Source: an uncultured Armatimonadetes bacterium
GTDB lineage: Bacteria > Armatimonadota > Hebobacteria > Hebobacterales > Hebobacteraceae
DNA length: 64,000 nt
Direction of reading: 5' to 3'
NCBI GenBank assembly: GCA_963716175.1
Contig: OY970296.1
Span: 1,856,001-1,920,000, forward strand
A program made the translations under genes and the position numbers. This document shows positions 1 through 64,000 of the stretch, one piece after another (within the stretch, counting starts at the first letter, position 1; every line of letters starts with the position of its first letter). The notes beneath the pieces are model-generated. The model had not been told where the DNA came from and searched no databases. It saw only the letters and a program-made list of their open reading frames with translations.

Positions 1-1725
1 CAACTCAAGGTGTGGGTCGGCATCGCCCTCATCTGCCTGCTGGCCCTGTTGGGTTGGCGCCATCTGGTCCGGCTGGGCCGGGCGCTGCGCCAAGCCCTGT
101 CGTCACCCAAGCGCCTGCACTGGGCCCTCCTTCCACTCTTGCTGTTCCTGCTTGCCACCGGGGCCTTTACCCTGGTCGGCGCTTTGGCCCCGGCCACCGA
201 CATTGACTACGACGGCCTCGTCTATCATCTCGCCATCCCTGAGATCTATCTCCGCGACGGCCGCATCCACTTCATCCCCTGGCTCTCCCACTCCAACTTC
301 CCCTTCACCCTCGAGATGCTCTATCTCCTGGGCCTGCTGCTGCGCGACCAATCGCTGGCCAAGCTCTTCCATCTGGGGTGCGGGTGGCTCATCATCTGGG
401 CGGCGTTCGCCTTCGGCCGGCGCTCCTGGGGGCCGCGCGCCGGCTGGCTGGCGGCCAGCATCCTGGCCGGCATTCCGCTTCTCTCCTGGGAGATGATGTC
501 GGCCTATAACGAGCTGGCATTCGCCCTCTATGCCTTCCTGGCGATCTTCGCCCTCAGCCGCTGGTTCGAGGCCCGGCACTCCGGCGAGGGCGATGGCTGG
601 CTGTGGGTTGCGGCCATCATGTGTGGCCTCTGCCTGGGCACCAAGATGCTGGCCGGCGCGGTCCTGATCTTCGCCCTGATCGCGCTGGCCTGGCACTGGC
701 TGCGCAGCAGTCCACGGGAACGAATGCTGCTGCGGATCATCGCATTCGCCGCCATTGCCCTCGCGGTCGCCTCCCCCTGGTATCTCAAGTCTTATTTCTA
801 CACCGGCAATCCAGTCTATCCGTTCTTCTATGGCCTCTTCGACGGCCGGTTCTGGACCGCGGAGCGCGCCCGGCTTTACACCGCGGCGCAGAAGGAATTC
901 GGGATTGGCGCGGGACCGCTGGCCTTCCTCGCCCTGCCCTGGAACCTGACCATGAACTCCTACCGGTTCTTCGACCTGCCCACCCAGCTCCGCCCGGTGA
1001 ACATCCTGGTCTGGGTCTTCGGCCCGCTGGTGCTGGCCCTGACCCCAACTCTGCTGGCGACAGGCCCGGCCGGCGGGCGGGCGCGGCTGATGCTCTGGTT
1101 CGCGCTGGTCTATACTGGGATCTGGTTCCTCATGACCCAGAACGGCCGCTATCTCATCCCCATCCTCCCCGGCCTTTCCGCCTGCGCCGGGCTGGCCGCG
1201 GCGCGCCTGCTGGAGCGGCGCGGGCTGCTGGTGGCTGCGACCACTCTGGCACTCCTGCTTGGGTTCGCCTCCAGTCTCTATGCCAGCTTCAGCCTCGCCT
1301 CTCCCGCCTGGCGGGTGGCGCTCGGCCTGCAGTCTCAATCGGAATACCTGGAACGCAACTCGCAGCTCTATCCCTGGCTGCAGGCCATCAACCGGGCCAC
1401 ACCGCCTGACGCGAAGATCATGGTGTTCGGCGACGAGCCCCGCCTCTTCTATCTGGACCGTGGCTATCTGCTCGGGAACCACGCGCAGATATTCTCGGCC
1501 CGCGATCTGGCCAGCCCGGATTCCCTGCTCGCCGCCATGCGGCGGATGGGAGTCACCCATCTCATCATCCAGGTCTCGGCGCTTCAGGAGATGGCTCAGA
1601 GGAAAGGGGTGCTGGAAACCGATCTCGCCGGACTGGAGGCGGAACAGAAGATACGGCCAATCGGATTGTATGGTACACTCAGCCTATGGCAGATCGCCGA
1701 CGCAAGCCGTCGAAGCGAGCGCTAG
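1..1725 (+). CDS. GT-C fold (ArnT/PMT/GT39-like) polytopic membrane glycosyltransferase, 5'-truncated by window edge
   Basis: Frame open from base 1. Many TM helices, an N-terminal loop 'DYDGLVYHL', and 'TGNPVYPF' and 'RYLIP' motifs typical of ArnT-like proteins. Confidence 0.75.
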   Translation, partial: QLKVWVGIALICLLALLGWRHLVRLGRALRQALSSPKRLHWALLPLLLFLLATGAFTLVGALAPATDIDYDGLVYHLAIPEIYLRDGRIHFIPWLSHSNFPFTLEMLYLLGLLLRDQSLAKLFHLGCGWLIIWAAFAFGRRSWGPRAGWLAASILAGIPLLSWEMMSAYNELAFALYAFLAIFALSRWFEARHSGEGDGWLWVAAIMCGLCLGTKMLAGAVLIFALIALAWHWLRSSPRERMLLRIIAFAAIALAVASPWYLKSYFYTGNPVYPFFYGLFDGRFWTAERARLYTAAQKEFGIGAGPLAFLALPWNLTMNSYRFFDLPTQLRPVNILVWVFGPLVLALTPTLLATGPAGGRARLMLWFALVYTGIWFLMTQNGRYLIPILPGLSACAGLAAARLLERRGLLVAATTLALLLGFASSLYASFSLASPAWRVALGLQSQSEYLERNSQLYPWLQAINRATPPDAKIMVFGDEPRLFYLDRGYLLGNHAQIFSARDLASPDSLLAAMRRMGVTHLIIQVSALQEMAQRKGVLETDLAGLEAEQKIRPIGLYGTLSLWQIADASRRSER

Positions 1726-3050
1726 CCGGAGCGGCGGCGCCGGCTCCCGTCGCGCCGGAACGGCGGATGCTGCGCCTGCTGGTGGTCGGCTACCTGTTTC
1801 TTGCCGCCCTCTACGCCACCGCGATTCCGCCGGGGAAAGGGCCGGATGAGACCGCCCATCTGCGCTACATTTCGTACCTCGCGCAGCACCACCGCCTGCC
1901 TGTGTTCCAGAGAGAGAACCCCGGGTCCGATTACGAGTTCCATCAGCCCCCGCTCTATTACCTGATCTGTCTGCCCACCTATCTCCTCACCTCCTCCTCG
2001 CCAGAGGCCGCGGCGCAGGCGGTTCGCTTCGTCACCATCCTGCTGGGCCTTCCCCTGCTCTACCTTACCTTCGCGCTGGGGCGCACTCTCGCCCCCGAAC
2101 GGCCCGCGGCCGCGGTGGCCGCGGCCGCGGTGGTGGCTTTCCTGCCCATGCACCTTGCGCTTGTCTCCAGCGCTGACAACGATGTCCTCACAGAGGTCTT
2201 CTTCGCCGCTGCCCTGGTACTCATGGTCCGACACCTGCGCGCCGGCTCGGCTTACCGCCAGCAGCAGGCCCCGCCGCCGCCTCTCTCCACTATGGCTCTT
2301 GCCGGGATCATGACGGGCCTGGGACTGCTGACCAAGTCGCTCGCCGTCCTTCTCCTCCCCATGATCTGGGCGACTGCTGTCCTCGCCGCGCGAGGTCCGC
2401 AGGGCTATGAGTGGCGCCGGCTGGCCCGCGATCTCGCGGTGAGCACCGGCCTGGCCCTGGCGCTGGCGGGTTGGTGGCTGTGGCGCAATCAGGTGCTTTA
2501 CGGTGACCCGCTCGCCCAGAAGGTCTTCCTCAGCGCGTTTCGCGATCGCCCCTCACCCCAGGAGTTCATGCAGCGCACCGGCCTGCAAACCCCGAGCTAC
2601 GTGGTGCTGGTGATCACGTGGACGCTGGCCAGCGGCCTGGGCATGTTCGGGCCGGTCTACGGCAACCGCTTCGTCTTCTTCCCTTACTGGGTGTACTTGG
2701 TCTTTGGGGCGAAAGCCCTGTCGGAGGCCGGCGGCTTCGTCCGGCACCTGAGGCGCACACCCCAGGCTGACTGGCAGCGCCAGTCCTGGTGGCTTTCGGC
2801 CTTGCTGGTGGGGCTTCTGCTCGTCAGCTTCATCCGGTTCAACTTCTCCTTCTTCCAGGCGCAGGCGCGCTATCTCTTCCCCGGCCTGCCGGCGGCCGCG
2901 CTTGCCCTCTGCCTGGGTCTGGGGGAGCTGGCACCCGCCCGGCGGGAAGAGGCGCTGGTGGTGGGGCTCTTCCTCCTCTTGCTGCTGGCCGTCGCCGGCC
3001 TCTTCATCTGGACCATCCCGCAGTTCCAGCTAGCGCCACCAGTCCCATGA
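1686..3050 (+). CDS. GT-C fold membrane glycosyltransferase (DUF2142/GT39-like)
   Basis: Motifs 'GPDETAH', 'EFHQPPLYY' and 'QARYLFP'; multiple TM helices. Confidence 0.75.
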   Translation: MADRRRKPSKRALAGAAAPAPVAPERRMLRLLVVGYLFLAALYATAIPPGKGPDETAHLRYISYLAQHHRLPVFQRENPGSDYEFHQPPLYYLICLPTYLLTSSSPEAAAQAVRFVTILLGLPLLYLTFALGRTLAPERPAAAVAAAAVVAFLPMHLALVSSADNDVLTEVFFAAALVLMVRHLRAGSAYRQQQAPPPPLSTMALAGIMTGLGLLTKSLAVLLLPMIWATAVLAARGPQGYEWRRLARDLAVSTGLALALAGWWLWRNQVLYGDPLAQKVFLSAFRDRPSPQEFMQRTGLQTPSYVVLVITWTLASGLGMFGPVYGNRFVFFPYWVYLVFGAKALSEAGGFVRHLRRTPQADWQRQSWWLSALLVGLLLVSFIRFNFSFFQAQARYLFPGLPAAALALCLGLGELAPARREEALVVGLFLLLLLAVAGLFIWTIPQFQLAPPVP

Positions 3051-3540
3051 AACCCCTCGGAACCAGCCATTGTCTGCTCGCGCTTTTCCTGCTTGCCGCC
3101 GGCTGCGGACGACGGCCCGCGCCACCGGCCGGGCAGAAGCCATCTCCACCAGCAGCCCCTTCCTTGGAGTTAGGAGGATCGGTGATCCGCATCGCCGATC
3201 CCGAGGGCCGCTGGAAGTTCGAAGCTCGCTCTGCCCAGGTGAAGGCAGCCACCCTTGATGGGCCCTATCTCCTCACTCCCGCGGATGGCCGCTATCAAGA
3301 GACCGGCAAGGAGCCGGTGCTGATGCGTGCGGCGCGCGCGGATGTTGACAGGCAGGGCCAGCGCGTCAGCTTACGCGGCTCGGTGCGGATCGCCTCTGAC
3401 GCCTGGCTGCTGGAGGCCGAGCGGGTGGACTATGACCTGAAGAATGGGAAGGTTGTCTCTCCCGGCCTCACGAAGCTAACCTTTGGCCAGGAGGCGGCTG
3501 AGGCCTTCGCGCGTCAGGGCCAAGGAGGGGAGCGCGATGA
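3047..3540 (+). CDS. lptC: LptC-like LPS export protein (lipoprotein-type signal); probable 1-nt deletion near the 3' end
   Basis: ATG 3047 overlaps the upstream stop (ATGA). Lipobox LAAGC, then a beta-jellyroll-like sequence. As given, the frame runs to 3757. Adding one G to the run at 3527-3530 gives TGA 3538-3540 overlapping the next ATG, like the other junctions in this operon. Confidence 0.65.
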
Positions 3541-4118
3541 TGAAGACAGCAGTCCCGCGAGGCCTGATGGTAGCTGGTGCCTTGCTGGGAGCGGCAGCCG
3601 CCCTTCTCGCCGCCCAGGTCAAGCCGGCCAGCCCAGGCGCGGCCCGATTCGGCCGCTACACCATCGAGGCCAAACACCTGGAAGGTACCATGACCGGCCC
3701 CTGGGAGTTCTCGAACGACGTGACTGTCACGGGCCCGGAGGTGACTGTCACCTGTGACCGCCTCCAGATCTGGCCGCCGAGCAAGGCCGGGGTTGACTTC
3801 GAGCGAGCGGAGGCCAGCGGGCACGTGGTGGTGCGGGCCCGCTATCTCGCCAGCGACCGGACCGAGTGGACGGTGGTCGGCACCGCGGCCTTCGGGAGCT
3901 ACGACCGCAAAGCAGGCCAGGGTGTGCTGCGCGGGAGTGTGAGATTCGACGGCACTAACCTCACCACCGGCGCCGTGCTGTCAGTGGCCGCGGATAAGCT
4001 GATCTACGAGATCAAGACCCGGCAGTTTCGCTTCGAGAAGGGCGAGGAGCCGGTGCGGGTGCAGTGGGAGGAGCCGCAGCCAGCGGCAGGTGCGGCCGAG
4101 CAGGAAGGCGGAAAGTGA
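3537..4118 (+). CDS. lptA: LptA/OstA-like periplasmic LPS transport protein
   Basis: Signal peptide and beta-jellyroll pattern ('VTVTCDRL', 'ASGHVVV', 'ADKLIYE'); lies between lptC and lptB. Confidence 0.6.
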   Translation: MMKTAVPRGLMVAGALLGAAAALLAAQVKPASPGAARFGRYTIEAKHLEGTMTGPWEFSNDVTVTGPEVTVTCDRLQIWPPSKAGVDFERAEASGHVVVRARYLASDRTEWTVVGTAAFGSYDRKAGQGVLRGSVRFDGTNLTTGAVLSVAADKLIYEIKTRQFRFEKGEEPVRVQWEEPQPAAGAAEQEGGK

Positions 4119-4837
4119 GCCTGGTCGGACGAGGTCTGGTCAAGCGCTACGCCCGCCGCTCCGTCGTGGACCGGGTGAACCTGGAGGTGCAGCCAGGGGA
4201 GACCATTGGTCTGCTTGGCCCCAATGGCGCCGGGAAGACCACCACTTTCTACCTGCTGGTGGGCCTGGTTCTGCCCGAAGAGGGGGCGGTGACCCTCGAC
4301 AAGGCCGATGTCAGCCGGCTTTCGATGCATCACCGGGCGCGCCTCGGCATCGGCTACCTGGCCCAGGAGAACTCGTCGTTCCGCCATCTCACGGTCGCGG
4401 AGAACATCGCGGCGATCCTGGAGTGGATGCCGCTTTCCGCCGCCGAGCGCCGGAGTCGCCTGGAGAAGCTGCTCCAAGATTTCCATTTGCAGACGGTGCG
4501 GGACGTGCCTGCCGGGGTGGTCTCGGGAGGCGAGCGCCGCCGCACCGAGATCGCCCGGGCGCTGGTTCGCGAGCCCCGCTACCTGCTGCTGGACGAGCCC
4601 TTCACCGGTGTTGATCCCATCGCCGTGGCCGAACTCCAGGACATCGTCGCCGAGCTCCGCTCCCGCGATATGGGTATGGTAATCACGGACCACAATGTGC
4701 GGGAGACGCTGCGCATCACCGATCGCAGCTACATCATGTACGAAGGCAAGATCCTCACCTCGGGCACCTCGCAGGAGCTGCTGGACGATCCCATCGCCCG
4801 CCGCTTTTACCTCGGCGACCGCTTTCAGTTGACATGA
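4115..4837 (+). CDS. lptB: LPS export ABC transporter ATP-binding protein
   Basis: Walker A GPNGAGKTT, the LptB signature SGGERRRTEIARAL, LLDEPFTGVDP and ITDHNVRETL; GTGA overlap with the upstream stop. Confidence 0.95.
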   Translation: MSLVGRGLVKRYARRSVVDRVNLEVQPGETIGLLGPNGAGKTTTFYLLVGLVLPEEGAVTLDKADVSRLSMHHRARLGIGYLAQENSSFRHLTVAENIAAILEWMPLSAAERRSRLEKLLQDFHLQTVRDVPAGVVSGGERRRTEIARALVREPRYLLLDEPFTGVDPIAVAELQDIVAELRSRDMGMVITDHNVRETLRITDRSYIMYEGKILTSGTSQELLDDPIARRFYLGDRFQLT

Positions 4838-5913
4838 GGATCCTGGATCGCTATCTGATCCGCGAGATGTCTGGCCCCTTCCTCTTTGGGGTGCTCGCCT
4901 TCGTGCTCCTCTTCGTCTCCGCCAACATCCTGTTCAAGCTCACTCAGCTCATCAGCGACCTCGGCCTAAGCCTCTGGACCGCGAGCGAACTCTTCCTCCT
5001 GTGGCTGCCAGGGTTCGTGGTCTACACTTTCCCGCTGGCCACTCTGGTGGCTGTCCTGATCACCTTTGGCCGGCTGGGTGGAGACAGCGAGCTGGTGGCG
5101 ATCTATGCAGGGGGCATCGGCTTCCGGCGCCTGGTAGTGCCAATGCTGGCCGCTGGCCTCATCGTCTCTCTCGCCACCGCGGCGCTGAATGAGCTGGTGG
5201 CGCCGGCCTGCAGCGGCCGGGCCGACCATATCGTTCGCGCCGCCACGGCACGCGCCGGAAAAGGAAGCCAGGACAACGTCTTTCTGAAGGAGATGTCAGG
5301 TCAGGAGGTGACACAACTGGTCTACGCCGACCGGCTGGATGTGTCCAGTGGCGAGCTCCTCCATCCCACCATCGTCTGGTTCGAGAAGGGCCGGCCCGCG
5401 ATGGTGACGGTGGCGGACCGGGGCCGTTGGCAGGGAGGCGCCTGGTGGCTCTATCACGGGAGTCACAAGTCTCTCCAGCCCGACCAGTTGGCCAGCACCA
5501 GCTTCGAGCGCACCGTGGTGGACTTCCATACCAGTCCCAAGGAAATGGTCCAGCAGGTGCGCAGCCCGGAGGAGATGACCTACCGCGAGCTACGGGACTA
5601 CATTCGGTATGCGCTCAGCCATCGCCTGCCCACCACGGTGCTGGAACTCACACTCTACCAGAAGCTCGCCATTCCCTTCGCCTCCCTGGTCTTCGCGCTG
5701 ATCGCGCCCCCGTTGGGCATGCGCTCCCATCGCGGCAGCTCGGCCATCGGCCTGGGCATCGCCATCCTGATAGGGTTCGGCTATTACGTGATCTGGAACT
5801 ACCTCTCTATCGTCGCCCAGCAGGGCGCGCTCGCACCCTTCTGGGCGGCCTGGCTTCCCGATCTTGTGGCTGGCGCCATCGGCCTGGGCCTGGTACTCAG
5901 GGTGCGCGAGTAG
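4834..5913 (+). CDS. LptF/LptG family permease
   Basis: N-terminus 'MRILDRYLIRE', 'DSELVA' and 'AAWLPD'; 6 TM helices with a periplasmic domain. Confidence 0.9.
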   Translation: MRILDRYLIREMSGPFLFGVLAFVLLFVSANILFKLTQLISDLGLSLWTASELFLLWLPGFVVYTFPLATLVAVLITFGRLGGDSELVAIYAGGIGFRRLVVPMLAAGLIVSLATAALNELVAPACSGRADHIVRAATARAGKGSQDNVFLKEMSGQEVTQLVYADRLDVSSGELLHPTIVWFEKGRPAMVTVADRGRWQGGAWWLYHGSHKSLQPDQLASTSFERTVVDFHTSPKEMVQQVRSPEEMTYRELRDYIRYALSHRLPTTVLELTLYQKLAIPFASLVFALIAPPLGMRSHRGSSAIGLGIAILIGFGYYVIWNYLSIVAQQGALAPFWAAWLPDLVAGAIGLGLVLRVRE

Positions 5914-5925
5914 GGCGGCGCGGAC

Positions 5926-7614
5926 ATGTGGGGTTATCTCGCGGCTGTCAGGGTAGCTGCTCTCCCGGGGCTGCTGATCGGCGCCGCCCTGGGAGCATAC
6001 CCCTGGCATCGGAACTGGCCCGGCCTTTCCCTCCTGGGTGTCTGGGGAGGTGCGGCCTGGGGGTGGCTGCTGGGGGTCGCGCTAGCGATTCCTCTGGGCT
6101 GGGCCCTATCGCGGCGTTCCTGTGCCTCAGCAAGGCGGGCCCGGGCAGGCTGGCGGCGAGTGCTGGGGGTGGGCCTGGCCGCGCTCGCCCTCGCGCCGGT
6201 CGCTCTGTGGCTGACGCTGCTCCTGCCAGGCGGTTTGCTGCGCAAGGCGATGGCCTCCGGTCGGGCTAGAGGCGACGTCCGCCCCGACCTCATCCTGATC
6301 ACGATAGAGGCCTTGCGGCCGGATCGCCTTGGCGCCTATGGCAGCGCCAAAGGCCTCACCCCGAACCTTGACGCCTTCGCGCGCGATGCCACCCGCTACG
6401 ACGCGGCCTATGTCAGGGGCCCATGGACGCTGCCATCGCTGGCCTCCCTGTTCACTTCCCTCGCGCCCTCACAGTCTTTGGTCGGGCCACCGGCGGAGCC
6501 GCTCACCTCCAAGCCTGCCGTGTCCTTCGTGCTGGCGAAGCACGTGCCCATGCTCTCGGAGGAACTGGCGCGGGCAGGCTATGCTACCGCCGCCGAGCTC
6601 ACCAATCACTTCCTTTCCGCCCAGCGCGGGTGGAGCCGGGGTTTCGACTGCTACCGCAATGAGAGCAGCGAGGACAACCCGGTCTCCGATCTCACCCTGG
6701 GCCAGCATGTGACCGAGCGCGCCTCCGAGTGGCTGCGCCTCAACCGGCGCCAGCCCTTCTTCCTTTGGATGCACTACTTCGATCCGCATGTTCCCTATGA
6801 CTCCCCGGACACTCCCCCTGAGTTCCGCGCCCGGTATCCCCGGAGCTGGATCGCCCACCGGCGCACTTGGCTCCAGGCGATGCGATATGCGGATGAGGCC
6901 ACCCGCAGCCAATACATGCAGTTCTACCGCGGAATGTACGAAGAGGAGGTCCGCTATGTTGACCACTGGGTGGGAGAGCTGCTGCGCCGCATCAAAGAGG
7001 CCGGCCTCTACCGGCGCGCTCTCATCGTGATCACTGCCGATCATGGGGAGGAACTGTTCGATCGCGGTGACGACACCGCGGTCGAGCACGGGCACAGCAT
7101 GCACGACCCGGTGCTTTGGGTTCCGCTGCTGGTGAAATGGCCGCAGGGGGTGGCGGCCGACAAACGCATCACGCAGACTGTGGCTACAGCCGATATCCAC
7201 GGCACACTGCTGCAGTTTGCGGGTGTCCGGACAACGGGCAGAGAAGGGCACCCGCCGCTGCCGCGGCACGACGGTGAGCGAGGCGACGAAGTGTTCTCGG
7301 AGTGGATCTACTACGGGGCCCAGCAGGCCGCGCTGACCACGGATGACTACAAGGTGATCTACCACCCTGACCAGAGCGGCGCCGAAGGGACGTTCGAGGT
7401 GTACGATCGCCGCAGCGACCGCCAAGAGCTCCACGACCTGGCATCCACCCCCGTCGCCGCCGATCTTCGCGCTCGCCTCCGGCGCCTCACTCAGGCCGCC
7501 CTGGAGACCCGCCGCCTGGCTGCGGAGAGAGGGGGAGCGCCCTCCCTCGCACTCTCGGAGAAGGCCAAGCGCGACCTGCGGTCATTGGGCTACATCGGAG
7601 ACTCTTCCCCCTAA
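5926..7614 (+). CDS. Membrane-anchored sulfatase-like (alkaline phosphatase superfamily) hydrolase/transferase
   Basis: N-terminal TM helices, 'ILITIEALRPD', 'WTLPSLASLFT', 'HYFDPHVPY', 'ITADHGEE' and C-terminal 'LRSLGYI'. Confidence 0.85.
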   Translation: MWGYLAAVRVAALPGLLIGAALGAYPWHRNWPGLSLLGVWGGAAWGWLLGVALAIPLGWALSRRSCASARRARAGWRRVLGVGLAALALAPVALWLTLLLPGGLLRKAMASGRARGDVRPDLILITIEALRPDRLGAYGSAKGLTPNLDAFARDATRYDAAYVRGPWTLPSLASLFTSLAPSQSLVGPPAEPLTSKPAVSFVLAKHVPMLSEELARAGYATAAELTNHFLSAQRGWSRGFDCYRNESSEDNPVSDLTLGQHVTERASEWLRLNRRQPFFLWMHYFDPHVPYDSPDTPPEFRARYPRSWIAHRRTWLQAMRYADEATRSQYMQFYRGMYEEEVRYVDHWVGELLRRIKEAGLYRRALIVITADHGEELFDRGDDTAVEHGHSMHDPVLWVPLLVKWPQGVAADKRITQTVATADIHGTLLQFAGVRTTGREGHPPLPRHDGERGDEVFSEWIYYGAQQAALTTDDYKVIYHPDQSGAEGTFEVYDRRSDRQELHDLASTPVAADLRARLRRLTQAALETRRLAAERGGAPSLALSEKAKRDLRSLGYIGDSSP

Positions 7615-7673
7615 TGGCGTTCGCACAAAGAGGTAACCTGCGAACGCCGCTCTGGGCCCGTCTGAGCAGTTGC

Positions 7674-7805
7674 CTGAGCTTCGCCCCGTTGCTTCTTCGG
7701 GCGAAGCTCAGTAGGCATCCTCAGGCCGCCAGGACGCGCTTGCACCCGCCCACCCCCGCGACGACCCGAAGGAAGTGCGGGGCCCACCACCGGCGGGCCC
7801 CGCAC
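7674..7805. terminator. Two GC-rich hairpins between convergent genes
   Basis: 13-bp stem 7674-7686/7699-7711 and 11-bp stem 7775-7785/7795-7805. Confidence 0.55.
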
Positions 7806-7838
7806 CAGACAGCATGCTGATCTGCTGAAGTCGTCCCG

Positions 7839-8900
7839 CTACCTGCAGGCCGGCCACCAGCAGGCCGAGGTGCCCTGGAAGTAGGGATTGGGGTTCATAT
7901 TGCAGTTCGACCCGCTGATCAAGGCCTCTGAGGCCACCCAGGCGGCGTGGCCGTCCATGAAGCCCAGGTTGACGCCTCCCATGTGCCGGGCGAACTGCTT
8001 GCGATACTGCGGATCCTCGAAGAACTTCACCGGGTCCGCGCTGCAGTTCACAGACCAAGGGCAGTTGCTCCAGCTCGGTATGCAGCAGGCGCCGCTCCCG
8101 GCCTCGCCTTCCCCACTCGTGACCTGGCAGGCCTGACAGGACGTTGTCCGGCAGAGGTCGTACGCGACACCTATGGCGAAGTCCCAGAAGTGGAAGTAGA
8201 TGCCGTAGTCGGCGACGGCCACCCACTGGGTTGGGTTGTCAATCTGTGAAGGCTTGTGCAGGTAAAGCTCAAGATTGTAGCCGATGCTGGTGATGTAGGC
8301 GCCTTGGGTCTTCTCCCCGCCGGTGACGCCGGCCGTCTTCTGCTGCACCAGGGAGTCGGTAACGGAGCCACCCCAGCCGGTGGGGAACGACTCCTGGCAG
8401 GGGCCAAGGCCGCCGTCCGCCGTCCATACGCTCTCATACTGCTGCCAATGCTCCCACCAGTGACCATTGGGCCCCATCGGGATGATCACCTCGGCGGACT
8501 TGTCGAACCTGGCGCTGGGACACCGCCAGACGTCGCGGTTCCTGATATACTCGTCGAGCATGACCGCCGCCCGAAGATACGGGTTGGCATAGGTCCCGTT
8601 CTTGCAGTGCGCCAGCCCGTCCCACCACTCTTGGTAGTCTCCGCCGGGCCCAGAGTCGAAGTAGGCGCAGGCCGCGGGGCTAACCTCGCGGGGGAAGATG
8701 GTCGAAGAGCCGCCATAGTCGTTCATGTACATCTGCAGTGCCATGGCGATGTTCTTCACATTGGACAGGCACTGGATCTTGCGCGCCGATTCGCGTGCGC
8801 GCGCAAACACCGGGAACAGCATCGCTGCCAGGATCGCAATAATCGCGATCACCACCAACAACTCGATCAGGGTGAAACCACGCCGTCTCCGCATGACCAT
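7839..8900 (-). CDS. Prepilin-type N-terminal cleavage/methylation, DUF1559 / H-X9-DG domain protein (Cys-rich)
   Basis: '[27 protein letters not shown]' and '[15 protein letters not shown]'; GGAGG about 10 nt upstream of ATG 8900. Confidence 0.9.
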
Positions 8901-9250
8901 TCGTGCTGTACCTCCGCGTGATCTTACTGCCCTCTCGCCGCGTGCATATCTCCCGGACGCGAACCCTGTCATCACCTCCTTTGCCTCACGCGCGGCGGGC
9001 CAGCAACTGCTGTGCCGGGAGCCGTCATTAGCCAGCGGAATACGTTAGCACAGATGTCTGGAAATGTCCTTGTACAATCATCCTGAACTCCTGTACGAAC
9101 CTCCAGAAGGCCTGAGCCGGAAGGGATGGGCAGGGCGGCTGCCATGGCTGGCTCGCCTTTGGTCCGAACGAAGGATGCTGCCCGGCCGCGCCGAACCACA
9201 GTCAGGTCCCGTGTACTCAGCGGAACAGACCACGCCAGCGGGGGGATGAG

Positions 9251-10743
9251 ATGACATTGGGCCGGCGATGCGGGGAGCGAGGCCGCCTGTGGGTGAGGCT
9301 GCTGCTGGTCGCGGCAATCGTCGCCATCCTGTCCGCAGGCATCTGGGTCTGGCGGTCGCCCCGGACGCAAGTCCCCACGTTCCGCTCGCCGTCTGCAGCC
9401 GAGCGCTCTCAGTCGGAGGCCGCGCGACGGCTTCGCGCCGGCGCCGCGGGAGCCAATCTCATCATCATCGTCACAGACGCGGCCGCCGCAGGTCACTTCA
9501 CCTCCTTCGGGTACAAGCGGAACGCCACTCCGAACATGAGCCGGTTCCACGAGGAGGGCGTGCTGCTCACAGAGGCCTATTCGGCCGGCGCCAGCACCAA
9601 GCCCTCGATCGCATCCCTGTTCACCTCGCAATCCCCGGACACTCACGGCACGCTCTCGGTGCTTTCCCGGCTGACCGGCGACGGCGCGACCCTGGCGGAA
9701 TGTCTGAAAGGCGCGGGCTACCGCACCGCCGGCTTCTCGGCCAGCCCCTCGGTCTCGGCCGCCTTCGGCTTCAGCCGCGGCTTCGACTTCTTCCACGAGC
9801 TGTTCCGGGAGGTCGGGCTGGAGCCCGTCGGGCCGGGCCCGAGAAACACGGGGGGACTCCGGTGGACGGCGCCCTGGTGCTGAGATCGGCGCTCCGCTGG
9901 ATCAGGGGCCATGAGAACGAGCGCTTCTTCACCTACCTGCACTTCCGGGAGCCGCACTCCCCCTATGGGGCTCCCCCCTCGTTCCACGCCGACTTCGCGG
10001 ACTCGGAGAGCACGGAGCGCGGTGTCTCGGCCCTGCTGTACGACACGGGCCTCGCGTATGTGGATAGCCTCGTCGGCAGGCTGCTGCAGGAGCTGGACGC
10101 GCGCGGCCTGCTCGACAAGTCGGTGGTGGTGCTGCTGGCAGATCACGGCGAGGCCTTCGGCGAACACGGCCGCTTCGGGCACAACTCGACCGCCTACCGC
10201 GAGATGATGCGCGTTCCTCTCGCCTTCCACCTGCCCTCGGGTTGCGGTGTGGCGCCGCGCCGCAGATCGGAGGTCTTCTCCACCACCGACCTGATGCCCA
10301 CGCTGCTGGATCTGTTCCAGATCCCACCGCCCGCGACGATGCAGGGGCGCAGCCGGCTGGCGCTGTTGGCGGGCGAGGAGGAGGAAACCGCCGGCTTTGC
10401 GGTGAGCCGCGCCCTGGGCGAAGACCGGACCGGGGGTAAGCAGAAGCCCGAGGAGGTATCGTACGCGCTGAGGGTGCCGCGTTATACCTTGCTGCTGGCC
10501 GATCTCGGGCGGCGCGTGGAGCTGTACGACCGCGAGGCGGACCCGGGGGAGCTGAAGAACATCGCGGGCGAGAGGCCGGAGGTGGTGAAGAAGCTGCAGG
10601 CGCAGTTCGCAGCCTGGGCGGACTCGCAGCGCGGCCGCCCCGTGGTCCTGCCCGGCGGCCGGGTGTTCGCGGTGGTGGGCAAGGAACGCGATATGGACGA
10701 CACCACCCGCCGCCAGCTCAAGTCACTGGGGTATCTGAAGTAG
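9251..10743 (+). CDS. Sulfatase-like hydrolase/transferase split by a frameshift near 9838-9855
   Basis: N-half (9251-9883 frame: 'IIVTDAA', 'STKPSIASLFTS') and C-half ('HFREPHSPY', 'LADHGEAF', 'LKSLGYL') join if one base is added to the C3 or G6 run. Confidence 0.8.
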
Positions 10744-10847
10744 GGTTGAGGCCCCTGTGCCTGAGGACCAGAGCGTCGGCAGATGGTGGCCCATCTGGGT
10801 CCACTGCCTTAGCTTCTCTCCCTCGATATGTGATGAGCCGCGGTGCC

Positions 10848-10876
10848 TTGACAGACGGCCTCCCACCTGCTATCTT
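10848..10876 (+). promoter_or_regulatory. Sigma70-type promoter
   Basis: TTGACA-17 nt-TATCTT with an extended -10 TG. Confidence 0.75.
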
Positions 10877-10899
10877 CAACAAGCAGGGGGAGTCAGGCG

Positions 10900-11070
10900 G
10901 TGGTGCGAGGGTGGCTGCTGCACTGGCTGGGCTTGTGTTTATGGCACCGGCCTCCTCACAGTCTGAGGCGCGCATGTTCGGCGCGCCTTTTTCTTTTGGC
11001 CGGAAGCAGGGAAGGGCGGGTGAGCCGAGCTGACCGCGCTGCTTTCTGTAACGGCCGACGGACGGGGTAA
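10900..11070 (+). CDS. Candidate leader peptide uORF1 (MVRGWLLHWLGLCLWHRPPHSLRR..., 56 aa)
   Basis: GGGGGAG + 7 nt + GTG just after the promoter. The ORF crosses an intrinsic terminator, and its stop is directly followed by a strong SD. Confidence 0.4.
   Translation: MVRGWLLHWLGLCLWHRPPHSLRRACSARLFLLAGSREGRVSRADRAAFCNGRRTG
10966..10997 (+). terminator. Intrinsic terminator in the 5' leader (attenuator candidate)
   Basis: 8-bp stem AGGCGCGC/GCGCGCCT, 7-nt loop, then TTTTCTTTT. Confidence 0.75.
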
Positions 11071-11086
11071 GAGAGGAGGTGAGGCA

Positions 11087-11125
11087 GTGTTCTTTGTTGT
11101 CCCGCCTATCCGCGGCAGACTGTAG
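11087..11125 (+). CDS. Candidate uORF2 (MFFVVPPIRGRL, 12 aa)
   Basis: AGGAGGT SD before the GTG; the TAG is immediately followed by the AGGAGGAG SD of the main gene. Confidence 0.35.
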   Translation: MFFVVPPIRGRL

Positions 11126-11142
11126 AGGAGGAGTGACACACG

Positions 11143-12183
11143 ATGATACTGCGGAGACGTGGTTTCACCCTGATCGAGTTGTTGGTAGTGATCGCGATCA
11201 TCGCGATCCTGGCCGCAATGCTGTTTCCCGTATTCGCGCGGGCACGTGAATCGGCGCGCAAGATTCAGTGCCTGTCCAATGTGAAGAACATCGCCATGGC
11301 CATGCAGATGTACTTCTCGGACTATGACCGGTTCCCACCGGCCGAGACCAACGGCAATGTCAATGCCTGGTTCAGCGACTGCGGCGGGGACACCAGGCCC
11401 GGGTGCTGCTCCACCCAGGCCAACCCCTACCTGCGCTGGCCGGTGGTTCTGGACGAGTACGTCAAGAACCGCGACGTGTGGAGGTGCCCCAGCGCGAAGC
11501 GACCCTCGTACCCGGGATCGGTCATGCCCTACCCCAACTGGTTCCAGCAGTTCTCGGACCCGGCCAAGCACTACGGCGCCTGCTGCGACCTCTGGCCGCC
11601 CGGCTGGGGTGGAACCGCCACCGACACCGACCAGAATGTGTGTGGTGCCGGCCAAAAGCCGAGCGCGGACACCGGTGCCGTCGAGTTCGGCATCGCTATG
11701 TTTGAGCACCTTCAGGGCAAGTCGCTGTCTCTGGTCAACGACCCCGCGAGGCACGTCGTTGTCAACGACGCCCCCAACGCGCCATGGTGGGGCATGGTCG
11801 AGCAAATGGCCTTTCCCGACATCTGCCGCGCCCGCTGGGGCGGCGCTGTGGACTACGGCTGCGGCGCCGACTGGGTCAACTGCTCCGATACCCAGAGCTG
11901 CGGCATTTCGCTTGACGCGATGAACAAGTTCTGGACCGACGCCAGCTACCGCAGCCAGAACGCCCGCCATTTGGGCGGCAGCAACATCGGCTTCCTGGAT
12001 GGCCACGCCGCCTGGATGGCCGCTGACGCCATCGTCGCCGCGGCCGGGAACCACCGCAATCCCAACCCGTATGCTGTCCTTATTCTCGGCTCCGGCGCAG
12101 CTGCCCCTCCGTCTGGCGCGACCGCTCAGGTGTCTTACTTGGAGGGCATCAACTGCCAGTGTCTGCCGGAGAGCATGTGGTAA
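11143..12183 (+). CDS. Prepilin-type N-terminal cleavage/methylation, DUF1559 / H-X9-DG domain protein (Cys-rich)
   Basis: Same N-terminal pilin motif and '[15 protein letters not shown]'; paralog of 7839-8900. Confidence 0.9.
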
Positions 12184-12388
12184 CCTGGCACTGAGGGGGG
12201 TCGCATTAGCCGGCTTGGCAGCATGCTGAGCGCCGCGGGACGACCCGCGGCGCCCAGCGCGTGTGACGGGCGAGCCCTCGCGGTCCCAGGGCATGCCAGG
12301 CCGACATACCGCACCGGGCAGCGCGAGCCGCTCTTTCGCTGGGCCCGCCCGACCCGAACCTCCCTGGAACTGCTCATGCTCCTCTCCC

Positions 12389-13213
12389 TCACCGCACCTT
12401 CTGAAACACCATCACGAACTCGTGGGCTTTGTTGACTCTGAACACGGAGGGATAGCCGAGAGGGCGGAAGTTGTTGTACTCGTGCCGCCGGTCCCAGATG
12501 ATGATGTCATCGAGCAGGTAACCGATTCCCTGGAGACTGCTGGCGAGGTCCGAGTGGAAGGGGAAGAAGCGGTTCCTCTGGCGCAGGTCCATCACCACCG
12601 CGGCGCAATAGGCGCCGGGACGCAGCACGGAACGCACCTGCGCGAACACCTCTGTCAGCGCGGCCAGGAATCCGTCGTAATCTGCCACCTGTCCCAGGTC
12701 TCCCGGCCGGTCGCCATAGTGTCTGACCTGCTTGCGATCCGCCGAGCGGCGGCGAGTGAGCACATTCCAGTAGGGGGGCGAGGTCACCACCAGGTCCACT
12801 GACTCCGGCGCCACGTGGTCGGCCAGGTCTGCGGCGTCGGCGCAGATCAACTGGCAGCCGCAGGGGAGCGGCCCGGAGGGCATGGGCAGGCGCGCGCTAC
12901 AGTCGCGCTCTCTGAGGCGGCGGCTGGCGATCTGGACGTAGTCCGGGTTGATGTCGAGGCCGAGGCCCGCCCGGCCCAGCTCATGCGCGGCCAGCACCGT
13001 GGACCCCAGCCCGCAGAAGGGGTCGAGCACCACCCGGCCCTCGGGCGGGAGGAAGCACTCGATCACCCGGCGCGCCAGCTCCACCGGGAACAGCGCCGGA
13101 TGCTTCAGCGCCAGCTCCTCTTTCGATTTCCGGATATCGCTCCAGATGCTGATGGAATAGCGAGTCCAGGTGCGGCCGTCCAGGCTGTTGCCACGCCGCG
13201 GATTACCTCTCAT
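12389..13213 (-). CDS. Orphan site-specific DNA methyltransferase (N4-C/N6-A family)
   Basis: 'HPALFP', motif I 'LDPFCGLGST' and motif IV 'VTSPPYW'; no restriction gene adjacent. Confidence 0.85.
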   Translation of the reverse strand: MRGNPRRGNSLDGRTWTRYSISIWSDIRKSKEELALKHPALFPVELARRVIECFLPPEGRVVLDPFCGLGSTVLAAHELGRAGLGLDINPDYVQIASRRLRERDCSARLPMPSGPLPCGCQLICADAADLADHVAPESVDLVVTSPPYWNVLTRRRSADRKQVRHYGDRPGDLGQVADYDGFLAALTEVFAQVRSVLRPGAYCAAVVMDLRQRNRFFPFHSDLASSLQGIGYLLDDIIIWDRRHEYNNFRPLGYPSVFRVNKAHEFVMVFQKVR

Positions 13214-13383
13214 CGCCTCGCCCCTTCAGGGCCGCCTGGTAGAGCACGCCCCGCGGCACTCCCCGCCTTCTGGCGACATGGGCCGGCGGCCCGGCGCAGC
13301 ACGCGCAGGCCGCGGAGGGTGGTGTTCTCCAGGTTGCCGATGGGCGTGCCCACCAGATAGAGGGTGCCAGGAGGTAGATCCAT
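13203..13383 (-). pseudogene. rsmI: rsmI (16S rRNA C1402 2'-O-methyltransferase) remnant with a large internal deletion
   Basis: N-terminus 'GTLYLVGTPIGNLENTTLRGLRVLRRA' joined out of frame to an RsmI-like C-terminal helix 'AHVARRRGVPRGVLYQAALK'. Confidence 0.75.
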
Positions 13384-13391
13384 TTCCCTGT

Positions 13392-13892
13392 TCAGAACCG
13401 GAAGCGGGCAAGAGCCGCGATGATAGCCACCAGCAGTGGAACGAGAAAGCCGGGGGAAGACAGCACGGCGATCACCTGCTGAAAGCCCGGGTGCCCAGGC
13501 CTTGCAGCGACAATGAGGGCCCCCGCGACCGCCATGCCCACCAGGGACATCACGGCTGCGATCACCTGGATGGAGATGTCGCGGTGCTGGGCCGATCCCG
13601 CCAGGGCGGCCGACCCCACCGCCAGGCCGAGGAGGACGGCTGCCAACAGGCCTACCCAGTGCACCCACCCGAGCAGCAGACCGGCGCCGAGGCCAACCGC
13701 CAGGGAGGCCCCCGCACCCCGCACGATCTGCGGGGTTGTGGCCAACCCTTTGGCCCGGCGGGGCAGGCGGGCGCAATCGGCGCAGAGGACGCCGGTGGCG
13801 CCCTGCACCATGCAGTCCGGGCAGAGGGGCCGCCCGCAGCGACCGCAGGACACCGCGGTCTCGCGATTCGGATGGCGGTAACAGCGCGCCGT
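13392..13892 (-). CDS. B-box-type zinc finger membrane protein (apparent ACG start)
   Basis: 'CYRHPNRETAVSCGRCGRPLCPDC...LCADC' followed by about 4 TM helices; GGAGGA 6 nt upstream of ACG at 13892. Confidence 0.75.
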   Translation of the reverse strand, partial: TARCYRHPNRETAVSCGRCGRPLCPDCMVQGATGVLCADCARLPRRAKGLATTPQIVRGAGASLAVGLGAGLLLGWVHWVGLLAAVLLGLAVGSAALAGSAQHRDISIQVIAAVMSLVGMAVAGALIVAARPGHPGFQQVIAVLSSPGFLVPLLVAIIAALARFRF

Positions 13893-14039
13893 AGCTGATC
13901 CTCCCTGGCAGCTGAACTGACCACCGCCATTCTGCGAGCCCGGCCTGTTGACCTCCCCTGACGTGGCTCGAGGGTGTGCCGCTCCCGTTGACGGCACACC
14001 CTCGAGCTGTTGGAGTGATATAGAAGAAGGCGAGGCTAA

Positions 14040-15146
14040 CTACCCTGGAGGGCGCTCAGCTAGGGCGCGGTCGCTCACCTTGAGGCTTGCCACACCGGTA
14101 GCGCGATCCCAGTGCAGTGCGGCACCAGTGACATCCGCGAAGAAACGGAGGGGCACGATCATCCTCGCCTGCTGGATGATCGCCTTCGCACCCATGTCCA
14201 CGGGTTGTCCATTCACCCTGGCGATGCTGGAGCCAGTGGTGACCTCGACCACGTTCGCTCCCTTCACGCTGCGCGCGATCCGGGTGCGACTGTGCCACGA
14301 CACCTGCGCTCCCACCTCCTCGAACAGGGATCGGAAGCTAACCTGCATGCGACCATCCTGCACATAGGGCGCCACCGAGAAGCTCACCGGCCGCCCATTC
14401 ATGACTACGGTATGCCCCCGAATCCGACTCGCCACTGGGTGCACGGCGGGGGGCCGATCACTGGCCGTGCCCGAGGTGAAGCTGGCATGACCGACTGCCT
14501 CCAGCGCCACCGGGCGCGCGGCCGACAGCAGTGGGCTGGCCGCGGTCCGGCTCGGTTCGGGCAGCGGCCCGCGCGCTGGCTGCATGGGCGAGGCCGCGGA
14601 AGCGCCTGCTGCCTCCGCCGCCGCTCCTACCGTCACCGGGCGGGCGCCCGTTTGCTGCTTTGCGGCCACCCGCGCTGCAGGTGCGGGGGCAGGTGACGCG
14701 GCCACCGCCTTTTTCGCTGGCGGCATCGGCTTGGAGGCGACCCGCCGGGCGGGCTCCTTGCGCGCCTGCAGTGACGGGCCCGAGCCATTCCTTACGTAGA
14801 TGGTGATCACCTTGGAGGCGGCGATCAAGCCATAGTTGTCGTAGGCCTCGGCGAAGATGCGGTGCGGGCCATCGGGCAAGACGGTGGTGTCGAGCTCGAA
14901 GGTATAGGGCGCTGAGTTGGTGGAGGAAGGCCGGTCTGCGTCTACCCCAAAGATGACATAGCTGACCCTCCCGCCATTCCGCACCGAGGCCGTAATGCTC
15001 AACACTCCGCGTACCTTCGCCCCGGCGGCGGGCGAGGCGATCTTGATCGCGGCCCCCGGAGCACCAAACAGGCCGGTGATGGAAAGCACCATCGCCAGGA
15101 TCAGCAGCCCGGCGACCAGCGACTGAGATGTGCTCGCGCGGCGCAT
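14040..15146 (-). CDS. Secreted Ig-like + copper amine oxidase N-terminal (stalk) domain protein
   Basis: Signal peptide, Ig-like 'SAPYTFELDTTVLPDGPH', an Ala/Pro linker and stalk motif 'RMIVPLRFFADVTGAALHWD'. Confidence 0.75.
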   Translation of the reverse strand: MRRASTSQSLVAGLLILAMVLSITGLFGAPGAAIKIASPAAGAKVRGVLSITASVRNGGRVSYVIFGVDADRPSSTNSAPYTFELDTTVLPDGPHRIFAEAYDNYGLIAASKVITIYVRNGSGPSLQARKEPARRVASKPMPPAKKAVAASPAPAPAARVAAKQQTGARPVTVGAAAEAAGASAASPMQPARGPLPEPSRTAASPLLSAARPVALEAVGHASFTSGTASDRPPAVHPVASRIRGHTVVMNGRPVSFSVAPYVQDGRMQVSFRSLFEEVGAQVSWHSRTRIARSVKGANVVEVTTGSSIARVNGQPVDMGAKAIIQQARMIVPLRFFADVTGAALHWDRATGVASLKVSDRALAERPPG

Positions 15147-15324
15147 TGTTGTCCCTCCCCACTCAATGAAACACAAATGGTCTTGGTGCGGGCCCCCTGT
15201 CCAGGGCCGCATCCCGATTCCCCGATCTTCTTCCTACACTATCTATCTATACCATGCCTGAGCCTGACCCTCCAAGAGCGGCTGCCAGGGTGCCCTTGCC
15301 GCTGTCAGCGCCCTCTGGCGCTCC

Positions 15325-15354
15325 TTGACCGCGTTTGGGTCTGCCCCCTATAAT
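15325..15354 (+). promoter_or_regulatory. Sigma70-type promoter of smpB
   Basis: TTGACC-18 nt-TATAAT upstream of the AGGAGG SD. Confidence 0.75.
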
Positions 15355-15376
15355 CGGGCCGCAGGAGGCCGAGCCG

Positions 15377-15840
15377 GTGTCTGATCGGGAAACCGTCGCG
15401 CTCAACCGCCGCGCCAGGCACGATTACGAGATCACCGAGACCTACGATGCCGGCCTCGTGCTCACAGGCACCGAGATCAAGTCCGTCCGCGCCCACCGGG
15501 TGGACCTGCGGGATGCCTACGCCGCGGTGGAGCGGGGGAACTCTGGCTGCACAACATGCACATCAGTGCCTATGAGCCCGGGAGCCGGGACAACCCGGCA
15601 ACGCGGCGCAGCCGGAAGCTGCTGCTGCATCGGCGGGAGATCAGCCGCCTGATCGGCAGGACGGTGGAGAAGGGCCTCACTATCATACCGCTCAAGCTCT
15701 ACCTGCAGCGCGGGTACGCCAAGGTGGAACTGGGCCTGGCCCGGGGCCGCCGCCAGTGGGACAAGCGCCAGGCGATTGCGGCGCGGGAGGCGCGCCGGGA
15801 GGAAGAGCGCGCGCTGGCGCAGAGAAGGAGGGAGGGGTGA
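15377..15840 (+). CDS. smpB: SsrA-binding protein SmpB (frameshift in the G5 run at 15534-15538, likely sequence error)
   Basis: 'NRRARHDY...[14 protein letters not shown]' then, in a shifted frame, '[12 protein letters not shown]...[10 protein letters not shown]'. One extra G restores the full gene. Confidence 0.92.
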
Positions 15841-16151
15841 GCGTACATATAGAGGTGAATCTGGACCGGGTCGCCGAGTACTGCCGCAAGTGGAAGGTCA
15901 CCGAGCTGGCCTTGTTTGGCTCGGTGCTGCGGGAGGACTTCCGGCCTGATAGCGACGTGGATGTGCTGGTGACATTCGCGCAGGATGCGAAGTGGAGTCT
16001 GTTCGATCTGGTGGAGATGCAGGACGAGCTGGGCCAGTTGCTGGGGCGCGATGTGGACCTCGTGGAGAGAGAGGCAATAGAGAAGAGCGAGAACTACATC
16101 CGCAGGAAGCATATCCTCAGCAATACGGAGATCATATATGTGGCGAGATGA
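15837..16151 (+). CDS. MntA-type minimal nucleotidyltransferase antitoxin
   Basis: 'LFGSVLREDFRPDSDVDVLV' (GS-x10-DxD); GTGA overlap with the smpB stop. Confidence 0.9.
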   Translation: MSVHIEVNLDRVAEYCRKWKVTELALFGSVLREDFRPDSDVDVLVTFAQDAKWSLFDLVEMQDELGQLLGRDVDLVEREAIEKSENYIRRKHILSNTEIIYVAR

Positions 16152-16494
16152 GGCGTATCTGTTGGATATGCTCCTCTCAGCGCGACAGATCCTGGACTTC
16201 ACGCGGGGCGTCCCCTGGGAGGCGTTCGCTGCCGACCGGGAGAAGCAGTACGCGGTCACTCACCTGATCCAGATTATCGGTGAGGCCGCGCGAAAAGTCT
16301 CTCCGGAGTTCAGATCAGCACACCCGGAGATCCCCTGGCGCGAAGTGGTAGGAATGCGACATCGGATCGTTCACGAGTACTTCCGCATCATAACGTCGGA
16401 GGTATGGAGGGTGGTGGAGAAGGACCTGCCGGCCCTGATTCCCTTGCTGGAGTCGCTAGTGCCGCCTGAGGAGCCAGCAGAACGCTCGGGGTAG
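16138..16494 (+). CDS. HepT-like DUF86/HEPN ribonuclease toxin
   Basis: 'IIGEAA' and 'IPWREVVGMRHRIVHEY' (R-x4-H HEPN motif); overlaps the MNT gene. Confidence 0.9.
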   Translation: MWRDEAYLLDMLLSARQILDFTRGVPWEAFAADREKQYAVTHLIQIIGEAARKVSPEFRSAHPEIPWREVVGMRHRIVHEYFRIITSEVWRVVEKDLPALIPLLESLVPPEEPAERSG

Positions 16495-16604
16495 CCCTGC
16501 CCGCAGGCTTCTCCACTCAGCGGCCGGGCGAACCGCTGATCCGCTCCTGTGCAGGATTGCCCCTGTGGTCGTGGAAGCCACTCTGATGGAGGCCCGCCTT
16601 TCCC

Positions 16605-17420
16605 GTGCGTCTGGGATTCTGCAACGAAGGTTTCGGCGAGCGCCCGTGGCCGGCGCAGTGCGCGGCGGTAGCCGCGGCCGGCTATGATGGCATCGAGATC
16701 GCTCCCTACACCTTGGCCGAGACGGTAGAAAGCATATCGCCCCGGGCGCGCGCGGAGTTGCGGCAGCCGGCCCAGGAGGCGGGGCTGGAGGTGGTGGGGC
16801 TGCACTGGCTGCTAGTCAAGCCTGAGGGGCTGCATATCAGCCACCCCGATGCTGCCGTGCGCGGCCGCACCAGAGACTACCTCTGCCATCTCGCCGATTT
16901 CTGTGGGGACCTGGGCGGCAAGATCATGGTCTTCGGCTCGCCTGGCCAGCGGGGCACCAGCGCGGGCGCGACTCCGGACGAGGCCTGGCACTGGGCCGTC
17001 GAGACCTTCACCGGTGTGCTGCCGACACTCGCGGCGCGCGGCGTGACGCTCTGCATCGAACCGCTGACCTTCCAGGAGACGGATTTCATCTTGAGCGCGG
17101 AACAGGGTCGGCGTATGGTGGAGGAGATCAACCATCCCAGCTTTCGCCTTATCCTCGACGTGAAAGCCATGTGCAGCGAATCGGTGGCCATACCCGAGCT
17201 TATCCGCGAGCACGCCAGCGTGCTCGCCCATGTCCACGCCAATGATGCCAATCGGCAGGCGCCGGGCTTCGGGGAGACGGACTTCGGCCCGATCTTGGCG
17301 GCGCTTCAGGAAGTGGACTACCAGGGTTATGTGTCGGCCGAGCCGTTCGAGTTCAAGACCGATATCGACACCATCGCGCGCCGGGCGCTGAGCTACCTGC
17401 ACAGTTGTCTGGCGGCATGA
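16605..17420 (+). CDS. Sugar phosphate isomerase/epimerase (xylose isomerase-like TIM barrel)
   Basis: 'GYDGIEI', 'IEPL', 'LDVKAM', 'HVHAND' and 'YVSAEPF'. Confidence 0.85.
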   Translation: MRLGFCNEGFGERPWPAQCAAVAAAGYDGIEIAPYTLAETVESISPRARAELRQPAQEAGLEVVGLHWLLVKPEGLHISHPDAAVRGRTRDYLCHLADFCGDLGGKIMVFGSPGQRGTSAGATPDEAWHWAVETFTGVLPTLAARGVTLCIEPLTFQETDFILSAEQGRRMVEEINHPSFRLILDVKAMCSESVAIPELIREHASVLAHVHANDANRQAPGFGETDFGPILAALQEVDYQGYVSAEPFEFKTDIDTIARRALSYLHSCLAA

Positions 17421-17445
17421 CGAGAATCTGAGCCCAACCCGGGAG

Positions 17446-18636
17446 ATGCAGATGCCAAAGATCCAGTTCGCAGTTCACGCGGGGCCGCACGCGCGCCGAA
17501 ACTGCCCGATTCGGGCGCGCCTGCCCTATGCTGGCAAGGAGCCGCCGGTCTCGGTCTTGCTCACCGCCGAAGGCGGGTCCAGGCTGCCGGCCCAAGTCGC
17601 TTTGCCTGCATTCTCACGGGGATGGTCAGAGCCAGGCCACTTCGGCCTTGCTTTCGTCCTGCCCGAGTTGGAGGCAGGCGGGAGCCTGAGGTTTGTGGCC
17701 GAGCCCAGCGGCGACCCGGCCGGCGCAGGCGATGCTGTGGCCGTCGCCGATGACAAGTCCGGTCGCGTTGACATCTCCGTCGGCGGCGAACTCCTCACCA
17801 CCTACCGCTACCTCGGCAATCCCGCGCGCCCATGCTTCTTCCCGCTGACCGGTCCAGGGGGAAAGCGCGTGACCCGGAGCTGGCCCATTGCTGATGCCGT
17901 TGCCGGCGAAACCACCGATCACCGGCACCACCGCTCATTCTGGGTTGCGCATGGAGATGTCAACGGAACGGACAACTGGAGTGAGGGGGAGGGGCACGCG
18001 TTCCAGCTACACCGGGAGGCGATCGTTGCCGAGGGTGGTCTGGTGTATGGTCAGTTGGCGGCCTCGACGGACTGGACCGACCGGAACCAGACGAAGATCC
18101 TGGAGGAGAAGCGGGCGCTGACGGCCTGGGCCATCGGGGACGACGCCCGGCTGTTCGACTTCGACGTTCTCTTCACCGCCACGGAGTGCGATGTCCGCTT
18201 CGGGGACACGAAAGAGGGCGGCATCCTGGCGATGCGGGTGGCCTCGGCGATGGATGGCGACCACGGCGGCCGCATCGAGAACTCCTACGGCGGGGTGGGA
18301 GAGGCGGAATGCTGGGGGCGACAGGCGCAGTGGTGTGACTATGTCGGCGAGATTGAGGGGGAGCGCCTGGGCATCGCCATCTTCGATCATCCCCGCAGCT
18401 TCCGGCACCCGACCTATTGGCACGTGCGGGACTATGGCATGTACACCGCCAACCCCTTCGGCTGGCATGACTTCCGGGACGACCCGGCCGCGGATGGGAG
18501 CCATCTCCTACCGCGGGGTGCCTCGCTGTCGTTCCACTACAGGATCTACCTGCACCGTGGCAGCGCGGCGGAGGCGGGCGTGCCCGACCGCTATCATGAT
18601 TATGCCAATCCACCGCGGGTGGAAGTGCTGGCCTGA
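17446..18636 (+). CDS. DUF6807/PmoA-family hypothetical protein
   Basis: 'DHRHHRSFWVAHGDVNG', 'DTKEGG' and 'HPTYWHVRDYG...ANPFG' motifs. Confidence 0.65.
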   Translation: MQMPKIQFAVHAGPHARRNCPIRARLPYAGKEPPVSVLLTAEGGSRLPAQVALPAFSRGWSEPGHFGLAFVLPELEAGGSLRFVAEPSGDPAGAGDAVAVADDKSGRVDISVGGELLTTYRYLGNPARPCFFPLTGPGGKRVTRSWPIADAVAGETTDHRHHRSFWVAHGDVNGTDNWSEGEGHAFQLHREAIVAEGGLVYGQLAASTDWTDRNQTKILEEKRALTAWAIGDDARLFDFDVLFTATECDVRFGDTKEGGILAMRVASAMDGDHGGRIENSYGGVGEAECWGRQAQWCDYVGEIEGERLGIAIFDHPRSFRHPTYWHVRDYGMYTANPFGWHDFRDDPAADGSHLLPRGASLSFHYRIYLHRGSAAEAGVPDRYHDYANPPRVEVLA

Positions 18637-18645
18637 CAGTCTCCC

Positions 18646-18942
18646 ATGACCAGAGCGCAGGCCTCCCCTGGTGTGAAGGTGCGCCTCCCGAGCGCTTTCC
18701 AGGAAGCGACCCGGGGACAGCGCCAGGCGCGCGTCTCAGGGCACACCGTGGGCGAGGCGCTCGCCGCGCTGGTGGCGCGCTACCCGGCGCTGCGGCCTCG
18801 CCTGCGCAGCGAGAGTGGCGCGCTCCGCCCGTTCGTGCTGGTGTTCTTGAACTCCGAGGATATCCGCTCCCAGCAGGGCGAGGAGACCGCGCTGCGCGAC
18901 GGGGATGAACTGAGCATCGTGCCCGCCATCGAAGGAGGCTGA
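18646..18942 (+). CDS. MoaD/ThiS-family ubiquitin-like sulfur carrier
   Basis: 98 aa, beta-grasp pattern, C-terminal 'IVPAIEGG'. Confidence 0.85.
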   Translation: MTRAQASPGVKVRLPSAFQEATRGQRQARVSGHTVGEALAALVARYPALRPRLRSESGALRPFVLVFLNSEDIRSQQGEETALRDGDELSIVPAIEGG

Positions 18943-19007
18943 TCGGGCAGGAATGTCTCTCTGAGCCGACGAACAGCGCCGGGAACCCGATACGAACGGA
19001 GAAGGAG

Positions 19008-19865
19008 ATGGCCTGGAAGTACTCAGTATTCACGGTGATGTGCCCCGAGCTGGACCTGGAGCAGACCGCCTCCCTGGCGGCCTCGCTGGGGTTTGATGGC
19101 CTGGAGTGGCGCGTGACCAAGAAGGCGCCGGAGCCGATCAAGGAGATCAGCTACTGGCGGGGCAACCGCTCCACGGTGGACGTGGACAACATCGAGGCCG
19201 ATCTCAAACGGGCCAGGCAGATTGCCGATCGCCACGGCGTGGCCATGCCGGTGCTCGGCACTTATATGAGCTGCAGCCAGCCCGACGTGGTGGAGAGGGT
19301 GATGCAGGCCGCCGCCGCGGTGGGCTCGACCAAGATGCGAGTGGGGCCGCCGGGCTACGATGGCAAGCGGCCCTACCAGGAGCTCTACGACCAGGCTCTG
19401 AGAGACTACGAGAAAGTGGCCGCGCTGGCGCGCAAGTACCAGCTGCAGGCCTGTCTGGAGATGCACATGGGCAATATCACGCCCTCCGCGGGGCTCGCCC
19501 ATCGCCTGGTCTCGCACTTCGACCCGGCCGAGATCGGAGTGATCTTCGACCCGGGCAATATGGTGGTGGAGGGGTTCGAGAACTACCAGTTGGGGTTGGA
19601 GCTCCTGGGCCCCTACCTCAGCCATGTGCATGCCAAGAACGCGCTCTGGGAGAAGACCGGCGAAGAGGGCGGTGCCGCCAAGTGGGAGTACAAGATGGTC
19701 GCCATGAAGCAGGGCCAGGCGAACTGGACCGCAGTGGTCGCCGCCCTGAAGAAGGTGGCCTACGCTGGCTGGCTCTCGTTCGAGGACTTCTCCGAAGCGG
19801 ACACCAAGACCAAGCTCAGTGACGGTCTTGTCTATCTGAGAGCACTAGAGGCCGCCGCGCGCTGA
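19008..19865 (+). CDS. Sugar phosphate isomerase/epimerase family protein
   Basis: 'GFDGLEWR', 'LEMH', 'FDPGNM', 'HVHAKN' and 'LSFEDF'. Confidence 0.85.
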   Translation: MAWKYSVFTVMCPELDLEQTASLAASLGFDGLEWRVTKKAPEPIKEISYWRGNRSTVDVDNIEADLKRARQIADRHGVAMPVLGTYMSCSQPDVVERVMQAAAAVGSTKMRVGPPGYDGKRPYQELYDQALRDYEKVAALARKYQLQACLEMHMGNITPSAGLAHRLVSHFDPAEIGVIFDPGNMVVEGFENYQLGLELLGPYLSHVHAKNALWEKTGEEGGAAKWEYKMVAMKQGQANWTAVVAALKKVAYAGWLSFEDFSEADTKTKLSDGLVYLRALEAAAR

Positions 19866-19937
19866 CCCTCCATGGGGTAGAATTGTGGCGCGGGCGCAGC
19901 CGCACCCGCCATGTCGGCTGTTCTCAGGAGGCGTTCC

Positions 19938-21164
19938 TTGGCTCACACCTACTTCGATCACGCTGCCACCACTCCCACTCGCCCGGAAGTGCTGGAGGCG
20001 ATGCTGCCGTACTACCGGGAGCGCTGGGGGAATCCCTCCAGTATCCACGCCTGGGGCCGCGAGGCGGCGGAGGGCATGGACCGCGCCCGCGGTCAGCTCG
20101 CGGTCCTGCTGGGCGCGCTCCCGGAGGAGATTGTGTTCACCGGCAGCGGCACGGAGGCCGACAACCAGGCCTTGGTCGGCATCAGCATCGCCCGGGAAAA
20201 GAAGGGTAACCACATCATCACCTCCGTGATCGAGCACCACGCGGTGCTGCACTCCGCCCAGTTCCTGGAGAAGCGGGGCCTGCAGGTGACCTATCTGCCG
20301 GTAGACTCGCACGGCCTGGTTGATCCCGACGATGTGCGCCGCGCAATCACGGACAAGACCATCCTGGTTTCGATCATGCACGCAAACAACGAGATCGGGA
20401 CCATCCAGCCCATCGCCGAGATCGGTGCCATTTGCCGGGAGCGAGATGTGCTCTTCCACACCGACGCCGTGCAGACTGTCGGGCACGTGCCCATCAGCGT
20501 CCGCGCCATGAACATTGACCTGCTCTCCCTCTCCGCCCACAAGTTCTACGGACCCAAGGGGGTGGGCGCGCTGTTCGTGCGCAAGGGAGTGCGCATCACT
20601 CCCCTGCTCCACGGCGGCGGACACGAGCGCGGCCGCCGCTCCAGCACCGAGAATGTCCCCGGCATCGTGGGCCTGGGCGAGGCCGCTCGACTGGCCGGCC
20701 AGGACATGGATTGGGAGATGAAGCACAATGCCGAGCTGCGCGACCGGCTGATCCATGGGGTGCTGGAGGCCGTGCCTGACTCTTTCCTGACCGGCCACCC
20801 CACCCAGCGATTGCCCAACAACGCCAGCTTCTGCGTGCGCTATGTCGAGGGCGAATCCATGCTGCTCAATCTCGACTTCGAGGGCATCGCCGCCTCCTCC
20901 GGTTCGGCCTGCACCTCGGGATCATTGGAGGCCTCTCACGTGCTGCTGGCCATCGGCCTGCCTCACGACGTGGCGCACGGTTCGCTGCGCCTGAGCGTGG
21001 GCCGGGGCAACACCGCAGCCGAGGTGGACCAATTCCTCGCGGTCTTTCCTGGCATCGTGGAGAAGCTGCGGGCGATGTCTCCTCTTTCCGCCAGCCGGCC
21101 CGCCAATCTCTGGGAAGGCACCGAGCACGAGCACGGCGCGGAGGATATCGGCCACGTGGACTGA
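19938..21164 (+). CDS. nifS: Cysteine desulfurase (NifS/IscS type)
   Basis: 'YFDHAATT', 'FHTDAVQ', 'SAHKFYGPKG' and 'SSGSACTS'; TTG start after AGGAGG. Confidence 0.9.
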   Translation: MAHTYFDHAATTPTRPEVLEAMLPYYRERWGNPSSIHAWGREAAEGMDRARGQLAVLLGALPEEIVFTGSGTEADNQALVGISIAREKKGNHIITSVIEHHAVLHSAQFLEKRGLQVTYLPVDSHGLVDPDDVRRAITDKTILVSIMHANNEIGTIQPIAEIGAICRERDVLFHTDAVQTVGHVPISVRAMNIDLLSLSAHKFYGPKGVGALFVRKGVRITPLLHGGGHERGRRSSTENVPGIVGLGEAARLAGQDMDWEMKHNAELRDRLIHGVLEAVPDSFLTGHPTQRLPNNASFCVRYVEGESMLLNLDFEGIAASSGSACTSGSLEASHVLLAIGLPHDVAHGSLRLSVGRGNTAAEVDQFLAVFPGIVEKLRAMSPLSASRPANLWEGTEHEHGAEDIGHVD

Positions 21165-21283
21165 GCAGATTCGCGCATCACAGTAGGGCAAGTTCCCCTA
21201 GGCCGCTTGCAGCGGCCGGGGTGGCGGCCCAGAGGGCCTAGCCACGCGACCTGCCCAACGTCCTTTGGCAGCACGAGCGACCA

Positions 21284-22660
21284 ATGAGCCACATCCTATC
21301 CCTTCCGCCCCAGGACGTCTTCATTGATCTCGCAGCCACGCGGGGGCCGCTGGAATGGTGGCGCCAGGCTCTGGGCCACGGCGGCATCAACGCGCTTCCC
21401 CTTCCTCCTCGGGTAGTAGCAGGTGTCGCCAAGCTTCAGCCGCGCCTGATCCGCGTCTTCATCCAAGAGCACTTCGATATCTATCCCGAGCGCGGCCGCC
21501 TCAACTGGCGCCAGCTCGATCCTTTCATGGAGGCGCTGGCGCGGACCGGAGCCAAGGTGGTGGCCGCCATCACCATCAAGCCGAAGGTCCTGTTCCCGAA
21601 AGTGGACCCCGCGAGCTGGCGGCCCAATGATGTCGCCCAGTGGCAGCGGGTGATCTATGAGCTGACCAAGCGCTACTCGGTTGACAGGCCTATCGTCACT
21701 CACTGGGAGGTGGGCAACGAGACCGATATCGGCGAGAGCGGAGGCTGTCCCTACCTGATCCCAGATCCGAAGGACTACGCCGAATACTACCGCATGACCA
21801 TCGAGGCCGTGCTAGCTGCTTTCCCCTCGGGCAAGGTAGGTGGCCCCGCCTCCTGCTGGATTGACAAGCAGCCTCTGCCGGGCCTGATCGAGGCCTGCCG
21901 TGATACCGGGACGCGGTTGGATTTCATCTCCTGGCATCTGTACCATGACGATCCGCAGCGCCACGCCCTGGGGGTGGAGAAGGCGAAGCAGTACCTCAGG
22001 GGTCTGCGCGGACCCCGGCCGGAGATGCTGGTGACCGAGTGGAACAAGTCGTTCGAGCCAGTCTCCTGCGAGGAGCTGGCCTTCGTCCCGCGCCGTGCGG
22101 CGAATGTCGCGGCGTCCCTACTGGCGATGCTCGAGGCCGGGCTGGACTGGTCCTTCTACTATCACATCTGGGATCAGGTCTTCTACCCCGAGCCCTTCCG
22201 GCCCTTCTTCTCGGAGGCCGGCATTCACATGATGGAGACGCACTGGAACCAGGAGCCTCATCGCTTCGGGCTCTTTGGTGTGGGTGAGGAAGTCAGGCCC
22301 CAGTACTTCGTCTATCAGATGCTCAGCCGCCTGGGGGAGGAGAGGATCGCCGGTTATTGCGAGGACCCGAATCTCCAGGTGCTGGCCGCGCAGACCGAGG
22401 GCAGGGTCTCCGCCCTGCTGGTCAACTTCGGTCTCGACGAGTCACGGGACATCCTGGTGACGGCCCGCTTCGCCCGGCTCACTCATGGCCGCAAGATGCT
22501 GACCATCTACCGCCTCGACTCAGCGCGCCGCTGGTGCGCCGAGGACCTGAAGCAGATCCCCCTGGAGCGCCGCGAGGTCTACGCCTCCGACGAGTTTCAC
22601 TGCCAGGTGTACTGCCCACGCGACAGCGTCGCCCTGGTCACTCTGGAGGACATCCCGTGA
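21284..22660 (+). CDS. GH39-like glycoside hydrolase
   Basis: 'WEVGNE', 'KVGGPA', 'LDFISWHLY' and 'VTEWN' (clan GH-A catalytic Glu motifs). Confidence 0.75.
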   Translation: MSHILSLPPQDVFIDLAATRGPLEWWRQALGHGGINALPLPPRVVAGVAKLQPRLIRVFIQEHFDIYPERGRLNWRQLDPFMEALARTGAKVVAAITIKPKVLFPKVDPASWRPNDVAQWQRVIYELTKRYSVDRPIVTHWEVGNETDIGESGGCPYLIPDPKDYAEYYRMTIEAVLAAFPSGKVGGPASCWIDKQPLPGLIEACRDTGTRLDFISWHLYHDDPQRHALGVEKAKQYLRGLRGPRPEMLVTEWNKSFEPVSCEELAFVPRRAANVAASLLAMLEAGLDWSFYYHIWDQVFYPEPFRPFFSEAGIHMMETHWNQEPHRFGLFGVGEEVRPQYFVYQMLSRLGEERIAGYCEDPNLQVLAAQTEGRVSALLVNFGLDESRDILVTARFARLTHGRKMLTIYRLDSARRWCAEDLKQIPLERREVYASDEFHCQVYCPRDSVALVTLEDIP

Positions 22661-22673
22661 GGCCTCACCGCGA

Positions 22674-22702
22674 TTGACCGGGGCGGCCCCTGGGCGTAGA
22701 AT
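22674..22702 (+). promoter_or_regulatory. tmRNA promoter
   Basis: TTGACC-17 nt-TAGAAT. Confidence 0.8.
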
Positions 22703-22716
22703 AGAAGTATCACCGT

Positions 22717-23064
22717 GGGGGCGAAAGGGCTCGACGGTGGACTGGGAGCTGCAGGACGCGAGCCGAGTTGCGTGAGCTCGATAAAACGCGCACCTCAATA
22801 ACTGCCAACCAACCATTGGCACTCGCCGCCTAAGGGCGGTGGCGTCCTCCCGACCGGGCTAGCACGGTCGGCTTGGGCGTAAACACTCGCTAGCTTTCCC
22901 GGAACCCTGAGGTTCGTAGGGGTGAGGGAAGAACGCAAACGAACTAGCTTGGCGGAAAGCCTGCCTGTGGGCGTCCGCCCGGCGAAGCCAAAACGCAGGC
23001 TACGCTCGTAGCGGTCTGCAGGGACTGTCCATCGGACGTGGGTTCAATTCCCACCGCCTCCACC
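22717..23064 (+). ncRNA. ssrA: tmRNA; tag reading frame ANQPLALAA* at 22804-22833
   Basis: 5' GGGGGCGAAAGGGCTCGAC; acceptor stem GGGGGCG/CGCCTCC with G3:U; T-arm GTGGGTTCAATTCCCAC; resume context AATAACTGCC; tag ends in LAA. The 3' end reads ACCT, so the terminal A of CCA is not encoded. Confidence 0.97.
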
Positions 23065-23111
23065 TCTTGGGAATTGAACCCCGGTCTGGCGACCCATCGT
23101 TCCCAGGTCAG
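23040..23111 (+). repeat. Junction J0: tmRNA-end att site (core CCTCCACC 23057-23064) with perfect 14-bp inverted arms
   Basis: GGGTTCAATTCCCA (23040-53) / TGGGAATTGAACCC (23068-81). A downstream CCCAGGTCAG motif is shared with other junctions. Confidence 0.85.
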
Positions 23112-23297
23112 CTCCTCGATGGCCATGAGCCGTGTTGTCGGCCCAGCGACAGAACTGGTGTTACGCGACTAGGGACAGAACCAGGGTCATGTGCCAGGCA
23201 TGCTTCGTCGCGGCAAAAGGGCGTCAGGAGAGGAGAGCACCTTCGGAGAGACGAAGGAGCTGCCTCCTAGACCAGCTACCTCGGAAGAGCAACTCCG

Positions 23298-23783
23298 ATG
23301 AACCTGAAGCCCATCTTGGGGCTGATCATCTGGATCGCGGTATCGTTCTGTGCCGGGCTGATAGGGTCCCGGTTCACCGGCCCCGCGGTGGCCAGCTGGT
23401 ACGCCGATACCAACAAGCCTGCCTGGACCCCTCCCGCTGTTGTGTTCGGCCCGGTCTGGTCGGCGCTCTACCTGATGATGGGCGTGGCTGCCTGGTTGGT
23501 CTGGCGGAAGGCCGGGTTCTCCGGGGCGCCCGGCGCCATCGTGCTCTTCGGGCTTCAGCTCATCGCCAACGCGGCCTGGTCCTGGATCTTCTTCGGGCTT
23601 CATCGCTTCGATCTCGCCTTCTTCGAGATCGTTATCCTCTGGGTGCTGATCCTGGCGACACTGATCGCCTTCTGGCGGCATGACACCACGGCCGGCTTGC
23701 TCATGCTCCCCTACCTTGTCTGGGTGAGCTATGCCAGCGCTCTGAACCTTGCGATCTGGCGTCTGAATCCGCCTGGGCCTTGA
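23298..23783 (+). CDS. tspO: TspO/MBR tryptophan-rich sensory protein
   Basis: 'WY...KPAWTPP...FGPVWSALYLMMG', 'NAAWSWIFFG' and 'PYLVWVSYASALN'. Confidence 0.92.
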   Translation: MNLKPILGLIIWIAVSFCAGLIGSRFTGPAVASWYADTNKPAWTPPAVVFGPVWSALYLMMGVAAWLVWRKAGFSGAPGAIVLFGLQLIANAAWSWIFFGLHRFDLAFFEIVILWVLILATLIAFWRHDTTAGLLMLPYLVWVSYASALNLAIWRLNPPGP

Positions 23784-23893
23784 GGCACGACACGCGTGGT
23801 CGGCTCGGAACCGCGCCGGCTTTGATGCCTCTGTTGCACGGTCCGCGACCTCGCGGTGCGCTGGGACGCCTGACGCAGCGGGCCGTATGAGCA

Positions 23894-26315
23894 CTAGTGT
23901 GAAGCATCCCTAACAAGCAGGATCCCGTCCATCGGCGCCAGCGTGACCTCCGTTGCTGGGCTCCCATCATTGTAGCGGCTGGCCGAGGAGATGTGGAGCG
24001 CGTCCGCCACGCACGGCCGCCCATCTTCCGTCCGGACCCGTACCCGCGGATGGTCCGCTGGCTGCAGGGCGAGCTTGTCCGCGATGGTGTGCCATTCATC
24101 CCCGCCAGTGGTTTGGTCAAGGCATGTGCGGTGTAGCACCTTGCCGCCCGCCACGACCTCGAATACCACGCGGTGGCTCCAGTCGCCCGCGCTTGGAGCA
24201 GCAGGCCACCAGGCCTGAATCGTGTAGCGATCGCGGGCCGGCAGGCGCAGGTCCCAGCTCGCCTCTGCGCCGCGCGCCAGCAGTCTGCAGTCCTTTCCCC
24301 AGTTGTGGTAGTACGGCCCAGCGGCCTTCCACATCCCTGAGTCAAGTGTCACGACCTGGCTCTCGCTGCTGGCTGTGAACCCGGCATCGGTGTTATCGAC
24401 GATGTACTGGTAGCGCGGTGCCTGCGCCCCCTGTAGCCGCCGATACCCCGGGCCCAGTCTGACGGTCTGTGGCTCACGGCTGCCGTTGAGGAGCACCGTG
24501 CCATGGCTGAAGTCGCGGCGGTAGACCGGCGGCGGGGCCTCCGTCAGGCTCACGTCGTCCAGCCAGACGCGGCCGGCAGTCGCCCCGATCAGGAACTGGA
24601 TGCGCGCATCGCGGGCGGCGACGGGGGCCTCAAATGTGACGCGGTACTGCTGCCAGTCGGCCGTGATCTGGATGGTGCGGCCGAGGCCGTAGCTGTCCCA
24701 AGGCGGCGCGCCCTTGCTCGCACTCAGCGTGATCAGGCGCGGCGCATCTGCCTTCGCCCAGAAGGTCAGGGCGTAGCTAGTGTGCGCCCTCAGCGCGCGG
24801 TTGGCCTGGCAGAAGTCGATCTGCCAGTCTGCATGTCTCCCCGCATCCGCGATCGTGATCCTGGCTGAGGCGCCGCCGTTGTGCGCCTGCGCCGGGTCTC
24901 GCTGCACGGTGGCCACACAGCCGGCGCTTGCGTCCGCCCAGAGCGACCAGTCCCCGCCCAGAGGCTGCTCGAAGCCGCCGTTGGTGATCAGGTCGTGCGA
25001 TTGACCCCGTAGCTCGCCAACACAACGCGCTTCGCCCAGTGGCTCGCCCAGGTCACAGTCAAGCTCGTCGTACCACCACGTATTGCCGTGCCCCGTGTCG
25101 CCGGCCTCGTGCGCAAAGTAGCCGTCGCCCATCAGTGTGAAGGCCAGGCCAAAGCGCATGTACGGGTAGTAGGTGCGACCGAATTCGAGCGTGGATGCCG
25201 GAATCGTCTCGTAGGCGTCAAAGCCGTACCCGTAGCCGATCTGCCCCGGAATCGCGGACTCCACCGACGTGATCGTCGGCTGCAGGCTTTGCTCGCACCA
25301 GTCATGGTATTGGCTCCAGAAGTCGCTGAAGCTCATGCGCCCCTCGATCACGTCCACCGGGGAAAAGCCGATGCTCAGGCCATGGAACAGTCCCGCCACC
25401 CCGGGCTCGTCCGGCGATCCGAGCGAATGGGCCGAGGTGAAGGCATACGGCATCAGCTCGTGCCAGGTACGCATCTCCAGCAGCACCCCGGCCCGCCAGG
25501 CGGCGTCGAGCTTCGCCGGGTCATCAGCCTTGCCATCGCCGTCAGCGTCAATCTCCACCGGGTTGCCATAGATGTCCGTGCGCTGCCAGGATTGCGACAG
25601 CATCACATTGTCGAAGAAGCAGCCATCGAACATGAGATCGCTCTCGAGCATGGCCTTGCGCGCGTACTCCGCCTGATAGCGCGCCACCTCCGGCCGAGTG
25701 AGGTTCAGCCGGTAGGACCCAGGCCAGACCTCGATCTTCTTCCCGTTGACATCGCGCAGGAAGAAGTCGTCCGGCACGTCGTTGTTCTCCACCGCGTTGA
25801 TGCTGCACAGTATCAGGATGCCGGGATTCAGCCGACGCAAGGTGGCTATCTGCTTGGCGTCAAACGATGCCCCCAGCCACACATCGACCTTCGCGGCCTC
25901 CTCCAGCATGTGGCTCCCTTCGAGCCACGACCAACTCCCCCACAGGTTGAAGACCCGGGGGAAGTGGCGGCGGAGCGAGGGCACGCAACGGTAGATCAGG
26001 TGCTTGGGCTCCAGACTGCTACCGCTCGTGCTCAGATAGATATGGTTGAGCGTCGCGGGGTCGGGGTTGATGGGGATCTCCAGCCTATGCGCCGGGCCAC
26101 CACCAGGTGGCAGCGGCATCATCCGCGCATAAGGGAGTTGCTCGCCGATCGAGTATCGGCAGTCGGCTCCGCTCGACGGCGTCACGGTCAGGGAGCGCGC
26201 GCGTCCCCGCGGGCAGCAGCATGCTCTCTGGCGTCACTGTCATCGCTGGCGGCGCGCCGGCCGCCGCGGTGGCGAGCACCAGGAGCAGAAGACAGATGGC
26301 TACCGCAGTATGCAT
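23894..26315 (-). CDS. Secreted putative glycoside hydrolase with CBM4/9-like and C-terminal beta-sandwich domains (frameshift near 26190-26208)
   Basis: A signal-peptide ORF starting at ATG 26315 (GGAGG upstream) shifts into the 763-aa frame. Motifs 'FDGCFFDNV', 'LITNGGFE...YALTFWAKA' and 'YTIQAWWPA'. Confidence 0.6.
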
Positions 26316-26365
26316 CTCGATCGCCTCCAGGCCGTCCGGCTTCGCGTGCCGCTCCGTATGCTCCC

Positions 26366-28000
26366 CTACTTCGCGGGCACGAGTACCGGGTTGCCCAGGT
26401 AGAGGGTGATGTCCTCCGTCGGCGCGTTGAACCACAGCCGCCAGTGGCGGACCTGGCCCACGTTGGTGACGATGCTCGCTTCGTCGAGGGGAAGGCGCAG
26501 GAGGACCGGCGTACCCGGCGGCACCGGAATGTAGAGTCGCTCCCACGCGTAGCCGTCCTCGCCAGCCAGATCGGCCGCCAGGGGCACCGTATGGTCCATC
26601 GGGTTATAGAGCGGCTGCTCCAGGTAGCGGTACTTCGACCAGTCTGTGGTCGCCAGCAGCTTGCCATCGATCATCACCCACGGCCACTCATCGCTGTTCT
26701 TGTCGGCCCGATCGAACCGGGAGACGTGCATCTCGATCGCATAGCGCTGTCCATCGATCTCGTGCGGTTGCCGCACGATGCGACCGGCGGGATGTTCCTT
26801 GCTCAGCGCCTCTAGGAGTGCCGCGTTCGCGTAATCGAACACTACCAGGCCCCGGGAGGGCCTTGCCTTGGCCCCCAGGAGGACGCGGTTCCACTCGGTC
26901 CTCCGGAAGGTGGGCCGACCGGGTTTGAGGGCGCCCTCGCGCATCTTCCGGTAGACCTCGCCCAGTGCCGCGCACGCCGCGGGAGAAGCGTCGAAGCCTT
27001 GGGGCACTCCGCTCTCGCCCTCCCAGTGGTAGATGAAGGGCATCAAGCCGGCCGCCCCCTGCTCCAGGTAAGCAAGGCACTCCTCCCGCACCTGCTCGGG
27101 CGTGGTCATGACATCCCACGTGCCCGTCTGCTCCCGGAACATCTGCGGCATGCCGATCAACCCAATGCCGGGCTGCTGCGCGTTCGCCAGCTGCATGATG
27201 TAGGTCAACTGCCGGCGGGTGTTCTGATCCAGCGTCCCGTGATGGTAGGGGTAGAGATACACGCCCAGGGCGTCGCAGATGCCGGGCGAGAAGTTCTCCA
27301 TGGCCGATGCTCCCCCGACGCCCATCACGATCACGTGGTGGTACGGGCTGCCGTCTGCCTTCCGGTCATTGGCCCGGATCACACGCGCCATCTCCTTCAG
27401 AGAGTCGCCCTCGAACGGACGGGCGTCGTCTACGAGCCAGAAGCCCCACAGGTTCGGCGAGTCCTTCACGGCCAGAATGTCCTGCTTCAGGCCTTCGGAG
27501 TTGCACAGGAGCAACCCCGCGCTATGCGGCGCCGGCTTGGTGCCGTCCGCACCCCGCGTGCATCCGGTGAAGGCGTCGGCGGTCCGACCCGTGTAGGTGA
27601 TATGCTCCCCCTCGATCACCAGCGTGCCGGAGGGCGGGAACGACGCCCCCTCTCCCCTGGTGTCGGCGGCCACCGCGATCGTGTTTTCCTGCGGCGCGAG
27701 CTCCTTGGCCAGGCGCAAGCCCACAAAGCGGCTGGAGAGATTGTACATCACCTTCATCTGGTGGTCCGCGATCGCCTTGCCCATAGGGCTGGCCGGATCC
27801 AGCTGTTGCCGGCCGCGATCAGCGCTGTAAGTGTAGATGAGCGTCGCCCCGAGCTTGGCGAGCTCCGTGATTTGCTCGGGCGTCTCAACCCCGAAGGCCC
27901 CCAGCGGCGGACGCCCGTACACGCTCAGGTCCACGGCCCTGGCCTGTGCTCCGTATCCACAGAGCCACACAAGGCTCAAGCAGACGATGGCTTTCGGCAT
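26366..28000 (-). CDS. Secreted hypothetical protein, possible TIM-barrel glycosidase-like
   Basis: Signal peptide from ATG 28000; 'NLWGFWLVDD' and 'VYLYPY' resemble GH-A-like proteins. Confidence 0.55.
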   Translation of the reverse strand: MPKAIVCLSLVWLCGYGAQARAVDLSVYGRPPLGAFGVETPEQITELAKLGATLIYTYSADRGRQQLDPASPMGKAIADHQMKVMYNLSSRFVGLRLAKELAPQENTIAVAADTRGEGASFPPSGTLVIEGEHITYTGRTADAFTGCTRGADGTKPAPHSAGLLLCNSEGLKQDILAVKDSPNLWGFWLVDDARPFEGDSLKEMARVIRANDRKADGSPYHHVIVMGVGGASAMENFSPGICDALGVYLYPYHHGTLDQNTRRQLTYIMQLANAQQPGIGLIGMPQMFREQTGTWDVMTTPEQVREECLAYLEQGAAGLMPFIYHWEGESGVPQGFDASPAACAALGEVYRKMREGALKPGRPTFRRTEWNRVLLGAKARPSRGLVVFDYANAALLEALSKEHPAGRIVRQPHEIDGQRYAIEMHVSRFDRADKNSDEWPWVMIDGKLLATTDWSKYRYLEQPLYNPMDHTVPLAADLAGEDGYAWERLYIPVPPGTPVLLRLPLDEASIVTNVGQVRHWRLWFNAPTEDITLYLGNPVLVPAK

Positions 28001-28169
28001 GGTTCCGGCCTTCCTTGGCTCGCGGCCGCGGGCCTTCCAGTGCCAAGCAGCACTGGAGGTTCCCGTCCCGCGCCCGATATCCCTCTGCGCCCGCGGTCGC
28101 TCGGCAGCTTCCTCCTGCGGCGAGCCGAAAGCGCTCGCCACGAGCATCGCGGCCTAGTCTGTTAGTCGG

Positions 28170-28378
28170 CGCTATAGAAGCGGCGTCAAGTCCTCGTCAG
28201 TGGCCTTCCTTCCTCACGTCACAGGCGTTCTCCGCGAGCCACAAGGGCGGAGTGCCCCTTTGCGTGACGGAGCCCGCCGTGGCTCGCCCAGGATTTGTGC
28301 GCGGCTGGTTTCTCGCGAGTTCGCTATCGGCGCTCTAGGGCGCACACTGTCGTCGCGGATGGGGAGCCTCCCAGTTCG
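28170..28378 (-). repeat. Diverged tandem copy of the IS110/IS1111 right-end non-coding region (207-bp unit)
   Basis: 28172-28376 closely resembles 28379-28580, including the sub-terminal IR and TTGACG, with scattered substitutions and indels. Confidence 0.9.
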
Positions 28379-29780
28379 CTATAGAAGCGGCGTCAAGTCC
28401 TCATCAGTGCCTTCTTTCCTCACGTCACATGCGTTCTCCGCGAGCCGCAAGGGCGGAACCCCCGCTGTGGTGGAGCCCGCCGTGGCTCGCCCAGGATCTG
28501 TGCGCGGCTGGTTTCTCGCGAGTTCGCTATCGGCGCTCCGGGGCGCATGCTATCGTCGCGGATGGGGAGCCTCCCAGTTCATCGAGAGCCGTCTGCGCGG
28601 CTAGCCGATTGAGGGGGAGTGCTCCCGCCAAGGGTGCGAGCTCCAGCCGCTCGCGATCAAACCGTGACCTGCACGTGCTCCTCCGGTGCCAGTTCCCGCC
28701 ACGGCTGCCCGGTGCGCAAGAGATGGTAGATCAGATGCGTGGCCTTTCGCGCCACGGCCATCTTGGCGCCATTGCGATGCCCCCGCAGCTGGATCCGCCA
28801 GTAGCGCTGATGCAGGCGACTGCCCTTGCCCTGGCAGGCCATCCGGTTCGCCAGCAGGCCCAGTGCGTACCGCAGCCAGGGATTGCCCCGGTGTCCCAAG
28901 GGCCCATAGCGGCAGTGCTCTCCGCTCTGGAAGACGCGTGGTGCCAGGCCGGCATAGGAGATCAATGCCGCCGAACTGGGGAAGCGTCGAATGTCGCCGA
29001 TCTCGGCTCGCACCGCCAACGCGGTGAAGGGCCCTACCGAGGGCATCGTGCGCAACTGCGCGCAAACCGCGTCACGCTCGGCCTCTTCCTTGATCGCCAC
29101 CTCCAGCTCCGCCTCGATCTCCTGCGCCTTCTCCAGCATCTCTCGCCACAGCTCCAGCACCCGCGCCGAATGTCCCGGCAACTGCGCGGCGTCCAAGTGG
29201 TCCTTCCCCCGCTTCGAGAGCAGGCTCTTGGACTCGACCTCCCCCCAGCACCGCAACAACGATCCGATCTCGTTCACCAGCTTCGTCACCCACCGGGTCG
29301 CTCGCACCTTGCCCCGCACCAATACCCGCAGATCCTGGGTATGCTCGTCCGGTACATAGATCCCCTTGATCTCTTCCCGATACAGCTTCTGCGCCATGCG
29401 CAGGGCATCTCATCTCGCCGATCCGTCTTCGCACTACGATCCCGCTTGCGATCCCACAACTGCGCCGGGTCCGCGATCACCAGGCGGGCGAAGTAGGGCT
29501 TCAGCACGCGATACATGGACCAGGCATTGGTTCCCGTCTCCATCACCCCGTGCAAAGGGCCGGGCAGCTCCCCGAGCACGACGGCCATCACCTCCGGCTC
29601 ATTGCTGATGCGCGCACGCTCCACGATCTCGCCGGTCTCGGGATCGAAGCCCCGGAGCGTGGTCCACTGGCTGTGCACATCCAATCCCACATAGAGCATC
29701 TCTGGCTTGTCCTCCTCTGAGGCTATCGGTCAGGCCTCTGATTCGGCACCGCGAGGGCAAGCCGCTTCTATGATAGTTCG
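28377..29780 (-). mobile_element. IS110-family (IS1111-type) element
   Basis: Sub-terminal IRs ATAGAAGCGGC/GCCGCTTCTAT, CG core at both ends, and a long 3' non-coding region. Joining the ends creates TTGACG-17 nt-TATCAT. Confidence 0.9.
28657..29699 (-). pseudogene. IS110 transposase, frameshifted by a 5-bp duplication
   Basis: DEDD motifs 'GLDVH', 'METG' and 'KTDRRD', plus 'YAGLAPRVFQSG'. CATCT is duplicated at 29406-29415 and breaks 'KTDRRDALRMA'. Confidence 0.9.
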
Positions 29781-29930
29781 TGCAATGATGACCCGCTTAG
29801 GGAGGTGATCGCCGTCGACCACTGACCCACCCTCGAACAGTCGAAACCTGGTCTCCTGGTCGTGCAGGGACACCATCCTAGCGTTCTGACCATTGCTCGG
29901 GGTGGGTCAACCCACGGCGCCGATGGCAGG

Positions 29931-31586
29931 TCAGTTCGCGGTGCCGGCCCACAAAACTGTTCCCTCACGTATCGGCAGCAGGACGTGGGAGGCGTGGGCC
30001 GGGTCCATGTAGATGGTATTGTGGGCGACCCGGGGCGAGACGAAGCGGGGGTAGCCTATCCCGGAGTTCGCGTTGGCGGCATAGCCGGGGTAGCTGCTCG
30101 AGGTCACGTGAAGCCGTATCCGATGCCCGGTGTTGAAGACGATACTGGTTGACCAGAGGTCAAGGTCCAGGAGGTAAGGGCGGCCCGGCTCTACTGACGC
30201 CTCCTTCGACAGCGACTCACGCAACCGGAGCCTGGTGCCTCCCTCACAGATGTTGATGGAGCGTCCGTCCGGGTAGACATCGCACAGCCTGGCGATGAAG
30301 TCGGTGTCCGGCGCGTCGGTGGAGGCCCAGAGTTTCACTCGCACCCGTCCTGTCACCTCCACAGGGCGGTCCAGGGGGTCAGTGGTGAACACGAGCACAT
30401 CCGCGCGAGATTCGATGGGACGCTGGTCCCGCGGTCCGGCCGGCAGGTCATACTGGTAGCCACCAGTAGTCGGCACGGGACGGTGCGGGTCGTACGGGTA
30501 GGCGAGGGCTGTACCTTTCCTATCGCGTTTGGGTTCCAGCGTTCGATCACAATGCAGGTAGAGCCGAGTGGCCGACCTCGGGAAGGGAGGCCAGCTCTCT
30601 GCAGTGCGCCAGCGATTGCCGGGGGCTTTCGGGTCGGTCGCGTCACCCATGACATAGTAGTTCACAGGCGCAAGATCGGCGTCGGAGGTCAAGCCCTTCA
30701 GGCGGGCGCCGAACCAGGCCCAAGCATCCGCGGCACTGGCGGGTGGCTCGTCGGCGTGCGGGAAGGGCCACTTGCTAGCGAAGTCGGGGTATGACACATG
30801 GTCAGTCCCAGGCCCCATCACCAACCTCTGGGCTCGGCGTGCATGCGGCCCCCCATGTTCCTGCATGCCTAAGAAGCCATCAATCGTGCCCTGGGAGAAG
30901 ACATCATACCACCCTCCTGAGTGCAGCGCTGGCACATCCATTTGGCCATAGCGCAGCGCGGCACTGCGTTGCTGCCAGTAACTGTCGTACGTGGGATGGG
31001 ACATCCAGATCTCCAGCGCGCCCGGGTCGAAGATTTCCTCCTGCAGCCATCCCTCGACAAGCGCCTTGCGAAACAGACCGTTCGTGTAGGCGAATGTGTA
31101 GAGGTCGGGGGTCGCGACACCGATGTTTAGCGCGGCCAACCTCCGGGTTCCGGTCCCTGCTGCGAGGAACTGAGCGATCCCCATGGCGGAACCAGCATGC
31201 ATGCCGATCTTGCCATTGCACCAGGGCTGCGCAGCTATCCACTCGAGCGTGTCGTAGCCGTCCTGGTGGCCCCACCAGCCGTCACCTTCGAAGGGGAGGT
31301 TCTCTCCTTCTGAGGCGAAGCGGCCGCGGGTATTCTGGACGACAAACGCATAAACGTCGGCCGCGCGGTGGCGGGCCAAGTTGCTGTAGATGTCTTTGTC
31401 GTAAGGAGTGCGCATGAGGATCACCGGAGCTGGATTGCCTTCAGCAGGCAGGTAGACGTCAGTGGCGAGCCGCACCCCGTCGCGCATGGGCACCAGGAAG
31501 GTCTGCTTGCTCTGCTCCGTGGCAACCGAGCCTAACGCCGGGGTCAGCAGGAGCACCACTATTGCGCAGGTGAGTCTGACTCTCAC
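29931..31586 (-). CDS. CocE/NonD family hydrolase, secreted
   Basis: 'VPMRDGVRLATDVYLP', 'RTPYDK', 'RGRFASEG', nucleophile 'GSAMG' and C-terminal 'GHRIRLHVTSSSYP'. Confidence 0.9.
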   Translation of the reverse strand: MRVRLTCAIVVLLLTPALGSVATEQSKQTFLVPMRDGVRLATDVYLPAEGNPAPVILMRTPYDKDIYSNLARHRAADVYAFVVQNTRGRFASEGENLPFEGDGWWGHQDGYDTLEWIAAQPWCNGKIGMHAGSAMGIAQFLAAGTGTRRLAALNIGVATPDLYTFAYTNGLFRKALVEGWLQEEIFDPGALEIWMSHPTYDSYWQQRSAALRYGQMDVPALHSGGWYDVFSQGTIDGFLGMQEHGGPHARRAQRLVMGPGTDHVSYPDFASKWPFPHADEPPASAADAWAWFGARLKGLTSDADLAPVNYYVMGDATDPKAPGNRWRTAESWPPFPRSATRLYLHCDRTLEPKRDRKGTALAYPYDPHRPVPTTGGYQYDLPAGPRDQRPIESRADVLVFTTDPLDRPVEVTGRVRVKLWASTDAPDTDFIARLCDVYPDGRSINICEGGTRLRLRESLSKEASVEPGRPYLLDLDLWSTSIVFNTGHRIRLHVTSSSYPGYAANANSGIGYPRFVSPRVAHNTIYMDPAHASHVLLPIREGTVLWAGTAN

Positions 31587-31930
31587 GCTCACTCCTCCGG
31601 AAATCGTTCGCATCGTCGTTCGTGGAGTATCCCACCGGGCAGCGACACAGTCAATGTGGCGGCCCGTGGACATGGGGGCCACTGGTGCCTGCTGTTGGGC
31701 AGCGAACCGGCATGACCCACCAGAGGCGGAATCGGCGTCGAATCGTGAGCCAGTGGAAGCGAAGGCCGGAGGACGAAGACAGCGCCTCCGGAGACCAAGG
31801 TGACCGAATCAGGAGTGGGTCAGCTTCGGGCGCCGATGGCGGGTCAGGTCCGGATGCAGACTGCGATCACCAGACAGCAGAGCGTCACGAGTGGTCCTCG
31901 CGCGGCACGGTCGCATCTGCTATAGTGGCA

Positions 31931-33010
31931 TCAGGTGTTGTGCCTCAGCCAGCTCAGGAGGCGCTCTGCTTCCTCCACTGACCCCGCGCCGGTGGAGTAG
32001 ACCACCTTTTCCGGGCGCAGCTCTCTGTGCGCCGCCATTATCTCGTCAGGGGAGCCCCAGAAGTGAATAGCTTTGCCCTTAGCCTGAAGGCGCTTGTACA
32101 AGTCCAGGTAGTCAATGGGATCGCCGCGGCCGGCGCCCATCTGATACTGGATGGTGTAGATGCCAGCGCTACGGCAGAGCAGATCCTCGTGCACAAGCTG
32201 AGTCGGGCCGTCCCAGTGGTAGTAGACGTTTCCCACGATAGCGGCCTCCTCCTCCAGCGCCGGCAAGGCCCAACGCTCAAACATCGCCGGACTGATCATG
32301 GCCCCGAAGTCACACTGCAGGATATCGGCGCCTTGCATCGAGTAGAGGATATTGCAGAACCCACGCTCTCGCATCTTCCCCGCCTCGACGACTTGGCTCC
32401 AGATGCTCGGGAAGATCGCACGCCCGGAATGCATCGCTTCGTCAATCACCTCTGGCTGCTCCACGAGGTCCACGCACAGCCGGTCCCGCCCCCGGATCGC
32501 GGCAAGGAGGTCCATGTTGGTGTGCCAGTCGAGCGTTCGCAACAGCATCTTCCCTTCGAGCCGCTCCGCCGCCAGCCGCAGGAACGCGATCTGCCTCCGC
32601 CAGAGGGGATGCTCCTCGTTGAACCTGAGCGGCAGCGCGTCTTCCCATCGCTCCACGAACGGCACTGACCAGTTGGTATCCCCTGACGCTTCATTCCAGC
32701 GCAGCTCGGCCCCGCAGAATACGGCGATTGCATCAGGGGCAAAGCTCAGATAGCAGCTCGGAACGGCATCGCCCCCATAGTAGGTGCTGCTGGCTTGCTC
32801 GAGGACCTGGTCGAGCGTGGCGTTCATGTCGCCGAACACGAGGTCGTGGTAGGAGCGCTCGTACCAGGGATTGGCGCCTTGGCGTAGAGGAGCTAGCACC
32901 TGGAGCAAAGGACGATCTATGATCTCCCCTGCGTAGAAGGCTTCATAACGCCTTGCCGCGTCGGCGAGATCCGGCTTGAACTCAAGTGGATACGGTCGCG
33001 CTGTGCTCAC
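31931..33010 (-). CDS. Uroporphyrinogen decarboxylase/cobalamin-independent methyltransferase-like TIM barrel protein
   Basis: 'LAAIRG', 'LQCDFGAMISPAMFERWALP' and 'YHWDG'. Confidence 0.7.
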   Translation of the reverse strand: MSTARPYPLEFKPDLADAARRYEAFYAGEIIDRPLLQVLAPLRQGANPWYERSYHDLVFGDMNATLDQVLEQASSTYYGGDAVPSCYLSFAPDAIAVFCGAELRWNEASGDTNWSVPFVERWEDALPLRFNEEHPLWRRQIAFLRLAAERLEGKMLLRTLDWHTNMDLLAAIRGRDRLCVDLVEQPEVIDEAMHSGRAIFPSIWSQVVEAGKMRERGFCNILYSMQGADILQCDFGAMISPAMFERWALPALEEEAAIVGNVYYHWDGPTQLVHEDLLCRSAGIYTIQYQMGAGRGDPIDYLDLYKRLQAKGKAIHFWGSPDEIMAAHRELRPEKVVYSTGAGSVEEAERLLSWLRHNT

Positions 33011-33340
33011 ACAGACTCCTGAGCCCGCGGTGCTCTGGTGATGAAACCCACGGCAGTCGAGCGCCGCCGAGCAAGTATCAGGCAATGAACTCAACTGAAG
33101 TAGTCACTTCGCCGCAGCACCGTCGCAGCCTTGGCCTGACGTGTTGGTTCGCTGCAGGAACAGCAGGATCATGGGCAAGGCCACCGGCGGATCAGCGCGC
33201 CCCCAGAAGGGGACCGGCGCTCTTCAGACGAAAGGCCACGACTGCTTGGCAGAAGTAGACGGCCGCCTGGAACGAGTGGGGACGTCGCCTGATCCCAGAA
33301 GAGGATCGGGGCGTGATCGAGGGATCGGGAGGAACACCGC

Positions 33341-34978
33341 ATGCTGCGCACGCTGATGCTCGTAGCCCCATGGGGCGCCCTGGCGCTATTGGCCTTGGGC
33401 CCGGCCTGGGCGGCACGGGTCCCTGTCATCGCTACCGGCTGGGACTCACCCACCGCCAGCCAGTTCCGCGCGGGCCTCACCGCGTTCGAACGATGGGGCG
33501 TCTTTGACGGCACCACCTTACGAGCGACGCGGCGCATGCCGGACGGAGAGGAGCGAGAAGCACTCAACGCCTTCTCCCGCGAGCACTGGACCTGGCAAGA
33601 GTTTGCTCCGGCACTGGCAGACCTGAAGGCCGCGCAGCCGACCACCTGTCGTGAGAACTACCTGATGCTCTACTCCAATCCCGGCGACGTGGACTGGTTC
33701 GACGAGGCCGGCTGGCGGGAGATCACCGACCATTGGCGACTCCTGTCCCGGTTGGCGAGACAGGGGGGTCTGCGCGGGCTCCTCTTTGACGCTGAGCCCT
33801 ACACCTCGCCGTACTCGCAGTACCTCTATCGCGCGCAGCCTGGGTGGGGAGAACGCGCCTTTGCCGAGTACCGCGCCAAGGCGCGGGAGCGCGGCCGCCA
33901 GGTGATGAGCGCCGTGCGCGCCGAGTTCCCTGACGCGACCATCTTCTGCTATCGCCTGTTCTCCGACATGCTGGGCCTGCTGGACGCGGGCGATCTCGGC
34001 CGGGCGCTGGAGCCGGATACCTACGGTCTGCTGCCAGCGTTCGTGGACGGGTGGCTCGATGAGATGCCGCCCACCATGCGCGTGATTGAGGGCACAGAGG
34101 ACATCGGCTACCGCGCCAACTCCCCGGCCGAGTATGACCGCGCCTTCACTCGGCTAACGCTCGGTATGCCTGACTTCGTCGCGCCGGAGCATCGGACAAA
34201 GGTGCGGCGCCAGTTCTGCGTCGGCCACAGTCTGTATCTGGACGCCTACGCGAATCCCCCCGGCAACTCCTGGTACATAGACCCAATGGGCAGCACGCCG
34301 GCGGCTCGGCTGTCAGCGAACCTCGCGTCAGCGCTGGCGGCAAGTGACGGCCTGGTGTGGCTATACGGTGAGCGGGGCCGGTGGTGGCCCACCGGTGACT
34401 CAGGGCAGCCAATGTGGCCCGAGAGGCTGCCGGGGGTCATCACCGCCATTCGCCGGGCCAAGGACCCGACTGGCTTCGCACGCGAGGTGTTCGGCCGGGC
34501 GCCAGCACCCCGGAACCTGCTCGAGAACGGCGACTTCCTCGTCCGCGGTCCTTCCCCGGAGGGCCCGCCCAGCGGCTGGTTCGAGTGGCAGGACGATTCC
34601 TCGCATGGCCAAGTGACCGGCATCCCGGGCCAGGTAGAGCTGCGCGGCGTGCTCGAAGGCTCCGTCGGCTGCCTGACGACAGTGCAGCCCGGCCGCACCT
34701 ATGCCGTGCGGCTACGCGCCAAGACCGCGGGGCGGGCGTTGGCCAGCCTGGACATCGGGTGGAAGACCACAGACGGCAAGTGGACCGCGTACGCGCAGGA
34801 CCGGCGCTTCGTGGGCGACAGAGCCGCCGACGCCGACGGGTGGCGGGAGATCGTCGGCCTGGTCGAGGTGCCGCCGGGCGCCGGCCAGCTCTCGTTTACA
34901 GCGTGTGCGCGCGGCCAGGTGAGCGCGGCCGACCGTTGCTGGTTCAAAGACGCGGCCCTGGTCGAGGTCGGGGAATGA
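33341..34978 (+). CDS. Secreted hypothetical protein with a C-terminal carbohydrate-binding-like domain
   Basis: Signal peptide, 'GLLFDAEPY' and 'NLLENGDF...VQPGRTYAV'. Confidence 0.6.
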   Translation: MLRTLMLVAPWGALALLALGPAWAARVPVIATGWDSPTASQFRAGLTAFERWGVFDGTTLRATRRMPDGEEREALNAFSREHWTWQEFAPALADLKAAQPTTCRENYLMLYSNPGDVDWFDEAGWREITDHWRLLSRLARQGGLRGLLFDAEPYTSPYSQYLYRAQPGWGERAFAEYRAKARERGRQVMSAVRAEFPDATIFCYRLFSDMLGLLDAGDLGRALEPDTYGLLPAFVDGWLDEMPPTMRVIEGTEDIGYRANSPAEYDRAFTRLTLGMPDFVAPEHRTKVRRQFCVGHSLYLDAYANPPGNSWYIDPMGSTPAARLSANLASALAASDGLVWLYGERGRWWPTGDSGQPMWPERLPGVITAIRRAKDPTGFAREVFGRAPAPRNLLENGDFLVRGPSPEGPPSGWFEWQDDSSHGQVTGIPGQVELRGVLEGSVGCLTTVQPGRTYAVRLRAKTAGRALASLDIGWKTTDGKWTAYAQDRRFVGDRAADADGWREIVGLVEVPPGAGQLSFTACARGQVSAADRCWFKDAALVEVGE

Positions 34979-35105
34979 GGGTGCTGACCGCGAGGCGCGC
35001 CGCAGTTCGGGTTATTGGCGGGGCGACCCCGTGTGGGGAAGCCTGTGATAGCGACCCAGCAGCTGAATGCAACAGACGGAGGGAGGCAACGCCGCCGGGC
35101 GTAGC

Positions 35106-35257
35106 GCGGGTTCGATTGCCCGGCGCCAGAGGAAACTCAACTCATCCCCGAAACCCGAACCTCGTCCACAGAAAATGAGTGTTTGTAGATGGGTCTAGTT
35201 TCCTCCACCTCTTCGGAATTGAACTCCGATCTGCCGACGCCCGGCTCCCCAGGTCAG
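35106..35257 (+). repeat. Junction J1 (core CCTCCACC 35202-35209)
   Basis: T-arm mimic GGGTTCGATT at about 35108; inverted GAGGAAACT/AGTTTCCTC arms; right arm CTCTTCGGAATTGAAC...CCCAGGTCAG like J0. Confidence 0.85.
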
Positions 35258-35549
35258 CCTACTCACTGCCGGAACTGGCATTCTCGGCCGGCAACGGACG
35301 TTCTCGCTAACGACACCGCGGGCGCTGTCGAGCCAAGACTTCTGACACTGTCCCGCGAGGGAAGCAGATCCCCAGCAGTGAACAAGCCTGTTATGCGGCC
35401 AGTCCGCTGGCGCTACGGACGTAGCGGGTGCTTGCTCGAGCGGCGCCGAGGGTGGGACGGGGCGGTGCAGTCGGCGAACTGGCCGCTGACTTGGGAAGAG
35501 CCGGCCTCAAGCTGGCGCGACTGCTGGCGGACGAGGGAGGAAACGCGCG

Positions 35550-38207
35550 ATGAAACTGGGTCGCCTATCGGGGAACGGCGAGGGTGCACTGGTCGACGGC
35601 AGCTACTGTTACCGCCGTCGAGGGCTGGAGGAGGTACTGCTCCCCGAGCTAGCGCCGGATGCTGGCGGCGGTAGTGCCTGGATTCCCTTCTCAGAGGGCG
35701 ATCTGACCAGCGGCGGCCCCATGGCGGAGGTAGGGTGGAGGGGATCGGCCGTGGGCGAGATCGGGGTGGATATCGTCATTGACATGAGGGAGATGTGCTT
35801 CCTGGATCGAGTCGTCCTGCGCCAGTCCTCTCGCGGAAATCCCCTAGGCGCGGGGCCAAAGCTGGCGGGCAAGGAGGACGCGGAGAAGGCGGACCGTGTC
35901 GCGCCTACCGGTCCGGGTGAGGTGGAGGTCTATGCCAGGGGCCATGATGGCATCCTCGTCCTGGCGGGCCGATTGGGGGATAGGGAGCAAGTGGACCCCT
36001 TGCCGCAGGAAGTGATCACCGTCGAGCTGGGCATCGAAGCGAGGGAGATGGTGGTCCGGTTGTACTCCCTGAACCGGGATATCAGGCTGAAGCAACTGGA
36101 GATATGGGGGGCGGCGGTCGAGGAGCCAAGGCTGTTCCCGATTCCGCAGACACTCCAGCTCGCCGAGGGCGACAAGGGTTTCCGCCTGACGGGTGCGGCC
36201 GAAATCCTTCTTGGGGCCCAGGCCTCGGGTGATAGTGTGTTCGCCGCGACCTTGCTCGCGGAGAAGCTACAGGAGGACTTCGGCCTGAGCATCCCGGTGG
36301 TGCGGGAAGGCCACGGGCGGCGCCCCGGCAAGTTGATCGCACTGGGCAAACCCGGCGAGTGCCGGGCCCTGGACAAGGCCATGGGTTCGCCCCAGTTGCG
36401 GCCGGAAGGGTACGTGCTGACGGTCCGCGGGAATGCCGCGCTGCTCATGGCCCCGGATCGAAGGGGCCTGATCTACGGGACGGAGGCCCTCCTGCAACTG
36501 CTGGGGCGCGGTGGCGGCAAGCCTGTGGCGGAGGCGTGCATCATCGAGGATTACCCCCGGATGCCGCACCGGGGTGTTCACATCTTCCTGCCCGCGAGAG
36601 AGGACCTGCCCTTCATCAGGCGTTTGATCCGCAATGTGCTGGCGCCCATGCGGATGAACGAGATCTTCCTTCAGGTTACCGCGGGCATGAAGTTCGACCG
36701 GCGCCTCGAGATCAACGAGGTCTGGGAACGAGAGAACAGGAAGGCGGCCGAGGGGGAAGTGCCGCCGATGCCCCATGGCGAGCTCGGCGGTGGGAGCTAT
36801 CTGACTAAGGCAGAGGTCAGGGATCTGGTGCACTATGCCCGTGAGTACGGGTTCGACGTGATCCCGGAAATCCAGTCCCTGAGCCACGTGGAGTACCTGA
36901 CGGCGACCTATCCTGAGATCGCGGAAGAGCCAGGAGTGATCCATCCCGACTCCTACTGTCCGCTGCACCCCGAGAGCCATAAGATTGTCTTCGACCTGAT
37001 TGACGAGGTCATGGAGGTGTTCGGCCCGCTCCGGTACATCGAGATGGGACACGACGAGGTCTACACCATGGGGGTCTGCGAGCGGTGCCGCGGCAAGACC
37101 CGGGCGGAGCTCTTTGCAGCCGACGTGAACGCGATCTACCAGTACCTGAAGAGCAAGGGCCTGGGCATGATGATCTGGGCGGACATGGTGCAGGACTTTC
37201 GCTACTACGGCGCGCCGGATGCCATCGACATGATCCCGAAGGACATCATCATGATGGACTTCGTCTGGTACTTCCGGACTGAAGACGACATCGAGGACCG
37301 GCTGCTGGATCACGGCTTCCAGGTGATGATGGGGAACTTCTACTCCTCCCACTACACCCGGTTCACCTCCCGGAGCGCCAAGCCAGGCATCATCGGCGCG
37401 GAGGTCTCGACCTGGTGCCGTGCGAACGAGCAGAACTTCGCGATCCACGGCAAGCTCTATGACTTCATCTACTCGGCCAACATGCTCTGGGGCCCGCACT
37501 ACGCGGACCAGCTGCGGTGGACCATGGACCACAAGATCTCCCAGCTGATGCCACACATCCGGGCGAAGCTGCGTGGGATCTCGCAGCTCGAACCGAGGAA
37601 GTACGCGCCGGTGGATCTCTCTGCCGCCTATACGGCGCCGCTTCGGGACGCAACGGGGACTCGGGGAGGCTATGACCTATCAGGCCTACCAAAGGGAAAG
37701 CTCGTGAGGAGGGGCGTGCCCTTCCGCATCGGCGAGGGAGTAGTCCTGGTCGGAGGCAACCAGGCGCGCGATCTGGGGCCCTCCTCCGCGGAGGTGCCGT
37801 TGGGTCCCAGGTTCGATGGCCTGATCTTCCTTCACGCCTCGTCCACCAATGGCCCGCTTCACCGTTCCATCGGGCGCTATGAAGTTCTCTACACCGACGG
37901 GTCGGTTGCGTCGGTCTCGGCGGACTACGGCAGCAATGTCGCGGAATGGAGCCGCAGACACGGCGCACCGCTGGTGCACGCCGCCCATCGCCATGCAGGA
38001 TACATCGCCACTTACCTGGTGGACCCCATGATCCAGGGGAAGACCGCGGGCGGCGAGGACTTCACTCTCCTTGGCCTGGAGTGGTCCAACCCCACTCCCG
38101 AGAAGCAGATCCGCGCCCTTCGTATCGTCGGCCCGGAAACGGCGACAGATAGCTCGCTGCTTCTGGTGGCGGTAACGGGCGTGATGTCGTGGGGCGGATC
38201 CAGATGA
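35550..38207 (+). CDS. GH20 family beta-N-acetylhexosaminidase-like protein
   Basis: 'EGYVL', 'IEDYPRMPHRGVH', 'IPEIQSLSH' and catalytic 'MGHDEV'. Confidence 0.85.
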   Translation: MKLGRLSGNGEGALVDGSYCYRRRGLEEVLLPELAPDAGGGSAWIPFSEGDLTSGGPMAEVGWRGSAVGEIGVDIVIDMREMCFLDRVVLRQSSRGNPLGAGPKLAGKEDAEKADRVAPTGPGEVEVYARGHDGILVLAGRLGDREQVDPLPQEVITVELGIEAREMVVRLYSLNRDIRLKQLEIWGAAVEEPRLFPIPQTLQLAEGDKGFRLTGAAEILLGAQASGDSVFAATLLAEKLQEDFGLSIPVVREGHGRRPGKLIALGKPGECRALDKAMGSPQLRPEGYVLTVRGNAALLMAPDRRGLIYGTEALLQLLGRGGGKPVAEACIIEDYPRMPHRGVHIFLPAREDLPFIRRLIRNVLAPMRMNEIFLQVTAGMKFDRRLEINEVWERENRKAAEGEVPPMPHGELGGGSYLTKAEVRDLVHYAREYGFDVIPEIQSLSHVEYLTATYPEIAEEPGVIHPDSYCPLHPESHKIVFDLIDEVMEVFGPLRYIEMGHDEVYTMGVCERCRGKTRAELFAADVNAIYQYLKSKGLGMMIWADMVQDFRYYGAPDAIDMIPKDIIMMDFVWYFRTEDDIEDRLLDHGFQVMMGNFYSSHYTRFTSRSAKPGIIGAEVSTWCRANEQNFAIHGKLYDFIYSANMLWGPHYADQLRWTMDHKISQLMPHIRAKLRGISQLEPRKYAPVDLSAAYTAPLRDATGTRGGYDLSGLPKGKLVRRGVPFRIGEGVVLVGGNQARDLGPSSAEVPLGPRFDGLIFLHASSTNGPLHRSIGRYEVLYTDGSVASVSADYGSNVAEWSRRHGAPLVHAAHRHAGYIATYLVDPMIQGKTAGGEDFTLLGLEWSNPTPEKQIRALRIVGPETATDSSLLLVAVTGVMSWGGSR

Positions 38208-38320
38208 TCTACTGCAGGTGAGGCGCTCGCCTGGTTGAGGCCCCCGGTTCCTGTCCTGTCTGACCTGCTCCTATGGCCAGGCATAGGTGCTAGCGATGCC
38301 CGTGTGTCAACCAGTGTCGG

Positions 38321-38490
38321 GAACTGACCCGCCATCGGTGTCCGAAACCAACCCACTCTGGCCGGCCGGACTCGCTCGCAGTGGTCGCCTGGAGGCTCGT
38401 GACAGCGCTCCCAACCCCACGTCTGCTAGGTCAGTCAGCGGCGCCAATGGCCCTCCTTGATGGGTCAGTATTGTATGCCGACTGATACAC
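38321..38490 (+). repeat. Uninterrupted copy of the repeat that the IS110 element interrupts
   Basis: GAACTGACCCGCCATCGG...GGGTCAGTATTGTATGCCGACT matches minus-strand 29937->29781 joined to 28169->28160. Confidence 0.6.
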
Positions 38491-38547
38491 GTGCTGACAG
38501 ACGTCCGTCGGCGTAGCACGGCAACCCATGCCGCTGAGACTGACAGC

Positions 38548-38884
38548 GCGGGTTCCATTCTCACTCGGTCACCGCGCGGAACTGCCTAACGCCCGTCCAC
38601 AGCCGGAGAGAGTCTCGTTCTCAGGGACGGTTCCCCCACCATTCGCGAGTAGAACCTCGTCTCACGGCGGGGAGTGTCTCGATCACCTTGAGACTACAGC
38701 GCGGTTTCAATTCTCACTGCCTAATCCAAACGTGCCTGTCAGCGAACTCCGGAATCCGTCCACAGCCAGAGAGAGTTTCGTTCCCAGGAACGTTTCCTCC
38801 ACCTCTTGCGAATCAGAAACCGAGTCTCGTCTAGAGAAGGTTTGATCCCAGGTCAGTTTCAACACCTCCTGGGAATCGAAACCC
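38548..38884 (+). repeat. Tandem junctions J2a (core 38633-38640), J2b (core 38796-38803) and partial J2c (about 38856-38884)
   Basis: Two units of about 160 bp, each with T-arm mimic + CGTCCACAGCC..GAGAGAGT left arm + core + right arm; then a degenerate third core and right-arm start. Confidence 0.85.
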
Positions 38885-39060
38885 CGTGCTATCCAGAAAC
38901 TCATCGGCGTGGTCCAGACGCGCGAGCAGCGGCGGGACGTCAGCGCCGGTGGAAAGTGGTAGAATACCGGATACTTCCCGACTTGCCACGTCATGTATAC
39001 ACGGGCACAACGGGGTGGCAGCATACCGGCGCAAGTCCGTCATTGCCAGGCCTGTGGAGG
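38883..39060. mobile_element. IS/MITE end (TIR CCCGTGCTATCCAGAAACTCATC) abutting J2c
   Basis: Same TIR at 56216 and, inverted, at 49973-49995. Confidence 0.6.
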
Positions 39061-39120
39061 CGATAGCCCACGACTTCTGACAGAACCGGCTTCTTCAACT
39101 GAAGGCGAGGAGGACCTCCT

Positions 39121-40605
39121 ATGAATGCGAATTACAAACAGCACCGTGCTATTCTGCAGAGCATCGCCCGCAGGGCAATGCTTGAAAGAGGGTTACTTCC
39201 TGACTTCTCCCCCGAAGCGCTCGCCGAACTTGGCAGGATTCAGGCGCCGGCAGCAATGAACGGTGAGCCAGCTCGCGATCTGCGGGACCTGCTGTGGGCT
39301 TCCATTGACAACGATGACTCCCGTGATCTAGATCAGCTTACCGTTGCCAAGGCCATGCCGGGAGATAAGGTCAAGATGCTGGTGGCCTTGGCGGACGTGG
39401 ACTCGCTCGTCGAGACGGGCTCAGCCATTGACGAACACGCTCGCCACAATACGACCTCGGTCTATACCGCGGCCGAGGTATTCCCCATGCTCCCTGAGAA
39501 GCTCTCCACCGATCTCACTTCCCTGAATTTCAATGAAGAGCGCCTATCCATCGTCGTTGAAATGGCGATTGGCGCGGACGGATCCCTTCAGGATTCCGAT
39601 ATCTACCGGGCGCGTGTCCGCAATCATGCGAAGCTCGCCTATAACAGCGTGGCGGCCTGGCTGGACGAGAGCGGCCCTATGCCTGAGGCGATCGCCGCCG
39701 CAAATGGACTTGGTGAGAATCTGCGCCTGCAGGACCGGGTAGCACAGCGCATGAAGAACCTTCGGCATGTCCACGGCGCGCTTGGTCTTGAGACTATTGA
39801 GGCGAGACCGATATTCGACGGCGATGAAATCCGTGATCTCGAAGTGGAGGAGAAGAACCGCGCCAAGGACATCATCGAGGATTTCATGATCGCGGCCAAC
39901 GGCGTGATCGCCCGGTATCTCACATCACGCAACCTTCCCTCAATCCGCCGGGTGGTCCGCACCCCAAGGCGATGGGAACGGATCGTCGAGATCGCCGAGG
40001 CACACGGGTTCAAGCTTCCTGATAACCCGGATTCCAAAGCGCTGGAGGCGTTTCTAACAAAGGAGAAAGCCGCCGACCCGCTTCGGTTCCCTGATCTATC
40101 CCTCTCTGTGATTAAACTCCTGGGAACTGGTGAATACATTGCAGAACTCCCAGGCGACCCGGCCCCAGGGCACTTCGGTCTCGCGGTCAGGGACTATACC
40201 CATTCCACAGCTCCCAATCGCCGGTATACAGATCTGATCACACAACGCTTACTGAAGGCCGCCATAGCGGGGAGGTCTTCGCCCTATAGCAAGGATGAAC
40301 TGGATACTCTGGCCGAGCATTGTACAGAAGAAGAGGATGCCGCTGACAAAGTCGAACGGCAGGTCGGAAAGTCCGCGGCTGCGCTTCTCCTGGAATCGAG
40401 AATCGGAGAACAGTTTGACACCCTGGTCACGGGCGCTTCTTCGAAGGGCACCTGGGTCCGGCTTCTCAAGATGCCTGTCGAGGGGAGGCTGGTGCATGGG
40501 TTCGAGGGCATCGATGTCGGCGACCGGATTCGCGTGCGGCTGATATCCGTAGATGTTGAGCGGGGATATATCGATTTTCGGAAGGTTGGCCGATCAGAAC
40601 ATTGA
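39121..40605 (+). CDS. RNB-domain ribonuclease (RNase II/R family)
   Basis: 'SIDNDDSRDLDQ', 'IEDFMIAAN' and 'YTHSTAPNRRYTDL', with a C-terminal S1 domain; visibly lower GC than the flanks. Confidence 0.9.
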   Translation: MNANYKQHRAILQSIARRAMLERGLLPDFSPEALAELGRIQAPAAMNGEPARDLRDLLWASIDNDDSRDLDQLTVAKAMPGDKVKMLVALADVDSLVETGSAIDEHARHNTTSVYTAAEVFPMLPEKLSTDLTSLNFNEERLSIVVEMAIGADGSLQDSDIYRARVRNHAKLAYNSVAAWLDESGPMPEAIAAANGLGENLRLQDRVAQRMKNLRHVHGALGLETIEARPIFDGDEIRDLEVEEKNRAKDIIEDFMIAANGVIARYLTSRNLPSIRRVVRTPRRWERIVEIAEAHGFKLPDNPDSKALEAFLTKEKAADPLRFPDLSLSVIKLLGTGEYIAELPGDPAPGHFGLAVRDYTHSTAPNRRYTDLITQRLLKAAIAGRSSPYSKDELDTLAEHCTEEEDAADKVERQVGKSAAALLLESRIGEQFDTLVTGASSKGTWVRLLKMPVEGRLVHGFEGIDVGDRIRVRLISVDVERGYIDFRKVGRSEH

Positions 40606-40825
40606 TGTTGTAGCTGGCCCGAGCACCCGCGCAACCGAGGAAAGACATGGCTGCAAGCCGGTAGGCGGGGATGCCGGTGTCAGCAAAGACAGCGCCGCGC
40701 CGCTAAACGGTCCCATGTGGCAGGTTCATCCTCGCGCCGGCGCGCAAGCTAAGGAACCGGTCATGGGGCGTCCCTTCGCCAATCGGCGCCGACGGGTCGT
40801 GCTACCAGGGGGGCAGCTCCGCCCA

Positions 40826-41401
40826 TTAGCCCTCTTCCCGCGGCACTCTGGCAGCTGGCCTGCGCCTCCGTGCTCGGTACGAATGCAGGAGTCTGGTCAT
40901 GAGCCGATGTGGATCGGAATCTGCGATCAGCGCGGCCCCCGTCCTCTTGGCGACGATCCGGACGATGTCGCCGACATGGTCGGCCACACCGCCGGTCCCC
41001 TCGAGGACGCCGATGAGCTTCCCTTCGTCATAGGCAATGCTGAATTCACCCAGCGTGCCGGAGTGTCCGCCGATCAGGATCACGACGTCACAGGAGCGGA
41101 TGCCGGTGACCTCACGTCCCATCAGACCGTCACCCGTGTAGATCAGGACGTCGAACTCCTGATAGGGCGAGCGGTACTTCGTGATGTGCTCCTGCAGGTT
41201 CAGCGCGGGCGAGATACCCACGATCATCCCACCCGACTGGCGGCAACCCCGGACCGCTTCATAGGGTAGGCCTGGACAGGCGCCTGTGACCAGAACGCAG
41301 TCATGTCCCGCGATTGCGCGCCCTAGCTCGTATGCCTTCTGGCGGGCGTGCCTCGGGATTCTACCGCCGGCCGATCCCATCACCCCTACCTGGATCTTCA
41401 A
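40826..41401 (-). CDS. LOG family (lysine decarboxylase-like Rossmann-fold) protein
   Basis: 'VGVMGSA', 'LVTGACPG', 'IVGISP' and 'GGHSGTLGE'. Confidence 0.8.
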   Translation of the reverse strand: MKIQVGVMGSAGGRIPRHARQKAYELGRAIAGHDCVLVTGACPGLPYEAVRGCRQSGGMIVGISPALNLQEHITKYRSPYQEFDVLIYTGDGLMGREVTGIRSCDVVILIGGHSGTLGEFSIAYDEGKLIGVLEGTGGVADHVGDIVRIVAKRTGAALIADSDPHRLMTRLLHSYRARRRRPAARVPREEG

Positions 41402-41612
41402 CCTCGCTTCCTCCTTTTCAGCCTGACTTCGCCCTCCGAGCGCAGCGCCCGACACATCATGAGGCCGGCGAATAGACATTATCTGTTCGGGCAGGAGGCC
41501 TCCGCACCTACCCGATGGTGGTACTCGCGCGCTGGTCACGTATGGCCCCGGGTGGGGATGTCGAGGCCCGCAGGATCGTTCGACGAGTCTGCCACCTCCT
41601 CCCCAACCAGAC

Positions 41613-44027
41613 CTAACGAGCCACCTCGCCAGCTCGGTACGGCCACTTCCAGTCGGTGATCTCCAGTTTGTCCACGCCCTCCTGATGGGCGTAATCGGTA
41701 TTCTCGATGATCTGGTTCTTCAGCCAGTCCTTGACATGCGCCCCCGCGACCTGAAGCGTGGGAACCCGGTCGATGACGTCAATCGCTAAGCTGAACCGGT
41801 CGATCTGGTTGCGCATCGCCAGGTCCAACGGGGTGTTGATATTCCCGTGTTCCTTGTAGCCGCGTACATGGAGGTTCCTGTGGTTGGTCCGGCGGTAGGC
41901 AAGCTTGTGGATCAGCCAGGGATAGCCGTGGAAGTTGAAGATGATCGGCTTGTCGAGGGTGAACAGGCTGTCGAAGTCTTTGTCTGACAGGCCATGTGGG
42001 TGTTCGGTCTCAGGTTGCAGGGCGAACAGGTCGACCACGTTGACGAAGCGGAGCTTCAGCTCCGGGAAATGCTCGCGCAGCAGGGCCGCCGCCGCCAGGG
42101 CTTCGGTAGTGGGGACATCGCCCGCACAGGCGAGGACGACGTCGGGCTCGCCTCCTTCGTCGGTGCTCGCCCAGTCCCAGATCCCGATGCCCTTGGAGCA
42201 GTGCTGGATGGCTTCCTCCATGGTTAGGTATTGGAGGTGAGGCTGCTTGTCCGACACAATGACGTTCGCATAGCCCGTGCTGCGCAGACAGTGGTCCATC
42301 ACCGACAGCAGGCAGTTGGCATCAGGCGGCAGGTAGATGCGCACGACCTTCGCGCTCTTGTTGGTGACCACATCCAGGAAGCCGGGATCCTGGTGGCTGA
42401 AGCCGTTGTGGTCCTGACGCCAGACGGTGGATGTTACCAGGAGATTCAGGGAGGACACAGGGGCCCGCCATGGGACGTCCTGGCACTTCTCCAGCCACTT
42501 CGCGTGCTGATTGAACATGGAGTCTATCACGTGGATGAAGGCCTCATAGGAGGCGAAGAGGCCATGGCGTCCAGTCAGCAGGTATCCCTCCAGCCAGCCC
42601 TCCAGGGTGTGCTCGCTGAGCATCTCCATCACCCGGCCGTCAGGCGACAACTCGCTGCCATCCGCGTCCTCGGGTATGATCTCCGCCATCCAGGCCTTCT
42701 TGGTGGCGTCGTAGATGGCGGTGAGGCGATTGGAGGCGGTCTCGTCCGGGCCAAAGACCCGGAAGCTCGTCATGTTGTTCCGCATCACATCGCGCAGGAA
42801 GACGCTCAGCACCTGGGTGTTCTCGGCCATGGTGGCGCCCGGCACAGTCACCGCGGCGGCGTAGGCGCGGAAGTCGGGCAGGCGCAGCGGCTTGCGCACC
42901 GCACCGCCATTGGCAAGGGGGTTGGCGCTCATCCGACGGGGGCCGACGGGCGCCAACTCCTTCAGCTCGGGGACCAGCCGGCCGCTCTCATCGAACAGCT
43001 CCTCGGGCTTGTAGCTCCGCATCCACTCTTCGAGCAACTTCAGGTGCGCCGGGCTGTCCTGAACCTGGAGAGGTACCTGGTGGGAGCGCCAGAAGCCCTC
43101 CACTTTGTGGCCGTCCACTTCCTTGGGGCCCGTCCAACCCTTGGGGGTGCGGAGCACGATCATCGGCCACTGGGGACACGCAGCGACCCCCTTGGTTCGG
43201 GCGTCCTGCTGGACGTGCTTGATCTCGGCGCATACGGCCTCCAGTGTCTGCGCCATGAGCTGGTGCATGGTTCCGGGATCGGAGCCTTCGACCCAATGGG
43301 GCCGGTACCCGTAGCCCACGAGCAAGCTCTCCAGCTGCTCGTGGCTGATCCGTGCCAGTACCGTCGGATTGGCGATCTTATAGCCGTTCAGATGCAGGAC
43401 AGGAAGCACAGCCCCATCCCGGATGGGGCTGAGGAACTTGTTGGAGTGCCACGCCGTTGCCAGGGGCCCAGTCTCGGCCTCACCGTCGCCTATCATGACG
43501 GCAGCGATCAGATCAGGGTTATCGAAGGCCGCGCCATAGGCATGCGAGAGGCTGTAGCCCAACTCTCCTCCCTCGTGAATGGAGCCCGGCGTCTCCGGAG
43601 TGCAATGGCTGCCGATGCCGCCTGGGAACGAGAATTGCTGGAAGAACCTCCGCATTCCCTCCGCGTCCTCGCTCTTGTCCGGGTAGACCTCCGAGTAGGT
43701 CCCCTCCAGATACGCGTTGGCGAGGACGGCGGGAGCGCCGTGGCCCGGGCCCGAGAGGTAGATCATGTTCAGGTCGTGCTTCCTGATCAGCCGGTTCAGG
43801 TGCACCCACGTCAGAGTCTGGCCGGGGTCCGTTCCCCAGTGACCCAGGAGGCGCTTCTTGATGTGCTCGATCCTCAGGGGCTCTCTCAGGAGCGGGTTCT
43901 CCTGGAGATAGATCATGCCGACGCACAGGTAGAGGCTCGCGCGCCAGTAGGCGTCGATCTTCCGTAGCTCCTCCGCGCTCAAGGGTCCCTTCGGGGCTCT
44001 GGCCCTGGCGGTTGGCGATCCGGCCAT
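41613..44027 (-). CDS. xfp: Phosphoketolase (xylulose-5-P/fructose-6-P)
   Basis: 'LLGHWGT', 'GPGHGAPA', 'HEGGELGY', '[11 protein letters not shown]' and '[14 protein letters not shown]'. Confidence 0.97.
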
Positions 44028-45229
44028 CACGGCCTCCTCAGCTCGCGGACTATCCGGTAGGTGTGCCGCGCGATCATCAGTTCCTCATCCGTCTTCATGA
44101 CACGGGCGGAGACTGGGCTGTCATCGCGGGATATGACGGGCGCGCTCGCGTCGTTGCGGTCCGGGTCCAGACGGAGGCCCAGGAATCCCACCTTCTCACA
44201 GATACGCCGGCGAATCGCCGCCGCGTTCTCCCCGATGCCACCCGTGAAGACCAGCGTATCTATGCCGCCCAGCACCGCCGCCAGCGCCCCCAGGAACTTC
44301 GTCGCCTGGTAGCAGAAGAGCCCGACGGCCAGCGCCGCGCGGGCGTCGGTCGCCTCTCTCTCCAGGAGATCTCTCATGTCAGAGGTCCGGCCGGACAGGC
44401 CCAAGAGGCCGGAGCGGTGGTTGAGCAGGTCGCGCACCTCCGCGGGGCTGAGACCTTTCTCTTCGATCAAGTAGAGGACAACGGAGGGGTCGAGGTCGCC
44501 CGAGCGAGTGCTCATCACCAGCCCGCCGGTGGGAGTGAACCCCATGGTCGTGTCCACGCTCCGGCCCTCGCGCAGCGCGACCATACTGGCGCCGTTGCCC
44601 AGATGTGCGATGACGACGCGACCGTCCGCGACTGCGTTGCCGGCCCGGGCCCGCAGCTCGCCCAGGAGATACTCGCATGAGAGGCCGTGGAAACCATAGC
44701 GGATGATCCCCTCGGACTCCGGCCCCTGGGGCAGCGCGTACACCTGCGCGAGCTCCGGCATCTGTCGGTGGAAGGCGGTGTCGAAGCAGGCCACCTGCTG
44801 CGACGCGGGGTAGTGCCTCTCCACAGCCTCGATCGCCTTGATCTCATGCGGGAGGTGATCGGGCGCGAGCGGGATCAGCTCTCTCAGGGTGGCCACCAAC
44901 TCCGGCGTGATTCGTTCCGGCTGGCTGTGCTTCGCCCCCCCATGCACCACTCGGTGGCCCACTGCGTCCACGCCGTGACCGCCCTCGTGGCTGCCCAGCC
45001 ATCCGAGAAGCTCTTGCAGCGCGGCATCGTGACTCGGCAGCGGCAGCTGCTGCTCGGTCAGGATCTGGCCCGCGTCATCCCTGACGTGGAACAGGCCGTG
45101 GTCCACGCCGATCCGTTCCATCACCCCATGCAGCTGAAGCTGCTCTGACCCGGTCATGTGGTAGAGAGCGAACTTCACACTGGAGGAGCCGCTGTTGATG
45201 GTCAGTGTCCGCGATCCGGGTGCGCCGAT
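44027..45229 (-). CDS. ackA: Acetate/propionate kinase (apparent ATC start)
   Basis: '[11 protein letters not shown]' lies upstream of the ORF-track start. Also 'HRVVHGG', 'FDTAFH', 'RYGFHGLS' and 'FTGGIGEN'. GGAGGA is 5 nt before ATC 45229. Confidence 0.92.
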
Positions 45230-45385
45230 GGTGATCCTCCCCGTCAGCCGAAAGGACGTGGCCCGGGCCAGTCGAGGCCGGACCGCATGCGTGCGCTCTG
45301 GCGCCCTACTCAGTTGCCCGGGTGCTGTGATAGCCCTGTCGCGCCCAGGGCCCAGACCTCGAGCGATACCTAACCGGCAGGCCGA

Positions 45386-47917
45386 TCAGCCCAGGCCATG
45401 TCGGCGGTAGAACCAGGCCTTTACCCACTGCACCAAGACCAGGTAGGTGGTCGTCAGCACGATCAGGGCTGCCAGCAGAGGCCCCGGAAGCGGGCTGAAC
45501 CCCAGCCACGGGCCCAGTGGCGTGTAGGGCCATATCACAGCGACCAGGACGATGGCCGTGACGCCCATGAGCATCGTTCTGCTCGGCCGGCTGCGGAACG
45601 GATTCCCCGCGGTGCGGATGACGAAGACCACCAGCGTCTGGGTAGCGAGCGATTCCACGAACCAGCCGGTGTGGAAGAGCCGCTCGTTCGCATGGAACCC
45701 CCAGAGCAGCACCCCAAAAGTGAGGAAGTCATAGATCGAGCTGATGGGGCCCATCACCACCATGAACTGGCGGATGAAGTCCACCCGCCAGCGGCGGGGG
45801 TGGCGCAGCAGCTCCGGGTCCACGTTGTCCGTGGGGATGCTGAGTTGCGAGGTGTCGTAGAGCAGGTTGTTGAGCAAGATCTGGGTCGGCAGCATCGGCA
45901 GGAACGGCAAGAAGAGCGAGGCGGCCGCCATGCTGAACATGTTGCCGAAGTTCGAGCTGGTGCCCATGATAATGTACTTGAGAATGTTGGCGAAGCTGCG
46001 GCGCCCCTCCACCACTCCGTCGTGAAGCACGCGGAGATCCTTCTCCAGGAGGATAATGTTGGCCGCGTCCTTCGCCACCTCTACGGCGTTCATCACCGAG
46101 ATCCCGACATCGGCGGCGTGCAGTGACGGCGCGTCGTTGATTCCATCGCCGATGAACCCTACCACTCTCCCCTGCGCTCTGAGGGCGGTCATCACCCGGT
46201 TCTTCTGCTCCGGCGAGACCCGGGCGAAGATGGCCCCGTGCTCCGCCTGGAAGGCGAGGGCGGCATCGTCCAGACCGTCGACCTCAGGCCCGACCAGGAC
46301 GCGCTCGGTCGGCAGGCCGACGTCGCGGGCGATCTTGCGCGTCACGTATTCGTTATCACCGGTCATCACGACAACCGCGATGCCGTCCTCATGGAGTGCC
46401 TGGAGGGTGGCCTGCACGTCCTCCTTGGGCGGGTCGAGGAAGGCGCCGAACCCGACCAGCACCATCTCCCGCTCTTCACCTCGGACGTAGGCCGGCTGCT
46501 TCGCCACCGACCTGATGGCGACTCCGAGCACGCGGTAGCCCTCGGCCCCCAGGACCTGGTAGACGGCCTCCGCCGTCTCCCGGCGCGCCGCGTCGAAGGG
46601 CTGCTCGGTGCCGTCGATGCTCACCGACGTGCAGACATCGAACACGTCTTCGGCGGCGCCTTTCGTGATCAGGAGGCACTCATCACGCCGCGCGACGACC
46701 ACCGAAAGGCGCCGCCGGCCGAAGTCAAAGGGTATCTCGTCGAGCTTGCTATACTGGTCGATCGCGGGATGCGAATGCTTGAGAATCGCGTCGTCCAGGG
46801 GGCTCTTGATACCGGCCTCGAAGAAGCTGTTCAGGTACAGCAGCTGCATTACCCGGTCGTCGTCATACCCCTGGGCGTCCAGGTGCCGGTCGAGCACGAT
46901 CTCGCCTTCGGTGAGGGTGCCGGTCTTGTCGCTGCAGAGGATCTCGATGCTCCCGAAATTCTCGATGGAGGCGAGCTGCTTGACGATCACCTTCTTGCGC
47001 GCCATGGTGCGCGCGCCCTGGGCCAGCGTCGCGGAGATGACTACCGGCAGCAGCTCAGGCGTTAGCCCCACCGCCAGGGCGATGGAGAAGAGCAGCGACT
47101 CCAGCAGCGGACGGTGGAACCAGACGTTCACCGCGAAGACGAAGACGACCAGGAAGATGATGACGCGCGTGACCATCAGGCCGAACCGATGGATGCCGCG
47201 GTCGAACTCGGTCTCGGGTGGCCGCTGCGAAAGCCTGGCCGCGATGGCCCCAAACGCGGTGGTTGCGCCCGTGTGGACCACCACGGCCGTCGCCAGGCCG
47301 GTCTGGACGGTGGTGCCCAGGAAGACGCTGTTGGTGGCCTGGGACATGCCCACGTGGTCGCCGGCGAGATCCGCCACCTCCTTTTCGACCGGCAGCGATT
47401 CCCCCGTGAGCGCGGACTCGCGCACCTGCAGGTCCTTCTCTTCGAGCAGGCGCGCATCCGCGGGCACCAGATCACCTGCATTGAGCCTAATGGTATCCCC
47501 GGGAACCAGATCGGCGATGGGAAGCTCCTGTTCCCGGCCCTCGCGAACCACACTCGCCTTAGAGGCCACCTGGCTCCGCAGCTCTGCCACCGCGCGCCGC
47601 GCCTGGAAGGATTGGTAGAAGTTCACAAGCACGCTGAGCAGGACAATCGCGATGATGATCCCGGCGCTGACGCGTTCACCGGTGACCGCGGAGACGATGG
47701 CGGCGCCCAAGAGGATCAGGACGAGGGGGTTCAGGAAGAGACGCAGGATCTCGGCAACCGGCGCGAACCGCGACTCCCGGGCGAGACTGTTGGGGCCGAA
47801 CTGGCGCAGCCTGTTCTCGGCCTCAGCCGCTGCCAAGCCTTGCGGCGTGGCCCCAAGCTGCACCAGCAGTTGGTCCAGCGGGATCTCCCAGAACCCGCGC
47901 CCTTCTCCGACGGCCAT
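45386..47917 (-). CDS. mgtA: Magnesium-translocating P-type ATPase
   Basis: 'LTGES', 'AVGLTPELLP', 'CSDKTGTLT', 'GDGINDAP', 'SSNFGNMFS' and 'FHTGWFVESL'. Confidence 0.93.
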   Translation of the reverse strand: MAVGEGRGFWEIPLDQLLVQLGATPQGLAAAEAENRLRQFGPNSLARESRFAPVAEILRLFLNPLVLILLGAAIVSAVTGERVSAGIIIAIVLLSVLVNFYQSFQARRAVAELRSQVASKASVVREGREQELPIADLVPGDTIRLNAGDLVPADARLLEEKDLQVRESALTGESLPVEKEVADLAGDHVGMSQATNSVFLGTTVQTGLATAVVVHTGATTAFGAIAARLSQRPPETEFDRGIHRFGLMVTRVIIFLVVFVFAVNVWFHRPLLESLLFSIALAVGLTPELLPVVISATLAQGARTMARKKVIVKQLASIENFGSIEILCSDKTGTLTEGEIVLDRHLDAQGYDDDRVMQLLYLNSFFEAGIKSPLDDAILKHSHPAIDQYSKLDEIPFDFGRRRLSVVVARRDECLLITKGAAEDVFDVCTSVSIDGTEQPFDAARRETAEAVYQVLGAEGYRVLGVAIRSVAKQPAYVRGEEREMVLVGFGAFLDPPKEDVQATLQALHEDGIAVVVMTGDNEYVTRKIARDVGLPTERVLVGPEVDGLDDAALAFQAEHGAIFARVSPEQKNRVMTALRAQGRVVGFIGDGINDAPSLHAADVGISVMNAVEVAKDAANIILLEKDLRVLHDGVVEGRRSFANILKYIIMGTSSNFGNMFSMAAASLFLPFLPMLPTQILLNNLLYDTSQLSIPTDNVDPELLRHPRRWRVDFIRQFMVVMGPISSIYDFLTFGVLLWGFHANERLFHTGWFVESLATQTLVVFVIRTAGNPFRSRPSRTMLMGVTAIVLVAVIWPYTPLGPWLGFSPLPGPLLAALIVLTTTYLVLVQWVKAWFYRRHGLG

Positions 47918-48084
47918 CTCGTAGCTCCCTCGTGCGCCAGGTCGACTCTTGAGCGAGCAGCAGCTTCGGGCTTGGTTCGTCACGTCACCCCATCATCCTG
48001 TGCCGCCTGGCGCACTCGCTCCGGGGCGTGCTTTTCTTCACCAGGAACTGGTCGTATCATGAGTCATGCCAGACCGGGCTGCTG

Positions 48085-48161
48085 TGTGCGTGTTAAGTCG
48101 GCTTGGGACACCGGTCGGGCGACGCTGATGGTGTCCTGCGCCTGACGGGTGATGGCAAGAC
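48085..48161 (+). repeat. About 77-bp dispersed repeat, copy 1
   Basis: TGTGCGTGTTAAG..CTTGGGACA..GGGCGACGC..TGATGGCAAGAC also at 54705-54780. Confidence 0.75.
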
Positions 48162-48225
48162 GGTAGGCGTGGCCGCGGCGATGGGACTGAAGTGGGCGGT
48201 TCGGGCTTGCCCGCGGGACGGGAGA

Positions 48226-48383
48226 CGGCTCAATTCCCACACGGACTAGGCAGTGGGAATCGAAACCCCCAACCTCGTCCGATGGCGGAGAGTGTTCGAT
48301 GGTGAGTGTAGTTTCCTCCACCTCCTGTAAACCAGAAGCCAAGTCTCGTCTACAGCTGCAGAGAGTGTCTGATCCCAGGTCAG
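48226..48383 (+). repeat. Junction J3 (core CCTCCACC 48315-48322)
   Basis: T-arm mimic TCAATTCCCAC; left arm ..GGAGAGTGTTCG..GTTT; right arm identical to J4b. Confidence 0.88.
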
Positions 48384-48478
48384 TCTCCCCCCGCCATGGT
48401 CCCGTTCCGGCAGGACCGCCGCCCACCCCGCCGAAGCATCCCGTGTGGTCGCCCCAGGCACCCCCGACTCCGGCTACC

Positions 48479-49771
48479 TGTGCGGACCGGTTACATGGGT
48501 AACGGATGTGCCGAGTACATAGGTAACACTTCTACTCCGCCTTCGGGCACTCCCCTAGTGTCAGGCGTTTGATCACCTGATGGCAGAAGAGCACCTCCAC
48601 CAGGCCGTCGATATCAGTGGCGCGCACGGCCACCGGCTGACCGCGGAAGGCCTTGGAAACGGGCAGCAGACGCCCCCCGAAGTGCACCTCGCCCCCACGC
48701 TGCACCTTGCGCACCGGCAGCCCCGGCGGGTACTGGATCGGCTCCAGCTGCGCGGGGTAGGCGCGCAGGCTGGGCTGGTAGCGACTTGCCGGCACCTCCA
48801 GCGCGAGCGCCTCGTGAGGGCGCAGGAAGTTATATTGCTCCCGCCACGGATCCAGGTGCGCCTGCAGGTGCTCCCCGTCTCGCCACTGGTGCCGCGCCAG
48901 CAGCTCTCGCTGCAAGCTGCCATGGAAGCGTTCATCCTTGCCCACGGTCTGGGGATGGTAGGGCCGAGAGTGAGTCACGTATATCCCCAGCCGCATCAGC
49001 CACACCGCCAGCGCCCCATATGCGTCCGCGGCCAGATCTCCCCAGGGACCTCCATTGTCCGACAGCATCGCCTCCGGCACCCCATAGTGCCGGAAAGCGG
49101 CCACTAGCGCCGCCTGCACGGAGCACCCGTCCTGCTTGGGCAGCGCCTGCAGAGAGAGGGCAAAGCGAGAATGATCGTCCAGCACGCTCAGCACGTGCTG
49201 GGGACCCGTCTGCGTCGCTACCGGCGCCTTGAAGTCCATCTGCCAGAGGTCGTTGGGCAGTGGGCGCTCGAAACGCACCCAGGGGCGCTGACCCGCAGGC
49301 GAGTCCGCACCGATGAGCGCGTGCCGATGCAGGGTCGCGGTAATGGAGCTGGTGGCTGGCACGGGGTGGAGGCCCTGGTTGCGGAGCAGCCGGCGAAGCT
49401 TGCGGGCTCCCCAGCACGGGTGCGCCTGGCGGAGCGCCACGATTGCCTGCTGGGTGGCTGCCGGCAGTTGCGGGCGCCTCCGGTGGGGCCGGCGGGAGTG
49501 ATCCCGCAAGCCCACTTCCCCGGCCTCAGCAAAGCGATAACACCATTTGTAGCCGATCCTGGGGCTGATGCCGAAGCGGCGGCACAGATCCCGAAACGGC
49601 ACCCTCCCCTGCTGGGCGAACATCACAAACTCCCGTCGCTGCTGCTCCACGGTAACTGGCTCCCAGGGCATGGCCCCTCTCCTCTAGGAAGAGATGCATG
49701 CCTCTATAGTAACCGCTTGCCCGTTACCTATGTATCCGGTACGAGTGTTACCTATCTATCCAGTCTGTACA
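48479..49771 (-). mobile_element. IS481-family element (1293 bp) with 5-bp TSD CTACC
   Basis: TGT...ACA ends, 25-bp imperfect IRs (19/25 by eye), TSD at 48474-48478 and 49772-49776; empty site visible at 61489-61493. Confidence 0.95.
48532..49671 (-). CDS. IS481 family transposase
   Basis: 'MPWEPVTV', an HTH, 'LWQMDFK', 'LSDNG' and 'HPQTVGKDERFH' (DDE). Confidence 0.95.
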   Translation of the reverse strand: MPWEPVTVEQQRREFVMFAQQGRVPFRDLCRRFGISPRIGYKWCYRFAEAGEVGLRDHSRRPHRRRPQLPAATQQAIVALRQAHPCWGARKLRRLLRNQGLHPVPATSSITATLHRHALIGADSPAGQRPWVRFERPLPNDLWQMDFKAPVATQTGPQHVLSVLDDHSRFALSLQALPKQDGCSVQAALVAAFRHYGVPEAMLSDNGGPWGDLAADAYGALAVWLMRLGIYVTHSRPYHPQTVGKDERFHGSLQRELLARHQWRDGEHLQAHLDPWREQYNFLRPHEALALEVPASRYQPSLRAYPAQLEPIQYPPGLPVRKVQRGGEVHFGGRLLPVSKAFRGQPVAVRATDIDGLVEVLFCHQVIKRLTLGECPKAE

Positions 49772-49995
49772 CTACCCCCTCGGCTGGGAGTCACTACCCG
49801 GGGCTCCGTCGCGGACAGGGACATCAGCCGCGCCACGGGGCGATCTCGGAGAGACCCGCCCAGTCGGATCCTCTGTCGCTGCTCTTCTGCATCCTCTATG
49901 CCTCCCAGTACAGGGGTATGCACGAAGGGAGAGAAGAGCACGAGACGGGCAGTAGCGGCGGCCTGGGCGCCAGATGAGTTTCTGGACAGCAGGGG
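49772..49995. repeat. Hairpin repeat (right half) + E motif + inverted TIR
   Basis: CCCTCGGCTGGGAGTCA; ATCCTC..GCCTCCC..ACAGGGGTATGCACGAAGGGAGAGAA (49891-49942); GATGAGTTTCTGGACAGCAGGGG (49973-49995). Confidence 0.75.
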
Positions 49996-50021
49996 CCCAC
50001 GTGTCGGCCCAGGGGAATACC

Positions 50022-50813
50022 ATGGACGCTATCAGTAAGGACAACCGGGAGCGCTGGAACGCTTTGGCGAATGCCAACGTGATGTACTCGGTGCCCTACC
50101 TAGACTTCACCCGTGAGAACGCCGCTGACTACGCGTATGGCTATGGCATTCTCAAGGACGTCTCCGGGAAGAGGGTCCTCTGTCTGGCCAACGGCGGCGG
50201 GCAAGCGTCGGTCGCCTTTGGGTTGCTGGGCGCTGACGTTACCGTGCTCGATCTCTCGGACGTGCAGCTCGCACGCGACCGGGAGGCGGCGCGCCATCAT
50301 GGGCTGACGGTGGAGACTGTCCAGGGAGACATGCGCGACCTGTCTACGTTCGGCACGAGCCACTTCGACGTCGTCTGGCAGCCCTACTCGCTGAACTACA
50401 GCCCCACCGTGGAACCCGTCTTCCGGGAAGTGGCCCGTGTTCTCAAGCCCGAGGGCATCTACCACGTGACCTTCGCGAATCCGTTCACACAGGCCGTGGA
50501 TGATGATAGTTGGGATGGCGAAGGATACCGCCTGCGCGGTCTCTATAGTGATGGCGAGGACATGAGCCGCTACTTCCCGACCTGGGACGTGGAGCAGTCG
50601 GACGGCTCGATCATCACGGTGGATCGCCCTCACGAGTTCCGTCACAACCTGAGCACCGTGCTGAATGCACTCGTGCAGAACGGGTTCGTCCTGCTGCACC
50701 TGAAGGAATGGATGCGCCACGCCGAGCCCCTTGAGCCTGGTTCCTGGCCCCACTTCACCCAGGCTGCCCCGCCCTGGTTCGACTCGTTCTGGCAGCTCAG
50801 CAAGGCGCGATAG
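50022..50813 (+). CDS. Class I SAM-dependent methyltransferase
   Basis: 'VLCLANGGG', 'VLDLS', 'GDMRDL' and 'VARVLKPEG'. Confidence 0.85.
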   Translation: MDAISKDNRERWNALANANVMYSVPYLDFTRENAADYAYGYGILKDVSGKRVLCLANGGGQASVAFGLLGADVTVLDLSDVQLARDREAARHHGLTVETVQGDMRDLSTFGTSHFDVVWQPYSLNYSPTVEPVFREVARVLKPEGIYHVTFANPFTQAVDDDSWDGEGYRLRGLYSDGEDMSRYFPTWDVEQSDGSIITVDRPHEFRHNLSTVLNALVQNGFVLLHLKEWMRHAEPLEPGSWPHFTQAAPPWFDSFWQLSKAR

Positions 50814-51019
50814 GGAAGCCCGGGCGAACTGCAACTGGCGCGCGTGGACGAACGGATGACGGCGGCGGAGACAGATCAAGAGCGAATACAGAGATGGCTG
50901 CGCTGGTGCCCAGGGCAGGAGCAGCTTCAGCTATGAAGCTGCCGAGAACTGCACGGGTACTTGGACTGTGAGCTCGTAGCCTGTGAGACCGACTGCCCCT
51001 GTCAGCCGCCCGTAAGGCC

Positions 51020-51222
51020 GCCCCCGGGCGCCCCCGACTCCGGCTACCCCCTCGGCTCGGGGTCACTGCCTGGGGTTTCGTCGCGCGTGAGACGTGACCA
51101 GCTGAGGCACGACAGCGGCCGAAGTGCTGGAGGCCCTACCCAGTCCAGTCCCGGATCGACATCCTCGCCTATCCTCGGTGCCTCCCGGAACAGGGGTATG
51201 CACGAAGGGAGAGAATAGCACG
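51020..51222. repeat. Hairpin repeat + E motif copy
   Basis: CCCCCGACTCCGGCTACCCCCTCGGCTCGGGGTCA..; E motif at 51171-51222. Confidence 0.8.
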
Positions 51223-51378
51223 TGGGCGAGGAGGCCGGCAGTCTTCATGCATGTGATGGCGCTGGTTCTCCACTGGGTGGGGTGCACTACCGCGGTGGTC
51301 GTCCGTGAGTCCCGGGTGGCGCGTCTCATCCCATTCCCAGCGGGCCTCCACAACAAGTATGCCCTGGGGGAGGTGTTC

Positions 51379-54300
51379 ATGGTGACCAGGTACAATGTGG
51401 GAGCTGCGATACTGATGCACCTCTGTGCAGTCCTGCTGTTGACCGGATCCGCGCCAGCCGCAGCGGTGTCTGCCATATCGGTGCGTGCTATACACGACGC
51501 GGCAGAGGCGGGCAGGACCGACGCTGTCCGCCAGCTTCTGGAAGCAGACCCCAGTCTCGTCAACTGCAAGGATGTGTTCGGGGTGAGTCCTCTCCGCCGG
51601 GCGGCGGAGCATGGTCACACGGGAGTGGTCGAGCTGCTGATTGCCAAGGGCGCGGACGTCAACGCGAACGATGGGCCAAGGTCCAAGTGGACTCCCCTCC
51701 ATTATGCGGCGAAGGGGGGCCACGAGAGAGTAGTGGAGCTGCTCATCGCCAATGGCGCGGATGTCCGGGCAAGGAACTGGCTCGGCGAGACCCCACTCTA
51801 CTTGGCCGCAGAGGGCGGGCGTGAAACCATTGCCCGGTTACTTATCGCGAAGGGCGCGGACGTCCGAGCAAGGGACAGCCGGGGCACGGCGCCACTCCAC
51901 TGGGCGGCAAGGCACGGTTGGCGGGGGGTGGCAGAGCTGCTGCTCGCGAACGGGGCCGATGTCAACCCAAAGAGTGGCTCCCGCCCGTTCGAGCGACGCA
52001 GCTGGGAGGACGCGACCCCGCTGCACTTGGCTTTGGCGTACCAGCACCCCGACGTGGGCGAGCTGCTGATCGCCAAGGGTGCCGACGTTCGGGCCAAGGA
52101 TGGGTACGCCAAGACCCCGCTCCACTTGGCCGCAGAGGGCGGCTATGAGAGTATCGTGGGGTTGCTTCTCGCTAGCGGCGCCGACGTCAAGGCCAAGGAC
52201 GATGAGGGCATGACCCCGTTGCATTGGGCTCTGGAGAAGGGCCACCGCACCGTGGCCGACCTGCTGATAGCCAAGGGCGCCGACATCCGCGCAAGAGACC
52301 GCCGCGGGAGGACCCCATTGCAGTGTGCGGCAGCAGGCCGATCGGCGGAACTGGTTCAGTCGCTCATCGCCAAGGGTGCCGACGTCGGGGCCAAGGATCG
52401 CGACGGCACGACCGCGCTCCACGTGGCAGCGCAATATGGCGACAAGGAGGCGGTGGAAATGCTCCTCGCGAACGGAGCTGATGTCAACAGAAAGTGTAGC
52501 TCGCCCCCGTGGGAACGCATCGGGAGCGACGTAACCCCGCTACACTTGGCTTTGGCCTACCAGCACCCCGACGTGGGCGAGCTGCTGATCGCCTCCGGTG
52601 CAGACGTTCAGGCCAGGGACGGCGACGGCAAGACCCCACTCCACTGGGCTGCAGAGCGGGGCTACAAGGACATCGCGCAGTTGCTTATCGCAAAGGGAGC
52701 ACTCGTCAACACAGAGTGGTTCCGCCACGAATCCGACCGGGGATTCACCCTGACCTTCCGAGAGACCCCCCTGCTCCTGGCTCTCAAGAACGGCCGCCGG
52801 GACGTAGCCGAGTTACTCGTCGCCAGCGGGGCAGATGTCCGCGCAAAGGACCCCTACACCGGCGCAGCGCCGTTGCACTGGGCGGCGCTGAACGGGTGGC
52901 AGAAACTGGCCTCCCTCCTCATCGCCAAGGGCGCCGATGTCAATGCAAGGGAGAGGGACCGAGACAACCGGACACCCCTACATGTGGCCTTGGCGCGGGG
53001 CGACGCAGAGACCGCGAAGTTGCTGGTAGGCAACGGCGCTGACGTTAACGCCAGGCAAGGCGACGGCACCACCCCGCTGCACCTAGCGGCAGGAAAGGGC
53101 TCAAGGGAAGTGGCGGAGATACTGGTCGCCAAAGGTGCCGATCTGAACGCAAAGGATAGCAGCGGCCGGAGCGCCCTACACTTGGCCCTATCTGCTGCCC
53201 ACGTGGAGGTGGCGAAACTGCTCGTCACCAGTGGCGCTGAAGTCAGTGCCAGGGCCAAGGATGGCACCACCCCGCTGCACCTGGCAGCAGGAAAGGGCTC
53301 AAGGGAAGTGGCAGAGATGCTGCTCGCCAGGGGCGCGCCGGTCAGCAGCCGGGGCCCCCACAGGACTACCCCACTCCACTGCGCGTCATGGGCCGGGCAG
53401 AAGGAGATCGTGGAGTTGCTTCTCGCTAGCGGCGCCGACGTGAATGCCAAGGACGATTGCGATATGACGCCGCTGCATGAGGCGGCCAAGCGCGGCCAGG
53501 TGGAGGCAGGCGAGTTGCTCATTGCCAAAGGCGCCGACGTCCACGCACAGGCCACCAGCGTTGTCTTCGTGGAGGAGAAGACACACAGAAACGCGATCCA
53601 GGACTTCCTCGCAGGGCTTCTACATGACTGGACTGTTGGGGAAATACTGGGGCCCGTTACCAGCGCGCCACCAGCAGAGGTGTCCGCCTCACCCAGAGAT
53701 CGCAGTGTTGCCAGCCTCCCGATTGTCGCTGCCCCGTACATGCAGCCGCCTCCTCCTGATGAACCGGAGACCGAGACCCACTGGGAGGAACGCACCGTCC
53801 ATGGGATCACGCCGCTTCACCTTGCGGCCGAGGCCGGGCAGCGAGAGATGGTGGGGTTGCTGATCGCTCATGGTGCCGACCCAGATGCAACAGACAGTGA
53901 GGGGCGACCTCCGCTGGCGCTAGCGGTATCCCGCGGCCACGCTGGGGTAGTCGAGCTGCTGAGTGGGCATTTGTTCCTGCTCCAGGCCAACCAGACAACT
54001 GTTGTCCGCCTAAGCTACAACGCGAGTCGCCCACTCATCGACGGGCTACTCGACGAACCGTTCTGGAAGCAAGGCCCGCCTCTTGTCTCTGCGCTTGACG
54101 TCTTGTCGACGGGTCAGTCAGAGCGTGGAGGGCTTCGCTCAGAAGCGTGGCTGGGTGCTGACCGCCAGTGGCTCTACATCGGCGCGCGCTGCGGCATCGC
54201 GGAAGGCGCTGCGCTCCGCAGGCCGAAGGGCGACTTCGATGCGCCAGGACTGGGTGACGACTCGCTTGAGGTGTTTCTCGTGTCGCCAGCGGGTGGCAGC

Positions 54301-54504
54301 ACTGACTTCCAGCTCCTCGTTGGTGCCAATGGCGCTCCATTCAGTATGACCGCGTCTGCGGCGGTCGCGCTGAACCCGCGCATCGCGACGGCGGTCTCGC
54401 GGGGAAAGGCGTCGTTCGACATCGAGATCAGGATTCCGTGGTCGGAGATCGGTGAGCCGGACAGTGCCGAGTCGAGTCTTGGTGTTGCAGTTCTGCGCCG
54501 GTGA
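51379..54504 (+). CDS. Secreted ankyrin-repeat protein (about 22 repeats) with a C-terminal CBM9/DOMON-like domain
   Basis: Signal peptide after GGAGG; repeated TPLHxAA..G..GADV; 'IDGLLDEPFW...LYIG...DDSLEVFL...EIRIPWSEI'. Confidence 0.9.
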   Translation: MVTRYNVGAAILMHLCAVLLLTGSAPAAAVSAISVRAIHDAAEAGRTDAVRQLLEADPSLVNCKDVFGVSPLRRAAEHGHTGVVELLIAKGADVNANDGPRSKWTPLHYAAKGGHERVVELLIANGADVRARNWLGETPLYLAAEGGRETIARLLIAKGADVRARDSRGTAPLHWAARHGWRGVAELLLANGADVNPKSGSRPFERRSWEDATPLHLALAYQHPDVGELLIAKGADVRAKDGYAKTPLHLAAEGGYESIVGLLLASGADVKAKDDEGMTPLHWALEKGHRTVADLLIAKGADIRARDRRGRTPLQCAAAGRSAELVQSLIAKGADVGAKDRDGTTALHVAAQYGDKEAVEMLLANGADVNRKCSSPPWERIGSDVTPLHLALAYQHPDVGELLIASGADVQARDGDGKTPLHWAAERGYKDIAQLLIAKGALVNTEWFRHESDRGFTLTFRETPLLLALKNGRRDVAELLVASGADVRAKDPYTGAAPLHWAALNGWQKLASLLIAKGADVNARERDRDNRTPLHVALARGDAETAKLLVGNGADVNARQGDGTTPLHLAAGKGSREVAEILVAKGADLNAKDSSGRSALHLALSAAHVEVAKLLVTSGAEVSARAKDGTTPLHLAAGKGSREVAEMLLARGAPVSSRGPHRTTPLHCASWAGQKEIVELLLASGADVNAKDDCDMTPLHEAAKRGQVEAGELLIAKGADVHAQATSVVFVEEKTHRNAIQDFLAGLLHDWTVGEILGPVTSAPPAEVSASPRDRSVASLPIVAAPYMQPPPPDEPETETHWEERTVHGITPLHLAAEAGQREMVGLLIAHGADPDATDSEGRPPLALAVSRGHAGVVELLSGHLFLLQANQTTVVRLSYNASRPLIDGLLDEPFWKQGPPLVSALDVLSTGQSERGGLRSEAWLGADRQWLYIGARCGIAEGAALRRPKGDFDAPGLGDDSLEVFLVSPAGGSTDFQLLVGANGAPFSMTASAAVALNPRIATAVSRGKASFDIEIRIPWSEIGEPDSAESSLGVAVLRR

Positions 54505-54704
54505 GAGCAGTGGCACCATGGACTCAGCCCGTGCCATCCGGAAGGTCATCCGTGAGGCTGTGTCAGCAGGCGGCAACGTTCAGAGGGTGCAGGTCGCACT
54601 AGCCACGGCCTGGCGCCAGAGACGTCGGTGCGCCACGCTCTCACGGCAAGACAGGCGCTCTAGATCACTGCGCTCCAGATTCAGCCGTTCGAGCCAGGAC
54701 CCCC

Positions 54705-54780
54705 TGTGCGTGTTAAGCAGACTTGGGACATCGGTTGGGCGACGCAACTGGTGCCCTCACCCGACGGATGATGGCAAGAC
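54705..54780 (+). repeat. About 77-bp dispersed repeat, copy 2
   Basis: Homologous to 48085-48161. Confidence 0.75.
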
Positions 54781-55041
54781 CGTTGGTACATGCGCGGGGA
54801 TCGCTTGCACAACGACCAATCTCAGATCCCTTGTTGACGAGCGCCGTGGTGGAGCCTAACATGCGCACCGAGAGTCCGCCCAACCTTACACTACGGTTGG
54901 GACATGGTCTCACACTGAATCCGGGCCATAATGCATGAAGTAGTCTCAAGGCCACACCGGGCAGCAGTAGTCGCTGCTGGATGACGTGTGGGACGTGATC
55001 TTCACGGGCCCTGCACTGTGCTGTTGAGGGAGGCAGAGGGC

Positions 55042-56034
55042 ATGCGGAGGACAATGCTGTGTGCTATGCTGGTAGTTGTCGCGGCCGTCGGGATTGCCGC
55101 AGGTGGCGCGCCCGGCGTCCGATTGGGTGCCGCCGTGAAGAGGAGGAATGGCGCTCTGGTGTTGCCCTTGGAGCGGCTCGCGCCCGGCCTTGGGCTGAAG
55201 GTCTCCTACGACTCGAAGAGCCAGACGATCAGTGTCAGCAAGGGCGCTTGGAGCGCCATCGCCAGAGCGAACACTAAGAAGGCCCAAGCAGCGGGGAAGG
55301 CAGTCGAACTGCCTACGGCTCCGTGGGTCGAATTCCGGAGGAGGTCGCGGGTTACCATGGTTCCCGTGGCCCTGATAGCAACGGAGATGCTCTGGCAGGG
55401 CGGAGTTCTGCCGGACAGTATCTCCGTGAAGTCGGGACGACCCTCAGCGCCTTTTGCCGCATTTGTGCCGTTGTTCGATGAGGGGCGGGAAGCTACGATC
55501 GTGTTCTACTCCTTGGCAAGCGGCAAGCCCGTTCTCTCAGCACGTTACATCGTTCCCGGCCCGGAATCCGCGACGGAGCAACAGCCAATGGGCAAGCTCG
55601 CCATCAATACGTCGGGCCTCAGTGAGAGGGAGGAGAAGTACAGGAGCATACGTGGCGGCTTCGGTGGCAACACTGGTGTCACCGCCCTCGGTGAGTATCT
55701 GCGCAGGGAAGGGTCAGGGGCAGTCGACCTGGGAACGGACCTTGTTTCCAGCTACAGCCAGTGGGAATCCGGGATGAAGCTGGTGAAACGAGGAAAGGAT
55801 CAGGTCCTGGCCATCCAACTGTCAGTGCTGGTCGGGATCGCAGAGAGACGGGGGCAGAAGCTGAGTGTATCGGGCCTTGCTGGCGACGTGGGCAAGCGCC
55901 CCGATGCTATGTACACGGCGCGATTCGAGGGCAATACCATAAAGGTGTCGAGCGCTACAGCGGGTGTTACGTTCAGGTTGGGCAAAGAGGGCGGAGAGCT
56001 CAGCCCCAAGATTCTCTCGGTCTGGGTACTGTAG
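55042..56034 (+). CDS. Secreted protein with a copper amine oxidase N-terminal (stalk)-like domain
   Basis: Signal peptide; 'LVLPLERLAPGLGLKVSYD' and 'VELPTAP...TMVPV'. Confidence 0.6.
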   Translation: MRRTMLCAMLVVVAAVGIAAGGAPGVRLGAAVKRRNGALVLPLERLAPGLGLKVSYDSKSQTISVSKGAWSAIARANTKKAQAAGKAVELPTAPWVEFRRRSRVTMVPVALIATEMLWQGGVLPDSISVKSGRPSAPFAAFVPLFDEGREATIVFYSLASGKPVLSARYIVPGPESATEQQPMGKLAINTSGLSEREEKYRSIRGGFGGNTGVTALGEYLRREGSGAVDLGTDLVSSYSQWESGMKLVKRGKDQVLAIQLSVLVGIAERRGQKLSVSGLAGDVGKRPDAMYTARFEGNTIKVSSATAGVTFRLGKEGGELSPKILSVWVL

Positions 56035-56215
56035 CCCGTGTGAGGAACCGCCTCTGGCACTCTCCCATTCATGGTTGAACACCAGCAAGGGGCGGCTCTC
56101 CCCAGCTGGGTTCGCGGTGGCCTCGGGCGGTTTGGTGGAACCTGGCACCGCAATCCTGGACGATAGCAGAGAACTGCCGTAAGCGAAGATCACCACATTG
56201 CGGGCCGATAGGATA

Positions 56216-56585
56216 CCCGTGCTATCCAGAAACTCATCGGCGCGGTCCAGATCAGATGGAGGCACCCATTCGGTCGTGGGATAACGGATGATGAGGGGAG
56301 ACCATCTCGCCTCGGAATGGATGACACAGTCGCGACCTGGCACCTCTGACAGCGCGACCGGCCCGCAGACCCGCGAATGCGCCCCGCGCACATCCGCTCT
56401 CCAGGCGCAAGTACTCGTTCTGAAACGTTAGTTCCCGGCACAACAGCCGCGCCACGGTCGCGATCACAGGCATCCCCGCCCATCCTCAGCGCCTCCCAGC
56501 ACAGGGGTGTCAACGAGCGCAGAGAATACCACCCATGGGCTCTGCAGGGGCTCTGAGAGCCAGATAGGTTTTCGGATGGCGCGGG
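56216..56585 (-). mobile_element. 370-bp internally deleted IS (MITE) flanked by TA
   Basis: Imperfect TIRs CCCGTGCTATCCAGAAACTCATC / (rc) CCCGCGCCATCCGAAAACCTATC; TA on both flanks; transposase-like N-terminal remnant 'IATVARLLCRELTFQNEYLRLE'. Confidence 0.7.
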
Positions 56586-56619
56586 TACACGCGGCGCCAC
56601 GAGACGAGAGAGTCGAAGA

Positions 56620-58365
56620 ATGAGAGCGGTTATCTTCCTGAGCTGTGTGGCGGGCCTGGTGGCAATGCCCGCGGGCTGTCCGGCCGCAACGGATGCGGTC
56701 AAGTCAGAGAAGCTGGTGCTGGAGGCGCCGACAGTTCATTGCTTGGGGGTGAGATGGTATGTGGCCGGGGATGAGAACGGGAACGCCTCGGTGCAGGTGA
56801 GCTATCGAGGGAAGGGCGAGAGCAATTGGCATCAGGCGATGGACTTGTTCCGTGTGGGCACCGGGCCGGATTCGCAGGAAGGCGAGAAGCGACTGGAAAG
56901 TGGCGGGCGAGACGAGTGGCCGTTCCCGCTGGGCAACTTCTTCGCCGGAAGCGTGTTCGATCTGAAGCCGGACACGGTGTATGAACTGAGGCTTGCGCTC
57001 TCTGATCCTGACGGCGGGAGGTTCATGGAGGAGGTGCAGGCCCACACGCGCATGATCCCCGTGCCGCCGAAGCCGGAACGCACGCTCCATGTGGTACCCG
57101 GTGCCGGGGGCGGAAGCGGGACACAGGAGGACCCGCTGCGCGGTCTGGAGGCGGCGGATGCGGTGGCCAGGCCGGGCGATCTGTTCCTGGTGCACAAGGG
57201 CGTGTACCAGGGGCCGTGGGAGACCGACAAGAGCGGGAAACCGGGCGCGCCCATCGTATGGCGAGCGGCGGGAGACGGGGAGGCGGTGGTGGACGGCGGC
57301 GGGGCGCACCGGGCGGTGGGGGCAAACCAGACCCATGATCTGTTCTTCGAGGGGCTGGCTTTCCGCAACGCAGACTTCGTCTTCGTCGCGCACGGAGCTT
57401 CCGATCTCTCCGTACAGCGGTGTCACTTCTACCAGTGTGACTACGGCTTCACCGCCCACAACAATGAGCCGCCCATGGGCGGCTTCTACATCGCCGACAA
57501 CCTGTTCGAGGGGCCCTCCACCTGGCCGCGCACGAAGGGGATCGAGGATGCGCGGGCGATTCAGGTGTCCGGTGAGGGGCACGACATCTGCTACAACCGC
57601 ATCCGCGGCTTTGGCGACGGCATTGACATCATGGGCTCCCCTCCCGGCCGCGCCATTGACTTCTACAACAACGAGATCTCCGAATGCACCAATGACGCCA
57701 TCGAGCTGGACTACGGCCAGACCAATGTGCGCGCATTCAGGAACCACATCACCAACTGCTTTGAGGGCATCAGCACCCAGCCGCTCTATGGTGGGCCCGC
57801 CTATATCTTCCGGAACGCTATGTACAACCTGGAGTACACTCCCTTCAAGATGCACAACCGTCCCTCTGGGGTATTGCTCTTCCACAACACGATAGTGAAG
57901 AGCGGCATCCCGTGGCCCCTCTACTCGGGCGCGCCAGTCGGGAAGGCGATGTCCTGCAACAACCTCTTTGTGGGCGGGCCGGCGGACTATGCGATGGAGT
58001 TCAGCCCATTGGTTGAACAGGCTCACTTCGACCACGATGGATTCGCGGGCGGACCTTTCGCCATGTTCGCCAAGTGGCGTGGCGAGCGATATGTCACATT
58101 TGGTCACTTCCGGAGCCAGAGCGGCATCGAACGCCACTCGGTCTGGCTGGGGAACGGATCCCCCTTCGCCTCCGGGGTGAAGGTGCCGGCCGATCTCAGC
58201 GAGCAGTTCCCGATCACCGCCAACGACCTCCGGCTGAAGCCGCAGTCACGGGCTGTTGACGCAGGTCTGGTCCTCCCGAACCTGAATGACGGCTACTCGG
58301 GCAAGGGACCGGACCTGGGGGCGTACGAGCTAGGGCAGGCGCTGCCACACTATGGGCCCCGGTAG
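56620..58365 (+). CDS. Secreted right-handed beta-helix (pectin lyase fold) protein with an Fn3-like N-terminus
   Basis: Signal peptide, 'LKPDTVYE', 'ARPGD..VHKGVY', Asn ladders and 'PDLGAYE'. Confidence 0.75.
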   Translation: MRAVIFLSCVAGLVAMPAGCPAATDAVKSEKLVLEAPTVHCLGVRWYVAGDENGNASVQVSYRGKGESNWHQAMDLFRVGTGPDSQEGEKRLESGGRDEWPFPLGNFFAGSVFDLKPDTVYELRLALSDPDGGRFMEEVQAHTRMIPVPPKPERTLHVVPGAGGGSGTQEDPLRGLEAADAVARPGDLFLVHKGVYQGPWETDKSGKPGAPIVWRAAGDGEAVVDGGGAHRAVGANQTHDLFFEGLAFRNADFVFVAHGASDLSVQRCHFYQCDYGFTAHNNEPPMGGFYIADNLFEGPSTWPRTKGIEDARAIQVSGEGHDICYNRIRGFGDGIDIMGSPPGRAIDFYNNEISECTNDAIELDYGQTNVRAFRNHITNCFEGISTQPLYGGPAYIFRNAMYNLEYTPFKMHNRPSGVLLFHNTIVKSGIPWPLYSGAPVGKAMSCNNLFVGGPADYAMEFSPLVEQAHFDHDGFAGGPFAMFAKWRGERYVTFGHFRSQSGIERHSVWLGNGSPFASGVKVPADLSEQFPITANDLRLKPQSRAVDAGLVLPNLNDGYSGKGPDLGAYELGQALPHYGPR

Positions 58366-58534
58366 CCGCCGCCGGGCGCGCCGCCAGCGGGGGCGGAGGG
58401 TGGAGCGTTCATGCCCAAGGGGCAGTCGGCGAGAGTGATCGTAGAGGGAGTCGGCCTGGTCCACCAGGACCGCGGACAGGACCGGCCCCTCGTTCTTATT
58501 CACGGCTCTGGATGTCCACCGCTCGTGAAGCCGG

Positions 58535-58600
58535 CCTCAGGGCACCTCTCGACTCCGGCTGCCCCCTCGGCTGGGAGTCAGGTCTGGGGTTCCGTTGCGT
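58535..58600. repeat. Hairpin repeat copy
   Basis: GGCACCTCTCGACTCCGGCTGCCCCCTCGGCTGGGAGTCA..GGGG. Confidence 0.8.
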
Positions 58601-58706
58601 ATGCGGCTGATCCGAGCCCGCACGCAGGCTGATGAGCTGTCGGAGATCCGCGGTCCCATGAGCCTATGACAAGGGGCGCATACTCTACAGGGGTGGCCGC
58701 GCAGGA

Positions 58707-61022
58707 TCATTGCGCCCCCGTTCCCGGGAGCGACTGGAAGCCGGGGAGCGAGAAGTAGCCCTGGGATTCGGCGCAGACGCCCATCCGGTAGATCGGGTCG
58801 CACATCAGGCAGACACGGCGGTCGGCGGCGCGGATGGTGGTGGCGTAGATGCGCACCTCGCCATCGAGGGCAGTGATGATCTCCTCCCGCCAGTCGCCGA
58901 AGACGTCAGCTATCGCGATCAGTCTTCCTTCGATCGCGGGCGGGCGATCCTGCTGCGCGCAGAGGTTGTGGAGCCGACCGTCGAGCCAGAGTTCCCGGAG
59001 CAGGTCTTCGTCCCAATAGGCGGCGTAGCGCCACTGCTCTTCGGAAGGGCCGCTTGAGATCAGGTCGCCCTGTGCGCTGTAGAACCACTGATTGCGCAGT
59101 TGTATGCTCCAGCCGCGGGTCTGCACCCCGGGGTACTCGGCAAGCAGCTTCGCGGTGATCCCAGCACGGATCTCAAAGGTCTGCTTGTCGATGCCCCACA
59201 GGATCTCGCCTGTTCTCGCGTCGACCTGGCAGATGCCGTTCTTCTCAATGCCCCATTCGTGACCGTACTGGATCTCCAGCCCGGGGTGGGTGGGATCGAG
59301 GTCGCCAACGGCGCAGTGGTTGGAGTGATGGAGGCCGGTGGACCAGAGGCCGACCCCATTGTCATCGATCACCGCGTCCCCGATGACCACTTCGTCTCGA
59401 CCGTCCGCGTCGACATCGGCCGATAGGAGCGTGTGCGAGCCCTGGCCGCTGAAACGCGGGCCGTCCTCGCGGTCGATCCAGCGCCACAGCTCGCGGAGCC
59501 GCCTGCCGTCGAACTCCATCGCCACGATCTCGATGGTGTAGTAGGTGCCGCGCTGGACGATGATGCATGGGGTCTTGCCATCGAGATAGGCGACGTTGAG
59601 GAGGTTTCGGTTGAGGGAGTCGTTCTCGGCGTAGCCTTCCCGCGCAGGCCATGGTGCGCGGGCGCGCTCGCGACCGGTCTTGCCGTCCAGTATAAGCAAC
59701 CACTCCGGGCCCGAGGTGACGTGTCCGTCGGGGTCGCGCGGATCGCCCTCCCCTGCTTTCACCGCGACCTCGGCGCAGCCGTCGCCGTCGAAGTCGTAGA
59801 CGATGTAGGGGGAGAACCAGACGCCCGTCTCGATGGACCAGCCCATATCGTGCCGCCACATGAGCTTGCCATCCAAGGTGTAGGCCTCGAGCTTGTAGGT
59901 ATCCTGGCTTGGTTTCCAGTATTTCGGGCCGCCAGGCGGGCCGATCCACGGGTCATAGCTGTTGTTGGGCTGCTTGATCACGTACTCGTAGCGACCATCG
60001 CCATCCAGATCGCCGATCGCCACCTTGTTCGCCGAGTAGTCGCCCGCGAGCTTGATGGAGACGTAGGGTTGGCCGCTGGGCGACGCGCTGGCGCGGACTC
60101 TCTCACTCTCGGCGCCTTCCGTCAGATCCACCACCGGCCGCAGGTAGTACTGCGATTCGCCAGATGGGGCGTGCTCGTCAAGGAAGTCGGTAGTGCGGCG
60201 GATGGGCTCGGCGTTGAGGCGAACCGTGGGGCCGTGTGGCGAAGTCCGGTAGAGGTTGAAAGCGAGATGCTTCGGATCAGAGTCGAGGAGACGCCAGCCC
60301 AGGTAGACGCGGCCGCCCTCGGCCGGCACGGCGACCAGCCCACGGCCGAGCCGCTCCTGGATACGCTCGCGAGCGAAGCCGTCCACGAGAGGCTTGGCTG
60401 TTCTGGCGCGCTCGCGACATCCCGCGGCGATCTCCAGGTCATCGAGGAACAGGTCGGTGCTGTGTCCGCCGCGGATGCGGGCCTGGATCTCCCGGCAGTC
60501 GTCGGGGATAGTGACGACGACCTCGAATTGCTGCCAGTAGCTCTTCGCGACGAGCATGTCGCTGGCAAGCTGTTGAGGCTGCCGTCCTTCGGCTAGACCC
60601 GACACCTCCAGGAATGCTTGCCCGCACATGAAGCCGCTCCGGCCTTTCATCCAGGCGGTGATCGTGAACAGCTGGCCCGGCCTAACCGGGAGGCGGGCCG
60701 AGTTGGTGAGCGTCCATTGGCTGTAGCCCCAGTCGCCCTCTTGCATGGGCCACAGGATGTGGGCCGCGCGGGTGCCGGAATGGGCCTGGTCCGAGATGCC
60801 TGCGGTGGGTTCGCCGGAGGCGACGCGCTCCGGCGGCATCCGTTCGCCGATCTCCGGGTGTTTGGAGGTGAGAGTCCAGCCGATGAGGTCCGAAGCGCTC
60901 GCTTCGAAGCCCGGGTTGGCGAAGACCGCGCCGTCGCCGCCGGCTCTCATACCGGCGGCAAGGAGAGCGATCACCGTCAGCGAGATAACGAGAACGGCGG
61001 GACAATCCACCGCGCCTAACAT
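58707..61022 (-). CDS. Rhamnogalacturonan lyase family 11-like protein with an N-terminal CBM-like domain
   Basis: 'ERLGRGLVAV..YLGWRLL', 'GDLDGDGRYE', 'YDFDGDG.AEV', 'AYLDGKTP', 'QGSH..ADVDADGRDE' and 'ADVFGDWREE'. Confidence 0.85.
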   Translation of the reverse strand: MLGAVDCPAVLVISLTVIALLAAGMRAGGDGAVFANPGFEASASDLIGWTLTSKHPEIGERMPPERVASGEPTAGISDQAHSGTRAAHILWPMQEGDWGYSQWTLTNSARLPVRPGQLFTITAWMKGRSGFMCGQAFLEVSGLAEGRQPQQLASDMLVAKSYWQQFEVVVTIPDDCREIQARIRGGHSTDLFLDDLEIAAGCRERARTAKPLVDGFARERIQERLGRGLVAVPAEGGRVYLGWRLLDSDPKHLAFNLYRTSPHGPTVRLNAEPIRRTTDFLDEHAPSGESQYYLRPVVDLTEGAESERVRASASPSGQPYVSIKLAGDYSANKVAIGDLDGDGRYEYVIKQPNNSYDPWIGPPGGPKYWKPSQDTYKLEAYTLDGKLMWRHDMGWSIETGVWFSPYIVYDFDGDGCAEVAVKAGEGDPRDPDGHVTSGPEWLLILDGKTGRERARAPWPAREGYAENDSLNRNLLNVAYLDGKTPCIIVQRGTYYTIEIVAMEFDGRRLRELWRWIDREDGPRFSGQGSHTLLSADVDADGRDEVVIGDAVIDDNGVGLWSTGLHHSNHCAVGDLDPTHPGLEIQYGHEWGIEKNGICQVDARTGEILWGIDKQTFEIRAGITAKLLAEYPGVQTRGWSIQLRNQWFYSAQGDLISSGPSEEQWRYAAYWDEDLLRELWLDGRLHNLCAQQDRPPAIEGRLIAIADVFGDWREEIITALDGEVRIYATTIRAADRRVCLMCDPIYRMGVCAESQGYFSLPGFQSLPGTGAQ

Positions 61023-61094
61023 GTAGACCTCCAATCGCTCACGAACGATCACGCGTGGGCGCCGATCCGACGTGGGGCTTCCGCAGGTGATCGC

Positions 61095-61398
61095 GGCAGA
61101 CGTTCCCAGCATCGAACTCCCAGACCTCGCCCGTTGGTGGAGAGTTTCTGTGTCTAGGCCTGTTTCCCCCACCATTCGCGAGTAGAACCCTCGTCTGAAG
61201 GCGGGGAATGCTCCGATCACCTTGGGACTACAGCGCGGTTTCAATTCTCACTGCCTCACCCAAACGCGCCCCTCATTGAAACGGGGAATCCGTCCACAGC
61301 CGGAGAGAGTTTCGTTCTCAGGAACGTTTCCTCCACCTCCTGTAAACCAGAAGCCAAGTCTCGTCTACAGCTGCAGAGAGTGTCTGATCCCAGGTCAG
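61095..61398 (+). repeat. Tandem junctions J4a (core 61166-61173) and J4b (core 61330-61337)
   Basis: 61170-61333 is homologous to 38637-38799; 61326-61493 appears identical to 48311-48478. Confidence 0.9.
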
Positions 61399-61444
61399 TC
61401 TCCCCCCGCCATGGTCCCGTTCCGGCAGGACCGCCGCCCACCCC

Positions 61445-61530
61445 GCCGAAGCATCCCGTGTGGTCGCCCCAGGCACCCCCGACTCCGGCTACCCCCTCGG
61501 CTGGGAGTCATTGCCCGGGGTCTCGTCGCG
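61445..61530. repeat. Intact hairpin repeat (empty IS481 site); a truncated copy lies at about 61877-61950
   Basis: CCCCAGGCA..GACTCC..GGAGTC..TGCCCGGGG imperfect palindrome. Confidence 0.8.
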
Positions 61531-61721
61531 TGTGGCGGACGCGGTTGGCAGGATGCTCGTACCCTCGACCATCACTCCATGTGCCGCGACGATCCCCCAT
61601 GGCTGCCAGCGTGTGCTCGCCACCTCGGACAAGGCTGTGCGGGCCAGTGCTCTCGATGTGGTATGCCTGCTACGAGCAGAGTGCCACGCCACACTCGAAG
61701 GCACAGCAAGGAGGCCGTGGG

Positions 61722-61781
61722 ATGGCAGGCTGCAAGACCAAGAAGACCTGCGGGACGAAGAAGAAGGCTGCGAAGAAGTAG
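61722..61781 (+). CDS. Candidate 19-aa Lys/Cys-rich microprotein MAGCKTKKTCGTKKKAAKK
   Basis: AAGGAGG SD 7 nt upstream; all Lys codons are AAG; hairpins follow at about 61791-61808 and 61816-61845. Confidence 0.55.
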   Translation: MAGCKTKKTCGTKKKAAKK

Positions 61782-62311
61782 CAGCCGCACACTGAGCTTC
61801 AACTCAGTTGGGGAAAGGCCCGGGTCAGATTCGTGGCCCGGGCTTGGCCATTGTGTGCCCGCGCTGTCACCTTCTCCGCCGAAGCATCCCGTGTGGTCGC
61901 CCCGGCCACCCCCTCGACTTGGAGTCAGCGGCCGGAGCTCCGTCGCATATGCGCTAAGCGTACTTCCCAGGAGAGAACGGCTTCCGCAGGCGCCGCCCAG
62001 GTTCTCATATGGTAGAGTGTCTGGGAGTCACCGGCAGGCCAGCAGGGCTGTCACCGATGTGCCATCGCCACTGAACATGAACACTCTAACCGCCTCGCTT
62101 CCGCTCCAGACGCGCGAGTGCGCTGACGTGTGAGCGGGGTATAGCGCGGATGCGGCGCGCTACGGCAATCCTCCGACGAATGTTTCCACCCGCACCATAG
62201 TCTTCCCCTGCTCGCGAGGAACGCCCGGACAGAGCTTCTCGGGAGCACACCGACAGGCTTCCGAACCCAATAGCAGAACTCATCTGTGTGATCTCCCGGA
62301 AAGGTATCTCT

Positions 62312-64000
62312 ATGAAGCATCTGGCCTGGGTTATCTGCGCTCTGACATGCCTCTGTGCGCTGACCGCTCCTGGCGCCCACGCCGCGACGTCCGCCGCCCC
62401 CCTGCGAGCGAAGGCCAGCAGGAGCTTCTACATGGGCGAGGCGCAGGCCGAGTTGATCCTGCTTGGCGACGAGAGCCTGACCGCCAAGCGCGAGCTGCGG
62501 GCCGACGTCTTCGCCGGTGAGAGGCAGCTGGCGCAGGGCGTCCGGCCAGTCGTGGGCCGGCGCGTCATCGTACCTTTCGATCTGACCGCGCTGCCCATGG
62601 GCGAGACCGAGGTGACGTGTGTGCTGAAGGGGACCGGGGAGGAGCGGCGCGTCAGCGCGCTTGTCACCAAGCTCGAGCCCAAAGCCGGTGCGGTGCAGAT
62701 CGACTACGTGGGCGGGGGACTGATCGTAGATGGGCTCCCCTTCTTCCCGTTCGGGTTCTACTGCGAGCCGCCGGCCCAACTGAATCAGCTGGAGGAGGAG
62801 GTGGTGAGGGGATTCAACGCGGTGTCGCCGCCCCTGCCCAACGGTCCTGCCGGCGTGGCGGAGCGCCTCAGGTACCTCAATCGCGCCGCTCAGCTGGGGA
62901 TGAGGGTCAACTACCCGCTGGGCAGCATCTCCGTTCTGGGCTCTGGGCCCGATGCCGTTGCGCGGGAGCAGGCCCTGCGCCAAGAGGTGGAGGGAGTTCG
63001 CGACCACCCCGGCCTGCTCGGGTGGTACCTGTGCGACGAACCGGATGGGAACAAGATAGCGCCGGAGGAGTTGGCGCGCAGCTACCGCATCGTGCGCGAA
63101 CTCGACCCCTATCACCCCATCACCATGGTCTTCATGGCCCCGGAGCCCGCGAAGCAGTTCGCCGCGGCCACCGATGTCGTGATGACCGATCCTTATCCTA
63201 TCCCCGATGACCCGGTTACCGACGTACACAGGGCCATTGCCCTACTCGTGTCAGAGTTCGGCGGAGAGAAGCCCGTCTGGCTGGTTCCGCAGGCCTTCGG
63301 TGGCAATGAGTGGTGGGAGCGAGAGCCCACCGCGGCCGAGGAGCGGGTGATGACCTACCTGGGTCTGATCGACGGGGCCACGGGAGTGGTGTACTACGTG
63401 CGTCATGGGCTCAACGGGTTCCCGAAGTCAACCATCACCTGGGGCGAGTGTAGCCGGCTCGCGCTGGAGGGGGCCGAGCTGTCCCCGGCGCTGCTCTCTC
63501 ATGAAGCACGACCGCGGGCGAAGAGTTCAGCCGACTCCATTCACGTCGGCGCCTGGCGGGACCGCGGCATGATCTACGTGCTCGCGGCCAACACCGAGAA
63601 CCGTCCACAGATGATGCGCCTGGAGGTGGAGGGGGTCACGGGGAGGGGCGAGGCGAAGGTGATCTTCGAGAATCGCACCGTGTCTTTCGCCCGGGGCGTG
63701 GTCAGGGACATGATCGACGCCTACGGGACGCGGGCCTACCGGATCCCGATTGGCCCCATGCCCGCGGAGGATCTCACCGTCGATCCGCGGAACCTGATCG
63801 TGAACCCCAGCTTCGAGGAAAACCCGAACACAGGTGCGCCGGAGGGATGCTACGCGAACATAGGCGCCGCGCGGGGAGTCACCTACTTCACCGACTCTCG
63901 CGTCGCGCGCCACGGCGGGCACTCCGTCCGGCTGGCGGTGCCCGAGGAAGGACAGCGCGTCTGCCTCGACCTCTACCCGGCCCCGGTCACCCAGGGGAAG
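62312..64000 (+). CDS. Secreted GH-A-like TIM-barrel protein with a CBM-like domain, 3'-truncated by window
   Basis: Not in the ORF track (no stop in window). Signal peptide MKHLAWVICALTCLCALTAPGAHA; 'VDGLPFFPFGFY', 'HPGLLGWYLCDEP', 'TDPYP' and 'NLIVNPSFEE'. Confidence 0.8.
   Translation, partial: MKHLAWVICALTCLCALTAPGAHAATSAAPLRAKASRSFYMGEAQAELILLGDESLTAKRELRADVFAGERQLAQGVRPVVGRRVIVPFDLTALPMGETEVTCVLKGTGEERRVSALVTKLEPKAGAVQIDYVGGGLIVDGLPFFPFGFYCEPPAQLNQLEEEVVRGFNAVSPPLPNGPAGVAERLRYLNRAAQLGMRVNYPLGSISVLGSGPDAVAREQALRQEVEGVRDHPGLLGWYLCDEPDGNKIAPEELARSYRIVRELDPYHPITMVFMAPEPAKQFAAATDVVMTDPYPIPDDPVTDVHRAIALLVSEFGGEKPVWLVPQAFGGNEWWEREPTAAEERVMTYLGLIDGATGVVYYVRHGLNGFPKSTITWGECSRLALEGAELSPALLSHEARPRAKSSADSIHVGAWRDRGMIYVLAANTENRPQMMRLEVEGVTGRGEAKVIFENRTVSFARGVVRDMIDAYGTRAYRIPIGPMPAEDLTVDPRNLIVNPSFEENPNTGAPEGCYANIGAARGVTYFTDSRVARHGGHSVRLAVPEEGQRVCLDLYPAPVTQGK

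Follow-up and report, generated by a model that had tools for sequence, protein, structure and literature searches.

The window analysed here (the whole stretch of DNA, 64,000 nucleotides) contains a tmRNA (ssrA) gene at 22717–23064 on the + strand, called with ARAGORN and Rfam RF00023 (170 bits) and encoding the tag ANQPLALAA. Coordinates without other mark are window positions, and seven-digit coordinates are genome positions. The last eight nucleotides of the gene (23057–23064) form the core, CCTCCACC. Read from the sequence, the tmRNA end and the first right arm, R1, together make up a 42-bp attB-like palindrome, J0 (23040–23081, + strand), laid out as GGGTTCAATTCCCA, a 14-nt spacer, and TGGGAATTGAACCC. 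The centre of J0 is the CC at 23060–23061, within the core, and positions 7–20 from that centre match on both sides (14 of 14). This is the form of an attachment site for a large serine recombinase (LSR): an imperfect inverted repeat of around 40–50 bp with a central non-palindromic dinucleotide, here CC. R1 itself (23065–23163, + strand) is a short-type half-site and recurs at genome positions 1962489, 1969146, and 2087842 with 90%–92% identity (self-BLAST).

Half-sites of the tmRNA and R1 carry a GTTC.AT motif that ends at position 18, as against 24 in the left arms of the junctions described below, an offset of about 6 bp when counted by hand. In LSR sites, the distance from the zinc-ribbon-domain motif to the centre is 5 bp shorter in half-sites of the attB type than in those of the attP type, according to the available part of the source (PMC3783163); the offset at this locus resembles that one, although its value differs.

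Beyond R1, the preliminary description had placed the core, with related arms, at 35202, 38633, 38796, 48315, 61166, and 61330, together with a partial copy near 38860. The bare 8-mer CCYCCACC is poor evidence on its own, occurring 21 times in the window where 10.5 matches are expected. A profile built from the six sites and scanned with nhmmer gave E-values of 2.5e-24 to 3.6e-26 for each of them, and the arms that flank the core, roughly 55–120 nt long, are common to all. The partial copy is real but weak (38834–38887, E = 0.011, pseudo-core TTTCAACACC). Every window junction lies on the + strand and between genes, as had been claimed; at 61166, a long open reading frame overlaps the junction solely through an upstream TTG, its likely start, with a signal-peptide-like sequence, being near 61022.

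Junction J1 (35084–35260; core 35202–35209; E = 2.5e-24) couples a left arm, bearing a tmRNA-like T-arm motif and a long-type half-site, to an R1-like right arm. It is followed by the double junction J2a/J2b and the partial third unit (38515–38887; cores 38633–38640 and 38796–38803). J3 (48197–48478; core 48315–48322), recovered by profile search and self-BLAST, has a right arm designated R2 that shares 168 nt at 100% identity (self-BLAST) with the arm following J4b, which also belongs to a double junction, J4a/J4b (61048–61493; cores 61166–61173 and 61330–61337). In all six junctions the left arm is of the long type and the right arm of the short type; the left arms, at about 120 nt, are 85%–91% conserved across genera. 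In the aligned junction copies, the core is the exact point at which left- and right-arm types reassort, within the genome and also between genomes: contig C124 of the related genome G005 joins a J1-type left arm to a J2b-type right arm. The evidence supports reading the repeats as junctions of recombination, with the tmRNA 3′ end as their anchor, and not as random scatter.

The junctions delimit intervals of 12.1 kb, 3.4 kb, 163 bp, 9.5 kb, 12.9 kb, and 164 bp, in agreement with the sizes first given, and the segments of 3.4–12.9 kb hold one to seven genes each, on both strands. Segment 1 (23164–35083; Pfam, PHROGs) encodes TspO, a GHL15/CBM glycosidase, a 593-aa unknown protein, an S15 peptidase, and two further unknown proteins, and contains an IS110-family transposase element (28377–29779; Pfam, self-BLAST). 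According to Pfam, segment 2 (35261–38514) consists of one GH20 hexosaminidase-like gene (35550–38207), and segment 3 (38888–48196) encodes an RNase II-like protein, a 238-aa unknown protein, a phosphoketolase, an acetate kinase, and a P-type ATPase. The R2 flank after J3 is broken by an IS481-family insertion sequence on the − strand (48451–49818; Pfam rve/HTH, self-BLAST), of which three more copies, about 99% identical by self-BLAST, occur elsewhere. Segment 4 (49819–61047; Pfam) carries genes for a methyltransferase, a 1126-aa ankyrin-repeat protein, a Cu_amine_oxidN1 protein, a beta-helix protein, and a rhamnogalacturonan lyase; a repeat labelled 'family-X' precedes several of its genes. 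Segment 5 starts at 61494 and continues past 64000, the next junction-like site being at genome position 1945593.

The window covers only the proximal fifth of an array of about 220 kb, which runs from the tmRNA gene (1879064) to a convergent tRNA-Phe (2099497) and thus continues for some 180 kb beyond the window. A genome-wide scan with the junction profile returned 33 matches. Of these, 18 cluster in the array, a region amounting to 4.8% of the genome; the + strand carries 16 of them, between 1879064 and 2099407. Junctions in the distal array are of the long-plus-long kind. A MITE/REP-type dispersed repeat, whose copies would be scattered over the genome in both orientations with constant ends and target duplications, was considered as a candidate and rejected on account of this clustering, the reassortment of arms, and the lack of flanking duplications. 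A broader version holds that a dispersed hairpin repeat (MITE/REP-like or a small RNA gene) ends like the tmRNA by chance, with the segments being ordinary chromosome. The 15 matches outside the array speak for it, all of them co-oriented with the inferred direction of replication, as does a unit of about 75 nt that stands in tandem at J2a/J2b, J4a/J4b, and 2099332/2099407; some units fold well single-stranded (z of −3.5 and −2.7), and a terminator-like hairpin follows some copies. Nevertheless, this explanation is very improbable indeed: the arms switch at one fixed point, the same point at which the tmRNA flanks of relatives diverge, and LSR genes are linked to junctions. Moreover, a consensus fold was not found, z lies above −1.4 in five of ten units, the units have no Rfam match, and the aligned copies show no target-site duplication.

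Searching the whole genome in six frames with PF00589 and PF00239 gave zero matches inside the window. The array had been called integrase-less, and this holds for the window; it does not hold for the array, since the suggested check for a recombinase farther along it led to a broken LSR gene 163 kb downstream of the tmRNA. This pseudogene (genome 2041688–2043232; Pfam/NCBIfam) has 523 codons with one TGA, at codon 325, adjoins a DUF3854/DUF927 primase-like gene, and has XisF and CcrB as its best NCBIfam matches. It is 87% identical to an intact 524-aa LSR in the related genome G011, which is encoded on the reverse strand 1.8 kb from the tmRNA 3′ end and contains the Pfam domains Resolvase, Recombinase, and Zn_ribbon. 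The G011 enzyme matches XisF at 1e-50 and CcrB at 1e-48, both below cut-off: the LSR scores are 173 bits for XisF (cut-off 375) and 166 bits for CcrB (cut-off 900). By the NCBIfam equivalog cut-off, the LSR is a relative, and not a member, of the Ccr family. No intact cognate recombinase was found in the present genome.

LSR homologues adjoin the tmRNA gene in genomes G010 and G024 as well, which brings to three the related genomes with an intact relative 1–2.5 kb from the tmRNA 3′ end; five further copies lie within 3.2 kb of junctions. Among the 19 clade copies whose flanks were inspected, these eight have a tmRNA 3′ end or junction no more than 3.2 kb away and invariably stand on its right-arm side, and one more has a weak junction match; the other ten have no junction in the available flank, many of them being on contigs of 3–8 kb. 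In G005, a short-type right arm stands at the end of an island bearing its own LSR.

Tyrosine recombinases were also weighed as the driver, namely an XerC-like family (approximately 310–325 aa) spread through these regions, for which the core would serve as a dif-like site in the style of Xer-exploiting elements. Members have Phage_int_SAM_1 and Phage_integrase domains and match XerC at 1e-68 (below cut-off); a broken copy lies just beyond the array end (2102432–2103658), 3′ fragments occur at 1952.9 kb, 2027.2 kb, and 2113.8 kb, and in or near the G011 array there are several intact PF00589 matches of comparable length (open frames of 268–336 aa). Such a driver is highly unlikely, as no gene of this kind adjoins a junction or tmRNA—the nearest in G011 being 9–18 kb off—and the palindrome spans 42 bp, with motifs 12–18 bp from its centre. 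Xer-type core sites are narrower than this.

Comparison with relatives and strains locates the differences exactly at the core, as the preliminary description had anticipated. All ten tmRNA genes with a readable flank, in ten genomes, diverge directly after CCACC. The G005 contig noted above breaks at the same point, and so do contigs of two metagenome runs that join the tmRNA end at 23064 to another arm, with sides of only 36–47 nt. G011 has seven co-oriented junction matches within 271 kb downstream of its tmRNA, plus one in the opposite orientation. The first 88 nt after the G011 tmRNA match the right arm of the 2033129 junction in the present genome (85%), and the next 2.1 kb match 2041285–2043416 (85.5%); the LSR island that adjoins the tmRNA in G011 stands 154 kb distal here. 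Neither excision circles, circle junctions, nor empty sites were seen in the metagenome contigs, which are short.

The array is likely to be a tandem series of genomic islands, most of them without a recombinase, integrated site-specifically at the tmRNA 3′ end by an LSR. Each junction would then be an attachment-site remnant, in which the left half-site stems from the right end of an island and the right half-site from the left end of the island after it. The half-sites would meet at a crossover inside CCTCCACC, and every insertion would therefore rebuild the tmRNA 3′ end. The enzyme would most likely be an XisF/Ccr-like LSR, carried by some islands near their tmRNA-side end, whereas the window islands would have lost their LSR or never had one, having moved or accreted by using the enzyme of a neighbour. 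The LSR may well catalyse these joints, and the window islands may formerly have been mobile as units. The only cognate LSR here has a premature stop, and the array is therefore probably frozen at present. Trans-mobilisation, with growth at the tmRNA-proximal end, is plausible and consistent with the comparison with G011.

Several observations count against LSR-driven island accretion. Recombinase loss from the window segments is an assumption, because no recombinase remnant was found in any of them. The window has no compositional island signal (GC of 0.60–0.675 inside the array against 0.647–0.688 upstream). The block of phosphoketolase, acetate kinase, and P-type ATPase genes is 86% identical to a block in G005 that lies in another context, with no flanking junctions there. 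The junction matches outside the array and the LSR copies with no junction in their flank weigh on the same side, as do the motif offset, at about 6 bp where 5 bp would be expected, and the length of the left arms, which far exceeds what an LSR site requires. Canonical LSRs recombine attP with attB only, and Ccr enzymes recombine several site pairings; tandem accretion needs a relaxed, Ccr-like enzyme or another route.

Much of the same evidence bears on a live, integron-like capture platform, in which recombinase-less cassettes with composite sites would be inserted singly at the tmRNA end by an enzyme acting in trans. The right arm of a cassette would mimic the chromosomal half-site, so that insertion would rebuild the attB-like palindrome and proximal growth could continue. 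J0 does resemble an unoccupied attB despite the islands behind it, the long-left, short-right pairing holds at six of six window junctions, the window segments are without recombinase, and the distal position here of the island that adjoins the tmRNA in G011 fits younger insertions being nearer the tmRNA. The platform is nonetheless rather unlikely. Its enzyme has no intact representative in this genome, circles and empty sites are missing from the contigs, and the distal long-plus-long junctions are not predicted by it. The segments, multi-gene and with both strands in use, do not recur in relatives as conserved units. Furthermore, the G005 short-type right arm ends an LSR-bearing island, and short-type arms are therefore not special to non-autonomous cassettes. 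That the tmRNA end is a self-renewing entry site for serine-recombinase gene capture, at which multi-gene cassettes are stacked indefinitely in trans, is likewise unlikely; if true, an LSR together with an RNA gene would have yielded integron-like logic, and about 5% of this genome would be due to it.

With integrons proper, the locus shares a fixed chromosomal entry site, co-oriented boundaries of recombinase-less cassettes, and partly palindromic boundary elements. It is not an integron, however: intI is missing (the six-frame search returned no PF00589 match from 1712374 to 1952911), and the core is not of the attC type. Integrons have a GTTRRRY core in place of CCTCCACC, mostly single, promoterless, co-oriented gene cassettes as opposed to multi-gene segments of 3–13 kb on both strands, and structured attC hairpins with R″/R′ boxes as opposed to inconsistent single-strand folding (z ≤ −2.5 in two of ten junction units). 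Islander-type islands, as far as the available part of the source describes them (PMC4383910), likewise rebuild their target gene, leave a displaced fragment to mark the far end, and frequently target tmRNA; they use a tyrosine integrase, whereas here none adjoins the tmRNA or junctions and the linked recombinase is a serine enzyme.

Similar chains are already known in other bacteria. Staphylococcal SCC elements have in common with this array a Ccr-type LSR (the sub-threshold CcrB match given above), a target site at the 3′ end of a single-copy, essential gene, and a tandem arrangement in which some elements are without recombinase. The target there is rlmH as opposed to the tmRNA gene, and a ccrA/ccrB pair stands in place of a single LSR gene. 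A three-element composite island that includes a pseudo-SCC is described in the accessible portion of one report (10.1101/336396).

If the island reading holds, the site anatomy (a perfect palindrome made from the tmRNA T-arm and its mirror image, with short and long half-sites) would form a natural test set for partner-site discrimination by LSRs, and would also bear on tandem accretion by enzymes thought to be strictly attP-by-attB. The intact LSR relatives could serve as new site-specific integrases.

The closest likeness is to the ssrA islands of Dehalococcoides. In the available part of the source (PMC3146451), these are multiple and tandem downstream of a single tmRNA gene, bounded by repeats of the tmRNA 3′ end, and have a CcrB-like LSR of about 540 aa on the reverse strand adjoining attL. 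Some lack an integration module and were proposed to be cis-mobilizable by accretion (PMC3146451; McMurdie et al. 2011), a precedent for module-less tandem members. The present array, like that of G011, has the same tandem, co-oriented layout downstream of the tmRNA and a tmRNA 3′-end repeat at each boundary. An LSR module next to attL occurs in G011, G010, and G024; it is absent from the five window segments and survives here only as the pseudogene in a distal island. Relative to that part of the Dehalococcoides account, the repeat here is 8 nt at the very 3′ end as opposed to 20 bp from a T-loop crossover, and the long arms of about 55–120 nt are a further difference. The phylum also differs, the records with the junction motif being titled Armatimonadota or Armatimonadetes. 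On this reading, serine-recombinase island arrays at tmRNA, described in Dehalococcoides, would occur also in an uncultured clade, with related records under the title Armatimonadota. They would reach about 220 kb here, against 100 kb or less there, and consist mostly of recombinase-less islands bearing genes of the carbohydrate-active, transport, and central-metabolism classes.

The tmRNA gene occupies window positions 22717-23064 on the + strand, and its last eight nucleotides, CCYCCACC (the core), recur downstream at junctions J1 to J4b, each a core set between a left arm and a right arm. As a bare 8-mer, the motif occurs 21 times in the 64-kb window against 10.5 expected. The six core sites named in the preliminary description (35202 to 61330) are real: each lies in a long conserved context and is matched by the junctions' own profile at an E-value between 2.5e-24 and 3.6e-26 in the 4.56-Mb genome. 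A further partial copy, reported near 38860, is present but is a weak match (E 0.011). The window junctions all lie on the + strand and between genes, and six-frame searches of the genome gave zero PF00589 or PF00239 matches within the window. The long conserved contexts, the shared orientation and intergenic placement of the sites, and the lack of an integrase there therefore confirm the observation with which the preliminary description opened.

Across the genome, 33 junction matches were counted, using the junction profile together with a sequence model derived from 26 copies. Eighteen of these fall in a stretch of about 220 kb, referred to here as the array, that extends from the tmRNA gene to a convergent tRNA-Phe gene (genome positions 2099497-2099572), and 16 of the 18 are on the + strand. 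Most of the remaining 15 are - strand matches at 714-1082 kb, near oppositely oriented tRNA-Phe copies. This second cluster resembles a mirror image of the array across the GC-skew minimum near 1.14 Mb, a reading that is tentative because the GC skew is noisy. G011, a genome from another genus, shows the same layout, with seven co-oriented matches and one opposite match up to 271 kb downstream of its tmRNA gene. The junction element is limited to a few genera of the family; a pattern scan of a species collection gave 11 stretches, of which seven belong to two records with Armatimonadota/Armatimonadetes in their titles; the other four, from different records, are possibly chance matches.

Genes for tRNA-Phe are found at genome positions 747667, 789636 and 981231 (+ strand) and at 2099497 and 2285183 (- strand), with partial copies near 1028.0, 1072.2 and 2279.7 kb. 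The flanks common to the five genes and the partial copies share 79-91% identity, and one gene, in convergent orientation, closes the tmRNA array; integration probably has a second hot spot at tRNA-Phe. The repeat-rich regions at 0.71-1.08 Mb and 1.88-2.29 Mb have a mirror-image look.

Left-arm and right-arm types reassort, as had been proposed, and the switch point is the core. At genome position 1945593, a right arm begins at a core-like site with unrelated DNA to its left, and contig C124 of comparison genome G005 joins a J1-type left arm to a J2b-type right arm. The sequence immediately 3' of CCACC differs in all tmRNA genes with a readable flank (10 genomes). In G011, the first 88 nt past the tmRNA gene are similar (85%) to a right arm of the present genome, that of the junction at 2033129, and the genes that follow match 2041285-2043416 (85.5% over 2.1 kb); the DNA adjacent to the tmRNA gene in G011 therefore lies 154 kb farther out here. 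Contigs from two metagenome runs link the tmRNA end (window 23064) to another arm, with weak support, since the matching sides span just 36-47 nt. No excision-circle joint, in which the core end of a junction would meet the right arm of an earlier one, was seen in the metagenome contigs; a single backward joint, from 38803 to 35177, has a 33-nt side in the one run that shows it and is unlike the expected circle joint. Gaps in the contig cover of these runs do not count as evidence.

The tmRNA 3' end has a further copy of 102 nt, 97% identical and with a mutated core (CCTCGACC), at genome positions 2476736-2476837 (- strand; locus L047 1237-1338), inverted and 600 kb away from the gene itself. 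After this copy come a long-type arm and a terminator, which differ very little from the tmRNA 3' flank in a genome of another family, G018; the copy has the appearance of an attL-like piece, either displaced or imported. The left arm was also considered as a mini-element inserted into sites composed of tmRNA-like sequence plus arm; this was not supported, the only empty sites found being the real tmRNA and the fragment at 2476759.

J0 (window 23040-23081), which unites the last bases of the tmRNA with the first arm, consists of GGGTTCAATTCCCA, a 14-nt spacer and TGGGAATTGAACCC. Its halves are identical at positions 7-20 from the centre, which is the CC within CCTCCACC. The GTTC.AT motif lies about 6 bp farther out in left arms than in J0, and its reverse complement is found at a comparable long distance in several right arms. 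In the window junctions, the left half is thus long and the right half short; in many distal junctions, and in those of G011, both halves are long. By the same count, J0 looks like an attB site. In large serine recombinase (LSR) sites, the motif for the zinc-ribbon domain is described as 5 bp nearer the centre in attB than in attP (PMC3783163), and the likeness to the half-site offset seen here, hand-counted at about 6 bp against 5, is suggestive. About 110 nt upstream, the left arms also contain a T-arm motif like that of the tmRNA, and their conservation between genera is 85-91%. A conserved attC-like hairpin was dropped because the consensus RNA or single-stranded DNA fold of the left arm from RNAalifold held 0 pairs on 26 copies and 3-8 weak pairs on sub-alignments, and because 10 units folded as single-stranded DNA had z scores of -3.5 to +1.3.

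The array had been described as integrase-less, which holds for the window but not for the array as a whole: no recombinase was found in the former, and an LSR gene lies distally at 2041688-2043232. This is the only full-length copy of the LSR in the genome, is 87% identical to the G011 protein, is interrupted within the zinc ribbon by a single TGA (codon 325), and adjoins a DUF3854/DUF927 primase-like gene. A short LSR fragment is also present at 2074.3 kb; the five other LSRs of the genome are distant (at most 30% identical). Within the window, tblastn found no remnants of the LSR or its neighbour genes, and a PHROGs search for a hidden recombinase among the seven proteins with no or weak Pfam matches found none, returning one weak structural-protein repeat match.

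The G011 homologue is intact (524 aa), lies on the reverse strand 1.8 kb from the tmRNA 3' end, and has XisF and CcrB as its best NCBIfam matches, both under the cut-off. Homologues likewise adjoin full tmRNA genes in genomes G010 and G024. Among the 19 LSR-clade copies whose flanks were examined, 8 have a junction or a tmRNA 3' end no more than 3.2 kb away, with the LSR on the right-arm side every time; one has a weak junction match only, and the other 10 had no junction in the flank available, several being on contigs of 3-8 kb. In the present genome, a Mu-type transposase gene (rve + Mu-transpos_C_2; 2033429-2035015) separates the broken LSR from the junction at 2033129 and widens the gap to 8.6 kb, against 1.8 kb in G011.

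A family of small XerC-like tyrosine recombinases is also common in these regions and never adjoins a junction. Copies lie at genome positions 808848-809825, 2242359-2243840 and 2102432-2103658, with fragments at 1952.9, 2027.2, 2113.8, 2241.5 and 92.4 kb. What is left in the remnants is nearly always the gene's 3' end together with about 50 nt, which would be consistent with an element having an attachment site that overlaps its own recombinase gene at the 3' end.

The window segments, that is, the DNA between junctions, encode TspO, several glycosidases, an S15 peptidase, an RNase II-like protein, a phosphoketolase with an acetate kinase and a P-type ATPase, a methyltransferase, a 1126-aa ankyrin protein and a rhamnogalacturonan lyase, and hold one IS110-family and one IS481-family insertion element. 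No clear compositional island signal was detected in the window. The idea that segments are cassettes kept whole in relatives was rejected: what is shared amounts to single genes or one 3-gene block, in differing contexts.

The IS110-family element of segment 1 (window 28377-29779) is 100% identical to a copy at genome positions 1969318-1970720, which sits about 70 nt past the right arm of the junction at 1969153. The window copy is preceded by a 208-nt tandem duplication of the element's own end (90% identity; window 28170-28580), and window 28379-28581 is missing from a contig in one metagenome run. The gene for a beta-helix protein, with its flanks (window 56494-58592), is duplicated farther along the array, at genome positions 2004998-2007096, with 97.6% identity. 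A second repeat, family-X (about 80-230 nt, 70-90% identity), occurs in the window at 49772-49998, 51019-51222, 56398-56585, 58513-58630 and 61455-61534, immediately 5' of cargo-gene starts; nhmmer gave 99 matches genome-wide, including 41 + strand matches at 1.9-2.1 Mb, and most genomes of the taxonomic family also carry it. The repeat contains a hairpin, GACTCC-N16-GGGAGTC, and a purine-rich GGGAGAGAA box ahead of the start codon, and may be a common promoter or leader for island genes. For this repeat and for the junctions, Rfam gave no more than chance-level matches, with the tmRNA alone passing the gathering thresholds.

The preliminary description likened the array to an integron; the array lacks the features that define integrons. 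A literature search of limited coverage found no paper on such arrays in Armatimonadota. In Dehalococcoides, multiple tandem islands with a 20-bp repeat at their boundaries are described in the 100 kb that follow ssrA; in 16 of these islands a CcrB-like serine recombinase is encoded on the reverse strand beside attL, and others without an integration module are proposed to be cis-mobilizable by accretion (PMC3146451). Composite SCC islands, too, contain ccr-less members (10.1101/336396). The present array fits among tandem island arrays of the Dehalococcoides ssrA or SCC kind, whilst differing from the former in its phylum, its length of about 220 kb, its crossover at the extreme 3' end, and its long arms.
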